From Octopus vulgaris (lineage: Eukaryota), in contig OX597814.1 in the NCBI GenBank assembly GCA_951406725.2, positions 150,598,001 through 150,662,000 of the forward strand: a stretch of 64,000 nt of DNA, read 5' to 3'. Made by a program: the position numbers and the translations under genes. The notes under the pieces were generated by a model. It saw nothing but the letters and a program-made list of their open reading frames with translations. It searched no databases and was not told the DNA's origin. This document shows, in pieces, positions 1-64,000 of the stretch (positions within the stretch are counted from its first letter, which is position 1; every line of letters starts with the position of its first letter).

Positions 1-206
1 ATGTGTATATGCATAAGTGTATGAATATATGTGTATGCATATATATATATATGTATGTGTGTGTGTGTGTGTGTGCAAGTATGTATGTATATTTTTATAT
101 ATAACTTTATATACTCATTAATCGGTGAACATTTATAATTTGGCACACAATGACTGCGTAGTGTATGCCTATATATCTGTATGTGGGTAATGTGAGTGTA
201 TGTGGG

Positions 207-240
<34 letters not shown>

Positions 241-593
241 AGTGTATGTGGGTATATGTGTGTGTGTGTAAAATATATGTGCTTGTGCGTGAGAGAGAGA
301 AAGAGAGTATTATGTGTCTATGTGCGCGCGTGATGCATGTGTATTTCCCTGTGTACACCGGCAGAAACTTACATATATGCATAGATAGGATTTCAAAATT
401 TCCTTAGCGACATAAAAGAGGCAAAATTAAACTGTTCATAATAGTGTTTATTACTTATTGAATTGTACTGTCTTGCAAAATTGTTGATGACTTCGAAGTT
501 CCGCCGCTGTGGGATAAGCCCACAAATAGTCTAGAATTGACAGTGTATAAATATTTACATACATACATACATATATATGTATATGCGAGTGTA

Positions 594-790
594 TATGTTT
601 GTGTGTCTGTGTTTGTTCCCCCAACATCACTTGACAACCGATGGTGGTGTGTTTACGTCTCCGTAACTTAGCGATTCGGTAAAATATTTCGATAGAATAA
701 GTACTAGGCTTACAAAGAATCAGTCCTTGGGTCAATTTTCTCGACTAAAGGCGGTGCTCCATAACTGAAACAAGTTAAAGAGTAAAAGAG
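594..790 (+). mobile_element. SINE family A, 3' half
   Basis: Shares cttgacaaccgatg...gtaacttagcg...gatagaataagtactaggcttacaaagaat...ggcggtgctcc with the other copies. Confidence 0.8.
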
Positions 791-809
791 TAATATATAC
801 ATACATAAA

Positions 810-856
<47 letters not shown>

Positions 857-1035
857 ATATATATATATGTGTGTGTATACATATATGTGTATATAAAATA
901 ATCAGATAGGAGAAGGGAAATGAGAAATTAGATGCTTATTTCACTAGTTGACAGCTGTTTCATAATCTATATTAGTTACATAATCGATATAGACACATAT
1001 AAACACACTCAGATGTTTATATCTATCTACCCATC

Positions 1036-1096
<61 letters not shown>

Positions 1097-1097
1097 G

Positions 1098-1131
<34 letters not shown>

Positions 1132-1133
1132 CC

Positions 1134-1164
<31 letters not shown>

Positions 1165-1182
1165 TATATAATCTTGGGCAAG

Positions 1183-1513
1183 TGCTGTGTGGTAAGTAGC
1201 TTGGGCTAACCAACCACATGTGTTCTGGGTTCAGTCCCACTGCATGTCATCTTGGGCAAGTGCCTTCTGCCTGTGTATATATGTATATATATATATATGT
1301 ATGTGTGTATATGTTTGTGTGTCTGTGTTTGTCCTCCCTAGCATTGCTTGACAACCGATGCTGGTGTGTTTACGTCACCGTCACTCTAGCAGTTCAGCAA
1401 AAAGAGACTGATAGAATAAGTACTGGGCTTAGAAAGAATAAGTCCCGGGGTCGATTTGCTCGACTAAAGGCGGTGCTCCAGCATGGCCGCAGTCAAATGA
1501 CTGAAACAAGTAA
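1183..1513 (+). mobile_element. SINE family A (tRNA-like head, internal microsatellite)
   Basis: Head gctgtgtggtaag...gggttcagtccc (pol III A/B-box-like) plus the conserved body. Confidence 0.85.
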
Positions 1514-1603
1514 TATGTAATATATATATATATATATACATACACATAGATAGAGAGAGAAGAGAGAAGAGACAGACAGACTGACCAGAATTTTCCGACT
1601 AAT

Positions 1604-1646
<43 letters not shown>

Positions 1647-1734
1647 TCGTGAGTTTTCTCGTTAAAAAACCTGAATTTCCGAATCTAAATAAGTAAACGC
1701 TGCTAAGTATTGCATGTGTAAATGAGTGAGAAAA

Positions 1735-1767
<33 letters not shown>

Positions 1768-2291
1768 GTGCATGTGTATATGTGTGTATCTGTGTCTGTA
1801 AGTATCTTTGAGTCTAATGTGAGAGTATATTACATTCACATTACATTTATATTACATTTAAGTGTGTTGTATCTATCTATCTTTTCGCCTTCCTTCTTGT
1901 GCTCGCGGTCATGCGTGTTTATGTAACGAAATGCTTGTCTGACTGTGCTATATATATTTTAGTTGGCGGAAATAAATGCTCGTTCATGGTCTCGTATTTA
2001 AAAAATTATTTTGTATGATATTCGTCACTATGTATTTGTGTGCACATTGTAAACCATGTGTGTATGTGTTACAGTGTAGGAGGTTGTGCATTTTCAGTCT
2101 CTATAGGGAGTGTACGACAAAATTTTAAATTGTCTTAGCCCACAGCTAGTCTCACAGTTTCGACTAATCACCCTCTGTGGTTGCATCGTGACTAAAGTAA
2201 ATTAAAAGAAAAATATCTAATGGGAATTTGTAATGAATTAGCAACTTAATGACAAAAAAAAATGCACATTTCGTCTCTGATAAATATATAA

Positions 2292-2723
<432 letters not shown>

Positions 2724-2991
2724 GCGGAAACGGAGTGATAGTAATCGACCAAAAAAGCACAATAGCCCACTGAATAATCAGCCAAGTAATTAATGAGAAA
2801 AAAAAATTGTTTAACTCTTTACGTCTGAAGACATAAAGTGCAGTTCTTTGATGGAATTTCTCATAGGTGTTGAATACATACATACAAAGAAAAGTGCATT
2901 TGAGCAGACACCGGCACAGACACACGCACATTAACACACGTTATTTATGAGTATGTACAATGGTATATATCTGTAAGTAGATGTACTTACA

Positions 2992-3068
<77 letters not shown>

Positions 3069-3079
3069 GCATATATATA

Positions 3080-3275
3080 GTTAATGCAAACAAGAAAGCA
3101 CAAAAACACACAACAACGCGAGGACGTGGAACAAATATAGTATTATTGGACGCTCAGGAAAGAAGGAGGGTTTAACGTTTCGAGCGGAGCTCTTCGTCGG
3201 AAACATAGGAGAAGGAAAGATCCAGAGAAGGGAAGACAGAGGAAAAAAATCGCCAACGGTACACACGAGGTCACA
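3080..3275 (-). mobile_element. ~200-bp HHR-bearing element (family H1) in (TA)n; HHR at 3170-3204
   Basis: Sense strand GUUU-CCGACGA-A-GAGC(UCC)GCUC-GAAACGU-U-AAAC. Homologous to 39259-39455, 57462-57660 and 60690-60887. Confidence 0.75.
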
Positions 3276-3288
3276 CACATATATATAC

Positions 3289-3343
<55 letters not shown>

Positions 3344-3394
3344 TATCTGTACAGGTGTATATATATGTATGTATACACACACACACACTCACAG

Positions 3395-3428
<34 letters not shown>

Positions 3429-3638
3429 TTATACGCATACACATGTACATTATATATAAATATGTGAGCGTGTGTTTGTCTGCAGACTAGCTTGAGGATA
3501 CCGTACACTCACTTGTAGAGCTAAGAGAAACCCAAAAACTGACTCAACCAAAATATGTATACGTATGTATGTATCTATGCATATTTGTATGTGTGTGTGT
3601 GTATACACATATGCACGCCCACACACACATATTATATA

Positions 3639-3801
3639 GGCGCAGGTGTGGCTGTGTGGTAGGTAACTTGCTTACCAAGCACATGGTTCCGGGTTCAGTC
3701 TCAGTGCGTGGCTCCTTGAGCAAGTGTCTTCTACTATAGCCTCGCGCCGACCAAGGCCTTTTGAGTGGATTTGGTAAATGGAAACTGAAAGAGTCCCGTC
3801 G

Positions 3802-3871
<70 letters not shown>

Positions 3872-4100
3872 TATATACATGTGTGTGTATATGTTTGTGT
3901 GTCTGTTTTGTCCCACCAACATCGCTTGACAACCGATGCTGTTGTGTTTACGTCACAGTAACTTAGCGGTTCGGCAAAATAGACCGATAAAATAAGTACT
4001 AGGCTTACAATGAATAAGTTCTGAGGTTGATTTGCTTTACTTAAGGTTGTCTCCAGCATGGCCGCAATAAAACGACGGAAACAAATAAGAGAATAAAAGA
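3639..4100 (+). mobile_element. SINE family A, full length
   Basis: ggcgcaggtgtggctgtgtggtagg...ggttcagtc head; internal (TA)n; A-rich tail. Confidence 0.9.
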
Positions 4101-4869
4101 ATAGAATACATAGATATATGGATGTATGTATATATGTATGTATATATGTATGTATGTGTGTATGTATGTATGTGTGTATGTATGTATGTATATATGTATG
4201 TATGCATGAATGTATGTGTTGTGTATGTATGTATGTGTGTATATATGTATGTATATATGTATAAGTGTATGTATGTATATATATATATAATATATACTCA
4301 CATATATTTATACATAAACATATACATATGTGTATATACATATGTATCTATTTGTGTGTGTGTGTGTGTGTGCCTAAAATTCCAATTTTTGAGAGTGCTT
4401 GGTGTGCTTAAGCTTGCATGGATATCAGAGCGAACTGCTTTTCCTCTATATTGTTGTATTGAGCATTGTACTAAGCATTCTTTTGATATAAATATACATC
4501 GAAATCTCTACTGCAAACTACACTTTCGCACACAGGATAATCAGCCTGTACTTGATGCCCCTATCTCTGAGAAAACATGTACTCTTTATGATCGTACGTT
4601 TGTTAAGATTTCTTTTTTACAGGAACTGTAATGTCCAATACCTCATACTGACTAGCAGATTGAAACCGTGCAGAGATATTCAAACACCATGTGTGTTAAT
4701 TTATAATGGCTGCTATTGTAAAAGAATCTTAAGAATAAAATCAGAATAACATCAAGACAATCATTGACTGAGATACGAATCACGAAATTTATTTTCGCAT
4801 TTCGACTTTCATTTAACAGCCATTACGCAGGAAAGTTGAAGTTATCGTTTAAATTTATTGTTCGATTTT

Positions 4870-5241
4870 GTTCCAGTTTGGTCATATTGCCGGTAGAATT
4901 TAAGTGAGTAGCGAGTTACTACCTGTAAGCTTATCCCTAAACTTTCCATAATCTTTCAAGTGCTCAAAATCCTTCTGATTAATCTTTTCTGTTCCTAAGA
5001 GGTAAATTTTCTGTAGAAGCTCTACCGTTCATTCCATTTCATTCTCCATTGACCATTTGTCTATATCATTACTCACAGTTCCTAATGAACCAATTATTAC
5101 AGATACAACCATCTCAGTTTTCATATTACGAATTCTTACAATTTCAAATTACGAGGTATCGTATCTCTTTTTTTCTCTATTCTTTTCTGTCCTTGTATCT
5201 CTATTGTTTTCGGTCCTTACAATCCTTGAATCAAACGGACA
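4870..5241 (-). pseudogene. Dong/R4 3' fragment
   Basis: Minus strand reads CPFDSRIV...FEIVRIRNMK...VIIGSLGTVS...ELLQKIYLLGT, homologous to 7075-7310. Confidence 0.8.
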
Positions 5242-5276
5242 TTCTTCTTCTTCTTCTTCTTCTTCTTCTTCTTCTT

Positions 5277-5369
<93 letters not shown>

Positions 5370-5857
5370 GAGTGAGAGAGCAGTTCATGCCATCAAAGTG
5401 ACACTGGGGTAAAATATACGAAGCCCAATACACCCATCATGACTACACGTCTGATAAAGGTACACCAGGCACATGCATCTCAACCATATGTGCGCGACAT
5501 GGTGATCTCATATCAAGATAAACAGCACATGACCTTGCAGGTGGGGCCCAGTTAGAATTTTCTTCAGGTTGAGTAGCCCATCCCGCTCACAAGGTCCCTG
5601 AATAAGGGTTGTTTAAGGATGTTGAAAGAACCACCCATGTTTCCAGAAGTGAACTATTCAAACCCCAAAGAATCCCTCTCAACACATGGCTATGATGCTC
5701 CCCCACTACTTCTGCTCGTGATCAGAGATGCACATATCGTCAGCCACTAAGGGACATACTCAACTGGTTAAGGTCAAACAACTGACAAGCAAATCTGTGG
5801 TATTGAGCAGAATATTTGCTGTAGCCCATCTTTTATACCAGTAATTATTATTATTAA

Positions 5858-5902
<45 letters not shown>

Positions 5903-5990
5903 CATTATTATTATTGCTGTTATTGTCATTATTGTTGTTGTTGTTGTTATTATTGCTGTTGTTATTATTATTCTCATTATTATTATTGTA

Positions 5991-6130
5991 AGGCGACAAG
6001 ACGAATATAAAGGAGATTGGAATAGAATGCCTAGTAGAACTATAAAGCTGAAAAGAACGGATAGGCTGCAGGTAGCAAGCCCGCTACCCATGCAAAATTC
6101 CAGGAGTTCCAACAAAACCTGTGATAAAAA
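5991..6130 (+). mobile_element. Very short Dong/R4 3'-end copy in (TAA)n
   Basis: Matches 7233-7398 with internal deletions (gaatataaaggagattggaataga...ccaacaaaacctgtga); followed by TAA repeats. Confidence 0.8.
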
Positions 6131-6184
6131 TATGTAATGATAATAATAATAATAATAATGATAATAATAATAATAATAATAATG

Positions 6185-6276
<92 letters not shown>

Positions 6277-7420
6277 GGCGCTCGAATCCTAAAGTGGGCA
6301 GAGAAGGAGCTAAAGTAGATGGACAGGAAGTCAACAAAGTTCCTAACGATGCATGGAGCCCATCATCCACGTGCAGACACTGATCACCTATACGAGAAGA
6401 ATGCAAATAGAGGAAGGGGACTGATAAGTGTGGATGACGGTGTGTATTGAACTCGAGAGCTTAATGAGATACCTAGCCCAAAGTAAGGAAACCTTGGTAA
6501 TGACAGTTAAAAACGATGGAGTATTGAAAGCAGAGACAAAAGAAGAAACAAAGGAAGAATTACAAAAAGAACATGAAGAAGAATTACAATCAGTTCCATG
6601 TAACCACAACAGAAGTTGCTAGAAAAATAGGTAGTATTGGCTGATGAAAGGAACCTTTAAAGAAAAGTGAGACCGCGAGAGAGCACTGTACTGGCAGGGC
6701 AAGACCAAGCATTGGTCACAAACAGGAGGGTTAACCTTAGGAATGTGCAAGTGTCACCGCTGTACTACATCTGCAGCAGAGTAGATGAAATTATTGTCCA
6801 TAACATGAACGAATGCCCAAGACTTGTCCTAAACCACTACAAATTGTGGCGACACGATCAGGTAGCGAAAGTGCCGCATTGGAAACTGTGCGAAGAGTGG
6901 AGGGTAGTGAGAGGCAAGACGTAGTATGAGCGCAAACTTCAGAGAGTGGCAGAGTCGGAGACTAGCAAAATTCTCTGGGATTTCCCAACCCAAACAGATC
7001 AGGTGCTAAAGCATAACAGACCGGACTTAGTGGTGGTGTGCAAGGTGCACCACATATGCTATATAGTTGATGCATGCCCCTTTGACTCACGAATAGTCAA
7101 GAAGGAAGGCGAAAAGATAGATAGATACAACACACTTAAATATGAAATTGACCGGATATGGAAAATGAAGACGGTGAAGATAGTGCCAATTATTGTTGGA
7201 TCTTTGGGAACAGTATCAGAAGGCACCGAGAGGAATATCAAGGAAATTGAAATAGAGTGCCCTGTAGAACTGCTACAAAACCTTTGCTTCCTTGCCACGG
7301 CCTGAATAATCAGGAAAGCATTAGATAGCTGAAAAGAACGAATAGCACGATAACGTAGGCTGCAGGTAGTAAGCCCGCTATGTGTGTCAGTCTCCATGAG
7401 CTCCAACAAAACCTGTGAAA
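6277..7420 (+). pseudogene. 5'-truncated, decayed Dong/R4-clade non-LTR retrotransposon (zinc knuckle remnant + restriction-like endonuclease)
   Basis: ...DEIIVHNMNECP...WRHDQVAKVPHW; KILWDFPTQTDQVLKHNRPDLVVV...IVDACPFD...KIDRY...VPIIVGSLG. Contains stops and frameshifts. Ends in poly(A) then (TAA)n, the known Dong target. Confidence 0.88.
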
Positions 7421-7433
7421 AAGAAAAAAAAAA

Positions 7434-7475
<42 letters not shown>

Positions 7476-7514
7476 GATAATTATAATAATGATAATAATG
7501 ACTACAACAAAGGA

Positions 7515-7921
7515 ACTTGTTTGTTAATAGATATGTCTGTCCCACAAAATCAAAATGTTTCAAGAAAAGAATACGAAAAACTTTATCACTATAAATATCT
7601 TCAAATTGAAATCACAAAAATGTGGAAGCTTAGTACTACGATAACATCAGTGGTATTTGGTGCTTTGGGAATGATAAAGAAGTGAGCTGGGGTTATATTA
7701 AGCAACTCCCTAGTAACTCCAATTTCCGTGAACTACAAAAGATAAGCTTGATGGGTATGGCTCATATACAACGGAAAGCACTCTCGATATAAAATGGAAT
7801 AAAAGTGGTAATAATTTTAGCAACAATACCAAAGCAAAAGTTCCCTTGCTACTGTTGGCCTCCGGAGGATACCCAGTGTTAAGACAGCTGAAATAAAGTT
7901 AGAATGAAAGGAAGCCATAAA
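7515..7921 (+). pseudogene. Second Dong/R4 family 3' fragment
   Basis: CLLIDMSVPQNQNVSRKEYEKLYHYKYLQIEITKMWKL...VVFGALGMIKK. Flanked by TAA/CAA repeats. Confidence 0.8.
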
Positions 7922-7995
7922 CGATAACAACAACAACAACAACAACAACAATAATAATAATAATAATGATAATGATGATAATAATAATAATAATG

Positions 7996-8132
7996 TTAAG
8001 GCTATGAAGCAGATAGAAGAGACGGGCTATTAGTACTTGGGGATTTCGGAAATGGATAAATTGTGGAGAAAGAAATGACAGAAGGTGGAGTACTTTTTCT
8101 CAGACTGAGACTGATACTTAAGTCGAAATTAC
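7996..8132 (+). pseudogene. Dong/R4 RT-thumb fragment
   Basis: KQIEETGY*YLGISE...RLRLILKSKL resembles the YKYLG...RLRKILKSKL block of R4-clade RTs. Confidence 0.55.
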
Positions 8133-8134
8133 AC

Positions 8135-9118
<984 letters not shown>

Positions 9119-9440
9119 GTAGATAGATAGATAGATAGATACAGGAGCAAACAATTCACCAGAAAAATAATTCACGAAAAATTAATTTGCGAAGATATCA
9201 TTAATTCTGTTATTATCCAATGTAACTATTTTTAAAAAAATGATAATAACAGAATCAATAATATAGATGATTGCAGTCCCCAAAAAATCGATCAATTTTA
9301 ATATATATATATATATATATATTGTTATATTTCGGAATGGTCATATTGCCAGTTTAGCCAATAAAAACACACGCACTATATATTTGGTGTTATTTTGCTT
9401 CAGTGATATTTATTTTTTACATTAATCTTAATCTTATTTC

Positions 9441-9485
9441 GGCCAAAGTTCTTTCGTCACACTCCTGTGACCGCATCAGTGGTCC
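9441..9485 (-). ncRNA. Minimal type-I hammerhead-like motif in the PLE pseudo-LTR (3' copy)
   Basis: Sense strand GGACCA-CUGAUGC-G-GUCACA(GGAG)UGUGAC-GAAA-GAACU-U-UGGCC. Perfect 6-bp stem II, bulged stem I, A9->C variant. PLE pLTRs are known to carry minimal HHRs. Confidence 0.6.
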
Positions 9486-10006
9486 TTTGTTTTCTTCTCA
9501 CTTACTTGTGTCTCTCCTTACTAACAGTCAGCCATTTTGTATTTCTATTGTATGTCTTCATTTGCGCATGCTTATATCTCTATGTGCGTCTATGTTTATT
9601 TAGTGTGTGTGTGGGGGGGATGCCTGTAATATTTGTATCTTCTGGTTATATACATTCTTGTAATTTGTATTTTGTTTTTGTTGTTGTTGCTTTTGTTCTA
9701 ATTTTGTTCATGTGTTTACATCCACCCATTATCATCATTACATATGCTTGTATGTATGTATAACAACAATATTAGTAATAATAATAATAAATCTAATCGA
9801 AAAAAAAAAAAAAAAAAAAGAATATACATATACACATATATATATACATACACATACATATACATATATATATATATATACATATATACACACACATATA
9901 TACACATATACATATACATATATATACACATATACATATATATAGATATTCATTTCTATTTCTTTAATTACCTGTGTATTTATTATGTTTGCAGGATCCA
10001 CTATTG

Positions 10007-10231
10007 TCATATGTTGTGGTGTGCGCTATTGCTCCATTCTAGTTTTCTATTCAGGCTAGGTTTATTTTCTATTATATGTGTAGCTTCTGTAATTTGTCTA
10101 ATTGTTGCATCTGTTCTATGTGTGGACAATATCTTAATCTCTATGTTATTGATTGATCCCCCGTGTTCTTGTTCGGCGTGTTGGTACAGAATCGATGAGC
10201 TTTTACCTTCCTTGAGTTGTCTCCAATTTTT
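10007..10231 (-). CDS. C-terminal half of the PLE GIY-YIG endonuclease, separated from the main ORF by a 1-nt frameshift in an A5 run
   Basis: Reads [21 protein letters not shown]...[22 protein letters not shown], supplying His residues, the catalytic Glu (ITEA) and the Asn (PSLN) of GIY-YIG. Removing one base from the T5 run at 10227-10231 fuses it in frame to ...ERVNE. Confidence 0.88.
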
Positions 10232-13200
10232 CATTCACCCGCTCACCAATGCTTCTTGCAGTTTCCCCTACGTATGTTACTGTCTTGTTACTGCATTGTC
10301 CCTCTATACATCTTATACTATAGACCACATTTCTGGCTTTACAGTTCGTTTGTGGGCTAAATCTACATACAGTGCAATAGTTATCCGTACAGAGAGTTCT
10401 ACTAAAAGGATAGCTTCTACCAATTATAGATCTGATAGGGTTGCCTGGCTTTTCAACAACCTTAATTCTTAGTTTAAGTTTATCTAGGGTCCTTCTAAAG
10501 CGGTACGCTAGTTCACCTCCAGGGGTGGTGTCAACGAACATGACACTCTGGTATTTATGGCTATCATACCAAGAGTTGGCCTTCCCTATTTTCTTTTTTG
10601 TCCTTTCTATAGTGTTCCATGACTTGTTCCTATAGAGTGGGCAAATCCCATTCCTATCATTACATAATATATTATCAAATTTTTTCATGGCTCCTTTGTA
10701 TACTCTGATCCTTTCTTTATGGCTGTAACCTGAGAACTGCATGCGGTGAATGAAATACTGTATGTGTCTCTTTAATTCTGTAGGCTCGCACATGCGTGAC
10801 ACATTTCTCATTATTCTGACGAGGTCTGCCATCGAAATATTGAATTTGGCATTGCCCGCAATGGCTGAGTTCCGGTGGATCAGGTATTTTGAGGCCATAG
10901 GTTTTGCATAGTATGAATGAAGGATTTGGGTTTGGGTTTTATTTTTCACAATTTCTAGCCAGAGTTCAGTGTCTAGTACTGGTAGTCTATGGTTGGGGTG
11001 TTTAGTGGGGTAGTCTATTGTGACCTTAATACTCTGGTGGATGGAGTTAGCTATTTGCTGGATGCTCTCCATAGTATTAGTTTCTATTACTATATCAACA
11101 GTACTCTCTTGTGGGGGTGCCTTTACTACTATATTGATATCATCAACATAGCGAGAGTACATGTTTACGAGTATGGATTTCTGCAGTAGGCATTCTTTAA
11201 GCCTTCTGTCCCACCATACCATGAAGAGGTTGGCCACATCACCAGCGATACTAACACCGATGGCTGCCCCCTCGTCCTGGGCATATATTTTATTATTAAA
11301 TTTAAATGTGTGGCCTTTTAGGGTAACTCTTATACTAGCTCCTAGTGCATGTGCGATCATTTTCTTTACCTGATGGACATTTGCGGGGCTCCGTATGGCT
11401 CTGGTCCATCCGCGCCATCTTTCTATATGTGTCTTCCTAGCCATAGAAGTAATTGTAGGCGGTCTACCTCTTAAACATCTACTGGGGCAGAAACTACTAA
11501 GGTTATGTTTATCTAAGTATTCACTATTATATGTCAGTCTAAGTAGGAGGCCCAGTTCTTCTGTGTCGACATTACAGAACTCCACCTGGCTCTCGTTGAT
11601 CATCTCCACGCACTTCTCCACTGCAAAATCTACGTCAATCGATGGGTATAGGGATACCACATCCATGCTACCTACTATACATCCTGTCAAGTCACAAGTT
11701 TTGTTACAGTCACTGATCCTGCTTAGGAGATCTTCTGTGCTGTCACACACATCAGGTGACATCCTGATTATAGGGCGTATGATCATTGAGAGGAAGTAGG
11801 AGATTCTGTAATTGCTAGCGATATTCGCTCCACAGACTGGTCTTGTTGGTGGTCCTGCTATAGGGTCAGTAAAACCTTTATGGTCCTTGCGAAGTCCATA
11901 CAGTGCCGGGATATCATTGTTCCAGGCTTGGAAATTCTTTGCAGTACGTTTCTGAGGTCCCAGAACAATTGTCCACATCATCATGTGGGCATTGAGGACC
12001 TTTTCTCTCTCCTCATGCGCCTGTACAGTTGTTACTTTTGTATTGGCGATATGAGGTTGCATTGCCTGGATGTAGTTCGGTAAGCTGTCTATTGACATCC
12101 TGCCGGACTTATCCGTGGGAAGGCATATCACCTCTCCGTTCCTCGTGCGCTGAATGAGCTTCTGTAGGCCACATGCAGGTTTAATCCCTAGTTGTTGGGC
12201 ATCTGTCTTATTCTGTCTCTGTCTCTTAATGTATAATCCTAAAATCTGTCTAAGTTTGGTCCTAGCTATAGTGAACTGTGCTTCCATGTGGTCATTAGTA
12301 CGTCTTGGGATGTATACTCTTTTGTTGAAGGGTAATGTTGTTGGATAAATTCGGTTCATGCAGTAAGTTTTGTCGCATACGTTGAAGAATTGAGTGTCAA
12401 AGGGATGGGTATACATGTCAATGGTCTCTCTAGGGTTATCTTCATTATCGTTACTGTTTCCAACATCAGCCTTCCTATTATTATTATCACCATTACCACT
12501 ACTACTACTACTAGTATTCCTATTACCACCACAATTATCACTACTATCCTTATTACTACTTCTACTGTTACCATCACCACTACTACTACCACTATTATTG
12601 TTATTACCTTTATTCCTACCATTGCCATTATTACTATCATCGCTAGTGATATATTCATTGTTCCTGTTTCTGGTATATGTGTTGTTTATATTAGTGTTGG
12701 GTTTTATGTCTGTCTGTTGGTCCCTGTCAATCCCCCTGTTGCGGTCGTTATTTTTGTTCCTATGAGTATTGTTATCTGTTTCAAGTCCGCTGACTCCCTG
12801 TCCAAGGATCCTGTTGCATTCAACTTTATTCTCCATCGTGACCCCTATGACACAACTTTTATTCGTGTCTTTGTGACTATGGCTATCTGTGTGTGTGTTT
12901 GTGTGTCGGTTCTCCCTATAATTGTTGTTGTTGTTGCTGTTGTATACGATTTTTCTCTCTCTGTTTGTGTTTTTGTTTTTGTATCTATTGTTTGTGTCTA
13001 TGCATACATTTTTTCTATTGTTATTGTTGTTGTCGCTGTTAGGGTTGTTGTTGTTGTTGCCTCTGTTAGGGTTCGTGTTGCTTTTGTTGCTACGGTTGTT
13101 ATTGTTGCGGTCATTATTGTTTGTGTTGTTGTTGCTGCGGTTAGTGTTTTTCGCGTTGTTGTTGTTGTCGCAAGTGTTGTTGTCATAGTATCTATTTAAA

Positions 13201-13931
13201 TTCCAACGTATTTTTTTGAACGACTTTTCAATCTCGGACAGGCATTTGATGGTATTCACTTTACTATACACTGCATACTTTGGTGGTAGTTGAAGTATCG
13301 ATATTTCATCTGGGTCCGTTGTTACTCCCCCATAGATGTTTGCTTCATTGTCTTTATTGAACTCTTCTGGTAGTAGCACATCTTCCATAATAATTCCATT
13401 TATTGTATCTGGATACTTCTGCTTTTCTTCCTTTGCGAGCTCATATTGACGTTTCTGTTTCAACCACGATAACTTCCTCTTAAAATGGATATTGCATTGG
13501 TGTATTACATGTCTGTTTTCTTCATATATTATATCCATTATTAAGGTTTTCTCCTTTCGTGTGGTGATACTTTTAATTTCTTTTAAAAATATACGTTTAC
13601 GCTTCTCTTGTTCGCTCAGCTCTCTGTATATTCTATTTCTTATATTTACCATTAGCGTCCTTTTTAGTCTTTCCGCTTGTCCGTTAGTGAGGTCAAGCCG
13701 TTTAACGTTGGCTGTGACCTTGTTGATACATATCCTGGACGAGACACATTGTTTTATAAAACGAAGCTGTTGCGTTGTCACAGTTTTCTTTAGGCAACAA
13801 AATATAGTGTTCTTCAGCATCTTGCAAGCCTGGCTGTGGCTCACGTTAGTACGTTTAAATATTTGTTGTGCAAGATTTTTTATGTGAAGTCGTGTGTTGA
13901 AACAGATATTGTTATATTTCGGAATGGTCAT
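10203..13931 (-). CDS. PLE polyprotein: N-terminal domain, Asn-rich linker, reverse transcriptase, Cys-rich linker, N-terminal part of GIY-YIG endonuclease
   Basis: 1242-aa ORF with a true ATG at 13931. PLE RT motifs [36 protein letters not shown] and YSRYVDDI; thumb region VLDTEL...YAKPMAS; linker C-x4-C-x2-C; GIY-YIG VVYSIRC-x4-C...[12 protein letters not shown]. Confidence 0.95.
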
Positions 13932-14696
13932 ATTGCCAGTTTAGCCAATAAAAACACACGCACTATATATTTGGTGTTATTTTGCTTCAGTGATATTTAT
14001 TTTTTACATTAATCTTAATCTTATTTCGGCCAAAGTTCTTTCGTCACACTCCTGTGACCGCATAGAACAGATGCAACAATTAGACAAATTACAGAAGCTA
14101 CACATATAATAGAAAATAAACCTAGCCTGAATAGAAAACTAGAATGGAGCAATAGCGCACACCACAACATATGACAATAGTGGATCCTGCAAACATAATA
14201 AATACACAGGTAATTAAAGAAATAGAAATGAATATCTATATATATGTATATGTGTATATATATGTATATGTATATGTGTATATATGTGTGTATATATGTA
14301 TATATATATATATATATGTATATGTATGTGTATGTATATATATATGTGTATATGTATATTCTTTTTTTTTTTTTTTTTTTTTCGATTAGATTTATTATTA
14401 TTATTACTAATATTGTTGTTATACATACATACAAGCATATGTAATGATGATAATGGGTGGATGTAAACACATGAACAAAATTAGAACAAAAGCAACAACA
14501 ACAAAAACAAAATACAAATTACAAGAATGTATATAACCAGAAGATACAAATATTACAGGCATCCCCCCCACACACACACTAAATAAACATAGACGCACAT
14601 AGAGATATAAGCATGCGCAAATGAAGACATACAATAGAAATACAAAATGGCTGACGGTTAGTAAGGAGAGACACAAGTAAGTGAGAAGAAAACAAA

Positions 14697-14741
14697 GGAC
14701 CACTGATGCGGTCACAGGAGTGTGACGAAATAACTTTGGCC
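14697..14741 (+). ncRNA. Hammerhead-like motif in the inverted PLE arm
   Basis: Same motif as 9441-9485 with one substitution in stem III (GAAA-UAACU-U). Confidence 0.55.
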
Positions 14742-14911
14742 GAAATAAGATTAAGATTAATGTAAAAAATAAATATCACTGAAGCAAAATAACACCAAAT
14801 ATATAGTGCGTGTGTTTTTATTGGCTAAACTGGCAATATGACCATTCCGAAATATAACAATATCTGTTTCAACACACGACTTCACATAAAAAATCTTGCA
14901 CAACAAATATT

Positions 14912-14949
<38 letters not shown>

Positions 14950-15047
14950 CATACACACATAGATGTTGTATATATGAATTTTCTTGTGATTTAGCTTACA
15001 TCTAATTTGCCTTGTTCTGGCCTTACCCAAGAATTATATATATATAA

Positions 15048-15605
15048 CCCTGTTCGAAGGTTTATAATGGACGCAGGTTGTGAGTCAAATAGCTAGCTTG
15101 AGGCGGTGGCCTCTTGGAGCTAATCAGCGACAGCTTTAGTCTTATATTTATAAGACTGCCATATTAGTATAGCGATAACTATTAATTTCCAGTAACGCTG
15201 CCGTAATCTCCTTTAGAGAGACTTAGTAATTTTAATATTTCTATTATTGAAAACAAGTGGATGTATTCCACTGAAACTAGGTAAATAGATTCTTCGAACA
15301 GGGACAGTCAGTAGCGACACCTGCTGGGTCTGACTACGCTGCATTGATAAAGGGCAAATACCCTGAAACATGTCTGCAGCTGTCTGACTGGCAGGATGAA
15401 GCGGCTGACCTCCCCGTTCGAAGGTTTATAATGGACGCAGGTTGTGTGTCAAATAGCTAGCTTGAGGCGGTGGCCTCTGGGAGCTAATCAGCGACAGCTT
15501 TAGTCTTATATTTATAAGACTGCCATATTAGTATGGCGATAACTATTAATTTCCAGTAACGCTGCTGTAATCTCCTTTAGAGAGACTTAGTAATTTTAAT
15601 ATTTC

Positions 15606-15610
<5 letters not shown>
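15048..15610 (+). mobile_element. Retrozyme-like / non-autonomous PLE: about 1.55 tandem copies of a 364-nt unit with one HHR, flanked by (TA)n
   Basis: ~199-bp direct repeats at 15048-15246 and 15412-15610 with only a few mismatches. HHR lies in the unique part. TA runs on both sides. No ORF. Confidence 0.8.
15338..15380 (+). ncRNA. Minimal type-I hammerhead ribozyme, U3-A8 variant
   Basis: GCUGCA-UUGAUAA-AGGG(CAAAUA)CCCU-GAAACAUGUC-UGCAGC. Perfect 6-bp stem I, 4-bp stem II, palindromic ACAUGU stem III, GUC cleavage triplet. Confidence 0.85.
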
Positions 15611-15642
<32 letters not shown>

Positions 15643-15983
15643 CGTATGTGTATGTAATTTTTTATGTATGTATATTTTTGTTCGTGTGTGTATCGTTGTC
15701 GTTATGTTTGTGTGTCCCCCCTCCATAAACGTTTAATAACCAGTGGTGGTTTGTTTACGTCCTCCGTAACGTAGCACTTCGGCAAATGTGTCTGATGGAA
15801 GAAGACTTCAATACAAATAAATAATTACTGGTGTCGATTTCTTTCGACTAAATCCTTCAGTGTGATAGCCAAGCATGGCCACAGTCTAATGATTGAAACA
15901 ACTGAAAGATAAAGGATAAAATACATACAGAAATGTGCGCACACGCATACTCAGATATCTACATGCTGACACAAACATTTAGA

Positions 15984-16042
<59 letters not shown>

Positions 16043-16067
16043 GCTTTGCCATTCATACATTCATTAT

Positions 16068-16904
16068 TTCTTCCACTCTAGAGGAACAAGGCCTGAAACA
16101 TTTTAGGGAGGGGGCCAGTCGATTAGATCGATCCCAGTACGCAACTGGTACTTAATTTATCGACCCCGAACTGATGAAAGGCAAAGTCGACCTCGTCGGA
16201 ATTTGAGCTCGGAACATAAGACAGACGAAATACTGCTAAGCATTTCGCCCGGCGTGCAAAGGTTTCTTATTTCTTTAATGCCCATAAGGGGTTAAGGAAG
16301 GAAGGAAGCACTCCGTCGGTTACGACGATGAGGGTTCCGGTTGATCCGAATCAACGGAACAGCCTGCTCGTGAAATTAACGTGTAAGTGGCTGGGCACTC
16401 CACAGACACGTGTACCCTTAACGTAGTTCTCGGGGATATTCAGCGTGACACAGAGAGTGACAAGGCCGGCCCTTTGAAATACAGGTACAACAGAAACAGG
16501 AAGTAAGAGTGAGAGAAAGTTGTGGTGAAAGAGTACAGCAGGGATCACCACCATTCCCTGCCGGAGCCTCGTGGAGCTTTTAGGTGTTTTCGCTCAGTAA
16601 ACACTCACAACGCCCGGTCTGGGAATCGAAACCGCGATCCTATGACCGCGAGTCCGCTGCCCTAACCACTGGGCCATTGCGCCTCCATATAAGGGGTTAA
16701 ACATAGAGGAGACAAACAAGGACAGACAAAGAGATTAATCGATTATAACGACTTCCAGTGCATAGCTGGTACTTAGTTTATCGTCCCCAAAAGGATGAAA
16801 AGCAAAGTTGACCTCGGCGGAATTCGAACTCAGAACTTAACGGCAGACGAAATACTGCTAAGCATTTCGCCCGGCGTGCTAACGTTTCTGCCAGCTCGCC
16901 GCCT
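16068..16904 (-). mobile_element. SINE family B tandem pair, interrupted by SINE C
   Basis: Sense strand aaggcggcgagctggcag...gagttcgaattccgccgaggtc...ctttcatcct...cgataaa...aagtaccag; homologous to 56252-56661. Confidence 0.85.
16296..16686 (-). mobile_element. SINE family C, young full-length copy with 12-bp TSD
   Basis: tRNA-like head ggaggcgcaatggcccagtggttagggc...ggtttcgattccc; (CTTC)n tail; TSD ATAAGGGGTTAA at 16284-16295 and 16689-16700. Confidence 0.92.
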
Positions 16905-17133
16905 TTACATACTTTCGTTATTAACGAAAAGAACTCCAATATGCGTGTATATGTATACACACACGTACACACACGCACGTATATTTTGTTGAGAAAGCGC
17001 TTAAACTTTAAGGCAATAATACATTTAGGAACGGCATGAATGTCACAATTCTCACCTTCAACAGAAACAAAAATGTATGTCTTCATATTCATTAATATGC
17101 AATAACTAATTCAGATATTTTTAAAATATCGCT

Positions 17134-17341
17134 TACGAGTGGGTGCTTTGGGTAAAAGAAAATACAGGAATATCAATTAATTGTGATTTAATTCAACATA
17201 TTTCCCTCTCAGTTTTATACAATTATTGCGGTGTTCCTTCAGTTTTTCTAAGCCCTGTAAAAAAAAAACTCAGAAAGTCGGGCCTCCAGTCAGGCCTTTC
17301 ACGACACCCTTAAAGCCAGGATCTTTTCAGCACCCCCTCGT
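17134..17341. mobile_element. Mariner-type MITE
   Basis: Ends acgagtgggtgct / agcaccccctcgt; homologous along its length to 61136-61351. Confidence 0.65.
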
Positions 17342-17857
17342 GCATCCCTGATCTTCTTAAGAAGTGCATGTGTGCTGCTACACCGAATTCCTGAATTCAT
17401 CTTTTAAGAAAAGTAAGAAGTCTTATATTTCATATGTATTATGAGATACAAAATACACAATTAACATACCAAATATTTCTTAGTATGTAGTTAATGATTG
17501 TTGAAAAGGCATGACGAATACAGATTCCTATTCATAGTAAACCATACAAAGAAACAGCTTAGGTCAGGTTTCATGTCAACTTAAAAAAAAAAAAATGCGG
17601 TCGACTTTTGTTGGAACCGTTTACGCAAGTGTTGATAATATTCCTGAGAAAGGAATGTACCCCACAACACAGCATTAAGCGTACGAGAAACTCTGTCTAA
17701 GTAGTCCACATCCATGCTGTCGTCGTTGTTGATGTCGAGTCGATCGTTAATGCGAACACGATCTTACTATAACTAAGTTGTTTATCTATCTTTCTATCTA
17801 CTTAGTTATCGCTCTATGTATCAATAATTTAGTGTGTTGTCTGCTCGTGTGTGTGTG

Positions 17858-17892
<35 letters not shown>

Positions 17893-18090
17893 GTGTTTGT
17901 GTGTGTTTGTGTATGTGTGTGTGTGTGTGTGTGCATGTTTGCATGTGTGAATGTACACACGTGCACACATTCATAAACACATAACTAACTCGCATATATA
18001 TATATACATACCTACTTACATATAGACACACGTAGCACGTAGGCGGGAAACTTCATAAATCTATCAGTCCTTCTCTTTCCATTTATATAC

Positions 18091-18145
<55 letters not shown>

Positions 18146-18156
18146 GAAAGAAAGTG

Positions 18157-18214
<58 letters not shown>

Positions 18215-18491
18215 ACAGACAGACAGACAGAAAATATATGCTATTTGTGTATTTCGTTTATCATTCTGGATTTCTCGTAGTGAATGGTTGTATATTGTTA
18301 CTACCATGGTATGGACGTGTTTGTGATAATTTGCTCACATTGAATAAGTTAGTGAAAAAAAAAAGAAGATAAAAATAAAGCTAGAGGCACTAAATATACA
18401 CCAACCGAGCTGATAATAGCAATGAGTAAATAGTAATATATGTGTGTAAGTATGTATATATAATATATATACAAATATAAGTGTGCGTTTG

Positions 18492-18538
<47 letters not shown>

Positions 18539-19116
18539 ATATGTATGTGTGTTTGTATTCATTTCTAACTTAATGGGAATATAGTATATCTGCGTGAGAA
18601 CCGCCCAGCTTTTAACAACACATTCTAAACCATCTGTATAAATTTCATTCATATAGACAAACCGTGCTTTAGTTAAACGACACATATACGCGTCTATAAA
18701 CACATGCGGATAATATGATTTATTAATCTCATCGGCACACACCCTCATGCACACAGCGAAAGCCCGCGTTTAAGGAAGTATGTGAAAATGAAAGGACGAA
18801 CATGCAACAGAGTAGGAGAGATAATAAAGAAAGAGGTGGATTCTTCAGACACCGGTGGATTTGCTAGTCTTATTCGTCGACTTTAAAAAAAAGCCCTCTC
18901 TTACCTTTGGACATAGTCATTAAAAGTTACTGAAAAAGTACAAAAAGCGAAAGACTGTCACATCAGACTGGAATGCGCTCAAAGAATGGGTGAGTAAAAA
19001 TCTAACGTTTACATATATCGAACTGACTTAATTCTGTCAACCTATCTATTTCGTCTTGTTTTATCTTACACACGCACACACACACACGCAAACGTACGCA
19101 TACATATATATGTCTA

Positions 19117-19150
<34 letters not shown>

Positions 19151-19184
19151 GAACAGACAGACAGATAGATAGATAGATAGATAG

Positions 19185-19231
<47 letters not shown>

Positions 19232-19543
19232 CAGAATAAAGTTTGTTGCCGGTTTATTTATATCGGTATGTGTTATTGCAAATGAGCATTCACGAACATA
19301 CGTATATCCATACACACGCTTTCTACACACTTATATATGTATACGAACATATACATACATATATATACACAACCACATACATATGTATATGTATACACGC
19401 ATATATATATTTTTAACGCGCGCGCACACACACACACATACATGTTTGTCCCATTTTGTATTTATATATATACATATATATATATTCGCATACACACATA
19501 AAGATGCATACGTGCACGCTCAGAACACATGTAGGCATACATA

Positions 19544-19583
<40 letters not shown>

Positions 19584-20085
19584 TGTGTGTGTGCGTGCAT
19601 GTGTGTAACTATTCATTCAGAAAGAATTCTCAAGGTAATACGTTTCTCAGCACTTGTAAAGTTTTTGACACCAAATATAAACAAATATTAAGCATTACAA
19701 ACGCCATCGTCGAATCGCAATAATACCACTAATTAGAGACACTTTGGTATATCCCGAGTGGTGTAGTAACAGACCTCAGTGAGTCTGGGACTGTATCGTC
19801 TTCATTTTTATTTTATTCAAACCAGTAAACGATGATGTGCGAAAGGTTTGACTGCGATTTCTAGCAGGGTGACTGATCGTATAAAAGATTCTTCTGCGTT
19901 AACCTAGAAAATGTTTGTTCTCGTGCGTGTATTCATTTTTTTTTCTTATTTTTTTTTAATATCATACCTTTTTCCTTCCCTGCTCATTCGATACCTCAAC
20001 TAAATGAAATCATTATCATCATCATCATCATCATCGTCATTATTATTATTATTGTTATTATCATTATTATTATTATCATTATTAT

Positions 20086-20134
<49 letters not shown>

Positions 20135-20310
20135 GAGACGGCGAGCTTGCGTCATTTCGTCCGTCTTCACGTTCTGAGTTCAAATTCCGCCTTCCATCCT
20201 TTTCGGGTCGATTAAAAAAGTACCAGTTGAGTACTGGGGTCGATGAGATCGACTATCCCCCTTTGTGCCTATAATAGAAAGGATAATAATAATAATAATA
20301 ATAATAATAA

Positions 20311-20344
<34 letters not shown>

Positions 20345-21255
20345 CATTATTATTATGATTATTCCTGATAGTGGTTTTAAATTCCGGCACAGCGCTAGTA
20401 GTGTTTGAGGGGAGGGATAAGCCGATTACATCGACCCCCAGTAATTGATTGGTCCGAAAGGATCAAAGGCAAGGTCGATCTCGGTGTAATTTGAACTCAG
20501 AACATAATGACGCTAAACATATTTTACACAGCGTGCTAGCGATTCTGCCAGCTCTCCACCTTATCATTACTAATAATGAAGCGGTCTGGCAGATTCGTTA
20601 GCGTGTCGGACAAAATGCTTAGTATAATTTCTTCTGGCTTAATGTATGAGTTCAAATTCCCCCAGGAGTTCTACTATGCTTTTCATTCTTTCGTGTTCGA
20701 TAAAATAGGTACCAGTTAAGCACAGGAATCATTGTAATCGACTACGCATGTCCCCATAAAATTTTAAACCCAGTGCCTATAGTAGAAAGGGTTATTATTA
20801 TTACTAAGGTGGCGAAGACGGCGAGCAGGTAGACTCATTAGTACTTCGGGCAAAATGCTTAGCAGCATTTCTGTCGACTTATTAGGTTCTGAGTTCAAAT
20901 TCCGCCGAACTCGACTTTGCCTTTTAGCCTTCCCGGATCGATAAAAATAAATAGCAGCATTGGATTTGATGTAATCGACTTACTCCCTTACCCCGAACTT
21001 ACTGGGCCTTGTATCAAGATTTGAATCGATTTATCATTAAGGCGGCGGACCCGGTAGAAGCGTAAGCGCGTCGGACAAATTGCTTAACGGCATTTCTTTT
21101 GCCTCTGTACGCTCTGTGTTCAAATCCTGCTGCGGTCAACTTTGCCTTTTATCCTATTATGATTTGATAAAATAAAATACCAACCAAGGGGTGCATGTAA
21201 TCAACTTGCCCTCCTCCTCTCAAAATTACTGGTTTTGCATCAAAATTAAAAAGAA
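20135..21255. mobile_element. Cluster of about five SINE B copies in (TAA)n/(TAC)n
   Basis: Repeated gagttcaaattcc...ttt(c)atcc...cgataaaat blocks in both orientations, separated by ATT/AAT runs. Confidence 0.8.
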
Positions 21256-22447
21256 TTATTATTAATTTTATTATTATCATTATTATTATTTCAGTATTAG
21301 TTATTATGAATATTTCTGTATCCTTACATCCTTGAATGAAGTGATTTGTTTGTTCCTTTGTTTGTTTATTTATTCCCTAATTATATTGAAAAAAACACTG
21401 CGTAGTGGTATCAAGTAGCTTCCCATTTAGGAGTGTTCGAATGGCGATCTCAAATTTATGGGCTAATTTCCTGGATTGGGCTACTCGTTGTTTCCTTGAA
21501 ATAAGGCACTTAACTTCACACTACTCCATTCTACTTAACTGAAAATAAATAACACGTGAGTGCTGCTCCAGCTGCCTCAGCCGCCCTCCTCTCACTAGCT
21601 GCCATATACAACTGTGTCACTGGATCAAGGATAAGAGAGAGCCTAGAGGATGTGAATATCTGTTCGCAAATTAACAGAGGGCCTAAAAAAATTAGCGAAA
21701 GCATGGGACATGCTACTAAGCTACGTTATCACTCGCGAGTGACGGCTGGCTATAAATACTGTATTTTACCACTTGGCATTCAGATTGTCAGATGCAATGT
21801 TTATTTATTCACGTTATTTTGAATTAATCATTTATTATCTTATAACTTTGGGATTTCAATAACGAGATTCTTTATTTTCAGAATGACATTGTAGTGTAAA
21901 TGTGAAAGGCTGGATCTGGCCAGTTTAAGCATAAAACAGGTTGACTATTTGAGCCAGATATGACCAGATTAATCGCTAGAGTGAAACTAAATAATTCTTT
22001 TAAATGTGTGTAAGTCCTAAGAGTTTTGGTCATATATTTATCAGTATCTGCTTTAATCATTCTTAAGATACATAATATAGTGGATGGGGATTTCTGTGCT
22101 CGATCGCTATATTCTGGTTATCTCTATTTCCAGATTTTATATCTATTTCAGTTAATCTTCTGCCGATTCCAGTCATTAGACCGCAGTCATGCAAAAGTTA
22201 TAGGTTTCAAAGGACCATATCAACTCGCAGTGTTTCATTTTATTCTTCCACTTATCAAATAACTGTCTTGACAGAAGTATGCACTCACGCATATGCGTAG
22301 GTGGGTGAAAGCATGATTGCGTGTATATATTTGAACAAAAACACACACTCGTGTGTGTGTGTATGTGTAAATATAGGTAATGAAAATGTAAACAGGCGAA
22401 AACTTTTCAAGAAACAACAGCGTAGGGCTCAAGTTATTATATGTATA

Positions 22448-22616
22448 GGCGTAGGAGTGGTTGTGTGGTAAGTAGCTTGCATACCAACCACATGGTTCCG
22501 GGTTCAGTCCTACTGCATGGCATCTTGGGCAAGTGTCTTCTACTATAGCCTCGGGCCGACTAAAGCCTTGTGAATGGATTTGGAAGACGGAAACTGAAAG
22601 AAGCCCGTTGTATGTA

Positions 22617-22661
<45 letters not shown>

Positions 22662-22847
22662 GTGTATATGTTTGTGTGTCTGTGTTTGTCCATCCAACAT
22701 CGCTTGACAACCGATGCTGGTGTGTTTACGTCCCCGTAACTTAGCGGTTCGGCAAAAAGACCGCTAGAATAAGTACTAGGCTTACCAAGAATAAGTCATG
22801 GGATCGATTTGCTCGACTAAAGGCGGTGCTCCAGCATGGCCACAGTC
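22448..22847 (+). mobile_element. SINE family A, full length
   Basis: Same head and body as 3639-4100. Confidence 0.9.
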
Positions 22848-24124
22848 ATGCGTGTATGTTTATAAAACTTATGACGCAGGGCGGTTATTAAGTTTCTCCA
22901 AGTCATCAGATCTGCATGTGTTACCTGTTTCCTATCGCTGCCGAATTTTTTTTCTTATTGAAGTTATTACTGCCCGTCCCGTACAGAATTTTAGGTTCAA
23001 TATGGCTTCTACAATACCTCATAACCCTCTTTGCCCAACAAGTATCTTCTAGAAACTAATCGAGAATAAACTGTCGGATGTCCAAATAGCTCGTTATGTG
23101 TACGTGCGTCAATGTATGCACACGTGTATGTGTGTATGTGTATATATGTATGTATATATGTATGTGTGCGCGTATATATGTATGCATGTGTGAGTATGCA
23201 TGTATCTATGCATGCATGAGTATGTAAGTATGCAGGTATGTGTGTTTGTATGTATGCATGTGAGTATGCATGTAGTGGAGGTGTATGGTCAGTGGTTGGG
23301 ATGTTGCATTTATAATTGTAAGTTTGTGGTTTCGATTCTAGGGCCAAGCGATGCATTGTTTTCTTGAGCAAAATACTTCATTTTACGTTGTTCCAGTCCG
23401 CTCAGATGGCAAAAATGAGTAATCATACGATGGACTGGCATCCTGTCCGGAAAACCGGACTCATGAGCCTAAAGCTGGGGGAAGGGCTTCTTTTGTTTGT
23501 TTTCATGATTGTGTGTATGCATGTGTCTATGCATATCTAACGGACACCTACATTACTTCTCTGAACTAAATTCCAGTCATAGATCCTAAGTTAACACTAA
23601 GTTACAGTCGAAAACATTTACCGCTAGGCCTCGTGTTCGATATGCCTACGTCTTGAGATACTTTGTTAATATTTTCCCCCTTTTAGATACATATCGTTTG
23701 TTGTCTGTAGGAAACAATACATGTACTACCAGACATTTGTTTTCTTGGATATCGTTCATAATAATAGCTGGGTGATCCCCCACCACCACCACTACCATTC
23801 TCACCGCTTTTGTGATTTGGCGTGTTGCAAAGCACGATAACCTTTATCATTTCTTTGAATCCGTTTCAGTTTCCTCATTTTACTATTACTATTTTTTAAC
23901 AATTTTTTTTTATCATGTTGTTATAATTTCATACGGATTCTACTGCTGCTTTCCAAAGGTATGTGTACTATTGTCTTTTGAAGAATGTGCTGTTGTGTTT
24001 GTATGCTATATCTCTTTTGCTCGGTTGAAGAGTTTTTATTAAATGTTTCAGCTCGATTATAGGTTGTTTTTTTTATAGATGTTTCTGTATTAGTGTTTCA
24101 TCAGTTCATTGTGTAGACTTAATT

Positions 24125-24524
24125 CTTTCTATTCTTTTACATGTTACAGTCATTTGACTGCGGCCATGCTGGAGCACCGCCTTTAGTCGAATAAAAAGAA
24201 AGCCCAAACTTATTCTTTGTAAGCCTAGTACTTATTCTATCGGTCTCTTTTGCCGAACCGCTAAGTTACGGGGACGCAAAGACACTAACATCTGTTGACA
24301 AGTGATGGATGGGGGACAAACACAGACTCTCAAATACACACACACACACACGTATATATATGACGGAATTCTTTCAGTTTACGTTTACCAAATCCACTCT
24401 CAAGACTTTGGTTGACTTGAGGACATAGTAGAAGATACTTGCCCTAGGTGCCATGCAGGGGGACTGAACCTGGAACCATGTGGTGTGGAAGCAAGCTTCT
24501 CACCCCCATAGCCACTCCTGCGCC
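24125..24524 (-). mobile_element. SINE family A
   Basis: Reverse complement of the family head and body. Confidence 0.88.
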
Positions 24525-25250
24525 CAATGCTATGTAAGTTTTATTGCTTTGTCGATTGGTGTTTGTACTTCGAGTTTGTTGCGTTAGCTGTGTTTTCGCT
24601 TTTAGTGTTAGCTGATGATTGTGTAGAGTATGTGCTGTGTGGTTTGTGATTGCGTGGTACATAAGTAAAATATATAGAGCTGTGTTGGTTGTCGTTGGTG
24701 TTGTCTGCGATAGATTATAGAGTCGGATGTCGATTATGTAAAAAAAAAATGTGTATGCTATTTAATTTTTATTAACTGGTGATCGTGTTGCGTATATGTT
24801 GAGTGATTTCTGTTGTATTAATGAGTAGTTTATTGTGTTAGAGTTTGTATTATGTGATCTTTGTTATATTAGAGAGTGGGGACTGTATAGAGTATGTGCT
24901 GTGTGGGCTGTGTAATATTAGTGGGTGGTTATTATTTAAGTATGTGTTGCGTAGGTTGTGATGCTATTGGCTGGTTTAATGTGTTGTGTAGGTGTTTTAT
25001 ATTATCGGGTCGTGCTTGTGTGGAACAGTTTTTTCCCAATGTTTTTGCTCTTGAGAGCCGTTGAAATAAATTCCATGTCTAAAGGAGCGCCTACATAAAA
25101 AATTGTTATGTCATATTTAATCTAATTATTCCTTCCTAGAGTTAAATTTCATAGGTGATTAAATAAAATCATAGAATTACATTTGAAATGTTTCAGAAAT
25201 AAAAGTCATAAACAAAAATTTGTTCAAGTTAAATTCCCAATAGAATTTCC

Positions 25251-25671
25251 GGATCTTTTCGGTTTGAACGGCAGTTTTTTGTAACGGTGTCATATGAAGT
25301 TGCCACTCATAATTTGACCCTAGTATCGATCTACTGCATTTCAATCTGTTTTAGAGTTAGGGTTAGGGTTAGGGGTGGGGGGAAGGGTATCTTTTTTTCT
25401 TCAGAAATGTAAATAAACCCAATCTGTTTCTTAAACGAGGGACATATTCATACGGCACAGAATGATTTTTACCTCAATGGACGTAATTGATTGGTTGAAA
25501 TTGCAGAAATTGAAGAAAAAAACAACAAATATCTTACAAACTATAGAATTTTCTCAATAAAGCCAAGAGAAAAAGATGTTTTATAAACACATTCTACCAG
25601 TATACGAAGTTTAAAATTTCTTAGTTACCTAGAAATTATGTTAAAAACTGCCGTCCAAACCGAAAAGATCC
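25251..25671. mobile_element. MITE with 29-bp GG-initiated TIRs and 8-bp TSD (Merlin-like or hAT)
   Basis: TIR GGATCTTTTCGGTTTGAACGGCAGTTTTT with 1 mismatch between ends. TSD GAATTTCC at 25243-25250 and 25672-25679. Confidence 0.9.
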
Positions 25672-26389
25672 GAATTTCCTTATGAAGTAGTTATTTTTTT
25701 TCCTTCATCGTTAATGCTAGCAGTACCCATGGAAATACCACGGTTATTTTGAAAACTGCAAGATGTTTGGAAGTTTATAGAGAACCATGAAAAACATAAC
25801 TTCTCTTAAAATCGCATTTAGTTTAAAAGTGTAAAAGCCCACATAGATAGTATTGAATGTGTAGTTTTAGGCGACAACATCTCTGAAAGCTATATTGTTT
25901 ATAAGAGACTTGTCCTATCTTCTACCCATGAGTTGTTATCTGTCATTTATCTACTAGTTTTCGACAATCTTAAATATAGAATTAAATCGAAAATATAAAC
26001 TGACTGTAATATTATTCTACTACTATACAACTACATAGACAAAACTTTAACAAAACTTAATACACTGTATAACATCCTTATTACCATTTCAGAGGGAAAA
26101 TCGTATGATAAGTCCTATGGCTACTCTCCTGAGCTATATATTCTAAAACCAGAAACGTATCAATAATAAATACGACACGGCTGTACGGTTAAAAGAAAAT
26201 TGCTTCATAACCCTGCAGTTCTGGGTTCCGTTCCACTCTGTAGTAACTTGCGTAATATCTTTCTTATATAACATCGATTTGATTAATACTCTGAATAAAA
26301 TTTGGTTGACAGAAACAGTATAAAAACCTGTTGTGCGTGTGCGTTCGTTAGTGTATGCTCACACACACATCTCACTCTCTCTCTGTATA

Positions 26390-26446
<57 letters not shown>

Positions 26447-27964
26447 CAGATTGATAGACATAGACATTATGGACTCTTCCGCCGTTAGACGACTTATGAG
26501 GTTTCTGCAATTTCTTACTGAACAAACACACAAACGATTTGTTTATAGTGATCAAACGTTTGTCTTTATATAAACCCACTCCGTCCATCAAATCGACATT
26601 ACCCACGACGACGGTGCTAACATTGGTGGTGGTAATGATGATGTTATTCTACGAAGGCGTGCGCTCTGGGGAGTTAAGATGTTGAGCTCAAGAACGTGAA
26701 CTCTGTAATTCAGCTCCTGGACCAGGCAGTGCGTTATGGCATTGATCGGATCACTTCACTCTACGTTCCTTCAGTATACTCAAATGAAATGAGTACCAGT
26801 CGATTGCTCATCCATTCTCTTCTTCCTGAAGTTGACACATTCTTGACATTCTGTTGGATCAAGCGACAGGGGAGAGGACCCGACGAGGGTGTCCATATCT
26901 GCTCGGGACATCATTGGGCACGTAAAACAATTAACGGAATCATTTTGGCTTGCGAATGATGAATGTTTTGTTTTATGTGGTGTTTATTAGTGTTGCTATA
27001 ATCGTAGCACAGATTATGTCACCCTTCTTCTCAGAAGCAGACTCTAATCCAGCTTAAAACTTCTAATTTTCACAGCCTATCTCTTTCTTTTTCTTTTCTC
27101 TTTATTTCTCTATCTTTCTTTTTCTTTTCTCTTTATTTCTCTATCTTTCTTTTTCTCTCCTTTCCTTTCTCTCTTCCGCTTATTCTCTCTGCTTTACATA
27201 TGCCATAAATCTATCGTGGTTACCTCTCTGCTCCCACCACGTCTGGTATCTAATTTCATTGAAGTGGAAGAAAGAATAAGATTAGAAGTAATAAATAGTC
27301 TTGGCCAAAGGATTCCAATGCAACATTTTACTAGTTCAAAAAGAGAAAGTGAGAAAGAGAGACACTGAGAGTGATGAAGAGAGAGAGTGAGACAGAGAAA
27401 GAGAAAGAGAAAGAGAAAGAAAGAAGTAAAGAAAGAAAAAGAGTGAGATTCGGTTCTTAACATCGAACTTGACTTAAACGAGCGACGAGTGATTAAAAGT
27501 TATTCTAGTGATGAAGATTCAGCTGTCTTAACGAAAATCTCAAAATATCAAAAGGGATTTGTGTGTGTGTGTGTGCATCTGTTTGTGCGAGTGTGAGAGA
27601 GTGTGTAAGTGTGTGTGTGTGCATGTGTATGTATTTGTGTTTGTGTGTGTGTGTGGCGTGTGAATGTGAGTCTGCGTTGTGTGTGTTTGAGATTGCTAAG
27701 CGTATGTCTGTGTGTTTGTATGTCCATGTGTTTTGTCTGAGTGCTTACGCAGTTGTCTGTAGATGTACGTATGTGTGGAGAGAGGTAGATGTCTGTGTGT
27801 GTTTGTGTTTCTGTATCTGCTTGTGTGTGTGTGTGTGTGTTTCGTGTGGAGACTGGCAGGTATTTGTGTGTGTATATGTATGTATGTTCGTGGGTATGTA
27901 AAGGAGTCGGTAGGAGCATTTGTATGTGTTTGTATAAGTGCATTGCATGTGTTCGTGTGTTAGT

Positions 27965-28056
<92 letters not shown>

Positions 28057-28734
28057 AGTGTGATTGTGTGAATATTATATTTGCGTGCTCATATTTATGT
28101 CTCTATGTTTATGTGCATCTGTGAGTCTATAGTATGTGTCTGCGTGTACATTTTTACAGCACATCTGTTTATAGAGTGTTTCTGCCTTACTTCAGAATGG
28201 GTGCCATTTTGTAATTTTAATACGATGGTGTGTATTGATGTATGCGTGTATACGAGTGTGTTTCAGAGTTAGATAAATAATTTTATATTTTTTCCACTTA
28301 TTTTTCGATTAGTTTTCCTTAATCGATAACATATCCTTCTTTCCGATAACGTAAGTTTTAGTCATGCATGCACAAACATACGGACACCAGCGCATGCACA
28401 CATACGTATGTCGCACGAACACTCTCCTACACACACACACACAAACAAACAAAGTAACATTTTCTTCGATTCATATTCATGTCAATCGAACATTTAAACA
28501 ATAATACATTTTTCTATTGACACAAAGAAGATGGTTGAGATGAAGGAAAGGAAGACGCTGTTAGGACAAAAAAATGGAAATTCATAAATAAATAAAGATG
28601 TTAAAATGTTCTAATATCTCCTATAAGAACAACTGAAAATGTTGATGATGATGATGATGATGACGACAACGACAACGACGACGATGATGATGAATGATGA
28701 TGATGATGACGATTGTAATGATGATGATAATAAT

Positions 28735-29532
28735 AATCCTTTCTACTAAAGGCACAAGGCCTGAAATTTGTGGGAAGGAGACTAGTCGATTAGATCGACC
28801 CCAATGTTTCATTGGTACTTAATTTATCAACTTCGAAAGGATGAAAGGAAAGTCGACCTCGGCGGAATTTCAGCTCAGAACTCAAAGAGAGACGAAATAC
28901 CTATTTCTTTACTACCCACAAGGGGCTAAACACAGAGAGCACAAACAAGGACAGACAAACGGATTGAGTCGATTATATCAACCCCAGTGCGTAACTGGTA
29001 CTTATTTAATCGACCCCGAAAGGATGAAAGGCAAAGTCGACCGCGGCGGAATTTGAACTCAGAACGTAACGGCAGGCGAAATACTACTAAACATTCCGTC
29101 CGGCGTCTTAACGATTCTGCCAGCTACCAGCCTGAATAATAATAATAATAATATTCCTTTCTCCTATATGAAGAACGGCCTGACATTTTGGGGAAGGAGG
29201 TCAATCTATTACATCGACCCAATTGTTTCACTGGTATTTAATTTATTGACCCCCCAAACGATGAAAGGCAAAGTCGGTCGCAGTGGAATTTCAACTTAGA
29301 ACATAGCAACTGGTAAAATAATGCTAAGCATTTCGCAAGGCGTGCTAACAGTTCTTCCCGCTCGCCGCCTTTATGATAACAATAATAATAATATTTTCTA
29401 CTGAAGGTACAAAGCCTCAGATTTGTGAGGAAGGGACAAGTCGATTACATCGACCGCAGTGTTTTGCTGCTACTTAATTTAGTGAACTCCAAAGGATGAA
29501 AAGCAAAGTCGACTTCGGTGGAATCTGTACTC

Positions 29533-29580
<48 letters not shown>

Positions 29581-29852
29581 TTCTACTCTAGGCACAAGGC
29601 CCGAAATTTTTGGGGAGGGGTCAGTCGATTAGATCGAGCCTAGTACTCAACTGATACTTAATTTATCGACTACGAAAGGATGAAAGCAAAGTCAACCTCG
29701 GCGGAATTTGAATTCAGAACGTGAAGACGGGCGAAATATGGCTAAGCATTTCACATGGCGTGGTAAAGATTCTGCCAGCTCAACGCCTTCAGTAATAATA
29801 ATAATATTTTGTGCTATAGGCACAAAGCCTGAAATTTGACAACTCACCGCCT
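28735..29852 (-). mobile_element. Head-to-tail array of about five or six SINE B copies spaced by (AAT)n
   Basis: Repeated ggcacaaggcctgaaattt...atgaaaggcaaagtcgacctcggcggaattt...ctgccagctc. Confidence 0.85.
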
Positions 29853-31639
29853 CAATAATAACAATAACAACAACAACAATAATAATAATAATAATAACAA
29901 TAATAATAATAATAATAATATTAATAATAATAATAATAATAATAATAACAATAATAATAATAACAATAATAATAACAATAATAACAATAATAATAATAAC
30001 AATAATAATAATAATAATAATTATAATGATAATAATAATAATAATACAATAATAATAATAATAACAATAATAATAATAATAATAATAATAATGACAATAA
30101 TAATAACAATAATGATAACAATAATGGTTTTGAATATAACGATGGGCCACAAATTTAAGGGTATATTTATAGTCCAATGGATCTCAAGAGTTTTTGCATA
30201 GAAGGCTGCATTTGATCTTTTGACTATCATTAAGACCTCCACTGAATCTGCATTACAGTTATATCATGCAACATATGCATAATTCTTTAGGCAATTTCAT
30301 TTTAAGAAAAAACTTTAATTTTTAGCCAACTCCTTCAAAGATGCGTTACAACTGTGCAGCAAGATTTACAACTCTACTCACACTCTCAAAATTTAATCCT
30401 TCCGGGCACAGCCCACTTTCTGCACAAAAGACTTCCAATTAAATGTACACTTTGTGCTTAATTCACACAACACATATTCTATACGATAATCAAATAATGC
30501 ATTAATATAATAACATATATATGCCGATAGCTACAGCTAATCAACTGACCACGGTGGTGCATCATTCAAGCGGTACTTAACTAGTATTAACAGGTGGGAC
30601 TACAACTAAGATAGTTGATGAGACTTCATCCATCAATGGGCGACTGGATAGTTATGGCACATATTGCACAATACATATTTAATGATAGCACAACTCTACC
30701 AATATTCCGCAGACGCTTGGAGTATAGAGATAAAGAGGTTAGATATATGCAAAATGTATTTTTAGCCACTTTTGTGTTTAATTTTATATTCATAATTTTA
30801 CTATTCTGGTCCGACATATTTCTTAAATTTGAAAATTCCTGGCACCCGTTATTTTTGGTATAGAGGCTTCAGACGAGGAGTGCATTATAAAAGCAGGTTT
30901 CAATTGGGGAGTGTGTGTGCTTTATATAAAATCGGGTGAGGAAAAAAAAATAATATCGTCAAAGATTATCTGTAAAATAATGGTCTCCTGATCGATTTAT
31001 AACACTAACAGAAAGAAAAAAATGGTGAAACTGTAATAACTGAAAACAAAAGTAATGACTATAATAATAGGTATACTAGAAATAGTTAAACAGCTACAGC
31101 GATAGAGACAAATACATAACCGAAGTTCTAAGACTGACACATACACATTATTCAGATAATATTATTACAAGCACATCAGACAAAAAATCGAATGAGAGAC
31201 AAATGAAGGCAAGAGTGTTGTTATTTCGAATGAGCCAGCAATGAGAAAATCGGAAGCTTGAATGACCAGATCTCCGATCTCAGAAGGTGATCGGGTTGAA
31301 AGATCAGACGCATAAGTTTGGAAATTTCATGGGTAAAATAAAAGTAGAAGCAAACAAAAAACGATATTAAAAGACATGTTTACAGGTTTAAAATGAAAAT
31401 AACCGAGAAACATATCATAATATACTGCCTTAAAAAAAATAATAAGTGCATTGCAGAGATCAGAAACAAGAGAAGATATAGAATATTTATCGACTATTTC
31501 TATTTTTTATATTTTCCTATTATTAGCTATTTTATTCTTTTCATTCGATTCAAGCATAAAGACATGGAACGAATTTTGAAACATCGAAACTAGTGTCCGG
31601 CATTATTCTTTTTTATTCATGTCTTCAAATTTTAGTACA

Positions 31640-31832
31640 AGCCATCAAGTTCTGCAGATGGAATAAGTCGATTGCATCGACCCAAGTACTCAGCTGGTTT
31701 TTACTTTATCGACCTAGAAAGTAGGAAAGGCAAAGTCGACCTCGGCGGAATTTAAATCCAGACGTATAGGCGGACGAAATACCACTAAGTGTTTTGCCCA
31801 ACGTGTTACCGATTCTATCAGCTCACAACCTT
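31640..31832 (-). mobile_element. Diverged SINE B
   Basis: aaaggcaaagtcgacctcggcggaattt core. Confidence 0.7.
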
Positions 31833-32899
31833 TACACCGCGTAACAACAATATTCAAACTTCGACATTTTAGCATTTGGCATTCGGTTTTCTGATATTTT
31901 TGTCTTTAAAGCTTTCGATATTCTGAAATTTCGGTCTTTTGTAATTCGCCCTCAACGCGATGAGTTTTCACGCATTTGGCCGTCTATCGTTTGTTCTGCT
32001 CGGTACAGGACCTAAAGTACTATTAATACAATAGACAGGTGTAAAACTAACAACAAAATACTCCACGCAAAGCTCACACGGCTGTGACTGACTTCAATGT
32101 GGACGCATACAATGGATATAAGGATATTGAATAATAAGAGCTATCATCAGCAACTTCATTATCATTAAACACTTCACCGCCGTTCACTTTAACAGCAATA
32201 TATTTCAGATGCCTGATAGAACTGAAGACATATTTTTGCACTTAGACTGTTTCACTACAAGACATTTGGAACCTCTACTAGACAAGACAAAATAATCATG
32301 GTATCAATAACTTCTTTTGTATATATTTGTATTCATACACACACACAAACTCACACACTCACACCCACACACATATACACTCACAGACATATACACAGAG
32401 AAGCAAAGATTTACGTATATACGCGTGTATTTGTCTTTCTCCTTCTGTCTTTATTTTCCCCTCCCCTCTCTCGTTCTCTCTCCCTCCCTCTCTCGTTCTC
32501 TCTCCCTCCCTCTCTCGTTCTCTCTCCCTCCCTCTCTCTCTTTCTCCCTCTTTCTCTCTTTTTCTCTCTCTCTCTATGTATGTGTGTACGTAAGACAATA
32601 TAATCACCTTTAACGTAGTCCATTAGACTGAGTTATATATGCCCCTGTCTTATTCTTGGCTTTAGAAATGCAGTGAACCAGCACTGATCCTTTGGAATCT
32701 CATAACCAACGGCGCTCTTGTTAAGAAAATTACATACATACATGTATATAAATATATATATATGTATAAATATATGCATATGTATATGCATATATATATA
32801 TATACATATATATATACATATATATATATACATATATATATACATACATATATAAATATACATATATATATATACATATATATATACATATATATATAT

Positions 32900-32995
<96 letters not shown>

Positions 32996-33194
32996 GTGTA
33001 TATATATATATATATGTGTATATATATATATATATATATGTATATGTGTATATATATATATATATGTATATGTGTATATATATATATATACGTATATGTA
33101 TATATAAATGTATATATATATGTATATGTATATATATATATATGTATACATATATAAGTATATATATTTATATATTTATATATATATGTATATA

Positions 33195-33226
<32 letters not shown>

Positions 33227-34127
33227 AATATATATATATATATTGATTTCTTGATAGATGGAAGTGCCGTATTCGTTGAAAGAAATGCGATGCATAGTCA
33301 ACTGAGACAATCGAGTAAATAGTAGATAATTATTTTATCGACAAATTCGATAAAAGACAAATTCAATCCATGTAGGATTAAATCTCAGAAGATAAAAGGA
33401 CGTAACAAAATACTGTATTATATTTTTATAACATAAATATTCACGTGGTAAATGTGACATTATACCGTATTTATTTCTATTATTTAATAAGCAGAACACA
33501 TTCTGAGGTGTTTTTCCTTCACCCATCTTGTTGACATTCACAGTCCACATAACGTCTCTCTTTTTTCGAATATACTTCCTCATTCTTCTTCTATCTCTCT
33601 TCTTGCCTATATCTATCTTTATCGCCTCCCATCTTCCTCTCTACTTCACTGCAATAAGCTGGTTATCACAGGAGGCAATCAATATACGGCAACCGAGGTA
33701 TTAGATGTTGATGCAGCGTGGCAGTGGTTCAGGGAATTTGAGCTATGAGTGAAATAGTGCTGCCAGGATTTCTGTTAGCTGGGTCTCAGTTGGTGTGGGG
33801 GACGGGAGTTATCAACCTCGGCTAGAACACCACGGCGCAGGGTTATCATTGCTGAACGACTAGAAACACTCAGAGACCACGGGTAACATCGCTGATGATG
33901 TGTCTAGGTGCACACAAGCTAATGCTTCTGAATATGCAACCGTTTCTCTCTGTGTATGCGTGTGTGTTTGTGAGCGCAAGTGCGCACGCGTGTAAGAGTG
34001 AATAATTTGGTTGAGCAGAGAATATAAATAACACTCAATATATAAATAAATCGTTATCACATCACAAACTACTTTCTGTCATTTAGGTACTCTATATATA
34101 TGATGCGTGTTTTGTATATATAAGTGT

Positions 34128-34201
34128 AGGAGTGGCTGTGTGGTAAAAAGCTTGCTTACCAACCATATGGATTCGGGTTTAGTCCCCCTACGGAGCAGAT
34201 T

Positions 34202-34257
<56 letters not shown>

Positions 34258-34370
34258 CGGGAAGCTTTATGAAAATAGACAAAAGACGAAGGCAGGTGGA
34301 AAACAAACGAACAATTGTATTAGTATGGCGCTCAGGAAATATAAATAAAACAAGTCTTTAACGTTTCGAG

Positions 34371-34460
<90 letters not shown>

Positions 34461-34647
34461 TCCCTCCACTGTCACTTGACAACCGATGTTAGTGTGTTTA
34501 TGTGCCCGTAACTTGGCGGTTCGGCAAAAGAGACCGATAGAATAAGTACTAGGCTTACAAAGAATAAGTCCTGACGTCGATTTGTTCGATTGAAGGCGGT
34601 GCTCCAGCCAGCTTGGCTGCAGTCAAATAACTAATACAAATAAAAGT
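34128..34647 (+). mobile_element. SINE family A interrupted by an HHR element
   Basis: Head at 34128-34195, body at 34455-34647. Confidence 0.8.
34258..34374 (-). mobile_element. 5'-truncated H2-related element inserted in the internal (TA)n of a SINE
   Basis: Sense strand starts at AGGCUC-GAAACGUU-AAAGAC (3' half of the HHR). TA runs on both sides; the SINE head and body flank it. Confidence 0.6.
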
Positions 34648-34877
34648 ATATTTATATAAATTTATATAAGAATATATATCCTTTGAATTTGTTTACGCGA
34701 AACGTTTTGAATATGCAAATAAAGCTCCTATTGCATTATGCTGGTTACAGCCTAATGATGCTGACTGGTGAACCAGTTTTGGAGGTTGCAGCGAGCTGTA
34801 CCGATATAATGCAGGATAAATATAGTAATAATAACGATAATCCTTGGATGGAATATATAAACACTTACTGCATCACA

Positions 34878-35095
34878 ACGCGCGTTTTCACAAGTCACGT
34901 GGATCTTAAGATGACAGTCCGTATACCTGGGATGATAACCGTGTAGTCCTTAGTACCCGTAGGCATCCGATTGATCACCTTTATGGATTCATTTCTTCAG
35001 GCGATATATCTTTAATGGATGTTTACCAGAGGGATGTAATCATCTCAGGAATACGAACTGTGATCTTAAGAGACGTGATTTGTGGAAACGCTCGT
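34878..35095. mobile_element. MITE with ~60-bp imperfect TIRs
   Basis: acgcgcgttttcacaagtcacgtggatcttaagatgacagtccgtat... pairs with ...atacgaactgtgatcttaagagacgtgatttgtggaaacgctcgt. Confidence 0.7.
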
Positions 35096-38000
35096 AATTA
35101 TACATACATACTTACACACGTATATATACGCATACATACATACATACATATATATATACATACATACATACATTTAGATATGTGAGTGTGCTTTTATGCC
35201 TGTATGTTAAACACTCTTAGTTTTGCCAACTGAGTATTAGAACATGCTTCGCCGAGGGGATCTAATAAAATTGAAACATGTCCACTGATATTACTAGCTT
35301 TATCTCTCTAGCTTTGTCTTTAGCGTTTAAACATCCGTACAGATAGGTTTTTTTGACTAATTTCATGGATAATATCAGATCGTCGAAGTTTTCCAACTTA
35401 TTTTATCATAGATATCCGGGCTTTCTTTATATTGATTCCAGATTTAGCAACAGAATGAAACTTTCGACGTGAGGGGTATTACCGACAATAGTAATCCAAG
35501 TAGACTTGGATTAATATTATCCACTTTGAAAGGGTAAAAAATATTTTTGACCCACGCAGGTTTACGCAAGTAAAGTAGTTCAACTCTTGCTTTTTTTTGT
35601 TATCCCTTTATAAAAGCTTCTCTATTTTAGAAAGTGAGAGAGGGGAGAGAGAGAGAAAACGTATATGTGTTGGTGCTTGCGTGTATGGGTACATGTGTGT
35701 TGTGTTGGCAATAATATAAAGTATTACACATAGATATTATTGATATAAAAGCAATTTACTCTCACTGTTGTTGTGTAGCATCTATCATCGGAAGCCAACA
35801 GTTAGGCAAGGACTTAGTGTACCATATACAATGCTAGCCTTCTACAACTTGACACAGATCGGCAGTTGGGTAAATTTCCCCCAGTACTTGACATGCACTA
35901 TAACTTGTCGACTCCGTAGAGATGTAAGTCTAAATTAATCTCAGAGACGTTTCAACTTAGAACACTAAAGACCTGCAACAAATAGCATTTCTTCGATGTT
36001 CAGATAGCATTTGTTCTGAAAATTAGCATCTGTTCGAGGAATTTTATTCCACATTCTAACAAATCTGTCAGTTCATCTGCTTGTAAACTGGTGTAAATGT
36101 ATAGTAACAATTATTTCTTAGTTACCAGACCTCACTATTTGACCTTTTAATACACCTACCTGTTGTGTGGTAGAGTGTGTTTGAATCGCTTCTTGTGTTT
36201 AAAGCATGAGGAGTCAGTGGAACAGTGTTATACTTGTTCGGCCAATGTAACACTTAGAACCATGAAGTTAACAGCCTTCATATCTGCTATAACGCTTGCA
36301 TTATATACTTCAAAGTCATAAAAATTTTCCGTGATGTCGAACGCATAGAATTATCAACACAATTTTCTTCAAACGACACGCTTACCGTCTTATAGAAAGA
36401 TGAGATATAATAAGATAATGTAGTCCTTTGGACGCAATGCATTTTATTATAAATCTACTTAATTAAAATTGACGTAGGATCCAACACTATCACTACCATC
36501 AATGGTAGGGAGTCTGTATGCGGTCATAATAGCAAATCTCATTCGAACTAGACATCGCCATCTTAAAAATTTTATTGAATAATGTAGAGTTGAACAAGGA
36601 AATTGTGGACACAGCCAGAACATTTATCACATGTATGTCACTTCTATAGGAACTACCGGAAGCTAAGTAATATATCTCTGTTTTTGTTCTCCTCACTTGG
36701 TCATATAATCTCAGTTAAATGAAGTTTTTCAACTCACTTTAACACTTAAGTGAAATTCTGCTGTAGATGTATTCAATATGCACAACGCTTTTCCGAGAAA
36801 TTTTCCTACAATCATATTGTTGTTTTTGATATTCAGCGTCAGTACATTCCTTTTATTTCTCTATTTTTAAGTCTTGACAATTGAGTAGAATATGATTCCT
36901 TTGGGAAGGTCTTGCTTTCACCGGTTGGTTTAGAAAGTAGATCCTCTTCCATGCAGCATTTTAAATCCCCCAAAATTTGATCAATGGGTTTTATTAGAGT
37001 TTACTTCCTAACTTGTTTTTTCCATTTTAAACTCTATTAGAGGGAGTTTTGTCGGATAAATACATGGATAATATGAATTAATCAATGTTTTTCAACTTAC
37101 TTCATAATAGGTAGTGCCCTGTTGTATCTATATACAGCTACGTGACTTAACTGTATTTTTCCTGACCGAAAATTTTAATTATCAGTTCAGTTACATCCGA
37201 ATTCTTGTATGGTATTTGCAAAACACTATTACTTATTGATAATGGTGCTATCAACATTCATTGTGCGGTTGTAATAAATTTAGTTTTGTTCCTATAGAAA
37301 AGCCTATAGTACTTTTATCTGGTTATAAAGTATTTCCTGGTTAACGCTAAGAATTTCTTAACTCTTTAAGTTTCATCATTATTACTTAAAGGCTATCATA
37401 CGCTGTCTAGATCTGTTATTGCTTTTGAGTTTCTTTGTTTGCTCATACCTATGTAAAAAGTTCAATTTCCTTCAAGCTAGCTTTCGTCTAGTGCAATATA
37501 GTTATTATTGCTTGGTTGTTTGTAAGATGTTAACTATGCTATTGTCACTAATTACATTTTTCAAATTGTATCGCAGTCAAATTAGAAATCTTGATAATGT
37601 ATATTAGCTTTGCTTCAGTGATCCACATCATTAGTATTTGATTTTTCTAACTGTAATAAGTTGTCTAGGAAAATTAATGTTGAGAGGTTGGTGATAACTG
37701 TAAATTTTAGCTCGAATTCCTTTAAAAGTGATTTTTAAGTCTTTCTTATATTTATATTTTCTGTGCACATTTACATTGTGAGAGACGTATTAGACACGTG
37801 GATTATGCATAATACTATATCTAGAATTTATTTAGTTTCTATCAATTCTAAAATAAAAATCCAATAAGTTCACGTGCCTCAGCTCTTTTACAGAAAAAGA
37901 ACATACTCAAAATTGAATATGTACTTATCACTCAAAACCCATGCTCTGCTGTCGTTACATCGCAAGGAATCTCGAACATACAGTATTACTTGTCATTCTT

Positions 38001-38588
38001 GCTACTGGTAGTACTGTATTTTGACCGGAATTCCTTTGCTTTTGGTGAGCAAATATTTGGAGGCAGATTTTTATAGTTTTATAACATTCGTTAAAATGAA
38101 CTCAAATGTTTTCTGATACTATTGCTGTTGATGTTTAGCCCAGGTCAATAAAGTTTGAGCAGGCCAATGTATTTATCAAAGGCATCACAGCTGTCGACAC
38201 ATATTTTCATGGAGAAATTGGACTACGCGATCTAAAATGTCATTTGTTTAGCGATGACTAGAATTGATATGAAAGAGATTTCGTTGCTATTTCTAGCAGC
38301 TCATCCTCCCCAGCGTTTTTCAATATATATACAGATTTACTAGTAATTATTCCATTGTTATTTAGTAATGCATGTCTTACAAATAGCAAAACACTTAAGC
38401 CTTTTATCTAATTATAGATTGCCTGATGCGTATATTTTGTCACAGTTGCAGAGTAATTTGAGATGACAAGTTTATTTATAGGTTTGAGCGATTAAAGGTT
38501 TGAGACTTTGAGTTATGCCATTATTTACCTCAAGTATATTTATGTTTGACAGTGAATATGTATGTTAATGTTATGTAAATGTGTGTGT

Positions 38589-38625
<37 letters not shown>

Positions 38626-38707
38626 GAGAAAGGGTATTGAAGGATAGAGATAGAGATAGATAGATATGTATTTATATTTTTATGTATGGGTGTATGTATA
38701 AAAGCAC

Positions 38708-39042
38708 AGGCGTGGCTGTGTGGTAAGAAGCTTGCTTCCTAACCACATAGTATTCAGTCCCACTAAGTGGCACCTTGGGCTAGTGTCTTCTACCATAGTC
38801 TCAGGCTGAATAAAGCCTTGTGATTAGTGTGTGTGTGTGTGTGTGTGTGTACCTTTCTTTGTGTCTGTGCTTATAGTTTGACAACTGATAATGGTGTGTT
38901 TACATACCCGTAAATTAGCGGTTCGGCAAAAGTGACAAATGCAGTAAGCATTAGGCTTACAAAGAATAAGTTCTGAGGTCGATTTCGTCGACAGAAAAAC
39001 CCTTTGAGGTGGTGTTCCAGCATGGCCGCAAGTAAAAGAATA
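38708..39042 (+). mobile_element. SINE family A
   Basis: Family head and body. Confidence 0.85.
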
Positions 39043-39192
39043 AATGCAAAATGAATAAACATGTATGCATATATAAATACGCGTACATAAATATACATAC
39101 ACATTATATGTATATGAATTTATATACACACTCATATACTTATATACACTCACACACACAAACACACACACGCACACACACACACGCACACA

Positions 39193-39258
<66 letters not shown>

Positions 39259-39455
39259 GTTAATCCAAACATGAAAACACAACAACGCGAGGACGTGGAA
39301 CGAATATAGTATTATTGGACGCTCAGGAAGGAAGGGAAGAAGGAGGGTTTAACGTTTCGAGCGGAGCTCTTCGTTAGAAACATAGGAAAAGGAAAGATCC
39401 AGAGAAGGGAAGACGGAGGGAAAAAATCGCCAACGGTACACACGCGGTCACATTT
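39259..39455 (-). mobile_element. Family H1 HHR-bearing element in (TA)n; HHR at 39347-39381
   Basis: Near-identical to 3080-3275 with the same ends; core reads CUAACGA; TA runs on both sides. Confidence 0.75.
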
Positions 39456-39457
39456 TG

Positions 39458-39495
<38 letters not shown>

Positions 39496-39497
<2 letters not shown>

Positions 39498-39865
39498 TGG
39501 TGATTCAAAAGTCTCCATTCATAGCAAAAATTTATATTTTTATTAGAAACAGTTTATAAGATCCCCTAGATTCCCTGACCTGACCCCTCTTGATTTCTAT
39601 CTTTGGGGGCATTTGAGAGGCATGGTGTATCGCGGAAAGATAAAAGGCATAAATCATTTCAAGAAACGCATCAGCAACTCATTTGCACACGTATCACCAG
39701 ATGTGCTATTACGAGTTCACAATGAGTGGGATAAACGTATTGCAATGTGTATTTAAAACAATGGTAACCATATAGAGCCTGTTAAATAAAAAAAACTGTT
39801 CTTATAAACTGCTTCTTATAAAAAAATAAATTGTTCCTATATATGGCGACTTTTGAATCACCATA
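39496..39865 (+). mobile_element. Tc1/mariner internal-deletion derivative with both TIRs
   Basis: Imperfect TIRs ggtgattcaaaagtc... / ...gacttttgaatcacc extending ~70 bp. Retains PRFPDLTPLDFYLWGHL...NNGNHIE. TA flanks. Confidence 0.85.
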
Positions 39866-39911
39866 TATATGTGTGTATGTGTGTGTGAGTGTTTGTGCGC
39901 ATGTATGTGTG

Positions 39912-39949
<38 letters not shown>

Positions 39950-39950
<1 letters not shown>

Positions 39951-40148
39951 TAGCCGCCATGACCAACCGCTAGCTAGTAAAGCTTTTTTATTCTCTCTCT
40001 GTTTATTTTTATGTTCCTTTCTGTTGAAGAGCGTAGGCTCGAAACATTAAAGACTTTCCTACCTTCCCGAGCGTTAAACTAATACACCTGTTTGTTGTTT
40101 ATACACCCATATGCGTTTTTTGTTTTATTTTTTGTAAATTCCAACTAT
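39950..40148 (+). mobile_element. HHR-bearing element family H2; HHR at 40017-40052
   Basis: CUUU-CUGUUGA-A-GAGC(GUAG)GCUC-GAAACAU-U-AAAG. Homologous to 51060-51262. The 3' end runs into a TA-rich tract. Confidence 0.65.
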
Positions 40149-40316
40149 ATTATATACATATATATATTGTGTCTGGGGCGAGTCATTCTATTTCAATGCT
40201 TCACCGGTTCGATTTCCCCTCTTTCTATTTATTTTTTTCTAAAATTTTTGTTCCTTCTTGCAACTTCTTCAATAGCCGTTGACTCTATCCGTTACCGGAG
40301 ATGCGTGCATGTTTAA

Positions 40317-40349
<33 letters not shown>

Positions 40350-41711
40350 TGTATGTATGTATGTATGTATGTATGTATGTATGTATGTACGTATGCGTGT
40401 ATGCATGCGTACATATGTGTTTCCCTGTGTGTACGTTTGTATGTATGTCTTCTGCATATTCATGTGTTTGTGTGTTCCTATTTGAGTGTTTGAATGTGTG
40501 TGCGTGTGTGGGTGGGTGTGTACCTCTGTCTCCATGTGTGTGCATGTTTGAGTGTGTCTATGTGTATGGATTTGTGTGATTATGTACGTGCGTCTGTTAT
40601 GTAGGGATGGGTGTCTCCATAAGTGTCCTTGTGTATGTGTGTATGGAGTGTGCGTGTGTGTGTATGGTCATGTGATTCAGTAGCCTTTTGTGTAAGTATT
40701 TGTGCTTGTGTGTGTGTGCTTGTCTGGCCGTATTACCTACGTACCTATATATCTACTTACCCATCTGTTTACTTACATATCCATTTAGCTACTAATTTGT
40801 TTCCTTTATTGTAAAAAATATTCTTTGAATATTTATTGTTCGACTCTTAAATCTCTTTAGTTTTACTCTGTCTCTTTCTCCCTCTACTCTAACTCTATCA
40901 CTTTCTCCACTTTTACTCTCTGTTTCCGCCATTGCTTGCCTCTCTTGTACTTTTCTCTTCTATCTCTGTCTCCCTTTATTTCTGTGTTCTCTCTTTCTGT
41001 CCTCCTCTTTCCCTCTTATTCTATCTTTTCTCTATTCTTACCCTCTATTTCAACCTTTGCGTACCTCCCTTGTACTTTTCTCTTCTCTTTCTTTCACTCT
41101 GTTTTTCCACTCCCTCTTCTCCTTCTTTCTCTGTATCGCATTCTTTCTCTCCATATATACTTCTTCTATCCTACCACGTGACAGGTGTCCAGTGAAGGTG
41201 GTGTACTTCTTTTTCGCCCTGTCTTTTATTAGATTGGTCATGCTGGTCTGGGGTCCTGCTACGTCCATTAGGACTCCATTTCACACTGAGCTACCCCACT
41301 AAATTCGTTTGATAGCTGCAAAGCTCTCTCTGTTGTATTTCTGGTATTTGTATAATTATTTTCTTTTCTTCTTCTGTATATTGCCATAAGTGTTCCTGTA
41401 GTTATATATACAAAATTCTTCGTCTGTAGTATTTCTATAACGTTTTGTTTGTCTCTGTCTCAGTATACCTTTGCTAATTTTTCCAAGTAGCTTAATAACA
41501 GCACTGGCGCATCCAGGATTGAGTGGTCTCAATGTTAATGGCGCGAGACCACGATGATATTTTGGTTCATTGACTAACGAGGAAAACTCAGCTGCGAATA
41601 TTCCGTGTATCGTATCTCTGTCTATATTCCCCGTTCGTTAAGTTTTCGTCTAGTTTCCCGTTTGCTCTGCTTCCGTCTAACTTTTTCTCTTTGTTGTGTC
41701 AATGTTCGACC

Positions 41712-41774
<63 letters not shown>

Positions 41775-42710
41775 TATATGCATACATGTATGTACATAAC
41801 TACATATAAACATATATATGTATATATGCATGCATATTTGGGTACTGGACATCAAAAAGACGTGGACAGAATGAGAAAGGGGAACATAAAAATCCAAAAC
41901 ATAGAAAACGAATTTTTCCGAACAATGAATAAAACAAACAAACAAACAAACAAACAGAGAAACGAGACATGCTACGTAAAGAACATTCCCTTCATGAATT
42001 GTCCCTTGTTTTATCTACTCCTCGCTTCGAAGGTGAGGGCAAGACGCGACTTCGTTAAAACAGTCCTTCCTGCAAAGCAAATTAAATAAAATTTGGGATT
42101 TTTTGTGGAGGGTGAAAGTGGTAACAAAAACAGGACAGTGGGAACAAAACAGTAAAAACAAACAGTGAGGGCTGTTAAGTCAAAACAGTGTGAAGTGTTG
42201 AACGCTTGGAAAAACGAGCTTTGAGAAGAGACAGATAAAAGCACGTCTTGTCTTTAGGAGGGAAATGGAAGAAAGAGACAATGGCCGTTGGTCACGTGTG
42301 AGCAACGAGAGAATCAACGAGAAAGAGTAAGAGAGAGAGAAGGAACAGTGAAGGAGAGAGGAGGAGAAGGGGTGGAAGAGAAAAACAGAAAGGATGAAGA
42401 ACAAGAGAGAGAGGTAGATAGACAGAAAAGAGATAGAATAAGAGTGCACATCGTAATTATTAAGATAAGACTTATTTGGAAAAGGATGCGTTGCATTCGA
42501 TCATATAATAATATAAATAATATATAAATATATGAATATATACATACATATATGCACATACCTACATATATATGTAGATATACATGCATATATGGGTACA
42601 GGACATCAAAAAGACGTGAACAGAATGAAAAACGGGTACATAAAAACAAAATATAGAAAACGAACTTCTTTCGAACAACGAAAAAACGGAGAAACGAGAC
42701 ATGCAACATG

Positions 42711-42793
<83 letters not shown>

Positions 42794-43636
42794 TTATGTA
42801 TGTATGTATGTATGTATTTATGCATGTATGTATATATCTATATATCTATCTGTATTATATATATATATATACATATACAAGTCACACACCCATATAGAGA
42901 GAGAAGGGTACAGTATATATTGAAATGTTGGCTTGCCCATTTATATTCCGTTACGGGATCTTATATACCCAATTATTTGTATACTTTCTATAGTCAATAT
43001 ACAGAAAAAACTTATAATTCTACTTACAAATTTACAATCGCAACTGTTTCCTTATTGGTGCAGAATTCCTTATTTTATGCTCCATAATATTTGGAACATT
43101 CAACATCTAAAATCTAAATGTGTGTAGAGAGTGAACTGTTTGTGTTTTAGAAGCCGCATTGGTTTCACGCAAAATTTTTTTCTTACATCTTCCATTGTAT
43201 TCCATTAGACAGTATAAGCCTATTATATGCAAAGTAGCAAAACAAGATAATGTAGAAGAACATAATGGATTACATAAAAGAACTATGACTTCTACTGATG
43301 TGTAGTATCCATTTGAAAGTGGACTGTAAGAAAACTTTAGCTCACACACAGCGGCTTAAATTGTATTGATCAGTCACAGTTTCAGCGAAAATCCTCGCTA
43401 ACATATAAATAAGTGGAGATATGGCATTTCCGAGACCAAGATGCTTTCTTTTTTGTTTCCAAATTTCCACATCACAGTGTTTGTGTATACTTACCTGCAA
43501 ACACACAAATAAACACACATACACACACAGAGGCACATTCGCACACACACACACACATACACACACATACAAATACACACACAGACACACATTCACATTC
43601 AGACAGAGACACATTTTTGCACACACACAACCCACA

Positions 43637-43686
<50 letters not shown>

Positions 43687-43763
43687 TAATATGAGGGAAT
43701 ATTATTCCAAAGTTACAGGGAGAAATTCAATTTAGATGTACTAAATCAAATTTCACAGAGTAT

Positions 43764-43800
<37 letters not shown>

Positions 43801-43813
43801 TATATATATATAA

Positions 43814-44084
43814 ATTAGAAAAAAAAACAACTTTTATCTATTCAATAATGAAACAATTAAATTATACCATTTAGAAAAATTACATCTTATAGAAAGATTA
43901 AATATAAGATAAAACATATATGAATGATTAAGTAATGTACAAAATAATAAATACTTATTCATTACATATTCATTGGCATACCTTTTATCTTATATTTAAT
44001 CTTTCTAGAAGATGTAATTTTTCTAAATGGTATAATTTAATTGTTTCATTATTGAATTGATAAAAGGTGTTTTTGTTTTCTAAT
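43814..44084. repeat. Foldback with ~100-bp inverted arms in TA-rich context
   Basis: 43814-43914 is the reverse complement of 43983-44084 with few mismatches; spacer ~70 bp. Confidence 0.85.
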
Positions 44085-44170
44085 ATAATATGATATATAT
44101 ATATATCTGTACACACACACACACACACACACACACATAATTAATAATAATAGATGAAAAATGTGTTAAT

Positions 44171-44239
44171 CCACTACAGCTGTTTCGAACGAGTTTTTAA
44201 TTCTATGACCGGTGTACTATTCATAGGATCATGAAGTGG
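44171..44239 (-). ncRNA. Degenerate hammerhead motif, inverted partner of 44286-44373
   Basis: CCAC-UUCAUGA-...-AAAAACUCGUUC-GAAACAGCUGUA-GUGG. The 3' half is nearly identical to the plus-strand copy; the core has decayed (G5->C). Confidence 0.5.
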
Positions 44240-44285
44240 CACAAACTGTTGGCTTTTGAATATTTTTAAATGTTGTTATTCATAT

Positions 44286-44373
44286 ATTCACCTGATGAAA
44301 ACGGTTTTTTTTTCTGGTGATGTAATTTTTATAGCAATCAATTAAAAACTCGTTGGAAACAGCTGTAGTTGAG
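44286..44373 (+). ncRNA. Hammerhead motif with canonical core and extended stem II
   Basis: CUGAUGA at 44292-44298; AACG-G-UUUUU...AAAAA-CU-CGUU stem II; GAAAC-AGCU-GUA at 44356-44367. Stem I is imperfect. Confidence 0.65.
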
Positions 44374-44667
44374 TGATACATTATCCATCTGTTGTTATTG
44401 ATTTATTAATTATTCACACGAAACCTGCTCCTTGCGGAAATCCTAATTATATCATGGACCACACATTTGGTGCAATGTGCGTTTCCTGAATTAGCCTTAG
44501 GGCTCATGATATACTCAGTCGGGTACAGTTAATCGTGTACATAACCTGAGCATCTTTTCGCCTGTAATTCGAAACCCTACATTTTTTGTGTACGCATTTT
44601 ATTTTCCGACTTGTCCAGGTGCCTTATTTAAGTGCATGATACACACGAATCTTGACATTTTATATAC

Positions 44668-44800
44668 ACTAACAGAAAGACCGCCCTCACGGCGGTTTTA
44701 AACCTGGAGTGTGTATGTGTGTATTTATATTACAGAGACAGCGTTTGTGTCTATATAAGAGACACGGTGTGAGTGTGTGTTTATGTATGTGTGCAAACAA
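44668..44800 (-). mobile_element. Possible non-autonomous Helitron 3' end
   Basis: Minus strand ACCGCC-GTGAG-GGCGGT hairpin 7 nt before TTAGT (CTAG-like terminus). 5' end not identified. Confidence 0.4.
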
Positions 44801-45222
44801 TGAATGAAATAAACATGAAATGAAAAAATCGTATGAATAAATCGTGCACCGAATATTTAAATTTGTGAACTTGAAATATTCAATAATAAAAGATAGTTTA
44901 GAAAGTAAATATTCTTGAAAACTTCAATTTATAAAAACATCTCACTTGGATAGTAAATATTTCTTTCACTAATTTATCGTAGCTGCAATATATCTGTAAT
45001 TTAAACAAAGCTCAATCTTTAGCGGGCTAGAAATAGCAGCGATCACATATTATTGTAAAGCTTATAGCATCCCGTACAGTCATACCAACGAAATCATTTC
45101 TGAGTTTTGGGGGTTTTTTTTTAAAATTATAGCAGTATATTAAAAAAAATTCATTTCATTAAAAACAAGCCTCATAGTTATACAGCTATTTTGTCTAATA
45201 GCATTCATTCATTCAATAAATA

Positions 45223-45270
<48 letters not shown>

Positions 45271-45389
45271 CGGAGATGTACTCGCATAGAAGTAATTTGA
45301 TCTGAGATCGTGTGCTGAAACGAAAACAATTGCAGCGTGGAAGGTGTTTATAAGCCATTTAAGAAACACACTCCAACATTTAAGTTTAA

Positions 45390-45439
45390 TTTGTCAAAAT
45401 ATTTTCGTCGCTAAAATCCGCGACCTGTTCACTGACAAA
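45390..45439 (-). ncRNA. Minimal type-I hammerhead fold, G3-C8 variant, in a short element (~45270-45455) abutting (TA)n
   Basis: UUUGUCA-GUGAACA-G-GUCGC(GGAUUUUA)GCGAC-GAAA-AUAUU-U-UGACAAA. Perfect 7-bp stem I, 5-bp stem II, palindromic AAUAUU. Confidence 0.7.
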
Positions 45440-45857
45440 GTCCGTGCTGCATCACAGAGAGAGAAAGAGAGAGAGAGTTTGGAAAATAGCTAATTAAAAC
45501 TTAAAATGAAACATTGAAATGAATATATATTAAATTATCCTCGAAATTTTGTGGGAGGGGGCAGTCGATCAGATCGATCCTAGTACATACTGTTGCAAAT
45601 ACAAACGAAAAATTTTGCCAGAAACGAATTAATATTGTTTTTTAAAACTTCTCCACAATGAATGCAACGAATATTTAAATTTATGAAAAACTTGTAGTTC
45701 AAATATTCAATAACCTTCAAAAATCGAAATTACAGGAAATTTCTTGGAACATGAATTTATAAAAAAAATATTCATACGGCCAAGCCTTTAATAAATGTTT
45801 TCTTTTAGTAATTATATACCTAATTAATAAGCTGCTTTCTCCATTATAATATATCTA

Positions 45858-45924
<67 letters not shown>

Positions 45925-45927
45925 ATG

Positions 45928-46092
45928 TTGGTGTGTTAACGTCCCCGTAACTTGGCCGTTCGCCCAAACCGACCGATAGAATAAGTACTAGCGTTACAAA
46001 GAATAAGTCCTGGGGTTGATTTCTTCGACTAAGGGCTGTGCTTCAGAATGGCCGCAATCAAATGACTGAAACAATTAAAAGAATGAAAGGAA
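45928..46092 (+). mobile_element. SINE family A, 3' part
   Basis: gtccccgtaactt...gatagaataagtacta...aaatgactgaaacaa. Confidence 0.8.
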
Positions 46093-49032
46093 AAAAGAAT
46101 ATATATATATACACACACACACACACATACACACACACACACACACACACATACACAGATATACATATATATATATATATGTATTGTAGGTGGAATGAAC
46201 ACAAACTTAAAGCAAGACAGCGAAGGAGAAACATGGTTTAACAAATGCTGTATCTTCACTAACCTCTCTCACTCTACGCACACACATATATATATCAATA
46301 TAATGCATAATGTATATACATACACATGCATGTACATGTACATATGTATCATATATATATGTATAACATACATACATGCATGCACACACACACACACACA
46401 CATATATAAACAATGCTGCGTACACATACCTCATACTTTTCATGTCGATACAGTATTTCAGTATATGATTATTTTACCCTTCACCAATAGACTAAAAACT
46501 ATTTTAAGATATTCACACATACCCTGTTCTTTAATGCAGTAATTATTTTCAAGTTCTCCATATCCACCCTGTCAGAAGAAAGGAGCCAAAACATTCGACG
46601 AATCTATTGTTCACAAATTACAGCATGTGTTGTAAAAAACAAATAGCACTGTTATTTTAACTATTATTATTGAAATATTAGTCACGAAGCCAATGTCTGA
46701 ATGATATACTTTGACAAACCAGCTATTTATTCTTCTGAGTTTACAACCGTTCAGATAGAAAATAAGACTGTTATGTCGTTATTTATCAAATCCCCTGTGA
46801 TTCAAGTGTCTCCGAAAAGTACTCCAATATTCATGTTCACACAAACTAGTATTTAGTCTCCAGTAGGATGATTTTCTTTTTTGTTTACCATATGCATGAT
46901 GTTGAGAGGAAATATAAAAGCAAAACATTTCTTTGGCATATGTACAAAAGCTTCATAGCATCGTGAATTCTTAATAACGATGCAAGCTCAAGAATCCTGA
47001 GGCTAATCGCAAATTGACATCTCAATATAAAGTTTGCGATAACATTATATCACTGGTGAGTTTGTGAACAATGAAACAAATCAAGAGCAAAAACAGAGAT
47101 GCAGAAACATAAGAGGATTGATTTTAGTGCTTTGATTATTCTTATTCTTTAGATTACCGCGTATTGTAAACTAGGGTTTTGGGATCACACCAAACCGTCA
47201 TCATTTTTCCCAATTCCTATTTAAATCAATTGGAAATTATTCTCGCTACTATTGTCTACTATATGAATACCACAACTTCTTGAAATATAGGGATTTTGTG
47301 TAATGCCAAAATTTGCAAACACTCGACATACCAATGGATTAAGCTGGAGGTGAAATTAATTCGTGACCTGATTTTGGTTTCCTTTTCATATTGTTAATTA
47401 GATTGATATAATATCAGTCCATTCACGTCTCTACCTTCGTCCCTCCTTTCATTTCCAAAAATAAAATCGTACTATCCCTAGTCAAAAGAAAAGGAAGCAT
47501 TCCTGAATCTCACCTATGTTCTTGATGTGGGGATTAAGTTCCCCGTTGGTTAGCCTCTGGTATGAGAAATCATAGCTTCTTAGATGAGAGCAATTGTCGG
47601 GATGAATAGAAAACCTGTTTCGGGTTTTGCCCTGTATGTGGGACTGAGGAAAATATAAAAAGCACTGTTGTAATTTGAGTTGTAGCTAAGAAAAAGAGTA
47701 ATTTCTGGTTCGAATGCTCATAAAATACAAAGTAAAGGATTATGCTTTTGAATTAAAATCGTCAGTTGTGCTACATATCAATGCATAATTTCATTTATAC
47801 ATAAATATGATATGCATGCGACACGCATGATACGCATGGGAACCAAAACTAAGTCGGATTGATGGAACTAATCCATTTACCAGCTCTATCGCGAGTTGAG
47901 TTGGTCCTAAAATCTCAGCCTAACTACACGCTTGTCAATCGTACCTGTTCTGCAGTACCCAAGTACATGTAGATCGACTGAAGTGTTGAATGGGAAAAGA
48001 TCTAGTGACGCACTCCGCGTAATACTACAGACATGGCAGACACGAATACGTAATTTTACAGCTGTTAGTCTGAAGCACTATTGATCCTATAAGCAGCAAC
48101 TCATATGAATAAGCTATCTGTATTAGACAAAATATTTACATAGAAAGCGAGATTATGTCACTCCAGATGTTTGTGTTTATGTAAAGGGTATCAAGAGATG
48201 TTCGATGAGCGAGAGGATCTCAATTACAAACGGTCGTCTCAAAGGAGATAGACTTTGCACAATGCCTATTGCACGAAATTCAGACTTTCTATTATACATT
48301 CACAACCTCTCATTTCTGTGAAGATGAGAGTCTTCACATCTGGCCATGTTGTAAGAAGACAATAAACATCAAATATCGCTACTAAGTGTTATCGTTTTAC
48401 GACTGCCAATTTCAGATCACTAAGATCACTTGATGTATATACATACATACACACATACATACATACATTTATATATTGTATTATCTCAAGTTATATATAT
48501 AATTAAACTGAAAGATTATGCAATACTTGATTACATATTTATTAACAATTGCAGAAATAAAATGTTGACACCCCGATAAAAGTGAGAAAATAGAAACTCC
48601 GAAACCATTGTAAAAGTTTATATATATTTGTGGGATGATATAAGCACACATATGTGAAATTATGCGATTTGTAACATTTAAAATGCGAAATGAAAGAAGT
48701 ATGACATTTTATTTCAATATTCATGTATTCCGCAATATAAGTACATCTGGAGAGGGGCAACACCTCAAATATTCGATAAGGTCATGGGTTGAGTTGGTAT
48801 AGCATTAGTGTATCTCTCAGAAATATCAATGAAAAGAAAAAGCAATAGAAATGGTTAAAACAGCCATAATAAACAGTTAGGAGAGATTACCAAATAAATA
48901 ATCAGCATTGATTGTTTTAAATGAGATATCAATTGCCAAACAATGGATTTCAAAATTATTATCATTGTTTAATCAGTCACGATAGCTGGCTAGTCAATAT
49001 CTATAAGTAATCCTCTTACTTTCTATCTGTCG

Positions 49033-49099
<67 letters not shown>

Positions 49100-49601
49100 C
49101 CTCTATAGCATGGAAGCAATGAGAAATAGCAATCAGGTCTTCATCAAACCCCACTTTAATTATTAAAAAGGAAAAAAAGACACCTTGATTATTGAAAAAA
49201 ATATGTGATAATTATATATAAATACAAGACTGAATTGTCACCAGTCACGGCTTCATGATATGTTTGATTGATGAGAAATATTTTATGTTAAACAACAGGT
49301 ATCGAAGTAGCTAAATACAGGTATATACGTATATATATATTCAGAGGAGATAGTGAGTCAAATCGATAAATCAATCGATCGATGGATAGATAGATAGATA
49401 GATATTATGTATATACATACACATAGATATACATGCATGAGTGTATAAGCACATATATATATGTGGGAGGGGCAGCGCGCACATAATTTCGATACACAGA
49501 TAAACATATTTATTTACAATCGCATCCACGTTCAAACATACATACTTATATATACAAGCATCCAAAAACCCATCCGTCTTGACATGCATCTATCTGTGCA
49601 T

Positions 49602-49672
<71 letters not shown>

Positions 49673-50451
49673 CATCCGTTCATCTTTATATGCATCTGTA
49701 CATCCTTCCATACATTCATACATACACGTTTCTGTGAAAGTATTCATGTTGACATCGATTCCATTTCCCCACTTCTCTCTCTCACTCGTTTCCTTGTCTT
49801 TCTCTGTTCTCTTTGTATTCCATTGAATTCGGTTTCGTCTGGGTTTTTATTTATGCATCAACATTATTCTCCTGCTAACCGCTCTATCGTTCTCATTCTA
49901 TCTCTTTGTTGTTTGGTAGTCAATCACTTTAGGACCAGTAACACATGAACTACAGATCAATAAAACCATCTATCTGTTGAAAACTAGCTGAATCAATATA
50001 ATTGAAACTGGTCACGTGTTGTCATAACATTCTTTACGTGTGTCTATCATAGATGAATTCCTCTAATGTAAAGTTGTATGTGTTCTAGGTAATTTATCTA
50101 TCTATCTATATTTATTTATTTATAATAATATATATATACATGCATATATGGGTACAGGACGTCGCCAAAAGGGAAAACGGGACAAGTAAACACAGAGAAA
50201 CGCACCTTCATCATTTGTCGGCTGTCTATCTACTCCTCATTTCGAGCATTTAACGACGATATAAGTCTTCAAGGACAGTTGCTCCCATAAATTCCAAAAG
50301 AACATTTAGGATTTATAGAGAGTCTAAGTTGGGAACAAATACAGAAAAGCGGAAACATACATAGATACCGAACGAAACACACACACACAGACAAATATAT
50401 GCCTGTCAGTCAGTCTCACTGTCTCTGTCTCTCTCCACTTTCTCTTGCTGT

Positions 50452-50515
<64 letters not shown>

Positions 50516-51059
50516 TCTTTTTGTTGTTTTCCCTCATTTGACTGCAGCCATAATTGGGGCGCCCGCTTTGAATGGTTTAGTCAACCAAATCGTTTCCAGA
50601 ATTCATTTTTCTTAGAACCTTATTGTCTCGATCACTTTCGCGGAAACAAGATGCGTGCGCGTGCATGTGCATACATGCATGCTTATAAATATGTATATGC
50701 GTACCCCTACCCTCACCCTCATCCCACACCCTACCATTGCTTCCCCCAACCTCGCCTTCCCCACATCCCGACACCACCACACCATATCTTACCACATCAC
50801 ACCACCACACCTTACCTCAGCATACCGCACCACATCACGCCACCGCATACACTAGCACTGACCACTTTCCAGCAACCACACCGTCATCCACACACCTACA
50901 CATGCACACAAGGACACGTCAAGGTCACCAGTCCCTATCCACACGCACATTCGCGCTCTCATATACACACGCACGCACACCTTCGTTTTGGGATCACATA
51001 ATTTTTTTCATCTCCCCTTCTTCCTAGCTCTCCTGTCTGACCACCTCTGTCCAGCATTC

Positions 51060-51262
51060 GCCATTATTGATCGCTAGCCACTAAACCTTTTTTAAAAGTA
51101 TTTTCTCTCTCTGCTTATTTTTGTGTTGGTTTCTGTTGAAGAGCGTAAGCCCGAAACGTAAAAGACTTTCTCACTTCCCGAGTATTAAACTAATACATCC
51201 GTTTGTTGTTTACACACCCGTCTTCGTCTTTTGGTTTGTTTGTTTTTTGTAAATTCCAACTA
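51060..51262 (+). mobile_element. Family H2 copy; HHR at 51130-51163
   Basis: UUU-CUGUUGA-A-GAGC(GUAA)GCCC-GAAACGU-A-AAA. Same 3' end (gtaaattccaacta) as the 39950 copy. Confidence 0.65.
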
Positions 51263-51387
51263 TATATGCATATATATGTACACACACATACGCAACCATA
51301 CACTGTTATGATATGTATCCTTGCCTTCATGCGTATATATATAACAAATGAAAGACAGAAGAAGGAATATACGAGAATATATTATTA

Positions 51388-51491
51388 ATCGCAACAATTG
51401 TTTCGACACATCTAGCAATGACTCCTCTTGTGGGACACACTAAAAATGGTACAGGATTATCTGACGGTGCAGACGTATCCCGTCGGGTGAT
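51388..51491 (-). ncRNA. Hammerhead-like motif with long stem II
   Basis: AUCAC-CCGACGG-GAUACGUCU(~57 nt)AGAUGUGUC-GAAACAAUUGU-U-GCGAU. 9-bp stem II (with G-U pairs), palindromic ACAAUUGU. The core deviates at U4 and A9. Confidence 0.55.
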
Positions 51492-51577
51492 AAATAAATA
51501 AAAAATCTCGTTAAAATGCTTGGACGGATGTATATGTATATGTACATGTAAGTGTGTATATATATATGTAGTTACAC

Positions 51578-51668
<91 letters not shown>

Positions 51669-52296
51669 TGCCATAATGAGAATGCTACTTTTTCAACAAA
51701 AACTCTTTATTGAGTGTGTATCAATTTCTGTTACACTCGTGCGTTCGATGAAGCTTGTTCAATATGTAGACATTTTCTTTTTTGTAATGCTCCTTCCATA
51801 TTTCACGCCTTCCCTCGAATATTTTGTAGCTCTGTATAAAAAGGAATTCAGTTGATTCAAACCACTGCATATTTCGAATTTTTAACTCGTTTTTAACTCG
51901 TGTACCCTCTTCTGCCCCGTTACATCTCACACTTTCTACATCTCTCTACCTCTTACTTAAATGTCTGTCACCTTCTTAACAGTTAATTGAACAAACTTAT
52001 GATGGAAGGTGCCCTATTGCTAACGATTCCATCTTTATGGAAGATTATGTTTCGGCAAATATTATGAAATATGTTCCTGCTTTACGATGCAAAGGAGTTT
52101 ATAGTATAAACAGCAGCGATCAAGCAAGTTCATGCAGACATTCCCTTCGTGTACTTGTTCTGTATGCCCATAGTGTGTATCGTGATGTGAAAGGTTTTGG
52201 TTGCTTACATGGTTAGGAACTACGCGTTATTTGATTATTTATCCAAAGTAGCTTTAACTTATGAAGTAGGTAGGGTATTCTTTTATACTCCTAATT

Positions 52297-52414
52297 TTTT
52301 CAGCCATTTGACTGCGGGTATGCTGGAGCCCCGCCTTCAGTCGAACAAATCAACCGGCTGTCAAGCAATGATTGGGGGACAAACACAGATGCACAAACAC
52401 ACAGACACATATGT

Positions 52415-52455
<41 letters not shown>

Positions 52456-52626
52456 ATATTTATATTTATATACGGCGGGCTTCAGTTTCCATCTACCAAA
52501 TCCACTCACAAGGCTTTGGTCGGCCCGAGGCTATAGTAGAAGACACCTACCAAGGTGCCACGCAGTGGAATTAATCCCGGAAACACCTGTTTTGTAAGCA
52601 AGCTACTTACCACACAGCCACTCCTG
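52297..52626 (-). mobile_element. SINE family A with internal deletion
   Basis: Reverse complement of head and tail. Confidence 0.8.
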
Positions 52627-53619
52627 TATCTACACACACACACACACATATATATCAGTATTGTAGTGCATGTATAGCATATATTCAGCTGTCTGTACCA
52701 GCTGAGTGCTGAATACCTGCCAATCATGGTAAATTCTTCATAAATATTAACATAACTTAATAATATATTAATGGATCAAAATAGGAAAGTAATTATAAAC
52801 TTTTGTGATTGCTCTTCTGATACACCGCAGTAATTTGTATCATTATGTACTAACCGAGCAGAAGGATAATAGGTGATAAAAATACGATTAGAATACGATC
52901 ATCACTTCTAATTGTACACACCTTATTTCTTTGCTTTTATACTCATCTCTAAAATGACAATCTTCTTACTATTTCGACCTAACCCCTCAATTGCTTTACT
53001 ATTCGAATCTATTCATCCACATATTTCCCGACTTCTTTTTGTGTACATCCAGCACGTTTCTTATATAAGACTTATATAAGACTCTATCTTATTCACTTTC
53101 TCACATCCCTGAATAAACACTGCATTCTGGGCTGACAAGTAAGTATAAATTCGTAGAAAATTTAACTGAAACAAATTTTGAATAATATTCCGTTCTTGCA
53201 GTTTTTATGTTTGATCGTTGTTTGCTTTCAAATCTAATAATATTCACACAAGAACAAAGATTAAATTAGATCGTAGTGACCTAATTTTTCTATGTTTATG
53301 CTTTAGTCGGCCTTATATACGACTCATAGGTTCATCACTGGGTGAACATTATGACAATAACCACAATAAGCAATGTTACACGAGCTGAGTTAGTCTGAAA
53401 TTTTCGTTCCTACTTCAGTGAATATGAATCTTTCAGACTCGTATATTACATCATGTTTTCAAAGGAGAGTAATAATCCAGACTATGAACCAGAAACTGGG
53501 ACTTACAAGAAAGTTATAATCTAGTGTTTTAGTGTAAAAAGTTTGAGAAAAATATGTCCAAAATCAAAATATTTCGAACGCTCACAATGCAAAGAGGAGC
53601 ATTTGCTTCGATATAAATA

Positions 53620-54476
53620 TTACAAGGAAAAATGCGAACAAGAGAAATAATATTCTTAAGATTATAAACCTGGAAAAGTACAGGGCAATTTATTACACTT
53701 GGAAAAGTTCAGCACAAGTTATTACCCATGGAAAATTTCAGGATAAGTTATTACATCTGGTAAAGTGCAAAACAGGAAATTTTTTACTCAACATATTGCA
53801 GCTAAGGTTAAGATTTCAAACAAAATATTTAGATTTAGAAAATATTAGCTTTTATTAAAACTAAAACTTTTATTACAAGTTATTCTACTTGTTATTACTT
53901 GTTACTTCTATTAAAAATAAAGAATAACTCAAAATATTTTTTGCACTTTACAAAAGTTCATTTGAAAATAAATTATAAAAAATAATAGTAGTACATAATT
54001 AGTTAGTACAATAAATTGAATAATGCAAAAATTAGTTATGTGTTACAGTAAAATCTACCTATAAGAACGAATTCACAGTTAAGTTGCCTTGCGTTATTGC
54101 CAAGTTTTCCCATTTTTAGTCTTGACCCAATGCCTATTTTTTAAATAATGAATTTGCCTACCATATATATACTATTCTACTATGCATAAAACTTTATCTT
54201 TATTGGTACTTCTGGCTCTCATTTTTTAAGTATTCTAGTTTGTGAATATTTTAACAAGTTGATGGTATCTTTTTTTAAATTATAATGTTCCTTTGTAAAT
54301 TAAAATCAAATAGTTTTTAATATTCAAATTTTATCCTTAGCGGCGATATTTTAAGTAAAAGTTTTCTTGTTCTGCACTAACCTGTCCTGAACTTTTCCAA
54401 ATGTAATAACTTGTCCTGTACTTTTCCAGGCTTCTTTAGAATATTATTTCTCTTGCTCGCATTTTCCCATGCAATC
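53620..54476. mobile_element. Old foldback/DNA element with ~200-bp imperfect inverted arms containing ~29-bp subrepeats
   Basis: aaatgcgaacaagagaaataatattct...cctggaaaagtacag matches the reverse complement of ctgtacttttccagg...agaatattatttctcttgctcgcattt; repeated ggaaaagt(a/t)cag units. Confidence 0.7.
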
Positions 54477-56251
54477 CATGCTTTTTCCAGGCTATGCTAT
54501 TATGCTAATTAATAATGTGTTAAGATTTTTACCTTACTAAAAATTGAATGATAAATTTAATTCCACCCACAAAAATAAATAAATGAAAAATGTTTACGTA
54601 ATTTACCGAACGCCGTAACATAACAACTGAATTGCGCACACGCCTTCGAGTTAAAACGAAAGATTGCCAAAATGGCTAGGCTATTGCCAACATTTCTAAA
54701 TATTTTTATTTTTTCATTTTTATGGTATAATTGCATTAATTAATACAGATGACGTAATCAAACTAATTGCAAATTAGCGGTGTCGTTGATAATTTTTCCT
54801 TACCTGAATGATGCCATGAAATTCCTCGAACTGAGCTTAATCAATTAAGCTTAATTAAAATATAGTTTGTTTTTTTAAATAAGAAATTTAATCATACATA
54901 AATCCAATTCTTTGCCATATATTGTTTCATGATATTTTACCTCACAACATTTTTAATACAAATTTTTGTTCCATGGGATCAGAACTATGAAATTTCGCTT
55001 GCTCTCTGCTATCATTGAAGCTAAGATAAATATATTTTGCTTTAAAAATTAAAAAAATGTTATTTAGATAGTAACTTGATTCGAGGCGTTACATACTCTC
55101 CTATAACGTTGAAACGAATTTCGATGTAAATTATTACTACTGGGCCAAATCTAAATTCCTGCTATGCCAAAATGTAGCTCGGGACCAGTCCTCTTCTAAA
55201 ATGTTAAAAGTTTTCAATTTGGTTAAGAACTGAATTAGCGACAAAGCTCTGAAGATGCTGTTTGTGAGTAAATTGTAGCCTTAAGAATATTGTTCAACTA
55301 CTACCGTAGTTGAATGATTGATGCACATTCTAAGTCCTTATCTGATAATGCATGTTTGAAAAGATACAAATTTTGAGAAGACTGATGAAGTGGTTAGCTC
55401 ATCAAAGAACGTGGGAAAAAAATTCAAAATGCTGTTCCCAAGTTTGCTAGGCATAAAACAATAAAGGCTTGTTTGGAAGCGAGTGATGGATGGCTATAGT
55501 AATTCACAAATCGCCCGGGAATGAGTAGCACAATTTCTCAAGCTAAAATAGATAGGTCATCAAAAAGAGGAAATTGCATTGTTTTGGAAGTTATTAGCTG
55601 TAGGCAAGATTTGTTCATTATCGTAATGAAGCTCCAACACCTAGCTGTAAAAAAAAAATAAGAACGATTTGTTAGTATTCTGATACACAATACGGGCATT
55701 ATTACAATTTCAAGAAATAATGTTTCATACCGAGTGACATTAATGACTTTTTCTTTTCAACTTGGTACATGCCAGTTTTATACGAGAATCTGCTCAAGGA
55801 GATGCTTACTTATTTGTCAGTAATTATGGTAAAACAATGTGCCCGTTCTTGCCGACCAGTCGTTACCCTACAATCCGGTGAAAAGGACTAGTTAAGATTA
55901 TTGAAAGTGATGTTGGAAAAGGTACCAAAGACAAACGTCTCTTAATGCCATCAACAACTGCAAAGCTAAGTCTCCAATATTTACATTAGTAGCTTTATGG
56001 ACAGTACTAAAAACCATAATCTCAAGCCAATGCTTGGAAAAATTTCAATTCGATGAGAAAATAGAAGATGCATTTCAAGGGACTGAGGCAGGGGATTTTC
56101 ACCCTGTAATCCGGAGGGCAGGCGGAACAAATGTAAATGAAAATGCCATCAGAATCTCTTGAATATAAGATGTTAACAGAAAAAATAGTGGATTAAGAAC
56201 TCATTGGTGACCGTAAAAATAGTGGGTATGATAAAGATAGAAATATTACCC

Positions 56252-56661
56252 AAGGCGGTGAGCTGGCAGTTACGTTAAGCACGCCGGACGAAATGCTTAG
56301 CGATATTTCGTCTGCCGTTACGTTCTGAGTTCAAATTCCGCCGAGGTTGACTTTGCCTTTCACCCTTTCGTGGTCGATAAATTAAGTACCAGTTACTCAT
56401 TGGGGTCGATGTAATCGACTTAATCCGTTTATCTGTCCTTGTTTGTCCTCCCTGTATTTAGCCCCTTGTGAGTAGTAAAGAAATAGGCATTTCGTCTGCC
56501 GTTACGTTCTGAGTTCAAATTCCACCGAGGTCGACTTTGCTTTCATCCTTTCGGGGTCGATTAAATAAGTACCAGTAACGCACTGGGGTCGATATAATCG
56601 TCTTAATCGTTTGTCTGTCCTTCTTTGTCCTCTCTGTGTGCAATAAAGAAATAAGAAATAT
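56252..56661 (+). mobile_element. SINE B dimer with TSD
   Basis: Two tandem bodies; the flanking repeat agaaatattacccaag occurs at 56239-56254 and 56654-56669. Confidence 0.88.
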
Positions 56662-57461
56662 TACCCAAGAAACACAGGTTCAATGTTATATGATAATCCC
56701 TTTATTTACATCATTCTTTCATATATTGACCAGTTATGAAAATCTGATGTTCGGCGTCAGTATCAACATCTTATTGCCTCAACGTATTACATTCCACGGA
56801 AACTGCAGCAGTATAAACAACTGAAGCTTAGTCTCAAAGCCAAATTATCAGAATATGGGTACAGCTGTTAAAGTCTGCTGATGTTGTTAATGACTGACAA
56901 TTTACAGCTTGTAATGTTAAGTAAGTTTATAAAATATACGTTTATGATTTATATAGGTATATGATGTTTATAATATTTCCTGTAATTATATTATGTTTAC
57001 AACATTTTCTGTGATTATGTTGTGGTTTATCATCTCCAGCGTACTGCGTGTGTATTTCCTCTATCGTATGCGTATAATATTTTTTACCAATTCTGGAATC
57101 AGCTCACAAGATAAAATAGACACATCTCCCTTCTATTAACACAGTACTACGTGGGTTCTCGCCCTGTCTCTCTCACTCTCATTCTTTCTTTCTCTCTCTC
57201 ACCCTCTCCTTCTCTCTTTCTACACACACACATATTATATATATATATATATATATATATGTGTGCATATATATATGTATATATATATGCATATATATAT
57301 GTATATATATGCATATATATATGTATATATATATGTATATATATACATATATGTATATATATATATATATGTATCTATACATATATGTATATATATACAT
57401 ATATGTATATATATGTATATATATACATATATGTATATATATATGCATATATATATATAAT

Positions 57462-60400
57462 TTTAATCCAAACGGGAAACAAAAAAACAACAACAAGGGA
57501 ACAATTACAGTATTATTATTAATAGGCGCTCAGGAAATGGAAGCAGGGAGGTATGACGTTTCGAGCGGAGCTCTTCGTCGGAAACATAAAGAAGGAAGAG
57601 AGAGGAAAGAAAGATCCCGGAGCGGGCAACGGAGATAGAGAAAAAAACGGCTGGTGTTAGCAGTAGCACATGGTGAAAGGCGGATGTTTACGATAACAAG
57701 AGCAAAGTGGGTTTTTAAAGGCAAAAGAGTGGAGACAAGGTTGGTAACGCAACAGATGTGTGTGTATGTGTGAGTGTGTGCGTGTGCGTGTGTGTATGTG
57801 TGTGTGTGAGGCGAGGTAAAAAAACAAAAAATATATGTATGTGTTAGTGTGTGCGTCTGTGTGTAGGCGTGTGAGGTAGGGCGAGACGGTGGTCAGCATA
57901 GCAGCAGCATAGCAGACAAAGGTCTGTAGTGAGAAAAGGGAGGAAGGAGGAAGGGAGGGAGGGGAAGGGGTGGGGGCGTATGTAGCGTGCCAGCGTGTGT
58001 TGAGTAGTAGTGTGTGTGTGTGTCCAGTGTCGTGGTAGTATTAGTGGCGAGTAGATTGAATGTGTGTAAGAGTGATGTATATGTTTAAGCAATGTGTGTA
58101 TATGTGTGCGCGTGTGTGTAACGAAAAAAAAGGGGGGGGGTTAGGAAAAGGACTCCAGCGGAGGGGAAGATGGAAGAGTGGTCCCGCGGAGACGGCGTGG
58201 GAAAACCCAACGACAAGCGACATCCCAGGAACGGGCGGGAGGTCTCGTCGGGTCCAAGGGCGAGGTGCATGCGGGCGCATGCGTGCGCGAACCGGCGCAA
58301 ACGCGTGTGTGCGCGAGCCTGCGAGTGTGCGCGTACGTATGTGTGCGTGTGGATGTGTGAGTGTGTCTGTGTGTATGTCTGGGTGGCAGTGTGTCCGATG
58401 AATGTATGTGAGTATGTGTGTATATATGTGTGTGCATAGATGTATGTCCGTGTGTGTGTGTGTGTGTATGTGTGTATGAGTGTGTATGTATGTACGTGTG
58501 GGTGTGGGGAAGTGTGTGTATGTGCATGTGTGTGCGCGAACATACAGGTGTGTGAGTGAGTGCGTGTGTGTGTATGTATGTGTGAGTGTGTATGTATGTG
58601 TGTGTAGGATGCATGTATGTGTATGGGTGTATGTATGCGTGTGTGTATGTATGTATGTGTACGTGCGTGTGTGTGTGTGTATGCGTGTAGGTGTGCGCGT
58701 GTGCATGCGTGCATGTATGTGCGTATGTGTGTGTGTGTGCATGTGTGTGGGTATATATGTGTGTGCGTATATGTGTGTGTATGTGCGTACATGTGTGTGT
58801 GTGTGCATGTGTGTGTGTAGGTGTGTAGGCGTGTGTGTATAGGTGTATGTATGTAAGTATGTATGGGTGTGTCCGTGTATGTGTGTATGTATGTGTGTGT
58901 ATGTAGCTGTGTGGGCGTGTGTATATGTGTGTGTATGTAGGTGTGTAGGCGTGTGTATATAGGTGTATGTATGTATGTCTGGGTGTGTCCGTGCATGTTT
59001 GTGTGTGTGTGTGTGTGCATGTGTATGTAGGTGTGTGTGTACGTGTGTAATGTATGTGTGTATGCGTGTGTATGCGTGCGTGTGTGTATGTAGGTGCGTG
59101 TGTATGTGTGTGGGAGTGTAGGTGTGTGTGTGCGTGTGCGTGTTTATGTTGGTGTGTGCGTATGTGAGTGTGAGTGTATGAGTGTTTGTCATGCATGTGT
59201 GTGCGCGTGCAGGTGAGTGTGTGTGTAAGTATGTGTGTGTGTATGTTTGTGTGAGTGTGTATGTGTGTATGTCTGTGTGTATGTATGTGCGTATAGGAGT
59301 ATGTAGGTATGTGTGTGTGTATGTATATGGGTGTATGTATGTGTGTGTGTGTGCATGTGTATAAGTATATGCGTGTGTGCGTATGTGTGTGTATGTGTAT
59401 GTGTGTGTGTTTATGTATGTGTGTATGTATGTGTGTAGGCGTGAGTGTGTAGATGTATCTATGTATGGGTGTGTGTCAGTGTGTGTTTGTGTGTGTGTAG
59501 GTAGATGTGTGTGTCTGAGTGAGGGTATGGCTGTGTAGGTGTGTGTGTGTATGAATGTAAGTGTGTGCGTATACAAGTGTAATGTATGTATGTGGGTGTG
59601 TGTGTGTGTGTGTATGTGTACGTGTGCGTGTGTATGTGTGTGTGTGTATGCGTGTGAGTGTGGGTGTATGGGTGTATGTCTGTGTGTGTGTATGTCTGAA
59701 GTGGGTATGTGTGTGTATGTATGTATGTGTGTGTGTGTGCGGGTATGTGTGTGTGTGTATGTGTGTGTGTGAGTAGGTGTGCGTGTATGTATGTGGGTAG
59801 GGATGCATGCGAGTGTGTGGGTATGTATGCAAACATACGCAAGCGCACAACCGAAGCAAGCCCACACACACGAAGCGCGCTCACGCACACAACGCACAAG
59901 CAGTGCAACGCAAGCCCAAAGGGGCCGACCGAGCCCCAGCGCGCGCCAAGGCGCGCGAGCGCAAAGGCCCTCGAACGCCCCGCTACGCGGGAACCGAGGA
60001 TCCATCAGCCAAAACCGGAAAGCAGAAAAGAGGGGGGGGGCTGCCTGGATGCAAAAAGGTGTATGTGTGTGTGCATTCAGTGTACGGGTGTATATATATA
60101 CATATATGTATATATATATGTATATATATACATATATGTCTATATATATACATATATGTATATATATACATATATATACATATATGTATACACACAACTA
60201 CGCACACTGCACACACACACACTACCACTCAACACACACACTGGCACGTTACATACGCCCCCAGCTTTTCCCTCCTTCCCTTCTTCCCTCCTTCCTCCCT
60301 TTTTTTTACCACTGACCACTCACTCGAGACTTGCTATGTCATCCGTTCGCCCTGCATGAACTAACATATACATATTTTTTGTTTTTTTTATCTCGCCTCA

Positions 60401-60887
60401 CACACACATACACACACGCACACGCCCACACTCACACATACATACACACGCACACACACATACCTCCCTGTTTCTGATCTGCCTTTCTGACTTGCTAGGG
60501 TACCCCCACACCACTCCTTTAATTCTACTACTGCCTCCACCATACACACACATACACACACACGCACACACTTACACACACACCCTCGTCATCTCGCACA
60601 CCTTTTTTACCATTCCCTCTTTGATTCAGCTCTCCTGTTTTTAAAAAACATTTTCCTCCTTTTTACCACTTCCGTCTTTTTAGTATGTGACCTCGTGAAG
60701 ACTACCTGCAATTTTTTTTTCCTCTGTCCTCCCGTCTCGGGATCTTTCTTTCTCCTATGTTTCCGACGAAGAGCTCCGCTGGAAACGTCATACCCTCCTT
60801 CTTCCATTTTCCTGAGCGCCTAATAATAATAATACTCTAATTGTTCCACGTGTTGTTGTTTTTTCTGTTTTCCCGTTTGGATTAACC
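57462..60887. mobile_element. 3.4-kb inverted composite of H1-type PLE-derived arms, HHRs at 57551-57585 (-) and 60759-60793 (+)
   Basis: Imperfect inverted arms at ~57462-58030 and ~60200-60887 (e.g. 57805-57847 vs 60361-60402; 57940-58015 vs 60215-60300). The interior is degenerate (GT)n with two GC-rich blocks. (TA)n lies outside both ends. Confidence 0.75.
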
Positions 60888-60927
<40 letters not shown>

Positions 60928-61052
60928 ATATACATGCATACATACATATAGACATATATATTTATATATATATCTACAACGGCGGTGCATCAGCATGACC
61001 GCAGCTATGAGCTGAAACTACAGCATATATATATATATATATATATATCAAA

Positions 61053-61083
<31 letters not shown>

Positions 61084-61093
61084 CATATAAATG

Positions 61094-61135
<42 letters not shown>

Positions 61136-61137
<2 letters not shown>

Positions 61138-61351
61138 GAAGAGGTGCTGAGAAGTTTCCCGCTTTGAGTGAAAAAAAATACAAGATCAGTTAATTATGAT
61201 TTTATCCAGCACATTCCTCTCTCAGATTCCCACACTTATTGCAGAGGTCGTTCAGGTTTTCTAAGCCGTGTGAAACTACACGGAAGGTTATGCCTTTAAA
61301 CAGGCCTTTCGCGACACCCTTAAAGCCAGGAACGTTTCAGACCCCACTCGT
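61136..61351. mobile_element. Mariner-type MITE, same family as 17134-17341
   Basis: TIRs acgaagaggtgctgagaagtttcccgcttt / aaagccaggaacgtttcagaccccactcgt, in TA context. Confidence 0.7.
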
Positions 61352-61464
61352 GTATATATATATGTGTGTGTGTGTGTGTATATGCATTTATTTATACGTA
61401 TGTGTGTGTACGTGTGTGTGTATGAAACTTTTATGTATGTTCGCGTGTGCGCGTATATATATTC

Positions 61465-61681
61465 TCTTTTCTCTTTTACTCTCTTTTGTTTCAGTCATTT
61501 GACTGTCGCCATACTGGAGCACTGCATATTAGTCTAGCAAATCCACCCCAGGACTTATTCTTTGTAAGTCTAGTACTTATTCTATCAGTCTAGTGTTTAC
61601 GGGGACGTAAACACACCAGCATCGGTTGTCAAGCGATGTTGGGGGACAAACACAGACACACAAACACACACACACACACAC

Positions 61682-61742
<61 letters not shown>

Positions 61743-61907
61743 TATACATATATACGACGGGCTTCTTTCAGTTTCCGTCTACCAAATTCTTTGATCGGCC
61801 TGAGGTTACAGTAGTATACATTTGCCGAAGGTGCCACGCAGTGGGACTGAACCCGGAAACATGTGGTTCATAAGCAGGCTACTTACCACACAGCCTCTCC
61901 TACGCCT
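61465..61907 (-). mobile_element. SINE family A
   Basis: Reverse complement of the full family sequence. Confidence 0.88.
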
Positions 61908-61910
61908 ATA

Positions 61911-61959
<49 letters not shown>

Positions 61960-61974
61960 CAGAGAGAGAGAGAG

Positions 61975-62065
<91 letters not shown>

Positions 62066-63334
62066 GTCAGAGAAATTTTTAGTGATCATATATTTTTATC
62101 TTCATTGTGAAAAGTGGTTAGATCATGAGTTTCACCTTCGGTGAGCGGGATAAAATCGATCGATCTGACTAGTTTGAATGGTTATTAACACTTTATCAGA
62201 GATTGTTAACTGAATGAAATTAATCTTTTTGTCAGCCTAGATGACAACCATAATGTCTATCTTTCATTGTAGAAATAAAAATGTGTACTTACTAAAAAGC
62301 ACACGTTCTAAAGTTTAGTTATCATCGTTATTTATCGTGAACATTCCACCTCCTGACCGAAGCAGTCCTTGAAATAGTTGTTGCCTGATTTCTGCCTCAT
62401 CAAATCTATCCATAGCACATAATATATTTGACCATTTATCTCATTGAACTCTATTAAATTTCAAGCCAAATGTTCCAGCTTTTACGTTCAGCAGTCACAT
62501 TACCTGGAGTAATGTGCTTCTCTCATGAACTATCTGACATAAATAAGTAGATGACCAAAAATCTATTAGTGCATGCGTGTGCGTGCGTGTGAGTGCGTGC
62601 GTGCGCGCCTACATTTTTGCATATATGACAATACGCTGTCGTTTGGAGAAATGTAAAACTGGTTAATTGAGATTATCTCAGTAATTAGGAAACAGAAATT
62701 CCCCCAAGCACTATCTAAATTAGAAAAACAAAAAGCAAAAAGAAATAAACCCACTATTTTGTGTTAATTCAAATTTTGCAAAATTAAGACAAATGCATAT
62801 TGAAGTGCCATTTGTTTCTAAAGACAACTGTAATTACTTTCTCTGCAAAATTTCTTTTAGCTGATAATAGAGTTGTCTTCATCCTCTGCCATTTCTCTGT
62901 TTTAAATATCTTTAGAAGAGTCTTTAATCTTCTAATTGCATGGGTAAATGCAATTGTATGTGTGTTTAGAATGAAGAATAGTCCATTGAGGTAGTTTCCC
63001 TCAACCATATTGCGTATAGATACATACATGCATGTATGTATGTATGTATGTATGTATGTATGTATGTATGTATGTATGTATGTATGTATGTATGTATGTA
63101 TGTATGTATGTATGTATGTATGTATGAATATATGTATGTATGTATGTATGCATGTATGTACCTATGTATGTATGTATGTATGTATGTACAGTGCAACCTG
63201 TGGAAAAGTGTACCTTTCAGACGGGGAGTTGAAAAGGTATGTCACCCGTTCTTTCAATCAGCCAACACAGTTGTGCATTATGCAGTAGGCCTCATGTTGC
63301 ACCATCAGTGACTCGTTTCAATGATTCTTTCTAA

Positions 63335-63689
63335 CAATGATTCCGGGTTCAATCCCACTGCGTTACAACTTGAGCAAGCACCTTCTACTATAGCCACTGG
63401 TCGACCAAAACCTTGTGAGTGATTTGGTAGACGGAAACTTAAAGAAACCCGCCGTATATGTGTATGTGTGTGTGTGTGTTTGTATCTGTGTTTGCCTCCC
63501 CATCACTGCTTGACAAGCGGTGTTGGTATTTTTACGTCCCCGTAACTTAGCGTTTCGGCAAAACATCCCAAAGAATAGGTACTAGGTTTAAAAAATAAGT
63601 CCTGGGATCGATTTGTTCGACTAACACCCTTCAAAGGGCTGCTCAACCATGGCAGCAGTCAAATGAGTGAAACAAGTAAAAGAATAAAA
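63335..63689 (+). mobile_element. SINE family A
   Basis: B-box gggttcaatccc through the tail aagtaaaagaataaaa. Confidence 0.85.
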
Positions 63690-64000
63690 ACATATAGTTT
63701 ACTTTTCCGTTAAGCTAAGATTGACAAAATAAATACTCGATACGGTATGGGAGGTGAATTTGGTTTATTGTACACAGTTTATAGTTATGATCTACGAATA
63801 GTTTCACACACTGGAGATGTTTCCCTAAAAAGGTTTTAATAACACACCTAGTGCCTGCAGGCAATCTTCTCGGCAATGAGCTTAGAGCCAGAAAGATTGC
63901 TTGGAGACATTAGGCAAGTTATTAAAACCTGCTAAACAACATCTCCACTGCATGAAACTATTAGTAACTCATAACTATATATGCAATAAATTATATATAT

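What the first reader, a model, noticed from the sequence alone, without database searches (positions are those of the whole stretch)
9321..14915. Very young PLE whose architecture records a tandem or circular template and a template switch inside the ribozyme core
Seen: unit length 4587 nt. The 3' ends run past the unit into the start of the ORF, by different amounts on the two arms (the right arm is ~54 nt longer). The inversion junction has a 3-nt microhomology (CAT, 14061-14063) that falls inside the HHR core, so the 5' pLTR lacks its CUG. I could find only about two substitutions plus homopolymer/microsatellite slips between the ~800-bp arms. Inference: two outward-facing 3' ends were primed in one (TA)n target, and the family is probably still active.
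Basis: partly seen in the sequence, partly recalled or inferred. Interest (0 to 1): 0.75.

Follow-up and report, generated by a model that had tools for sequence, protein, structure and literature searches.

The report
Young octopus Penelope retrotransposon, textbook layout
This is a recent but likely disabled copy of a Penelope-like jumping gene in an octopus-type genome; its mirror-image ends and uneven tails are the layout already described for these elements, and the join that falls inside its self-cutting RNA motif is probably chance.

Summary
The structure is in the sequence as described. The unit is 4587 nt with a 158-nt direct pLTR. An 855-nt inverted arm joins at a 3-nt CAT overlap inside the hammerhead core, and its tail is 52 nt longer. 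Both ends lie on (TA)n. It is an endonuclease-bearing Penelope-like element of Neptune/Nematis type; the nearest protein (98%) is named Octopus vulgaris by its source. This layout is the published norm (PMC3846280, PMC8557442, PMC2377424), the tail is explained by two internal RT start sites (PMC11167929), and the scan has noted such ends before on other DNA. New here: both 3' end positions recur in public contigs of the family. A 3-nt overlap arises in 4.8% of random joins, and two other head-to-head joins lie outside the core. The arms suggest about 0.4 Myr (0.05-1.5). Unproven: reads across the junction, polymorphism, present activity, a circular template. Ordinary; low interest.

The parts
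9301..9322 (.). Left (TA)n target run; the last 4 nt can be read as element or as target
9319..9476 (-). Part of the 3' pLTR shared with the 5' pLTR; ends about 22-26 nt into the ORF start (short 3' end)
   Evidence: 158 nt, 100% direct repeat; the same end recurs as a loose end on TA at 13906 in 20 contigs of run X4
9440..9485 (-). Minimal type-I hammerhead motif: core at 9479, extra base before a 6-bp stem II, 2-bp stem III, predicted cut 9446|9445; has C at position 9 and U at position 17
   Evidence: descriptor scan; stems I and II in the fold (z -0.96, not significant alone); no Rfam match; 65-79% of family contig depth has C17
9793..9971 (-). Predicted GT-AG intron in the 3' UTR holding the microsatellite and T tract; kept in both arms (14210-14389 in the right arm)
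   Evidence: motif scan only; splicing not tested
10007..10234 (-). Out-of-frame C-terminal half of the GIY-YIG endonuclease (two His, RQxxE, N)
   Evidence: three-frame translation; these residues are nearly invariant in alignment A1 but absent from the first row
10227..10231 (-). Frameshift: T run one base longer than in family contigs
   Evidence: 98-100% of contig depth in 4 of 4 runs lacks the extra base
10203..13931 (-). Main ORF, 1242 aa: Asn-rich stretch (about aa 200-500), RT motifs (aa 606-931), CxxxxCxxC linker finger (aa 1181), first half of the GIY-YIG domain
13854..13905 (-). ORF segment copied as the tail of the right arm
   Evidence: long 3' ends recur at 13850 (21 contigs, X1) and 13853 (4 contigs, X3)
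13906..14063 (-). Truncated 5' pLTR; begins inside the hammerhead core, lacking C3-U4-G5 and the 5' strand of stem I
14061..14063 (.). Head-to-head junction with a 3-nt overlap and no palindrome
   Evidence: chance rate 4.8%; no spanning contig displayed
14061..14915 (+). Inverted 5'-truncated copy: end of the EN domain, 3' UTR, full pLTR with hammerhead (core at 14703; G15.2 changed to U at 14731), 52-nt tail
14916..14945 (.). Right (TA)n target run

Best explanation
This is one insertion of an endonuclease-bearing Penelope-like retrotransposon with a near-complete copy joined head to head to a truncated copy, likely made when both nicked strands of a (TA)n site primed reverse transcription at two preferred internal start points and the two cDNAs were joined at a chance 3-nt overlap. 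Shown: the anatomy, the RT and GIY-YIG protein, the recurrence of both 3' end positions in the family, and the frameshift relative to family contigs. Inferred: priming from both strands; one cDNA started about 26 nt into the ORF and ran one unit plus 158 nt along a longer-than-unit RNA (tandem or circle, not distinguishable here); the other started about 78 nt into the ORF and stopped after 855 nt; microhomology-aided joining. This copy is probably inactive (split endonuclease, 5' pLTR cut short). The family has on the order of tens of near-identical full-length copies and far more stubs.
For: Same layout as Pen2a_Av, with direct pLTRs, an adjacent inverted pLTR, a one-sided tail and a pLTR reaching into the ORF (PMC3846280). 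It is the most frequent D. virilis form (PMC2377424) and the typical scheme in PMC8557442. In vitro, PAc nicks and extends both strands and starts RT at two internal sites that bound the tail; hammerhead mutants still insert (PMC11167929). Family contigs end on TA at both positions used here: 13906 in X4, 13850 and 13853 in X1 and X3. The arms agree at family-variable sites, including minority U17 in all three pLTR copies, pointing to one parent. Summed contig depth rises from the 5' ORF to the EN end 58-252 fold and to the pLTR 303-1000 fold in 4 of 4 runs, as expected for 5' truncation. No palindrome at the junction; overlap length within chance.
Against: No read or contig spanning the junction was displayed. 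No empty site was seen, so one target and any TSD are not shown. Priming from both strands is shown only in vitro, for a Poseidon-clade element without the linker finger. Loose-end tables were cut (24 of 1413 and 24 of 448 rows shown), so end and junction distributions are not a census. The frameshift is a one-base homopolymer change and may be a consensus error; P0001 has a different frameshift in the same domain.
Confidence: 0.62

Rival explanations
1. Programmed switch: the RT pauses or the RNA ends at the hammerhead core, so inversions form there preferentially.
For: The junction falls in a 7-8 nt conserved core, 2-5 nt upstream of the 6-bp stem II. Five contigs in run X14 show another head-to-head join at or near the predicted cut, so the ribozyme may shape some 5' ends.
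Against: Single case, noticed after the fact. Other joins lie at 9388/9498 (X5) and 9441-9447/~9352 (X14), and 33 nt upstream of the core in relative L008. The junction is 28-31 nt from the cut. Hammerhead mutants insert normally in vitro (PMC11167929).
Confidence: 0.1
2. Self-priming or fold-back on an antisense template makes the inverted arm from one nucleic acid (model of PMC3846280), or a single cDNA switches template; only one end is primed in the target.
For: Proposed for head-to-head PLE structures. It would also explain a retained intron, as predicted here.
Against: That model rests on palindromes at the junction; here there is a 3-nt overlap between unrelated parts of the element. 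The right arm ends at a recurrent family 3' end on TA and carries a tail the left arm lacks.
Confidence: 0.15
3. Two successive insertions: a second, truncated copy landed head to head at the 5' end of an older one, or repair joined two neighbouring copies after a deletion.
For: The arms differ at 2 non-repeat sites and in the microsatellite. PLEs are reported to insert into or next to earlier copies (PMC6765202).
Against: The arms share the same alleles at family-variable sites. There is no TA or other target remnant at the junction. The layout is the common published one.
Confidence: 0.07
4. Assembly artefact (chimera or fold-back read).
For: The junction was not seen in displayed contigs. 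Such structures are known to trouble assemblies (PMC8557442).
Against: A fold-back would mirror the sequence next to the junction; here the arm mirrors sequence 3.9 kb away. The arms are not identical and end at two different, independently recurring 3' ends.
Confidence: 0.06

Closest known systems
EN+ Penelope-like insertions with direct pLTRs, inverted 5'-truncated copy and one-sided tail (Pen2a_Av, PMC3846280; D. virilis Penelope Fig. 1C, PMC2377424; PMC8557442 Fig. 2 legend)
   Same: Partial tandem, adjacent head-to-head truncated copy, pLTR reaching into the ORF start, tail on one end only, Asn-rich ORF insert, hammerhead in the pLTR
   Different: Tail 52-56 nt rather than 30-40. The junction overlap is 3 nt with no palindrome (15 bp overlap in Pen2a). 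The Asn-rich stretch lies before the RT. The TSD cannot be read inside (TA)n.
Neptune and Nematis clades of C-terminal EN+ PLEs (PMC8557442)
   Same: RT followed by a CX2-5CxxC linker finger and a GIY-YIG domain with CCHH; (TA)n target, which that paper links to the linker
   Different: The two clades could not be told apart, as no named reference sequences were available. The EN is split by a frameshift in this copy.
PAc, Poseidon element of Anolis (PMC11167929)
   Same: Two 3' end positions inside the ORF start; AT-rich target; hammerhead in the pLTR
   Different: PAc starts lie near +111 to +118 and its hammerhead overlaps the start codon. Here the ends are at about +26 and +78 and the core lies 135 nt upstream of the ATG.
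Metazoan minimal hammerheads of PLEs (PMC4209133)
   Same: Extra base 5' of stem II, G10.1-C11.1 pair, long stem II, very short stem III
   Different: C instead of A at position 9 (also in relative L001) and U17 in this copy. The stem III loop is not palindromic in this copy.
Recently active Penelope-like families of Octopus vulgaris (PMC13282606: 31 families, 336 insertions at <=2% divergence)
   Same: Young near-full-length PLEs are already counted in the octopus genome to which the nearest protein is assigned
   Different: The passages seen give no structure or sequence; whether this family is among the 31 was not tested.

Membership tests
EN+ Penelope-like element | Single ORF with PLE-type RT followed by a C-terminal GIY-YIG endonuclease | tested here: met
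   RT motifs at aa 606-931; weak RVT_1 match, E 0.0015, below cut-off; relatives with RVT_1 and GIY-YIG matches; Atlas clusters at 0.93-0.96 with RVT_1, HTH_animal, GIY-YIG. The EN is present but split over two frames here.
EN+ Penelope-like element | pLTR from a partial tandem that includes the ORF start | tested here: met
   158-nt direct repeat containing the ATG
EN+ Penelope-like element | Optional inverted 5'-truncated copy and one-sided tail | tested here: met
   both end positions recur in family contigs
EN+ Penelope-like element | Hammerhead motif in the pLTR | tested here: met
   Descriptor hits at 9479 and 14703. The same kind of motif lies downstream of the ORF on the sense strand in 5 of 40 related loci, against 0-2 hits in each of 10 random sequences of equal size; one more in 9 loci rescanned loosely. 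Rfam gave no hammerhead match.
EN+ Penelope-like element | Hammerhead self-cleavage | not testable with these tools
   C9 and U17 depart from the usual core; that these lower activity is recalled, not tested
EN+ Penelope-like element | Spliceosomal intron retained in the pLTR/UTR | tested here: inconclusive
   donor and acceptor motifs at 14210 and 14389; no RNA reads laid
Neptune/Nematis type | CX2-5CxxC finger between RT and EN, plus CCHH | tested here: met
   finger at aa 1181; invariant Cys in A1; pattern in 97 of 120 homologues
Neptune versus Nematis | RT phylogeny with named references | not tested
   no named reference sequences came from any tool
Naiad / Chlamys | N-terminal EN, no canonical hammerhead | tested here: not met
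   EN is C-terminal and a hammerhead motif is present
Hydra clade | No CCHH; CxCX5C linker | tested here: not met
   CCHH residues and a CxxxxCxxC linker are present
Autonomous active copy | Intact ORF and a 5' pLTR long enough to hold the promoter | tested here: not met
   EN frameshift against family contigs (may be a consensus error); 5' pLTR only 158 nt, lacking the predicted intron; promoter position not mapped

The most novel reading that the evidence does not exclude
This young octopus family records the PLE cycle in vivo: both target strands are primed from two fixed sites about 52 nt apart, and the hammerhead fixes where many cDNAs end. Head-to-head joins would then pile up at the core and at the cut site, as hinted by this copy and by 5 contigs in run X14. 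That would be genomic evidence that the ribozyme acts during transposition, which the in vitro work on PAc did not find.
Probability: 0.12. Interest if true: 0.55.

Novelty: new member of a known kind. Interest (0 to 1): 0.22.

Why it matters
How PLEs build their direct and inverted ends, and what the hammerhead does, are still open questions (PMC8557442, PMC11167929). One copy with the usual layout does not move them. The family is a fair data set: young, multi-copy, two recurrent 3' ends, and many stubs. A census of its junctions could test whether the ribozyme sets 5' ends. By itself the finding is an ordinary, probably disabled transposon copy.

Tried and rejected
Own-genome search: no genome is held for this window, so no copy census. 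Rfam at gathering score and at E<=10: no hammerhead; only microsatellite-driven miRNA matches and one snoRNA match, all below cut-off. Pfam on the full ORF: 0 families. Junction check: the '10128-14061 opposite strands' row is the natural continuity of the element caused by my choice of stretch, not the junction; no spanning contig was among the 32 pieces shown of 24,469. Presence/absence test on the left flank: the flank is itself a repeat and 9290-9333 was skipped, so no result. The depth fall at 9496-9520 was first read as a 5' boundary, then dropped as a probable edge effect. Expression: no RNA holder listed. An intron spanning hammerhead, ATG and tail (donor 26 nt upstream of the core, branch-like motif at 13851, AG at 13834): no matching donor-plus-acceptor set in 5 of 5 relatives examined, dropped. 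Link to the neighbouring 364-nt hammerhead repeat: alignment scores 23 and 25 against a shuffle mean of 22.8 and maximum of 33, no link. Look-ups of earlier findings by sequence: none. PMC5785218 on hammerhead variants is not held, so C9 could not be checked against it. Searches for a PLE twin-priming paper (3 listed, titles on other subjects) and for newer mechanism papers (2 listed) showed nothing beyond PMC11167929; listings only, and subscription journals are not covered. No supplements were opened; Fig. S2 of PMC11167929 and the family lists of PMC8557442 and PMC13282606 may bear on tail ends, clade and family identity.
Full report
Observation. A 158-nt direct repeat (9319-9476 and 13906-14063, 100% identical) is spaced 4587 nt apart. 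The stretch 14061-14863 is the reverse complement of 10120->9319, with two substitutions in non-repeat sequence, one extra base in the A/T run and three mismatches in the microsatellite. It continues 52 nt further, to 14915, as a copy of the ORF start down to 13854. The junction shares exactly three letters and removes C3-U4-G5 and the 5' strand of stem I from the 5' hammerhead. Both ends abut (TA)n.

What it is. The minus strand holds a 1242-aa ORF (13931->10203) with an Asn-rich stretch, RT motifs, a CxxxxCxxC finger and the first half of a GIY-YIG domain. A protein search gave 140 relatives, of which 120 were listed. The best, P0001, is 98% identical and named Octopus vulgaris by its source; the next are 43-51% identical. 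Relatives match RVT_1 and GIY-YIG, and the Atlas gives the same families. The linker finger pattern is in 97 of 120 homologues. By the criteria in PMC8557442 (passages) this is Neptune/Nematis type, not Penelope/Poseidon, Naiad or Hydra; I could not separate Neptune from Nematis. Twenty of 24 listed public runs, from 11 studies and five organism labels, hold at least half the sampled words.

The copy is probably broken. The ORF stops shortly after the YIG-like motif. The rest of the domain, with the conserved His, Glu and Asn columns of alignment A1, lies in another frame. In 4 of 4 runs, 98-100% of contig depth lacks one base at 10228-10229. So this is a private one-base slip in a T run, either real or a consensus error. 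P0001 is frameshifted at another place in the same domain. Of the two family variants at this site, the more abundant one by summed depth would read Asn where 62 of 62 homologues with the motif have His (58 of 120 lacked the motif). The 5' pLTR is only 158 nt. In D. virilis the promoter, start site and intron lie in the pLTR (PMC2377424, passages), so this copy likely lacks its own promoter (inference).

Age and family. Two substitutions in 652 nt, with the octopus rate used in PMC13282606 (0.0036 per Myr; passages), give 0.43 Myr (95% interval 0.05-1.5). Eleven of the 40 rows shown (160 in all) are sites where nearly all depth differs from the window, giving at least 0.29% or about 0.8 Myr. 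RT errors, assembly errors and population differences inflate both figures. The 5' ORF collapses into single contigs of 605 and 659 nt with 3 and 2 differences, at about 15 and 25-45 times the depth of single-contig joints in the same runs. I read this roughly as tens of near-identical full-length copies, though the tool warns that depth is not copy number. Depth rises 58-252 fold to the EN end and 303-1000 fold to the pLTR. The family is young; current activity is not shown. PMC13282606 already counts 336 recently active PLE insertions in 31 families in O. vulgaris.

The layout is the published norm. PMC3846280 (passages and Discussion) describes Pen2a_Av with two direct pLTRs, an adjacent inverted pLTR, a one-sided 31-bp tail and a pLTR that covers the first codons; it also reports Asn-rich inserts. 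PMC8557442 (passages) gives the same scheme as typical. PMC2377424 calls it the most frequent D. virilis structure. PMC11167929 (parts 1-2 of 4) shows that a PLE protein cuts and extends both strands, starts at two internal sites that bound the tail, and does not need hammerhead cleavage in vitro. The circular template is the proposal of PMC4209133 (parts 1-2 of 4), repeated in PMC6765202 (passages). bioRxiv 10.64898/2026.07.22.740005 (part 1 of 5) links retrozymes to PLEs. Earlier notes of this scan describe the same ends on other DNA; they are unchecked AI notes.

Two start points. Among the 24 loose-end rows shown of 1413, contigs leave onto TA at 13906 (X4, 20 contigs), 13850 (X1, 21) and 13853 (X3, 4). 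These match the two ends of this insertion within 0-4 nt, so the uneven arms reflect two recurrent family end points, as in PAc. That is the best new support for priming from both strands, but it remains an inference.

The junction in the ribozyme core. A descriptor finds the motif at 9479 and 14703, and on the sense strand downstream of the ORF in 5 of 40 related loci, against 0-2 hits in each of 10 random sequences; many loci are too short to include it. The motif has C9 in the family (no variant listed at 3%; also in L001) and U17 in this copy, where 65-79% of depth has C17. The fold shows stems I and II but is not better than shuffles. An overlap of 3 nt or more arises in 4.8% of random head-to-head joins. 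The 5' end lies 28-31 nt upstream of the predicted cut, so the long cDNA ran past the cut; this excludes only a cut linear monomer as template. Other joins lie elsewhere: 9388/9498 in X5, about 9441-9447 in X14, and 33 nt upstream of the core in L008. The X14 case, 5 contigs in 1 of 4 runs, could sit exactly at the cut but has ambiguous overlap; it is a lead only.

Is it real? No displayed contig spans the junction, and the flank test failed because the flank is a repeat. Against an artefact: the arm mirrors sequence 3.9 kb away rather than its neighbour, differs from the left arm, and ends at an independently recurring family end. I put an artefact at about 6%.

Verdict. A real, young, probably disabled PLE copy with the textbook structure. 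The most likely origin is priming from both target strands at two internal start sites, with a chance microhomology join (0.62). New member of a known kind; interest 0.22.

Noticed in passing
window 15048-15611 (+): About 130 nt right of the element lies a non-coding 364-nt unit in 1.55 copies (200-nt repeat, 97.5% identical), ending on (TA)n, with a U3-A8 hammerhead at 15344 (6-bp stem I, palindromic stem III). Retrozyme-like; no similarity to this PLE's pLTR beyond shuffles.
   Followed up: partly
window 9447 and ~9352 (run X14): Five contigs flip from the + strand near the predicted hammerhead cut into the sense pLTR: a mini head-to-head join that may start at the cleavage site; overlap makes the point ambiguous.
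   Followed up: no
window 10227-10231: The more abundant family variant at the EN 'RxxEH' position would encode Asn, against His in 62 of 62 homologues with the motif; much of the family may have spread with an impaired endonuclease.
   Followed up: partly
P0098: An annotated O. vulgaris leucine-rich-repeat gene isoform begins with 149 aa that are 98% identical to this RT: a likely exonised copy.
   Followed up: no
window 13931: 31 contigs in X1 and 42 in X5 share the ORF start but have a long A run instead of the pLTR directly upstream of the ATG (agreement 0.5); possibly a non-autonomous family using the same start region.
   Followed up: no
window 14210-14389 and 9971->9793: Predicted 180-nt GT-AG intron with an internal microsatellite, retained in both arms.
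   Followed up: partly
window 13851-13834 (-): A perfect branch-point-like heptamer followed by CAG lies just past the long 3' end; no matching donor-plus-acceptor set in 5 relatives, probably chance.
   Followed up: yes
L001 2497; L008 1-61 / 3126-3186; L002 1-936 / 5118-6053: Relatives: L001 has a U3-A8, C9 hammerhead just after an acceptor-like motif and ends on (TA)n; L008 has an inverted pLTR piece joined to its ORF; L002 has a 936-nt terminal repeat with 105-nt subrepeats.
   Followed up: partly
window 9145-9290: The left flank is itself a dispersed repeat (summed depth up to 55,000). The stretch ending near 8976 looks like a Tc1/mariner end (recalled motif, not tested).
   Followed up: no

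Follow-up and report, generated by a model that had tools for sequence, protein, structure and literature searches.

What is the 364-nt non-coding repeat that lies, as 1.55 head-to-tail units, beside a Penelope-like element (PLE) in the genome of Octopus vulgaris, and which enzyme and which template put it there? The locus is part of a window of 64,000 nt, the whole stretch of DNA analysed here (assembly GCA_951406725.2, contig OX597814.1, forward-strand positions 150,598,001 to 150,662,000). An earlier note, made from the letters of the window alone, had described it as a retrozyme-like insertion reverse-transcribed from a 364-nt circular RNA or a tandem template. We read the insert as a 5'-truncated copy of a non-LTR retrozyme, put into a TA microsatellite by a PLE reverse transcriptase that read a predicted 364-nt circle 1.55 times, and give this reading as a whole a probability of about one half. 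Its parts are not equally firm: the unit is very probably a retrozyme, a PLE enzyme is its likely mobiliser, and the case for a circle over uncleaved tandem RNA is little better than even.

Table 1. Features of the insertion and of the neighbouring PLE (positions in the window)
Feature	Position	Strand	Remarks
PLE, unit length 4,587 nt, 1.03 units present	9319..14063	-	3' end in (TA)n
PLE pLTR, 158 nt	13906-14063 = 9319-9476	-	100% identical
PLE minimal hammerhead-like motif	9443..9482 (core at 9479)	-	second copy from 14703, +
PLE ORF	10203..13940	-	RT (DKS, YVDD), CX4CxxC linker, C-terminal GIY-YIG-type endonuclease
Inverted 5'-truncated PLE piece	14061..14915	+	ends in (TA)n
Spacer, TA run of the PLE to the unit	14946..15034	.	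belongs to neither
(TA)n run, left junction	15035..15046	.	
Whole insertion, 1.55 units of the 364-nt non-coding repeat	15048..15611	+	564 nt
One full 364-nt unit	15048..15411	+	42% GC
Closing stem of the non-ribozyme domain	15048-59 with 15292-303 (15048..15303)	+	12 perfect bp; predicted fold
Type I hammerhead motif	15334..15384	+	own descriptor; predicted cut after 15374 (GUC)
Hammerhead stem I, 6 bp	15338-43/15375-80	+	
Hammerhead core UUGAUAA	15344-50	+	U3-A8 in place of C3-G8
Hammerhead stem II, 4 bp	15351-54/15361-64	+	loop CAAAUA
Hammerhead GAAA	15365-68	+	
Hammerhead stem III, palindrome ACAUGU	15368-73	+	1-2 bp within the palindrome
Second unit, incomplete (200 nt)	15412..15611	+	differs from the first at 5 positions; stops where 3' ends recur in the family
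(TA)n run, right junction	15609..15638	.	overlaps the last letters of the element (microhomology)

The repeat unit and its hammerhead motif

Self-comparison of the window gave a direct repeat of 200 nt (15048-15247 and 15412-15611) with a period of 364 nt and 97.5% identity, the substitutions being at 15051/15415, 15083/15447, 15115/15479, 15171/15535 and 15202/15566; no further copy of the unit was found within the 64 kb. The 1.55 tandem copies and the period given by the earlier note stand, but the repeat is 200 nt long rather than 199 bp, its last letters being shared with the right-hand TA run. Both junctions of the insert sit in (TA)n, as had been seen before; because the right run overlaps the final letters of the element, no target-site duplication can be read there. 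The proposed distance of about 130 bp from the PLE is also correct, with the inverted PLE piece stopping 132 nt before the unit. On the circularised unit, the longest ATG-initiated frame is 11 aa on the forward and 52 aa on the reverse strand, in agreement with the reported lack of an open reading frame.

Fixed TG...CA ends of the LTR type with PBS and PPT, which the earlier note had named as a pattern that would speak against its interpretation, were not found. The termini of the unit read CCCTG...ATTAT, LTR termini are absent, and our own pattern for a PBS-like motif gave no match in the unit. These properties, together with the type I topology of the hammerhead, led us to reject an LTR retrozyme. 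Plant LTR retrozymes share with the unit that they are non-coding, contain a hammerhead and have a proposed circular intermediate, but their hammerhead is of type III and located in the LTRs, and they have PBS, PPT and a 4-bp target-site duplication, none of which was found in the unit (PMC7229834; bioRxiv 10.64898/2026.07.22.740005). A tRNA-derived SINE was rejected as well: ARAGORN returned zero genes, and with our own patterns no A box or full B box was found, only a 7-nt partial match to the B box.

Two other parts of the window may be mentioned here. A short interspersed repeat, which we take to be the common octopus SINE, occurs in at least eight copies (16180, 16801, 20891, 29030, 29685, 31729, 56327 and 56511). 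Between 58100 and 60400, a 1.5-kb degenerate (GT)n tract, responsible for long stop-free frames at 58041-60364, lies between GC-rich, CpG-rich pieces of odd composition; this region may reflect poor assembly, or else a satellite of an unusual kind.

Folding of the circular monomer, as the earlier note had proposed, predicts a highly self-paired molecule: the circularised unit has a free energy of −121.6 kcal/mol, a z-score of −5.9 (against 60 shuffles) and 64% of its bases paired, and the linear unit has a z-score of −6.0. The predicted fold has two domains. The first is closed by a long stem, the base of which coincides with the 5' end of the window copy. The second is a rod that terminates in the ribozyme, the core of which is unpaired in the centroid structure.

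The hammerhead of the unit matches the canonical animal type I architecture, with a U3-A8 variant of the core, and is predicted to cut itself. Canonical metazoan type I hammerheads have stems of 6 and 4 bp and a palindromic third stem of 1-2 bp, and work as dimers (PMC4209133); the U3-A8 pair is a natural covariation that is known to be active (PMC4209133, PMC3088659). U15381, C15337 and A15360 occupy the three tertiary-contact positions of the Schistosoma ribozyme (PMC2632901). The Schistosoma mansoni type I hammerhead has the same loop 2, and its U1 and C8 (both in internal loop 1) and A6 (in loop 2) have counterparts at the equivalent sites of the unit; it differs from the unit, for which activity is a prediction, in the core pair and in the other letters of loop 1 (PMC2632901).

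The descriptor by which the motif was recognised was written by us for this work. Its only strict match in 128 kb, that is, in both strands of the window, is the one in the unit, at 15344, and it had no match when the unit was shuffled 20,000 times and the window 100 times. Rfam gave no hammerhead, neither at the gathering score nor at E ≤ 5, and the hammerhead pattern had no match in JGI metagenomes. An Rfam hairpin-ribozyme hit over the motif (E 1.2) was rejected as due to chance, and the other Rfam hits as microsatellite artefacts. The earlier note had spoken of a single well-formed hammerhead with a GUC triplet cut after 15374. There is indeed one motif, on the forward strand, but "well-formed" must be qualified, given the U3-A8 core, an A-U pair at 10.1-11.1 where G-C is usual, and the lack of an Rfam match. 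As the locus contains just one hammerhead, it is predicted not to release a monomer by itself.

Copies, copy ends and variation

The family was surveyed in four public runs from four studies, aligned on 14962-15411 at 85% likeness; two of these (X3 and X4) are probable DNA runs, and the other two (X8 and X15) were assigned to RNA by a guess. Of the 24 listed runs, 20 contain the stretch in whole or in part; these come from nine studies and carry four organism labels. Related contigs number 3,258 in X3, 2,553 in X4, and 190 and 48 in X8 and X15. In X3, 840 contigs are at least 99% identical, 999 are between 95 and 99%, 1,031 between 90 and 95% and 388 under 90%, so that 2,418 of the 3,258 fall below 99%. 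Single contigs reach depths of 2,334 and 1,053, compared with 55 for a contig that extends 1.9 kb into other sequence; summed contig depths give no copy number and cannot rank parts of the unit. The head-to-tail junction (15411 to 15048) is present in all four runs, in several sequence variants. The unit is thus not the single-copy local duplication that the earlier note had considered as its alternative, and its proposal of a multi-copy retrozyme-like family is borne out by thousands of related contigs with different flanks. The presence of the family in X8 and X15 was rejected as a sign of transcription, as the left flank is covered in both and both are similar to the DNA runs; contigs reveal neither the strand, nor the ends, nor the level of an RNA. 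No RNA run is listed among those that contain the stretch, which has no bearing on expression. The sequence to the left of the unit (14977-15036) is repeated in its own right, at a lower copy number, in each of the four runs.

Copy ends were taken from 24 of 395 loose ends and 32 of 6,117 pieces. In these, (TA)n follows 15247, the position equivalent to the 3' end of the window copy, in at least two X8 and at least two X15 contigs, one of which differs from the window by eight letters and a gap and therefore represents another copy. Other flanks follow 15246 in X15 (255 nt) and in X3 (463 nt; 11 differences). Many contigs extend beyond 15247, which makes this a preferred 3' end and not the sole one. 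Among the same listed ends, 5' starts are at 15078 (244-nt flank), 15264 (1.9-kb flank) and 15308 (behind a TA run), and probably also at 15089 and 15145. Joints between opposite strands were found in X3 and X4 (15172/15339 and 15386/15346).

Circularly permuted ends had been expected by the earlier note; we find a 3' end that recurs at 15246-15247 and 5' ends that vary, which is not the pattern of free permutation. A recurring 3' end, variable 5' ends, inversions and (TA)n fit the footprint of a PLE, judged from the sequence of the copies. Insertions by PLEs are characterised by 5' truncation, partial tandems, inversions and TA bias (PMC8557442), and a lizard PLE was found to start copying inside the RNA in vitro, by internal initiation (PMC11167929). 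The insert in the window runs unbroken through the predicted cut site, so a cleaved linear monomer would have been too short to serve as its template. The more-than-unit footprint noticed earlier is thus real, and both a circle and an uncleaved tandem template fit it.

Strong divergence among copies, with several subfamilies, is present at 15277-15312, where contig depth falls. We rejected the sharp fall at about 15277-15290 as evidence of a second 3' end, since depths cannot rank parts of the unit and diverged subfamilies start there; a second 3' end may nevertheless be located 30-40 nt beyond the first, at 15277-15312.

Variation among copies mostly spares the core of the ribozyme and keeps the palindrome of stem III. 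Among the 40 variants listed of 51, those in the ribozyme affect N7, positions 4 and 5 of loop II, and 10.1 (A to G, with the pair kept). In stem I, C15377U leads to a wobble pair, and G15338U and C15380A would be compensatory if present on one contig. In loop III, GC stands in place of AU in X3, X4 and X8, at depths that match, which turns ACAUGU into ACGCGU, preserving the palindrome; the predicted self-duplexes have energies of −4.6 and −7.5 kcal/mol, respectively. Contrary variants are a change of G12, found in a single contig of X15 and, as a trace, in X3, as well as a change of U11.1, which is rare except in one X15 contig. Unpaired positions take 21 of the 40 listed variants against 36% expected (p 0.026); ten variants keep or restore a pair and nine break a predicted one, at least one of the latter being an artefact of the minimum-energy fold. 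With the core, the tertiary-contact bases and the palindrome conserved across copies, the ribozyme seems to be under selection, and what is selected would seem to be cleavage.

Of the 13 polymorphic positions listed for the repeated part, 11 have the same letter in both repeats of the window, and the other two are changes private to copy 1. This suggests that one haplotype was read twice.

By the sequence features that can be tested here, the unit belongs to the metazoan non-LTR retrozymes described by Cervera & de la Pena in 2020 (PMC7229834). It has in common with them a non-coding unit of 150-450 bp with a GC content under 50%, a type I hammerhead with a short palindromic helix III, a self-paired circular fold that leaves the ribozyme free, head-to-tail junctions, the absence of LTR, PBS and PPT, and the presence of PLEs in the same genome; closest in size are the 350-390-bp units of Mytilus galloprovincialis and Rtz_331/353 of the axolotl (PMC7229834). 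The U3-A8 core, the A10.1-U11.1 pair and the cephalopod host set it apart from the known members (PMC7229834). The copy in the window is dispersed, has 1.55 units and a single hammerhead, and belongs to a family for which expression and circles are predicted. A recurring 3' end leading into (TA)n, variable 5' ends and inversions are absent from the descriptions in the available text of that paper. Target-site duplications of metazoan non-LTR retrozymes, when present, are longer than 4 bp; at the octopus insert, both junctions lie in (TA)n.

The neighbouring PLE

The neighbouring element has the RT, the CX2-5CxxC linker and the C-terminal GIY-YIG endonuclease by which Neptune/Nematis-type PLEs are defined (PMC8557442), the last part of the endonuclease being in another frame (break near 10235). 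Proteins labelled Octopus vulgaris match its protein with 98-99% identity, which points to this species or a close relative as the host. Pfam gave no match to the whole ORF and only a weak one of the C-terminal part to RVT_1 (E 0.0015), and no match was found in the PDB. The element and its inverted piece (9319-14915) form a near-complete, young insertion, joined head-to-head where 3 nt overlap (14061-14063); priming on both strands of the target would be expected to give such a joint. The inverted piece copies the 3' part of the PLE (803 nt, six differences) and extends 52 nt past the 3' end of the first copy, longer than the 30-40-nt tail described for PLEs. Both 3' ends enter (TA)n with microhomology, as does the 3' end of the unit.

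Some further features of the PLE were observed. At 12340-13200 on the reverse strand, its ORF contains, in frame and before the RT, a low-complexity stretch of about 250 aa rich in Asn, Ser and Gly, encoded by microsatellite-like DNA; relatives aligned over the full length have only short stretches at this site. In the 3' untranslated region (9765-9950), a poly(T) of about 22 nt lies beside a 125-nt TA/TG microsatellite (in the sense of the element), and this is faithfully repeated in the inverted copy (14231-14415). The inverted piece and the unit have the same sense (14703-15374, forward strand), and a read-through RNA would contain both hammerheads, about 640 nt apart.

The hammerhead-like motif of the PLE is minimal, with a stem I of 3 bp, a stem II of 6 bp and an extra base before stem II. 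In both copies a C is present where A9 is expected and helix III is non-palindromic; judged by its sequence, the activity of this motif is doubtful. It is thus of a different type from the canonical hammerhead of the unit, and there is no homology between the unit and the PLE (best match 11 nt, E 0.85). The unit is, on these comparisons, not a derivative of the adjacent element, and the adjacency pointed out by the earlier note reflects no kinship in sequence. The loci of 12 related PLEs, on short contigs, contained a TA run in no case and a match to the unit in no case; one of them, on a metagenome contig (L009), has a minimal hammerhead, at 2007, downstream of the ORF.

What the unit and Neptune/Nematis-type PLEs do share is the manner of insertion: partial tandems, 5' truncation, inverted pieces and (TA)n targets (PMC8557442, PMC4209133), all four of which are exhibited by the neighbouring PLE. 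They differ in that the unit is non-coding and its hammerhead canonical instead of minimal (PMC8557442, PMC4209133).

Differences between repeats amount to 5 in 200 for the unit and 6 in 961 for the PLE (Fisher p 0.027, or 0.049 for the 803-nt pair alone). On a clock borrowed from PMC13282606, these correspond to about 3.5 My (1.1-8.1) and 0.9 My (0.3-1.9), respectively. The insertion may be called recent, as it was in the earlier note, in the sense of roughly 1-8 My on this borrowed clock, but by its repeats it is probably older than the PLE beside it (p 0.03-0.05). Insertion of both as one event was judged less likely, given the 89-nt unrelated spacer and the differing, if borderline, divergence. 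The window contains 71 TA runs of at least 12 nt, and 34 of the 70 gaps between them are 150 nt or shorter. The simplest reading is that of two independent insertions into neighbouring TA runs, the PLE most likely being a separate, somewhat younger one with the same architecture and target.

Template, enzyme and significance

In the mechanism we favour, source loci with at least two hammerheads would be transcribed, and the RNA would be cut by ribozyme dimers formed via the palindromic stem III. The 364-nt monomer thus released would be closed by a host ligase; formation of circles has been demonstrated for the retrozymes of coral, mussel and axolotl, in which they accumulate (PMC7229834). A PLE protein with a CXnCxxC linker would nick (TA)n DNA and begin to copy the RNA from a favoured site in its interior, at window position 15611, which is 237 nt downstream of the cut. 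It would continue through the junction and stop variably, here at 15048, sometimes with inversion. Against this mechanism, the single hammerhead of the locus places it outside the "active retrozymes" as defined in bioRxiv 10.64898/2026.07.22.740005, and eight of nine predicted Xenopus retrozymes did not cleave in vitro (same preprint); the short contigs surveyed here cannot display arrays with two complete hammerheads.

The same family and the same enzyme could also have produced the insert from a linear RNA that was transcribed from a tandem source locus and left uncleaved, with no need for a circle, and we regard this as a real possibility, if not the one towards which we lean. Purified PLE protein used unprocessed RNA as its main template in vitro, hammerhead cleavage not being required (PMC11167929), and the weak stem III of the unit predicts poor cleavage as a monomer (PMC4209133). 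The neighbouring PLE itself comprises 1.03 units, with a second piece longer by 52 nt, and a homogeneous tandem would equally explain one haplotype being read twice. On the other hand, an uncleaved template sits less well with the conservation of the ribozyme core, the tertiary-contact bases and the stem III palindrome across copies and with the circles of other animals, and 5' truncation would be expected to shorten the sources with each generation unless a circle restored their length. Selection on the ribozyme and the erosion of sources that truncation would otherwise cause are our reasons for slightly favouring the circle.

The PLE-type ends and inversions would also be expected if the unit were the detached pLTR of an unseen PLE family, that is, truncated ends of an autonomous element. 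In Xenopus, 21 PLEs match retrozyme families at their pLTRs (bioRxiv 10.64898/2026.07.22.740005), and U3-A8 cores were first seen in PLE hammerheads, those of Schistosoma (PMC4209133). We consider this origin quite unlikely: the entire 364 nt closes head-to-tail with no start of an ORF, the hammerhead is of the canonical retrozyme type and not of the minimal PLE type, and neither the neighbouring PLE nor the 12 related loci, albeit on short contigs, match the unit. Non-LTR retrozymes have been argued to be PLE derivatives by Li, Clavereau & Pollet, with invertebrates not examined in this respect (bioRxiv 10.64898/2026.07.22.740005). The vertebrate retrozymes of their study resemble the octopus family in their proposed mobilisation by PLEs and their many solo and partial copies, but the link was made there by co-occurrence and pLTR homology, and here by the insertion footprint; 24 of 57 Xenopus families were pLTR-derived, in contrast to the octopus unit with its lack of homology to the adjacent PLE (same preprint).

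Very unlikely, in our view, is a retrozyme moved by a LINE-type enzyme, for example of the abundant octopus RTE, CR1 or R4/Dong families, instead of a PLE. LINE priming is also compatible with a fixed 3' end, 5' truncation and inversions such as those of the unit, and no sequence link from the unit to a PLE was found. LINEs are moreover the most active order in O. vulgaris (PMC13282606). The unit, however, has neither a poly(A) or tandem tail of its own nor a LINE-like 3' end, its 3' end falls within a unit that is continuous as a circle, as in PLEs (PMC11167929), and the adjacent PLE has the same type of junction at both ends. Lastly, the idea that the locus was duplicated locally at the DNA level or is what remains of a satellite, its hammerhead-like motif being due to chance, to which the single occurrence in the window and the lack of an Rfam match might point, deserves hardly any credence in the face of thousands of related contigs with different flanks, the shuffling results and covariation within the motif.

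A bolder form of the reading we prefer is a cephalopod retrozyme of thousands of copies, reverse-transcribed in trans, directly from a 364-nt RNA circle made by the ribozyme, by a TA-targeting PLE with fixed internal initiation, perhaps with a second initiation site 30-40 nt on (the PLE "tail"). We put this forward tentatively, as a proposal more likely to prove wrong than right in some part. If it is true, over-unit insertions document rolling-circle retrotransposition in the genome, and they would reveal which enzyme mobilises animal retrozymes even though the two share no sequence.

Our search of the literature, which left most subscription papers outside its scope, found no report of an octopus retrozyme. 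The main text of PMC7229834 has neither "octopus" nor "cephalopod", though its supplement may list cephalopods, and the available text of PMC13282606 has neither "ribozyme" nor "retrozyme". The kind of element is known from other animals, and its octopus member is likely to be new. For animal retrozymes, the mobilising enzyme and the use of circles are still treated as hypotheses (PMC7229834; bioRxiv 10.64898/2026.07.22.740005). The octopus family, with its many copies, recurring 3' end and PLE-type junctions, offers a test case for the mobilising enzyme, and because its host has a chromosome-scale assembly and recently active PLEs (31 families; PMC13282606), mapping of ends and reconstitution as in PMC11167929 are feasible. 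A label at the level of function can, moreover, be given to a repeat that is probably listed as unknown or as a SINE in octopus annotations.

Follow-up and report, generated by a model that had tools for sequence, protein, structure and literature searches.

The 64,000-nucleotide stretch of Octopus vulgaris DNA analysed here (the window) contains the heptamers UUGAUAA, GUGAACA and CUGAUGA (hereafter sites A, B and C), whose positions 3 and 8 would form a U-A, a G-C and a C-G pair, respectively, in a hammerhead core. Do such double changes reflect selection on the self-cutting fold? The initial annotation had concluded so from these three sites, which it took to be all three compensatory versions of the 3–8 pair.

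Hammerhead motifs in the window

All three heptamers are present at the positions previously named, and sites A and B are the only matches in the window of a descriptor left open at positions 3 and 8 (Table 1). Speaking of all three versions was an overstatement, a fourth pair, A3-U8, being possible; it was met only in 2 isolated copies. With 40 block-wise dinucleotide shuffles of the window as the null model, we obtained 0 matches combining stem I ≥6 with stem II ≥4, and 0.1 Watson–Crick matches per shuffle at a loose setting. In 985 kb of fetched DNA, a descriptor devoid of the 3–8 constraint gave a Watson–Crick pair as the dominant state in 12 of 13 groups. The window contains 22 CUGANGA heptamers, site C (44292) among them, and the fold is lacking in nearly all. 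No hammerhead was found among the 150 matches listed of the 270 returned by an Rfam scan of the window, the top rows being microsatellite matches to miRNA models, and in 4 loci Rfam gave 0 matches reaching the gathering score.

Table 1. Hammerhead motifs and associated repeat features in the window
Feature	Position	Strand	Evidence
Family B minimal type I hammerhead, G3-C8 (site B)	45390..45439	-	descriptor, fold prediction, genome counts
PLE family B pseudo-LTR, solo and 5'-truncated	45270..45453	-	repeat comparison
Family A minimal type I hammerhead, U3-A8, C17 (site A)	15338..15380	+	descriptor, fold prediction, genome counts
Family A pseudo-LTR in partial tandem (unit of 364 bp, direct repeat of 200 bp)	15048..15611	+	
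Family C hammerhead-like motif (site C), decayed copy; old, with C3-G8 and a long loop II	44286..44373	+	
Family D ORF, 1245 aa, RT + C-terminal GIY-YIG-type endonuclease	10203..13940	-	
Family D hammerhead in 3' pseudo-LTR, C3-G8, C9 (CUGAUGC)	9443..9482	-	
Hammerhead of family D within the inverted 5' pseudo-LTR, stem III with one change	14700..14739	+	
Family D hammerhead, third copy, truncated	14030-14063	-	

The stems described for sites A and B (6–7 bp in stem I, 4–5 bp in stem II) are confirmed. Site A comprises (i) a 6-bp stem I (15338-15343/15375-15380); (ii) the core UUGAUAA (15344-15350), without extra nucleotide; (iii) a 4-bp stem II followed by GAAA at 15365-15368; (iv) a palindromic stem III, ACAUGU, whose duplex has a predicted energy of -4.6 kcal/mol, and C17 at 15374. 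U3-A8 is found in 70 of the 73 genome copies of this family. The family A pseudo-LTR adjoins a PLE-type RT fragment in four loci only (L010, L011, L086 and L087), all lying on one stretch, i.e. one array, of contig C29; their broken RT-like frames gave no Pfam match and no visible GIY-YIG, and a protein search with the RT piece returned 2 matches, neither with a clade name. Site A is of an already published kind: U3-A8 has been reported for PLE hammerheads, with about 1,300 matches in Schistosoma mansoni (PMC4209133). It belongs to another PLE clade than family B.

Site C is part of a repeat (44139-44403) whose 5' part is inverted and for which there were 551 first-look candidates, the best other copies being 76–83% identical. 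An alignment of 20 copies reveals the stems of a long-loop-II hammerhead with C3-G8 in 16/20, GAAA in 20/20, an 8-nt palindromic stem III, A17 in 19/20 and an A10.1-G11.1 mismatch in 16/20, and we rejected the idea of a plain chance heptamer. That of an intact hammerhead was rejected as well: stem I is broken in the window copy, which has C-U at pair 2.3-1.3 and A-G at 10.1-11.1 and is predicted to prefer another fold. Site C is thus a dead copy, and the C3-G8 example of the initial annotation does not hold. Altogether, sites A, B and C belong to three separate, unrelated repeat families, so that their sharing one window is a coincidence; as the families are not homologous, we discarded their co-occurrence as covariation.

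A PLE family with G3-C8 fixed in its hammerhead

On the minus strand, site B displays a 7-bp stem I (45439-45433/45396-45390), the core GUGAACA (45432-45426), one extra G (45425) between positions 9 and 10.1, a 5-bp stem II with a G10.1-C11.1 pair, a short palindromic stem III, AAUAUU, and U17 at 45397, after which the RNA is predicted to be cut. G3-C8 is a Watson–Crick pair, and U4, G5, A6, A9, GAAA and the NUH site are all canonical. The three-way junction is present, with stems I and II (predicted pair probabilities 0.74–1.0) and A15.1-U16.1. The AAUAUU duplex is predicted to be very weak (only -0.2 kcal/mol), which bears on dimer action; in the monomer, G3 is predicted to pair with U17 with a probability of 0.66.

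The family B pattern has 1,887 matches in the genome, plus 743 for a second subfamily, i.e. more than 2,600 copies. G3-C8 is present in 98/100 of the matches listed of the 1,887 and in 97/100 of those listed of the 743 (15 of the latter 100 rows being one array), and C3-G8 in none of either. In the copies of the 9-nt-loop subfamilies that lack G3 (n = 94), C8 is kept in 85 and C3-G8 occurs in 0. Contigs of four sequencing runs show differences of 5% or more in loop II and none at positions 3 or 8; a search of sequencing runs listed no RNA dataset on record as containing the motif. The subfamilies likewise differ mainly in loop II, G3-C8 being kept through at least three of them, and we saw no compensatory stem change among them. 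Site B thus does not have the literal CUGANGA core, GUGAACA being fixed in its family, and neither U3-A8 nor G3-C8 is a private mutant of a CUGANGA consensus: both are family states. The uniformity of the young family B copies reflects recent amplification, not selection.

The pseudo-LTR carrying site B ends at a (TA)n tract and is shortened by an internal deletion, compared to other copies. In 30/30 family B ORF loci, a sense hammerhead lies in the pseudo-LTR, 1.10–1.28 kb behind the ORF piece that was matched, the element encoding RT and GIY-YIG; the ORF is 1025 aa long, with GIY-YIG (PF01541) above cut-off. A metagenome scan with the family B RT piece gave only 1 weak locus. Family B is a young RT + GIY-YIG PLE family with its core pair in a fixed G3-C8 state.

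Site B shares many features with the PLE hammerheads described by Cervera and de la Pena (2014, PMC4209133): type I, location in pseudo-LTRs, a short palindromic stem III, the extra nucleotide between 9 and 10.1, G10.1-C11.1, and a genomic distribution of mostly solo truncated copies and head-to-head pairs. Unlike in family B, G3-C8 appears neither in the main text examined nor in 44 examined alignment rows (56 according to the legend), which contain no cephalopod and no C9. Perreault et al. (2011, PMC3088659) also report a natural compensatory 3–8 change; the part of that work considered describes only U3-A8, whereas G3-C8 needs two transversions, without wobble intermediate. We found no natural G3-C8 hammerhead in the searchable literature, which covers the key papers incompletely.

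Sister families and covariation at the 3–8 pair

Families D (C3-G8) and E (U3-A8) are sister PLE families of B, with RT identities of 267/440 for B–D, 47–52% for B–E and 56–61% for D–E, compared to 20–23% for family A. The inner branching order of B, D and E is not settled in the RT tree, which contains no named reference PLEs, and we therefore claim no order of events. D is the most numerous sister family, and its hammerhead in the 3' pseudo-LTR (Table 1) is what the window offers as an intact counterpart of site B with C3-G8. Pfam gave no match on the whole D frame, RVT_1 remaining below cut-off (E=0.0014); a CX2-5CxxC linker together with GIY-YIG at the C-terminus can be seen in the B and D frames, a clade likeness by motifs alone to the Neptune/Nematis-type EN+ PLEs of Craig et al. 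(2021, PMC8557442). Further features shared with these elements are (TA)n targets, an inverted 5'-truncated copy adjoining the upstream pseudo-LTR and a hammerhead near the 3' end; the descriptors given there used CUGANGA, which would not retrieve family B.

The stem differences among B, D and E hammerheads are only pair-preserving. In an unguided alignment of five rows, which are not independent, the 3–8 pair and stem II are paired in 30/30 cells, three of six pairs are changed on both sides, and the covariation score was reached by 1 of 500 shuffles. Since MAFFT shifted family E by 2 nt after GAAA and could not place family A with the others, a manual comparison replaced pair counting for stems I and III; pairs 2.2-1.2, 2.3-1.3 and 15.2-16.2 are likewise changed on both sides. 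Note that the comparison covers only three families and that the descriptor through which D and E first came to light demanded pairing. As judged from these alignments, B, D and E give a genuine 3–8 series (G3-C8, C3-G8, U3-A8), and because the sister families carry C-G and U-A, the predicted self-cutting fold has likely been kept by selection. The argument from double changes to selection thus fails for the three sites for which it was made and holds only for the comparison of sister families B, D and E, which the initial annotation had not seen. It is weakened by non-canonical cores in the same clade, which can evidently spread: C3-A8 is found in 8/100 of the family E matches listed, and C9 in 91/100 of those listed of the 3,947 in family D (A9 in 7), which runs counter to strict selection.

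Cleavage and alternative readings

In the active conformation, the 3–8 pair is one of the contacts (PMC3884650), and it forms only in the active fold. In a lizard PLE hammerhead (Poseidon element, PMC11167929), C3G and G8C each abolish cleavage and the double mutant partly restores it; in a full double-mutant scan, the same swap was the only strong rescue in the motif (PMC9901934). The earlier premise that C3 and G8 pair in the active fold and that swaps can rescue cleavage is consistent with these reports, the rescue being partial. G3-C8 is thus already known as an engineered rescue, made in the laboratory, whereas in this genome thousands of copies have it naturally.

We think that the site B hammerhead, with G3-C8 fixed in a young PLE, probably still cuts the element RNA after U17, slowly. 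Cleavage might take place in a dimer, two pseudo-LTR copies pairing via the AAUAUU palindrome to form stem III, or with help from the element's protein. Against this reading stand the lizard hammerhead, which cut only with protein (PMC11167929), the very weak AAUAUU duplex and the predicted pairing of G3 with U17 in the monomer. Selection on cleavage would be real but weak, and because of this weakness the master copy could have passed through an unpaired 3–8 state and then re-paired, the partner's intact core possibly cutting the unpaired-state copy meanwhile. Only tentatively, and with appreciable doubt, do we suggest that, with family B, a natural hammerhead may be seen for the first time in which G3-C8 is fixed in an animal genome, with activity in the thousands of copies of a PLE that was mobile until recently, that B, D and E may form a natural 3–8 series in one clade, and that a dimeric design, one core cutting the partner strand, may have crossed a two-transversion valley closed to single ribozymes.

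Nearly all PLEs have hammerheads, yet these are slow in vitro and dispensable for insertion in one in vitro system. Alternatively to a cutting role, what is retained could be a signal that the PLE protein or host factors use for binding or folding, the fold no longer cutting at a useful rate and G3-C8 being a structural relic. Hammerhead mutants did not impair insertion in vitro, and no RNA ends were seen at the cut site of the lizard element (PMC11167929); the low activity that PLE hammerheads show in vitro (PMC4209133), the very weak stem III duplex and the fixation of C9 in the larger family D point the same way. We nevertheless regard this reading as rather unlikely, given that the pair at stake is an active-conformation contact (PMC3884650), that it is formed in three ways across three families and that U4, G5, A6, G12-A14, A15.1-U16.1 and H17 are canonical in family B. 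Still less probable is a chance origin of G3-C8, two changes having hit a single master copy that retrotransposition then multiplied without selection: all G3-C8 copies do come from one closely related group differing mainly in loop II, one in three outcomes is complementary once both letters have changed, and non-canonical states have spread in D (C9) and E (C3-A8), but the six variable B/D/E pairs are all changed on both sides, none being broken, and G3-C8 outlasted the changes of loop II in at least three subfamilies. Chance look-alikes in repetitive DNA, a reading suggested by the foldless CUGANGA heptamers, the site C copy and the lack of gathering-level Rfam matches, are refuted for sites A and B by the shuffles, the genome copy counts, the fixed position in PLE pseudo-LTRs at 30/30 ORF loci and the presence of all published PLE hammerhead hallmarks, and have a negligible probability overall.

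A natural G3-C8 family argues for selection on the active fold, not just on hairpins, because the 3–8 pair exists only there. For testing this, and whether the C9 form is dead, a ready panel of short RNAs is available from family B with G3-C8, family D with C3-G8 and either A9 or C9, and family E with U3-A8. Finally, the prediction that searches requiring CUGANGA miss such families is borne out: together with Rfam, they miss at least 2,630 motifs of family B and about 2,000 of families E and A in this genome.

Hammerhead folds in the window

The initial annotation had reported all three versions of the hammerhead 3–8 core pair in one window, and the three core heptamers do lie at the positions it gave. 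With a descriptor free at positions 3 and 8, we found only two hammerhead folds in the window, sites A and B, both with the stems claimed for them (see the table); 40 shuffles of the window gave no match of that quality with the same descriptor. Site B has a single extra G following A9. The third heptamer (site C, at 44292), which is one of 22 CUGANGA in the window and sits within an old repeat, was not retrieved by this descriptor. Its family has the layout of a long-loop-II hammerhead, with C3-G8 in 16, GAAA in 20 and A17 in 19 of 20 aligned copies, and an A-G mismatch at 10.1–11.1 in 16/20; in the window copy, stem I is gone beyond two pairs and another fold is predicted to be preferred, so that site C is a decayed copy. 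Several C3-G8 type I hammerhead families other than D, among them that of site C (window 44286–44373), were seen, with members in the fetched loci L081 (4005, +), L085 (4495 and 582, both −), L062 and L033, with palindromic stems III of 8–12 nt, A17 or C17 and, in some, a loop II of 40–60 nt; their loop lengths exceed usual descriptors.

Features located in the window
Feature	Position	Strand	Remarks
Site A hammerhead, U3-A8	15338–15380	+	Stem I 6 bp, stem II 4 bp; palindrome ACAUGU; C17
Site B hammerhead, G3-C8	45439–45390	−	Stem I 7 bp, stem II 5 bp; palindrome AAUAUU; U17
Family D PLE frame	10203–13940	−	1245 aa
Family D hammerhead, C3-G8	9482–9443	−	
Family D hammerhead, second site	14700–14739	+	
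Short frame	6925–7305	+	Resembles a LINE endonuclease piece
Short frame	8145–8555	+	Resembles a DDE transposase piece
46-nt repeat, two copies	16222–16267, 16844–16889		Resembles an octopus SINE

Core-pair states and carrier elements

Genome-wide, U3-A8 and G3-C8 proved to be family states, as the initial annotation had supposed. Family A gave 73 exact pattern matches (U3-A8 in 70, U3-G8 in two, C3-A8 in one). Family B gave 1,887, with G3-C8 in 98 of the first 100 listed (one U3-C8, one G3-A8), and a second B subfamily with a different loop II gave 743; among the first 100 of these listed, 15 of which stem from a single tandem array, 97 have G3-C8 and one each G3-U8, A3-C8 and G3-G8. The 9-nt-loop B copies without G3 number 94: C8 is kept in 85, including all ten that bear C3, A3-U8 occurs in two and C3-G8 in none, and these copies are single decay changes away from G3-C8. 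Four public runs, each with its own study and coded organism label, supplied contigs, which as such are silent on expression; in these, differences at a level of at least 5% cluster in loop II and none falls at position 3 or 8. A tandem array at L159:1602–6420 (G000:C2:17.908–17.913 Mb) holds 30 units of ~166 bp, all with GUGAACA (G3-C8); it is retrozyme- or satellite-like and derived from the family B pseudo-LTR.

The family B motif is part of the pseudo-LTR of a Penelope-like element (PLE), a link that we consider proven. Among named proteins, its protein has its best relative in Octopus vulgaris, so that the 2.8-Gb animal genome, in which the window lies at G000:C1:150598001–150662000, is likely that of an octopus. 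The RT/endonuclease piece of family B occurs in many copies at 97–99% identity with open frames (longest seen, 1025 aa; GIY-YIG domain above the Pfam cut-off). Each of the 30 loci retrieved with this piece has a G3-C8 motif in sense orientation 1.10–1.28 kb behind it. Inverted 5' copies, head-to-head pairs and (TA)n ends are frequent, matching the PLE description in PMC8557442, and a CX2-5CxxC linker in the sequence suggests the Neptune/Nematis type. The PLE link of family A is weaker: the family adjoins broken RT-like frames at four loci, all within a single array on contig C29, and its RT is distant (20–23% identity to B, D and E). The C29 element recurs at ~8.9-kb spacing (L086, L087, L010, L011; G000:C29:29.56–29.69 Mb); its RT frame is broken and runs out in an Asn-rich tract, and no endonuclease was seen upstream of the pseudo-LTR at these loci.

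Covariation between sister families

Sites A, B and C belong to unrelated families and are therefore unable to show covariation; the core-pair swaps among them, which the initial annotation took as a sign of selection on the fold, cannot serve as such, whereas those between B and its sister PLE families D and E can. Family D gave 3,947 matches; the first 100 listed include 97 with C3-G8. Family E, found in the flanks, gave 1,959 (U3-A8 92 and C3-A8 8 among the first 100 listed); its decayed RT + endonuclease frames are flanked by a hammerhead on one side or on both. The RTs of B and D are identical at 267/440 positions, those of B and E at 47–52% and those of D and E at 56–61%; the three group together at 92/94 support, in a tree that gives no branching order among them. 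The 5' end of the D element (window 13854–14915) holds its 3' region once more, along with a perfect inverted repeat of 210 bp, a typical inverted/tandem PLE layout.

In an unguided alignment of five rows (two B, two D, one E), with cores and stem II in register, 30/30 cells are paired and three of six pairs are altered on both sides, namely 3–8 (C-G, G-C, U-A), 10.3–11.3 and 10.4–11.4; shuffles scored as high in 1/500 cases for covariation and in 45/500 for the number of such pairs. A comparison by hand adds 2.2–1.2, 2.3–1.3 and 15.2–16.2 to the pairs altered on both sides and finds all eleven pairs unbroken. Note that D and E were initially picked up with a descriptor requiring pairing; without constraint on positions 3, 8 and 9, the dominant 3–8 state in 985 kb of fetched DNA was Watson–Crick in 12 of 13 groups, several of which are variants of B and E. 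Altogether, the initial observation is confirmed in part, and its interpretation is partly supported, on better grounds than its own.

Cleavage and selection

That the 3–8 pair belongs to the active hammerhead and that swapping it can rescue cleavage agrees with published work: C3-G8 exists solely in the active conformation (PMC3884650); C3G and G8C singly abolish cleavage and the double mutant restores part of it, PLE hammerhead included (PMC11167929); and C3G/G8C was the sole strong rescue within the motif in a complete double-mutant scan (PMC9901934). U3-A8 was already published for PLEs (PMC4209133, whose alignment has solely C3-G8 and U3-A8 among 44 of 56 rows) and outside them (PMC3088659). 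We found no natural G3-C8 hammerhead in the searchable literature, although a prior report in print is possible; the accessible parts of PMC8495972, PMC6765202, PMC7761336, PMC6155905, PMC13481778, PMC2837043 and bioRxiv 10.64898/2026.07.22.740005 gave no result. Added here are more than 2,600 G3-C8 copies, fixation through subfamilies, the PLE link and homologous sister families carrying the other two pairs (C3-G8, U3-A8).

Family B combines the fold, fixation, a PLE context and a sister series, and it is moderately likely that its hammerhead still cleaves and is kept for cleaving. Two pseudo-LTR copies of one tandem transcript would join via the palindrome, and cleavage after U17 would be slow and probably assisted by protein. 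Selection would be too weak to stop unpaired or odd cores from spreading temporarily, yet strong enough to restore the 3–8 pair in the long run. In the double-hammerhead model, each core of the dimer cuts its partner's strand, so that, speculatively, core-damaged RNA could still be processed. This model was outlined in PMC4209133. The presence of U17 rather than C17 in B fits the report, with data not shown, that C17, compared with G17, lowers the activity of a G3-C8 variant (PMC3884650).

Several observations count against strict selection. The stem III duplex of site B is predicted at just −0.2 kcal/mol, and the monomer has a predicted G3–U17 pairing probability of 0.66. Mutating the hammerhead of the lizard Poseidon element left insertion in vitro unimpaired, and cleavage by this hammerhead required the protein (PMC11167929). 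The C3-A8 minority of family E (e.g. L163, L174) also counts against it, and may be a sub-lineage that was amplified with its core unpaired; position 8 is invariant in the 100 listed rows. So does position 9 of family D, which is C in 91, A in seven and U in two of the first 100 listed of 3,947 matches: A9 is a conserved core base, and A9U, though present in a working natural ribozyme, reduced the activity of an artificial construct by a factor of 20 or more (PMC10085705). Either C9 is a natural A9C variant or family D thrives despite a crippled ribozyme. Family D is the most numerous young PLE seen, and its older-looking copies retain A9.
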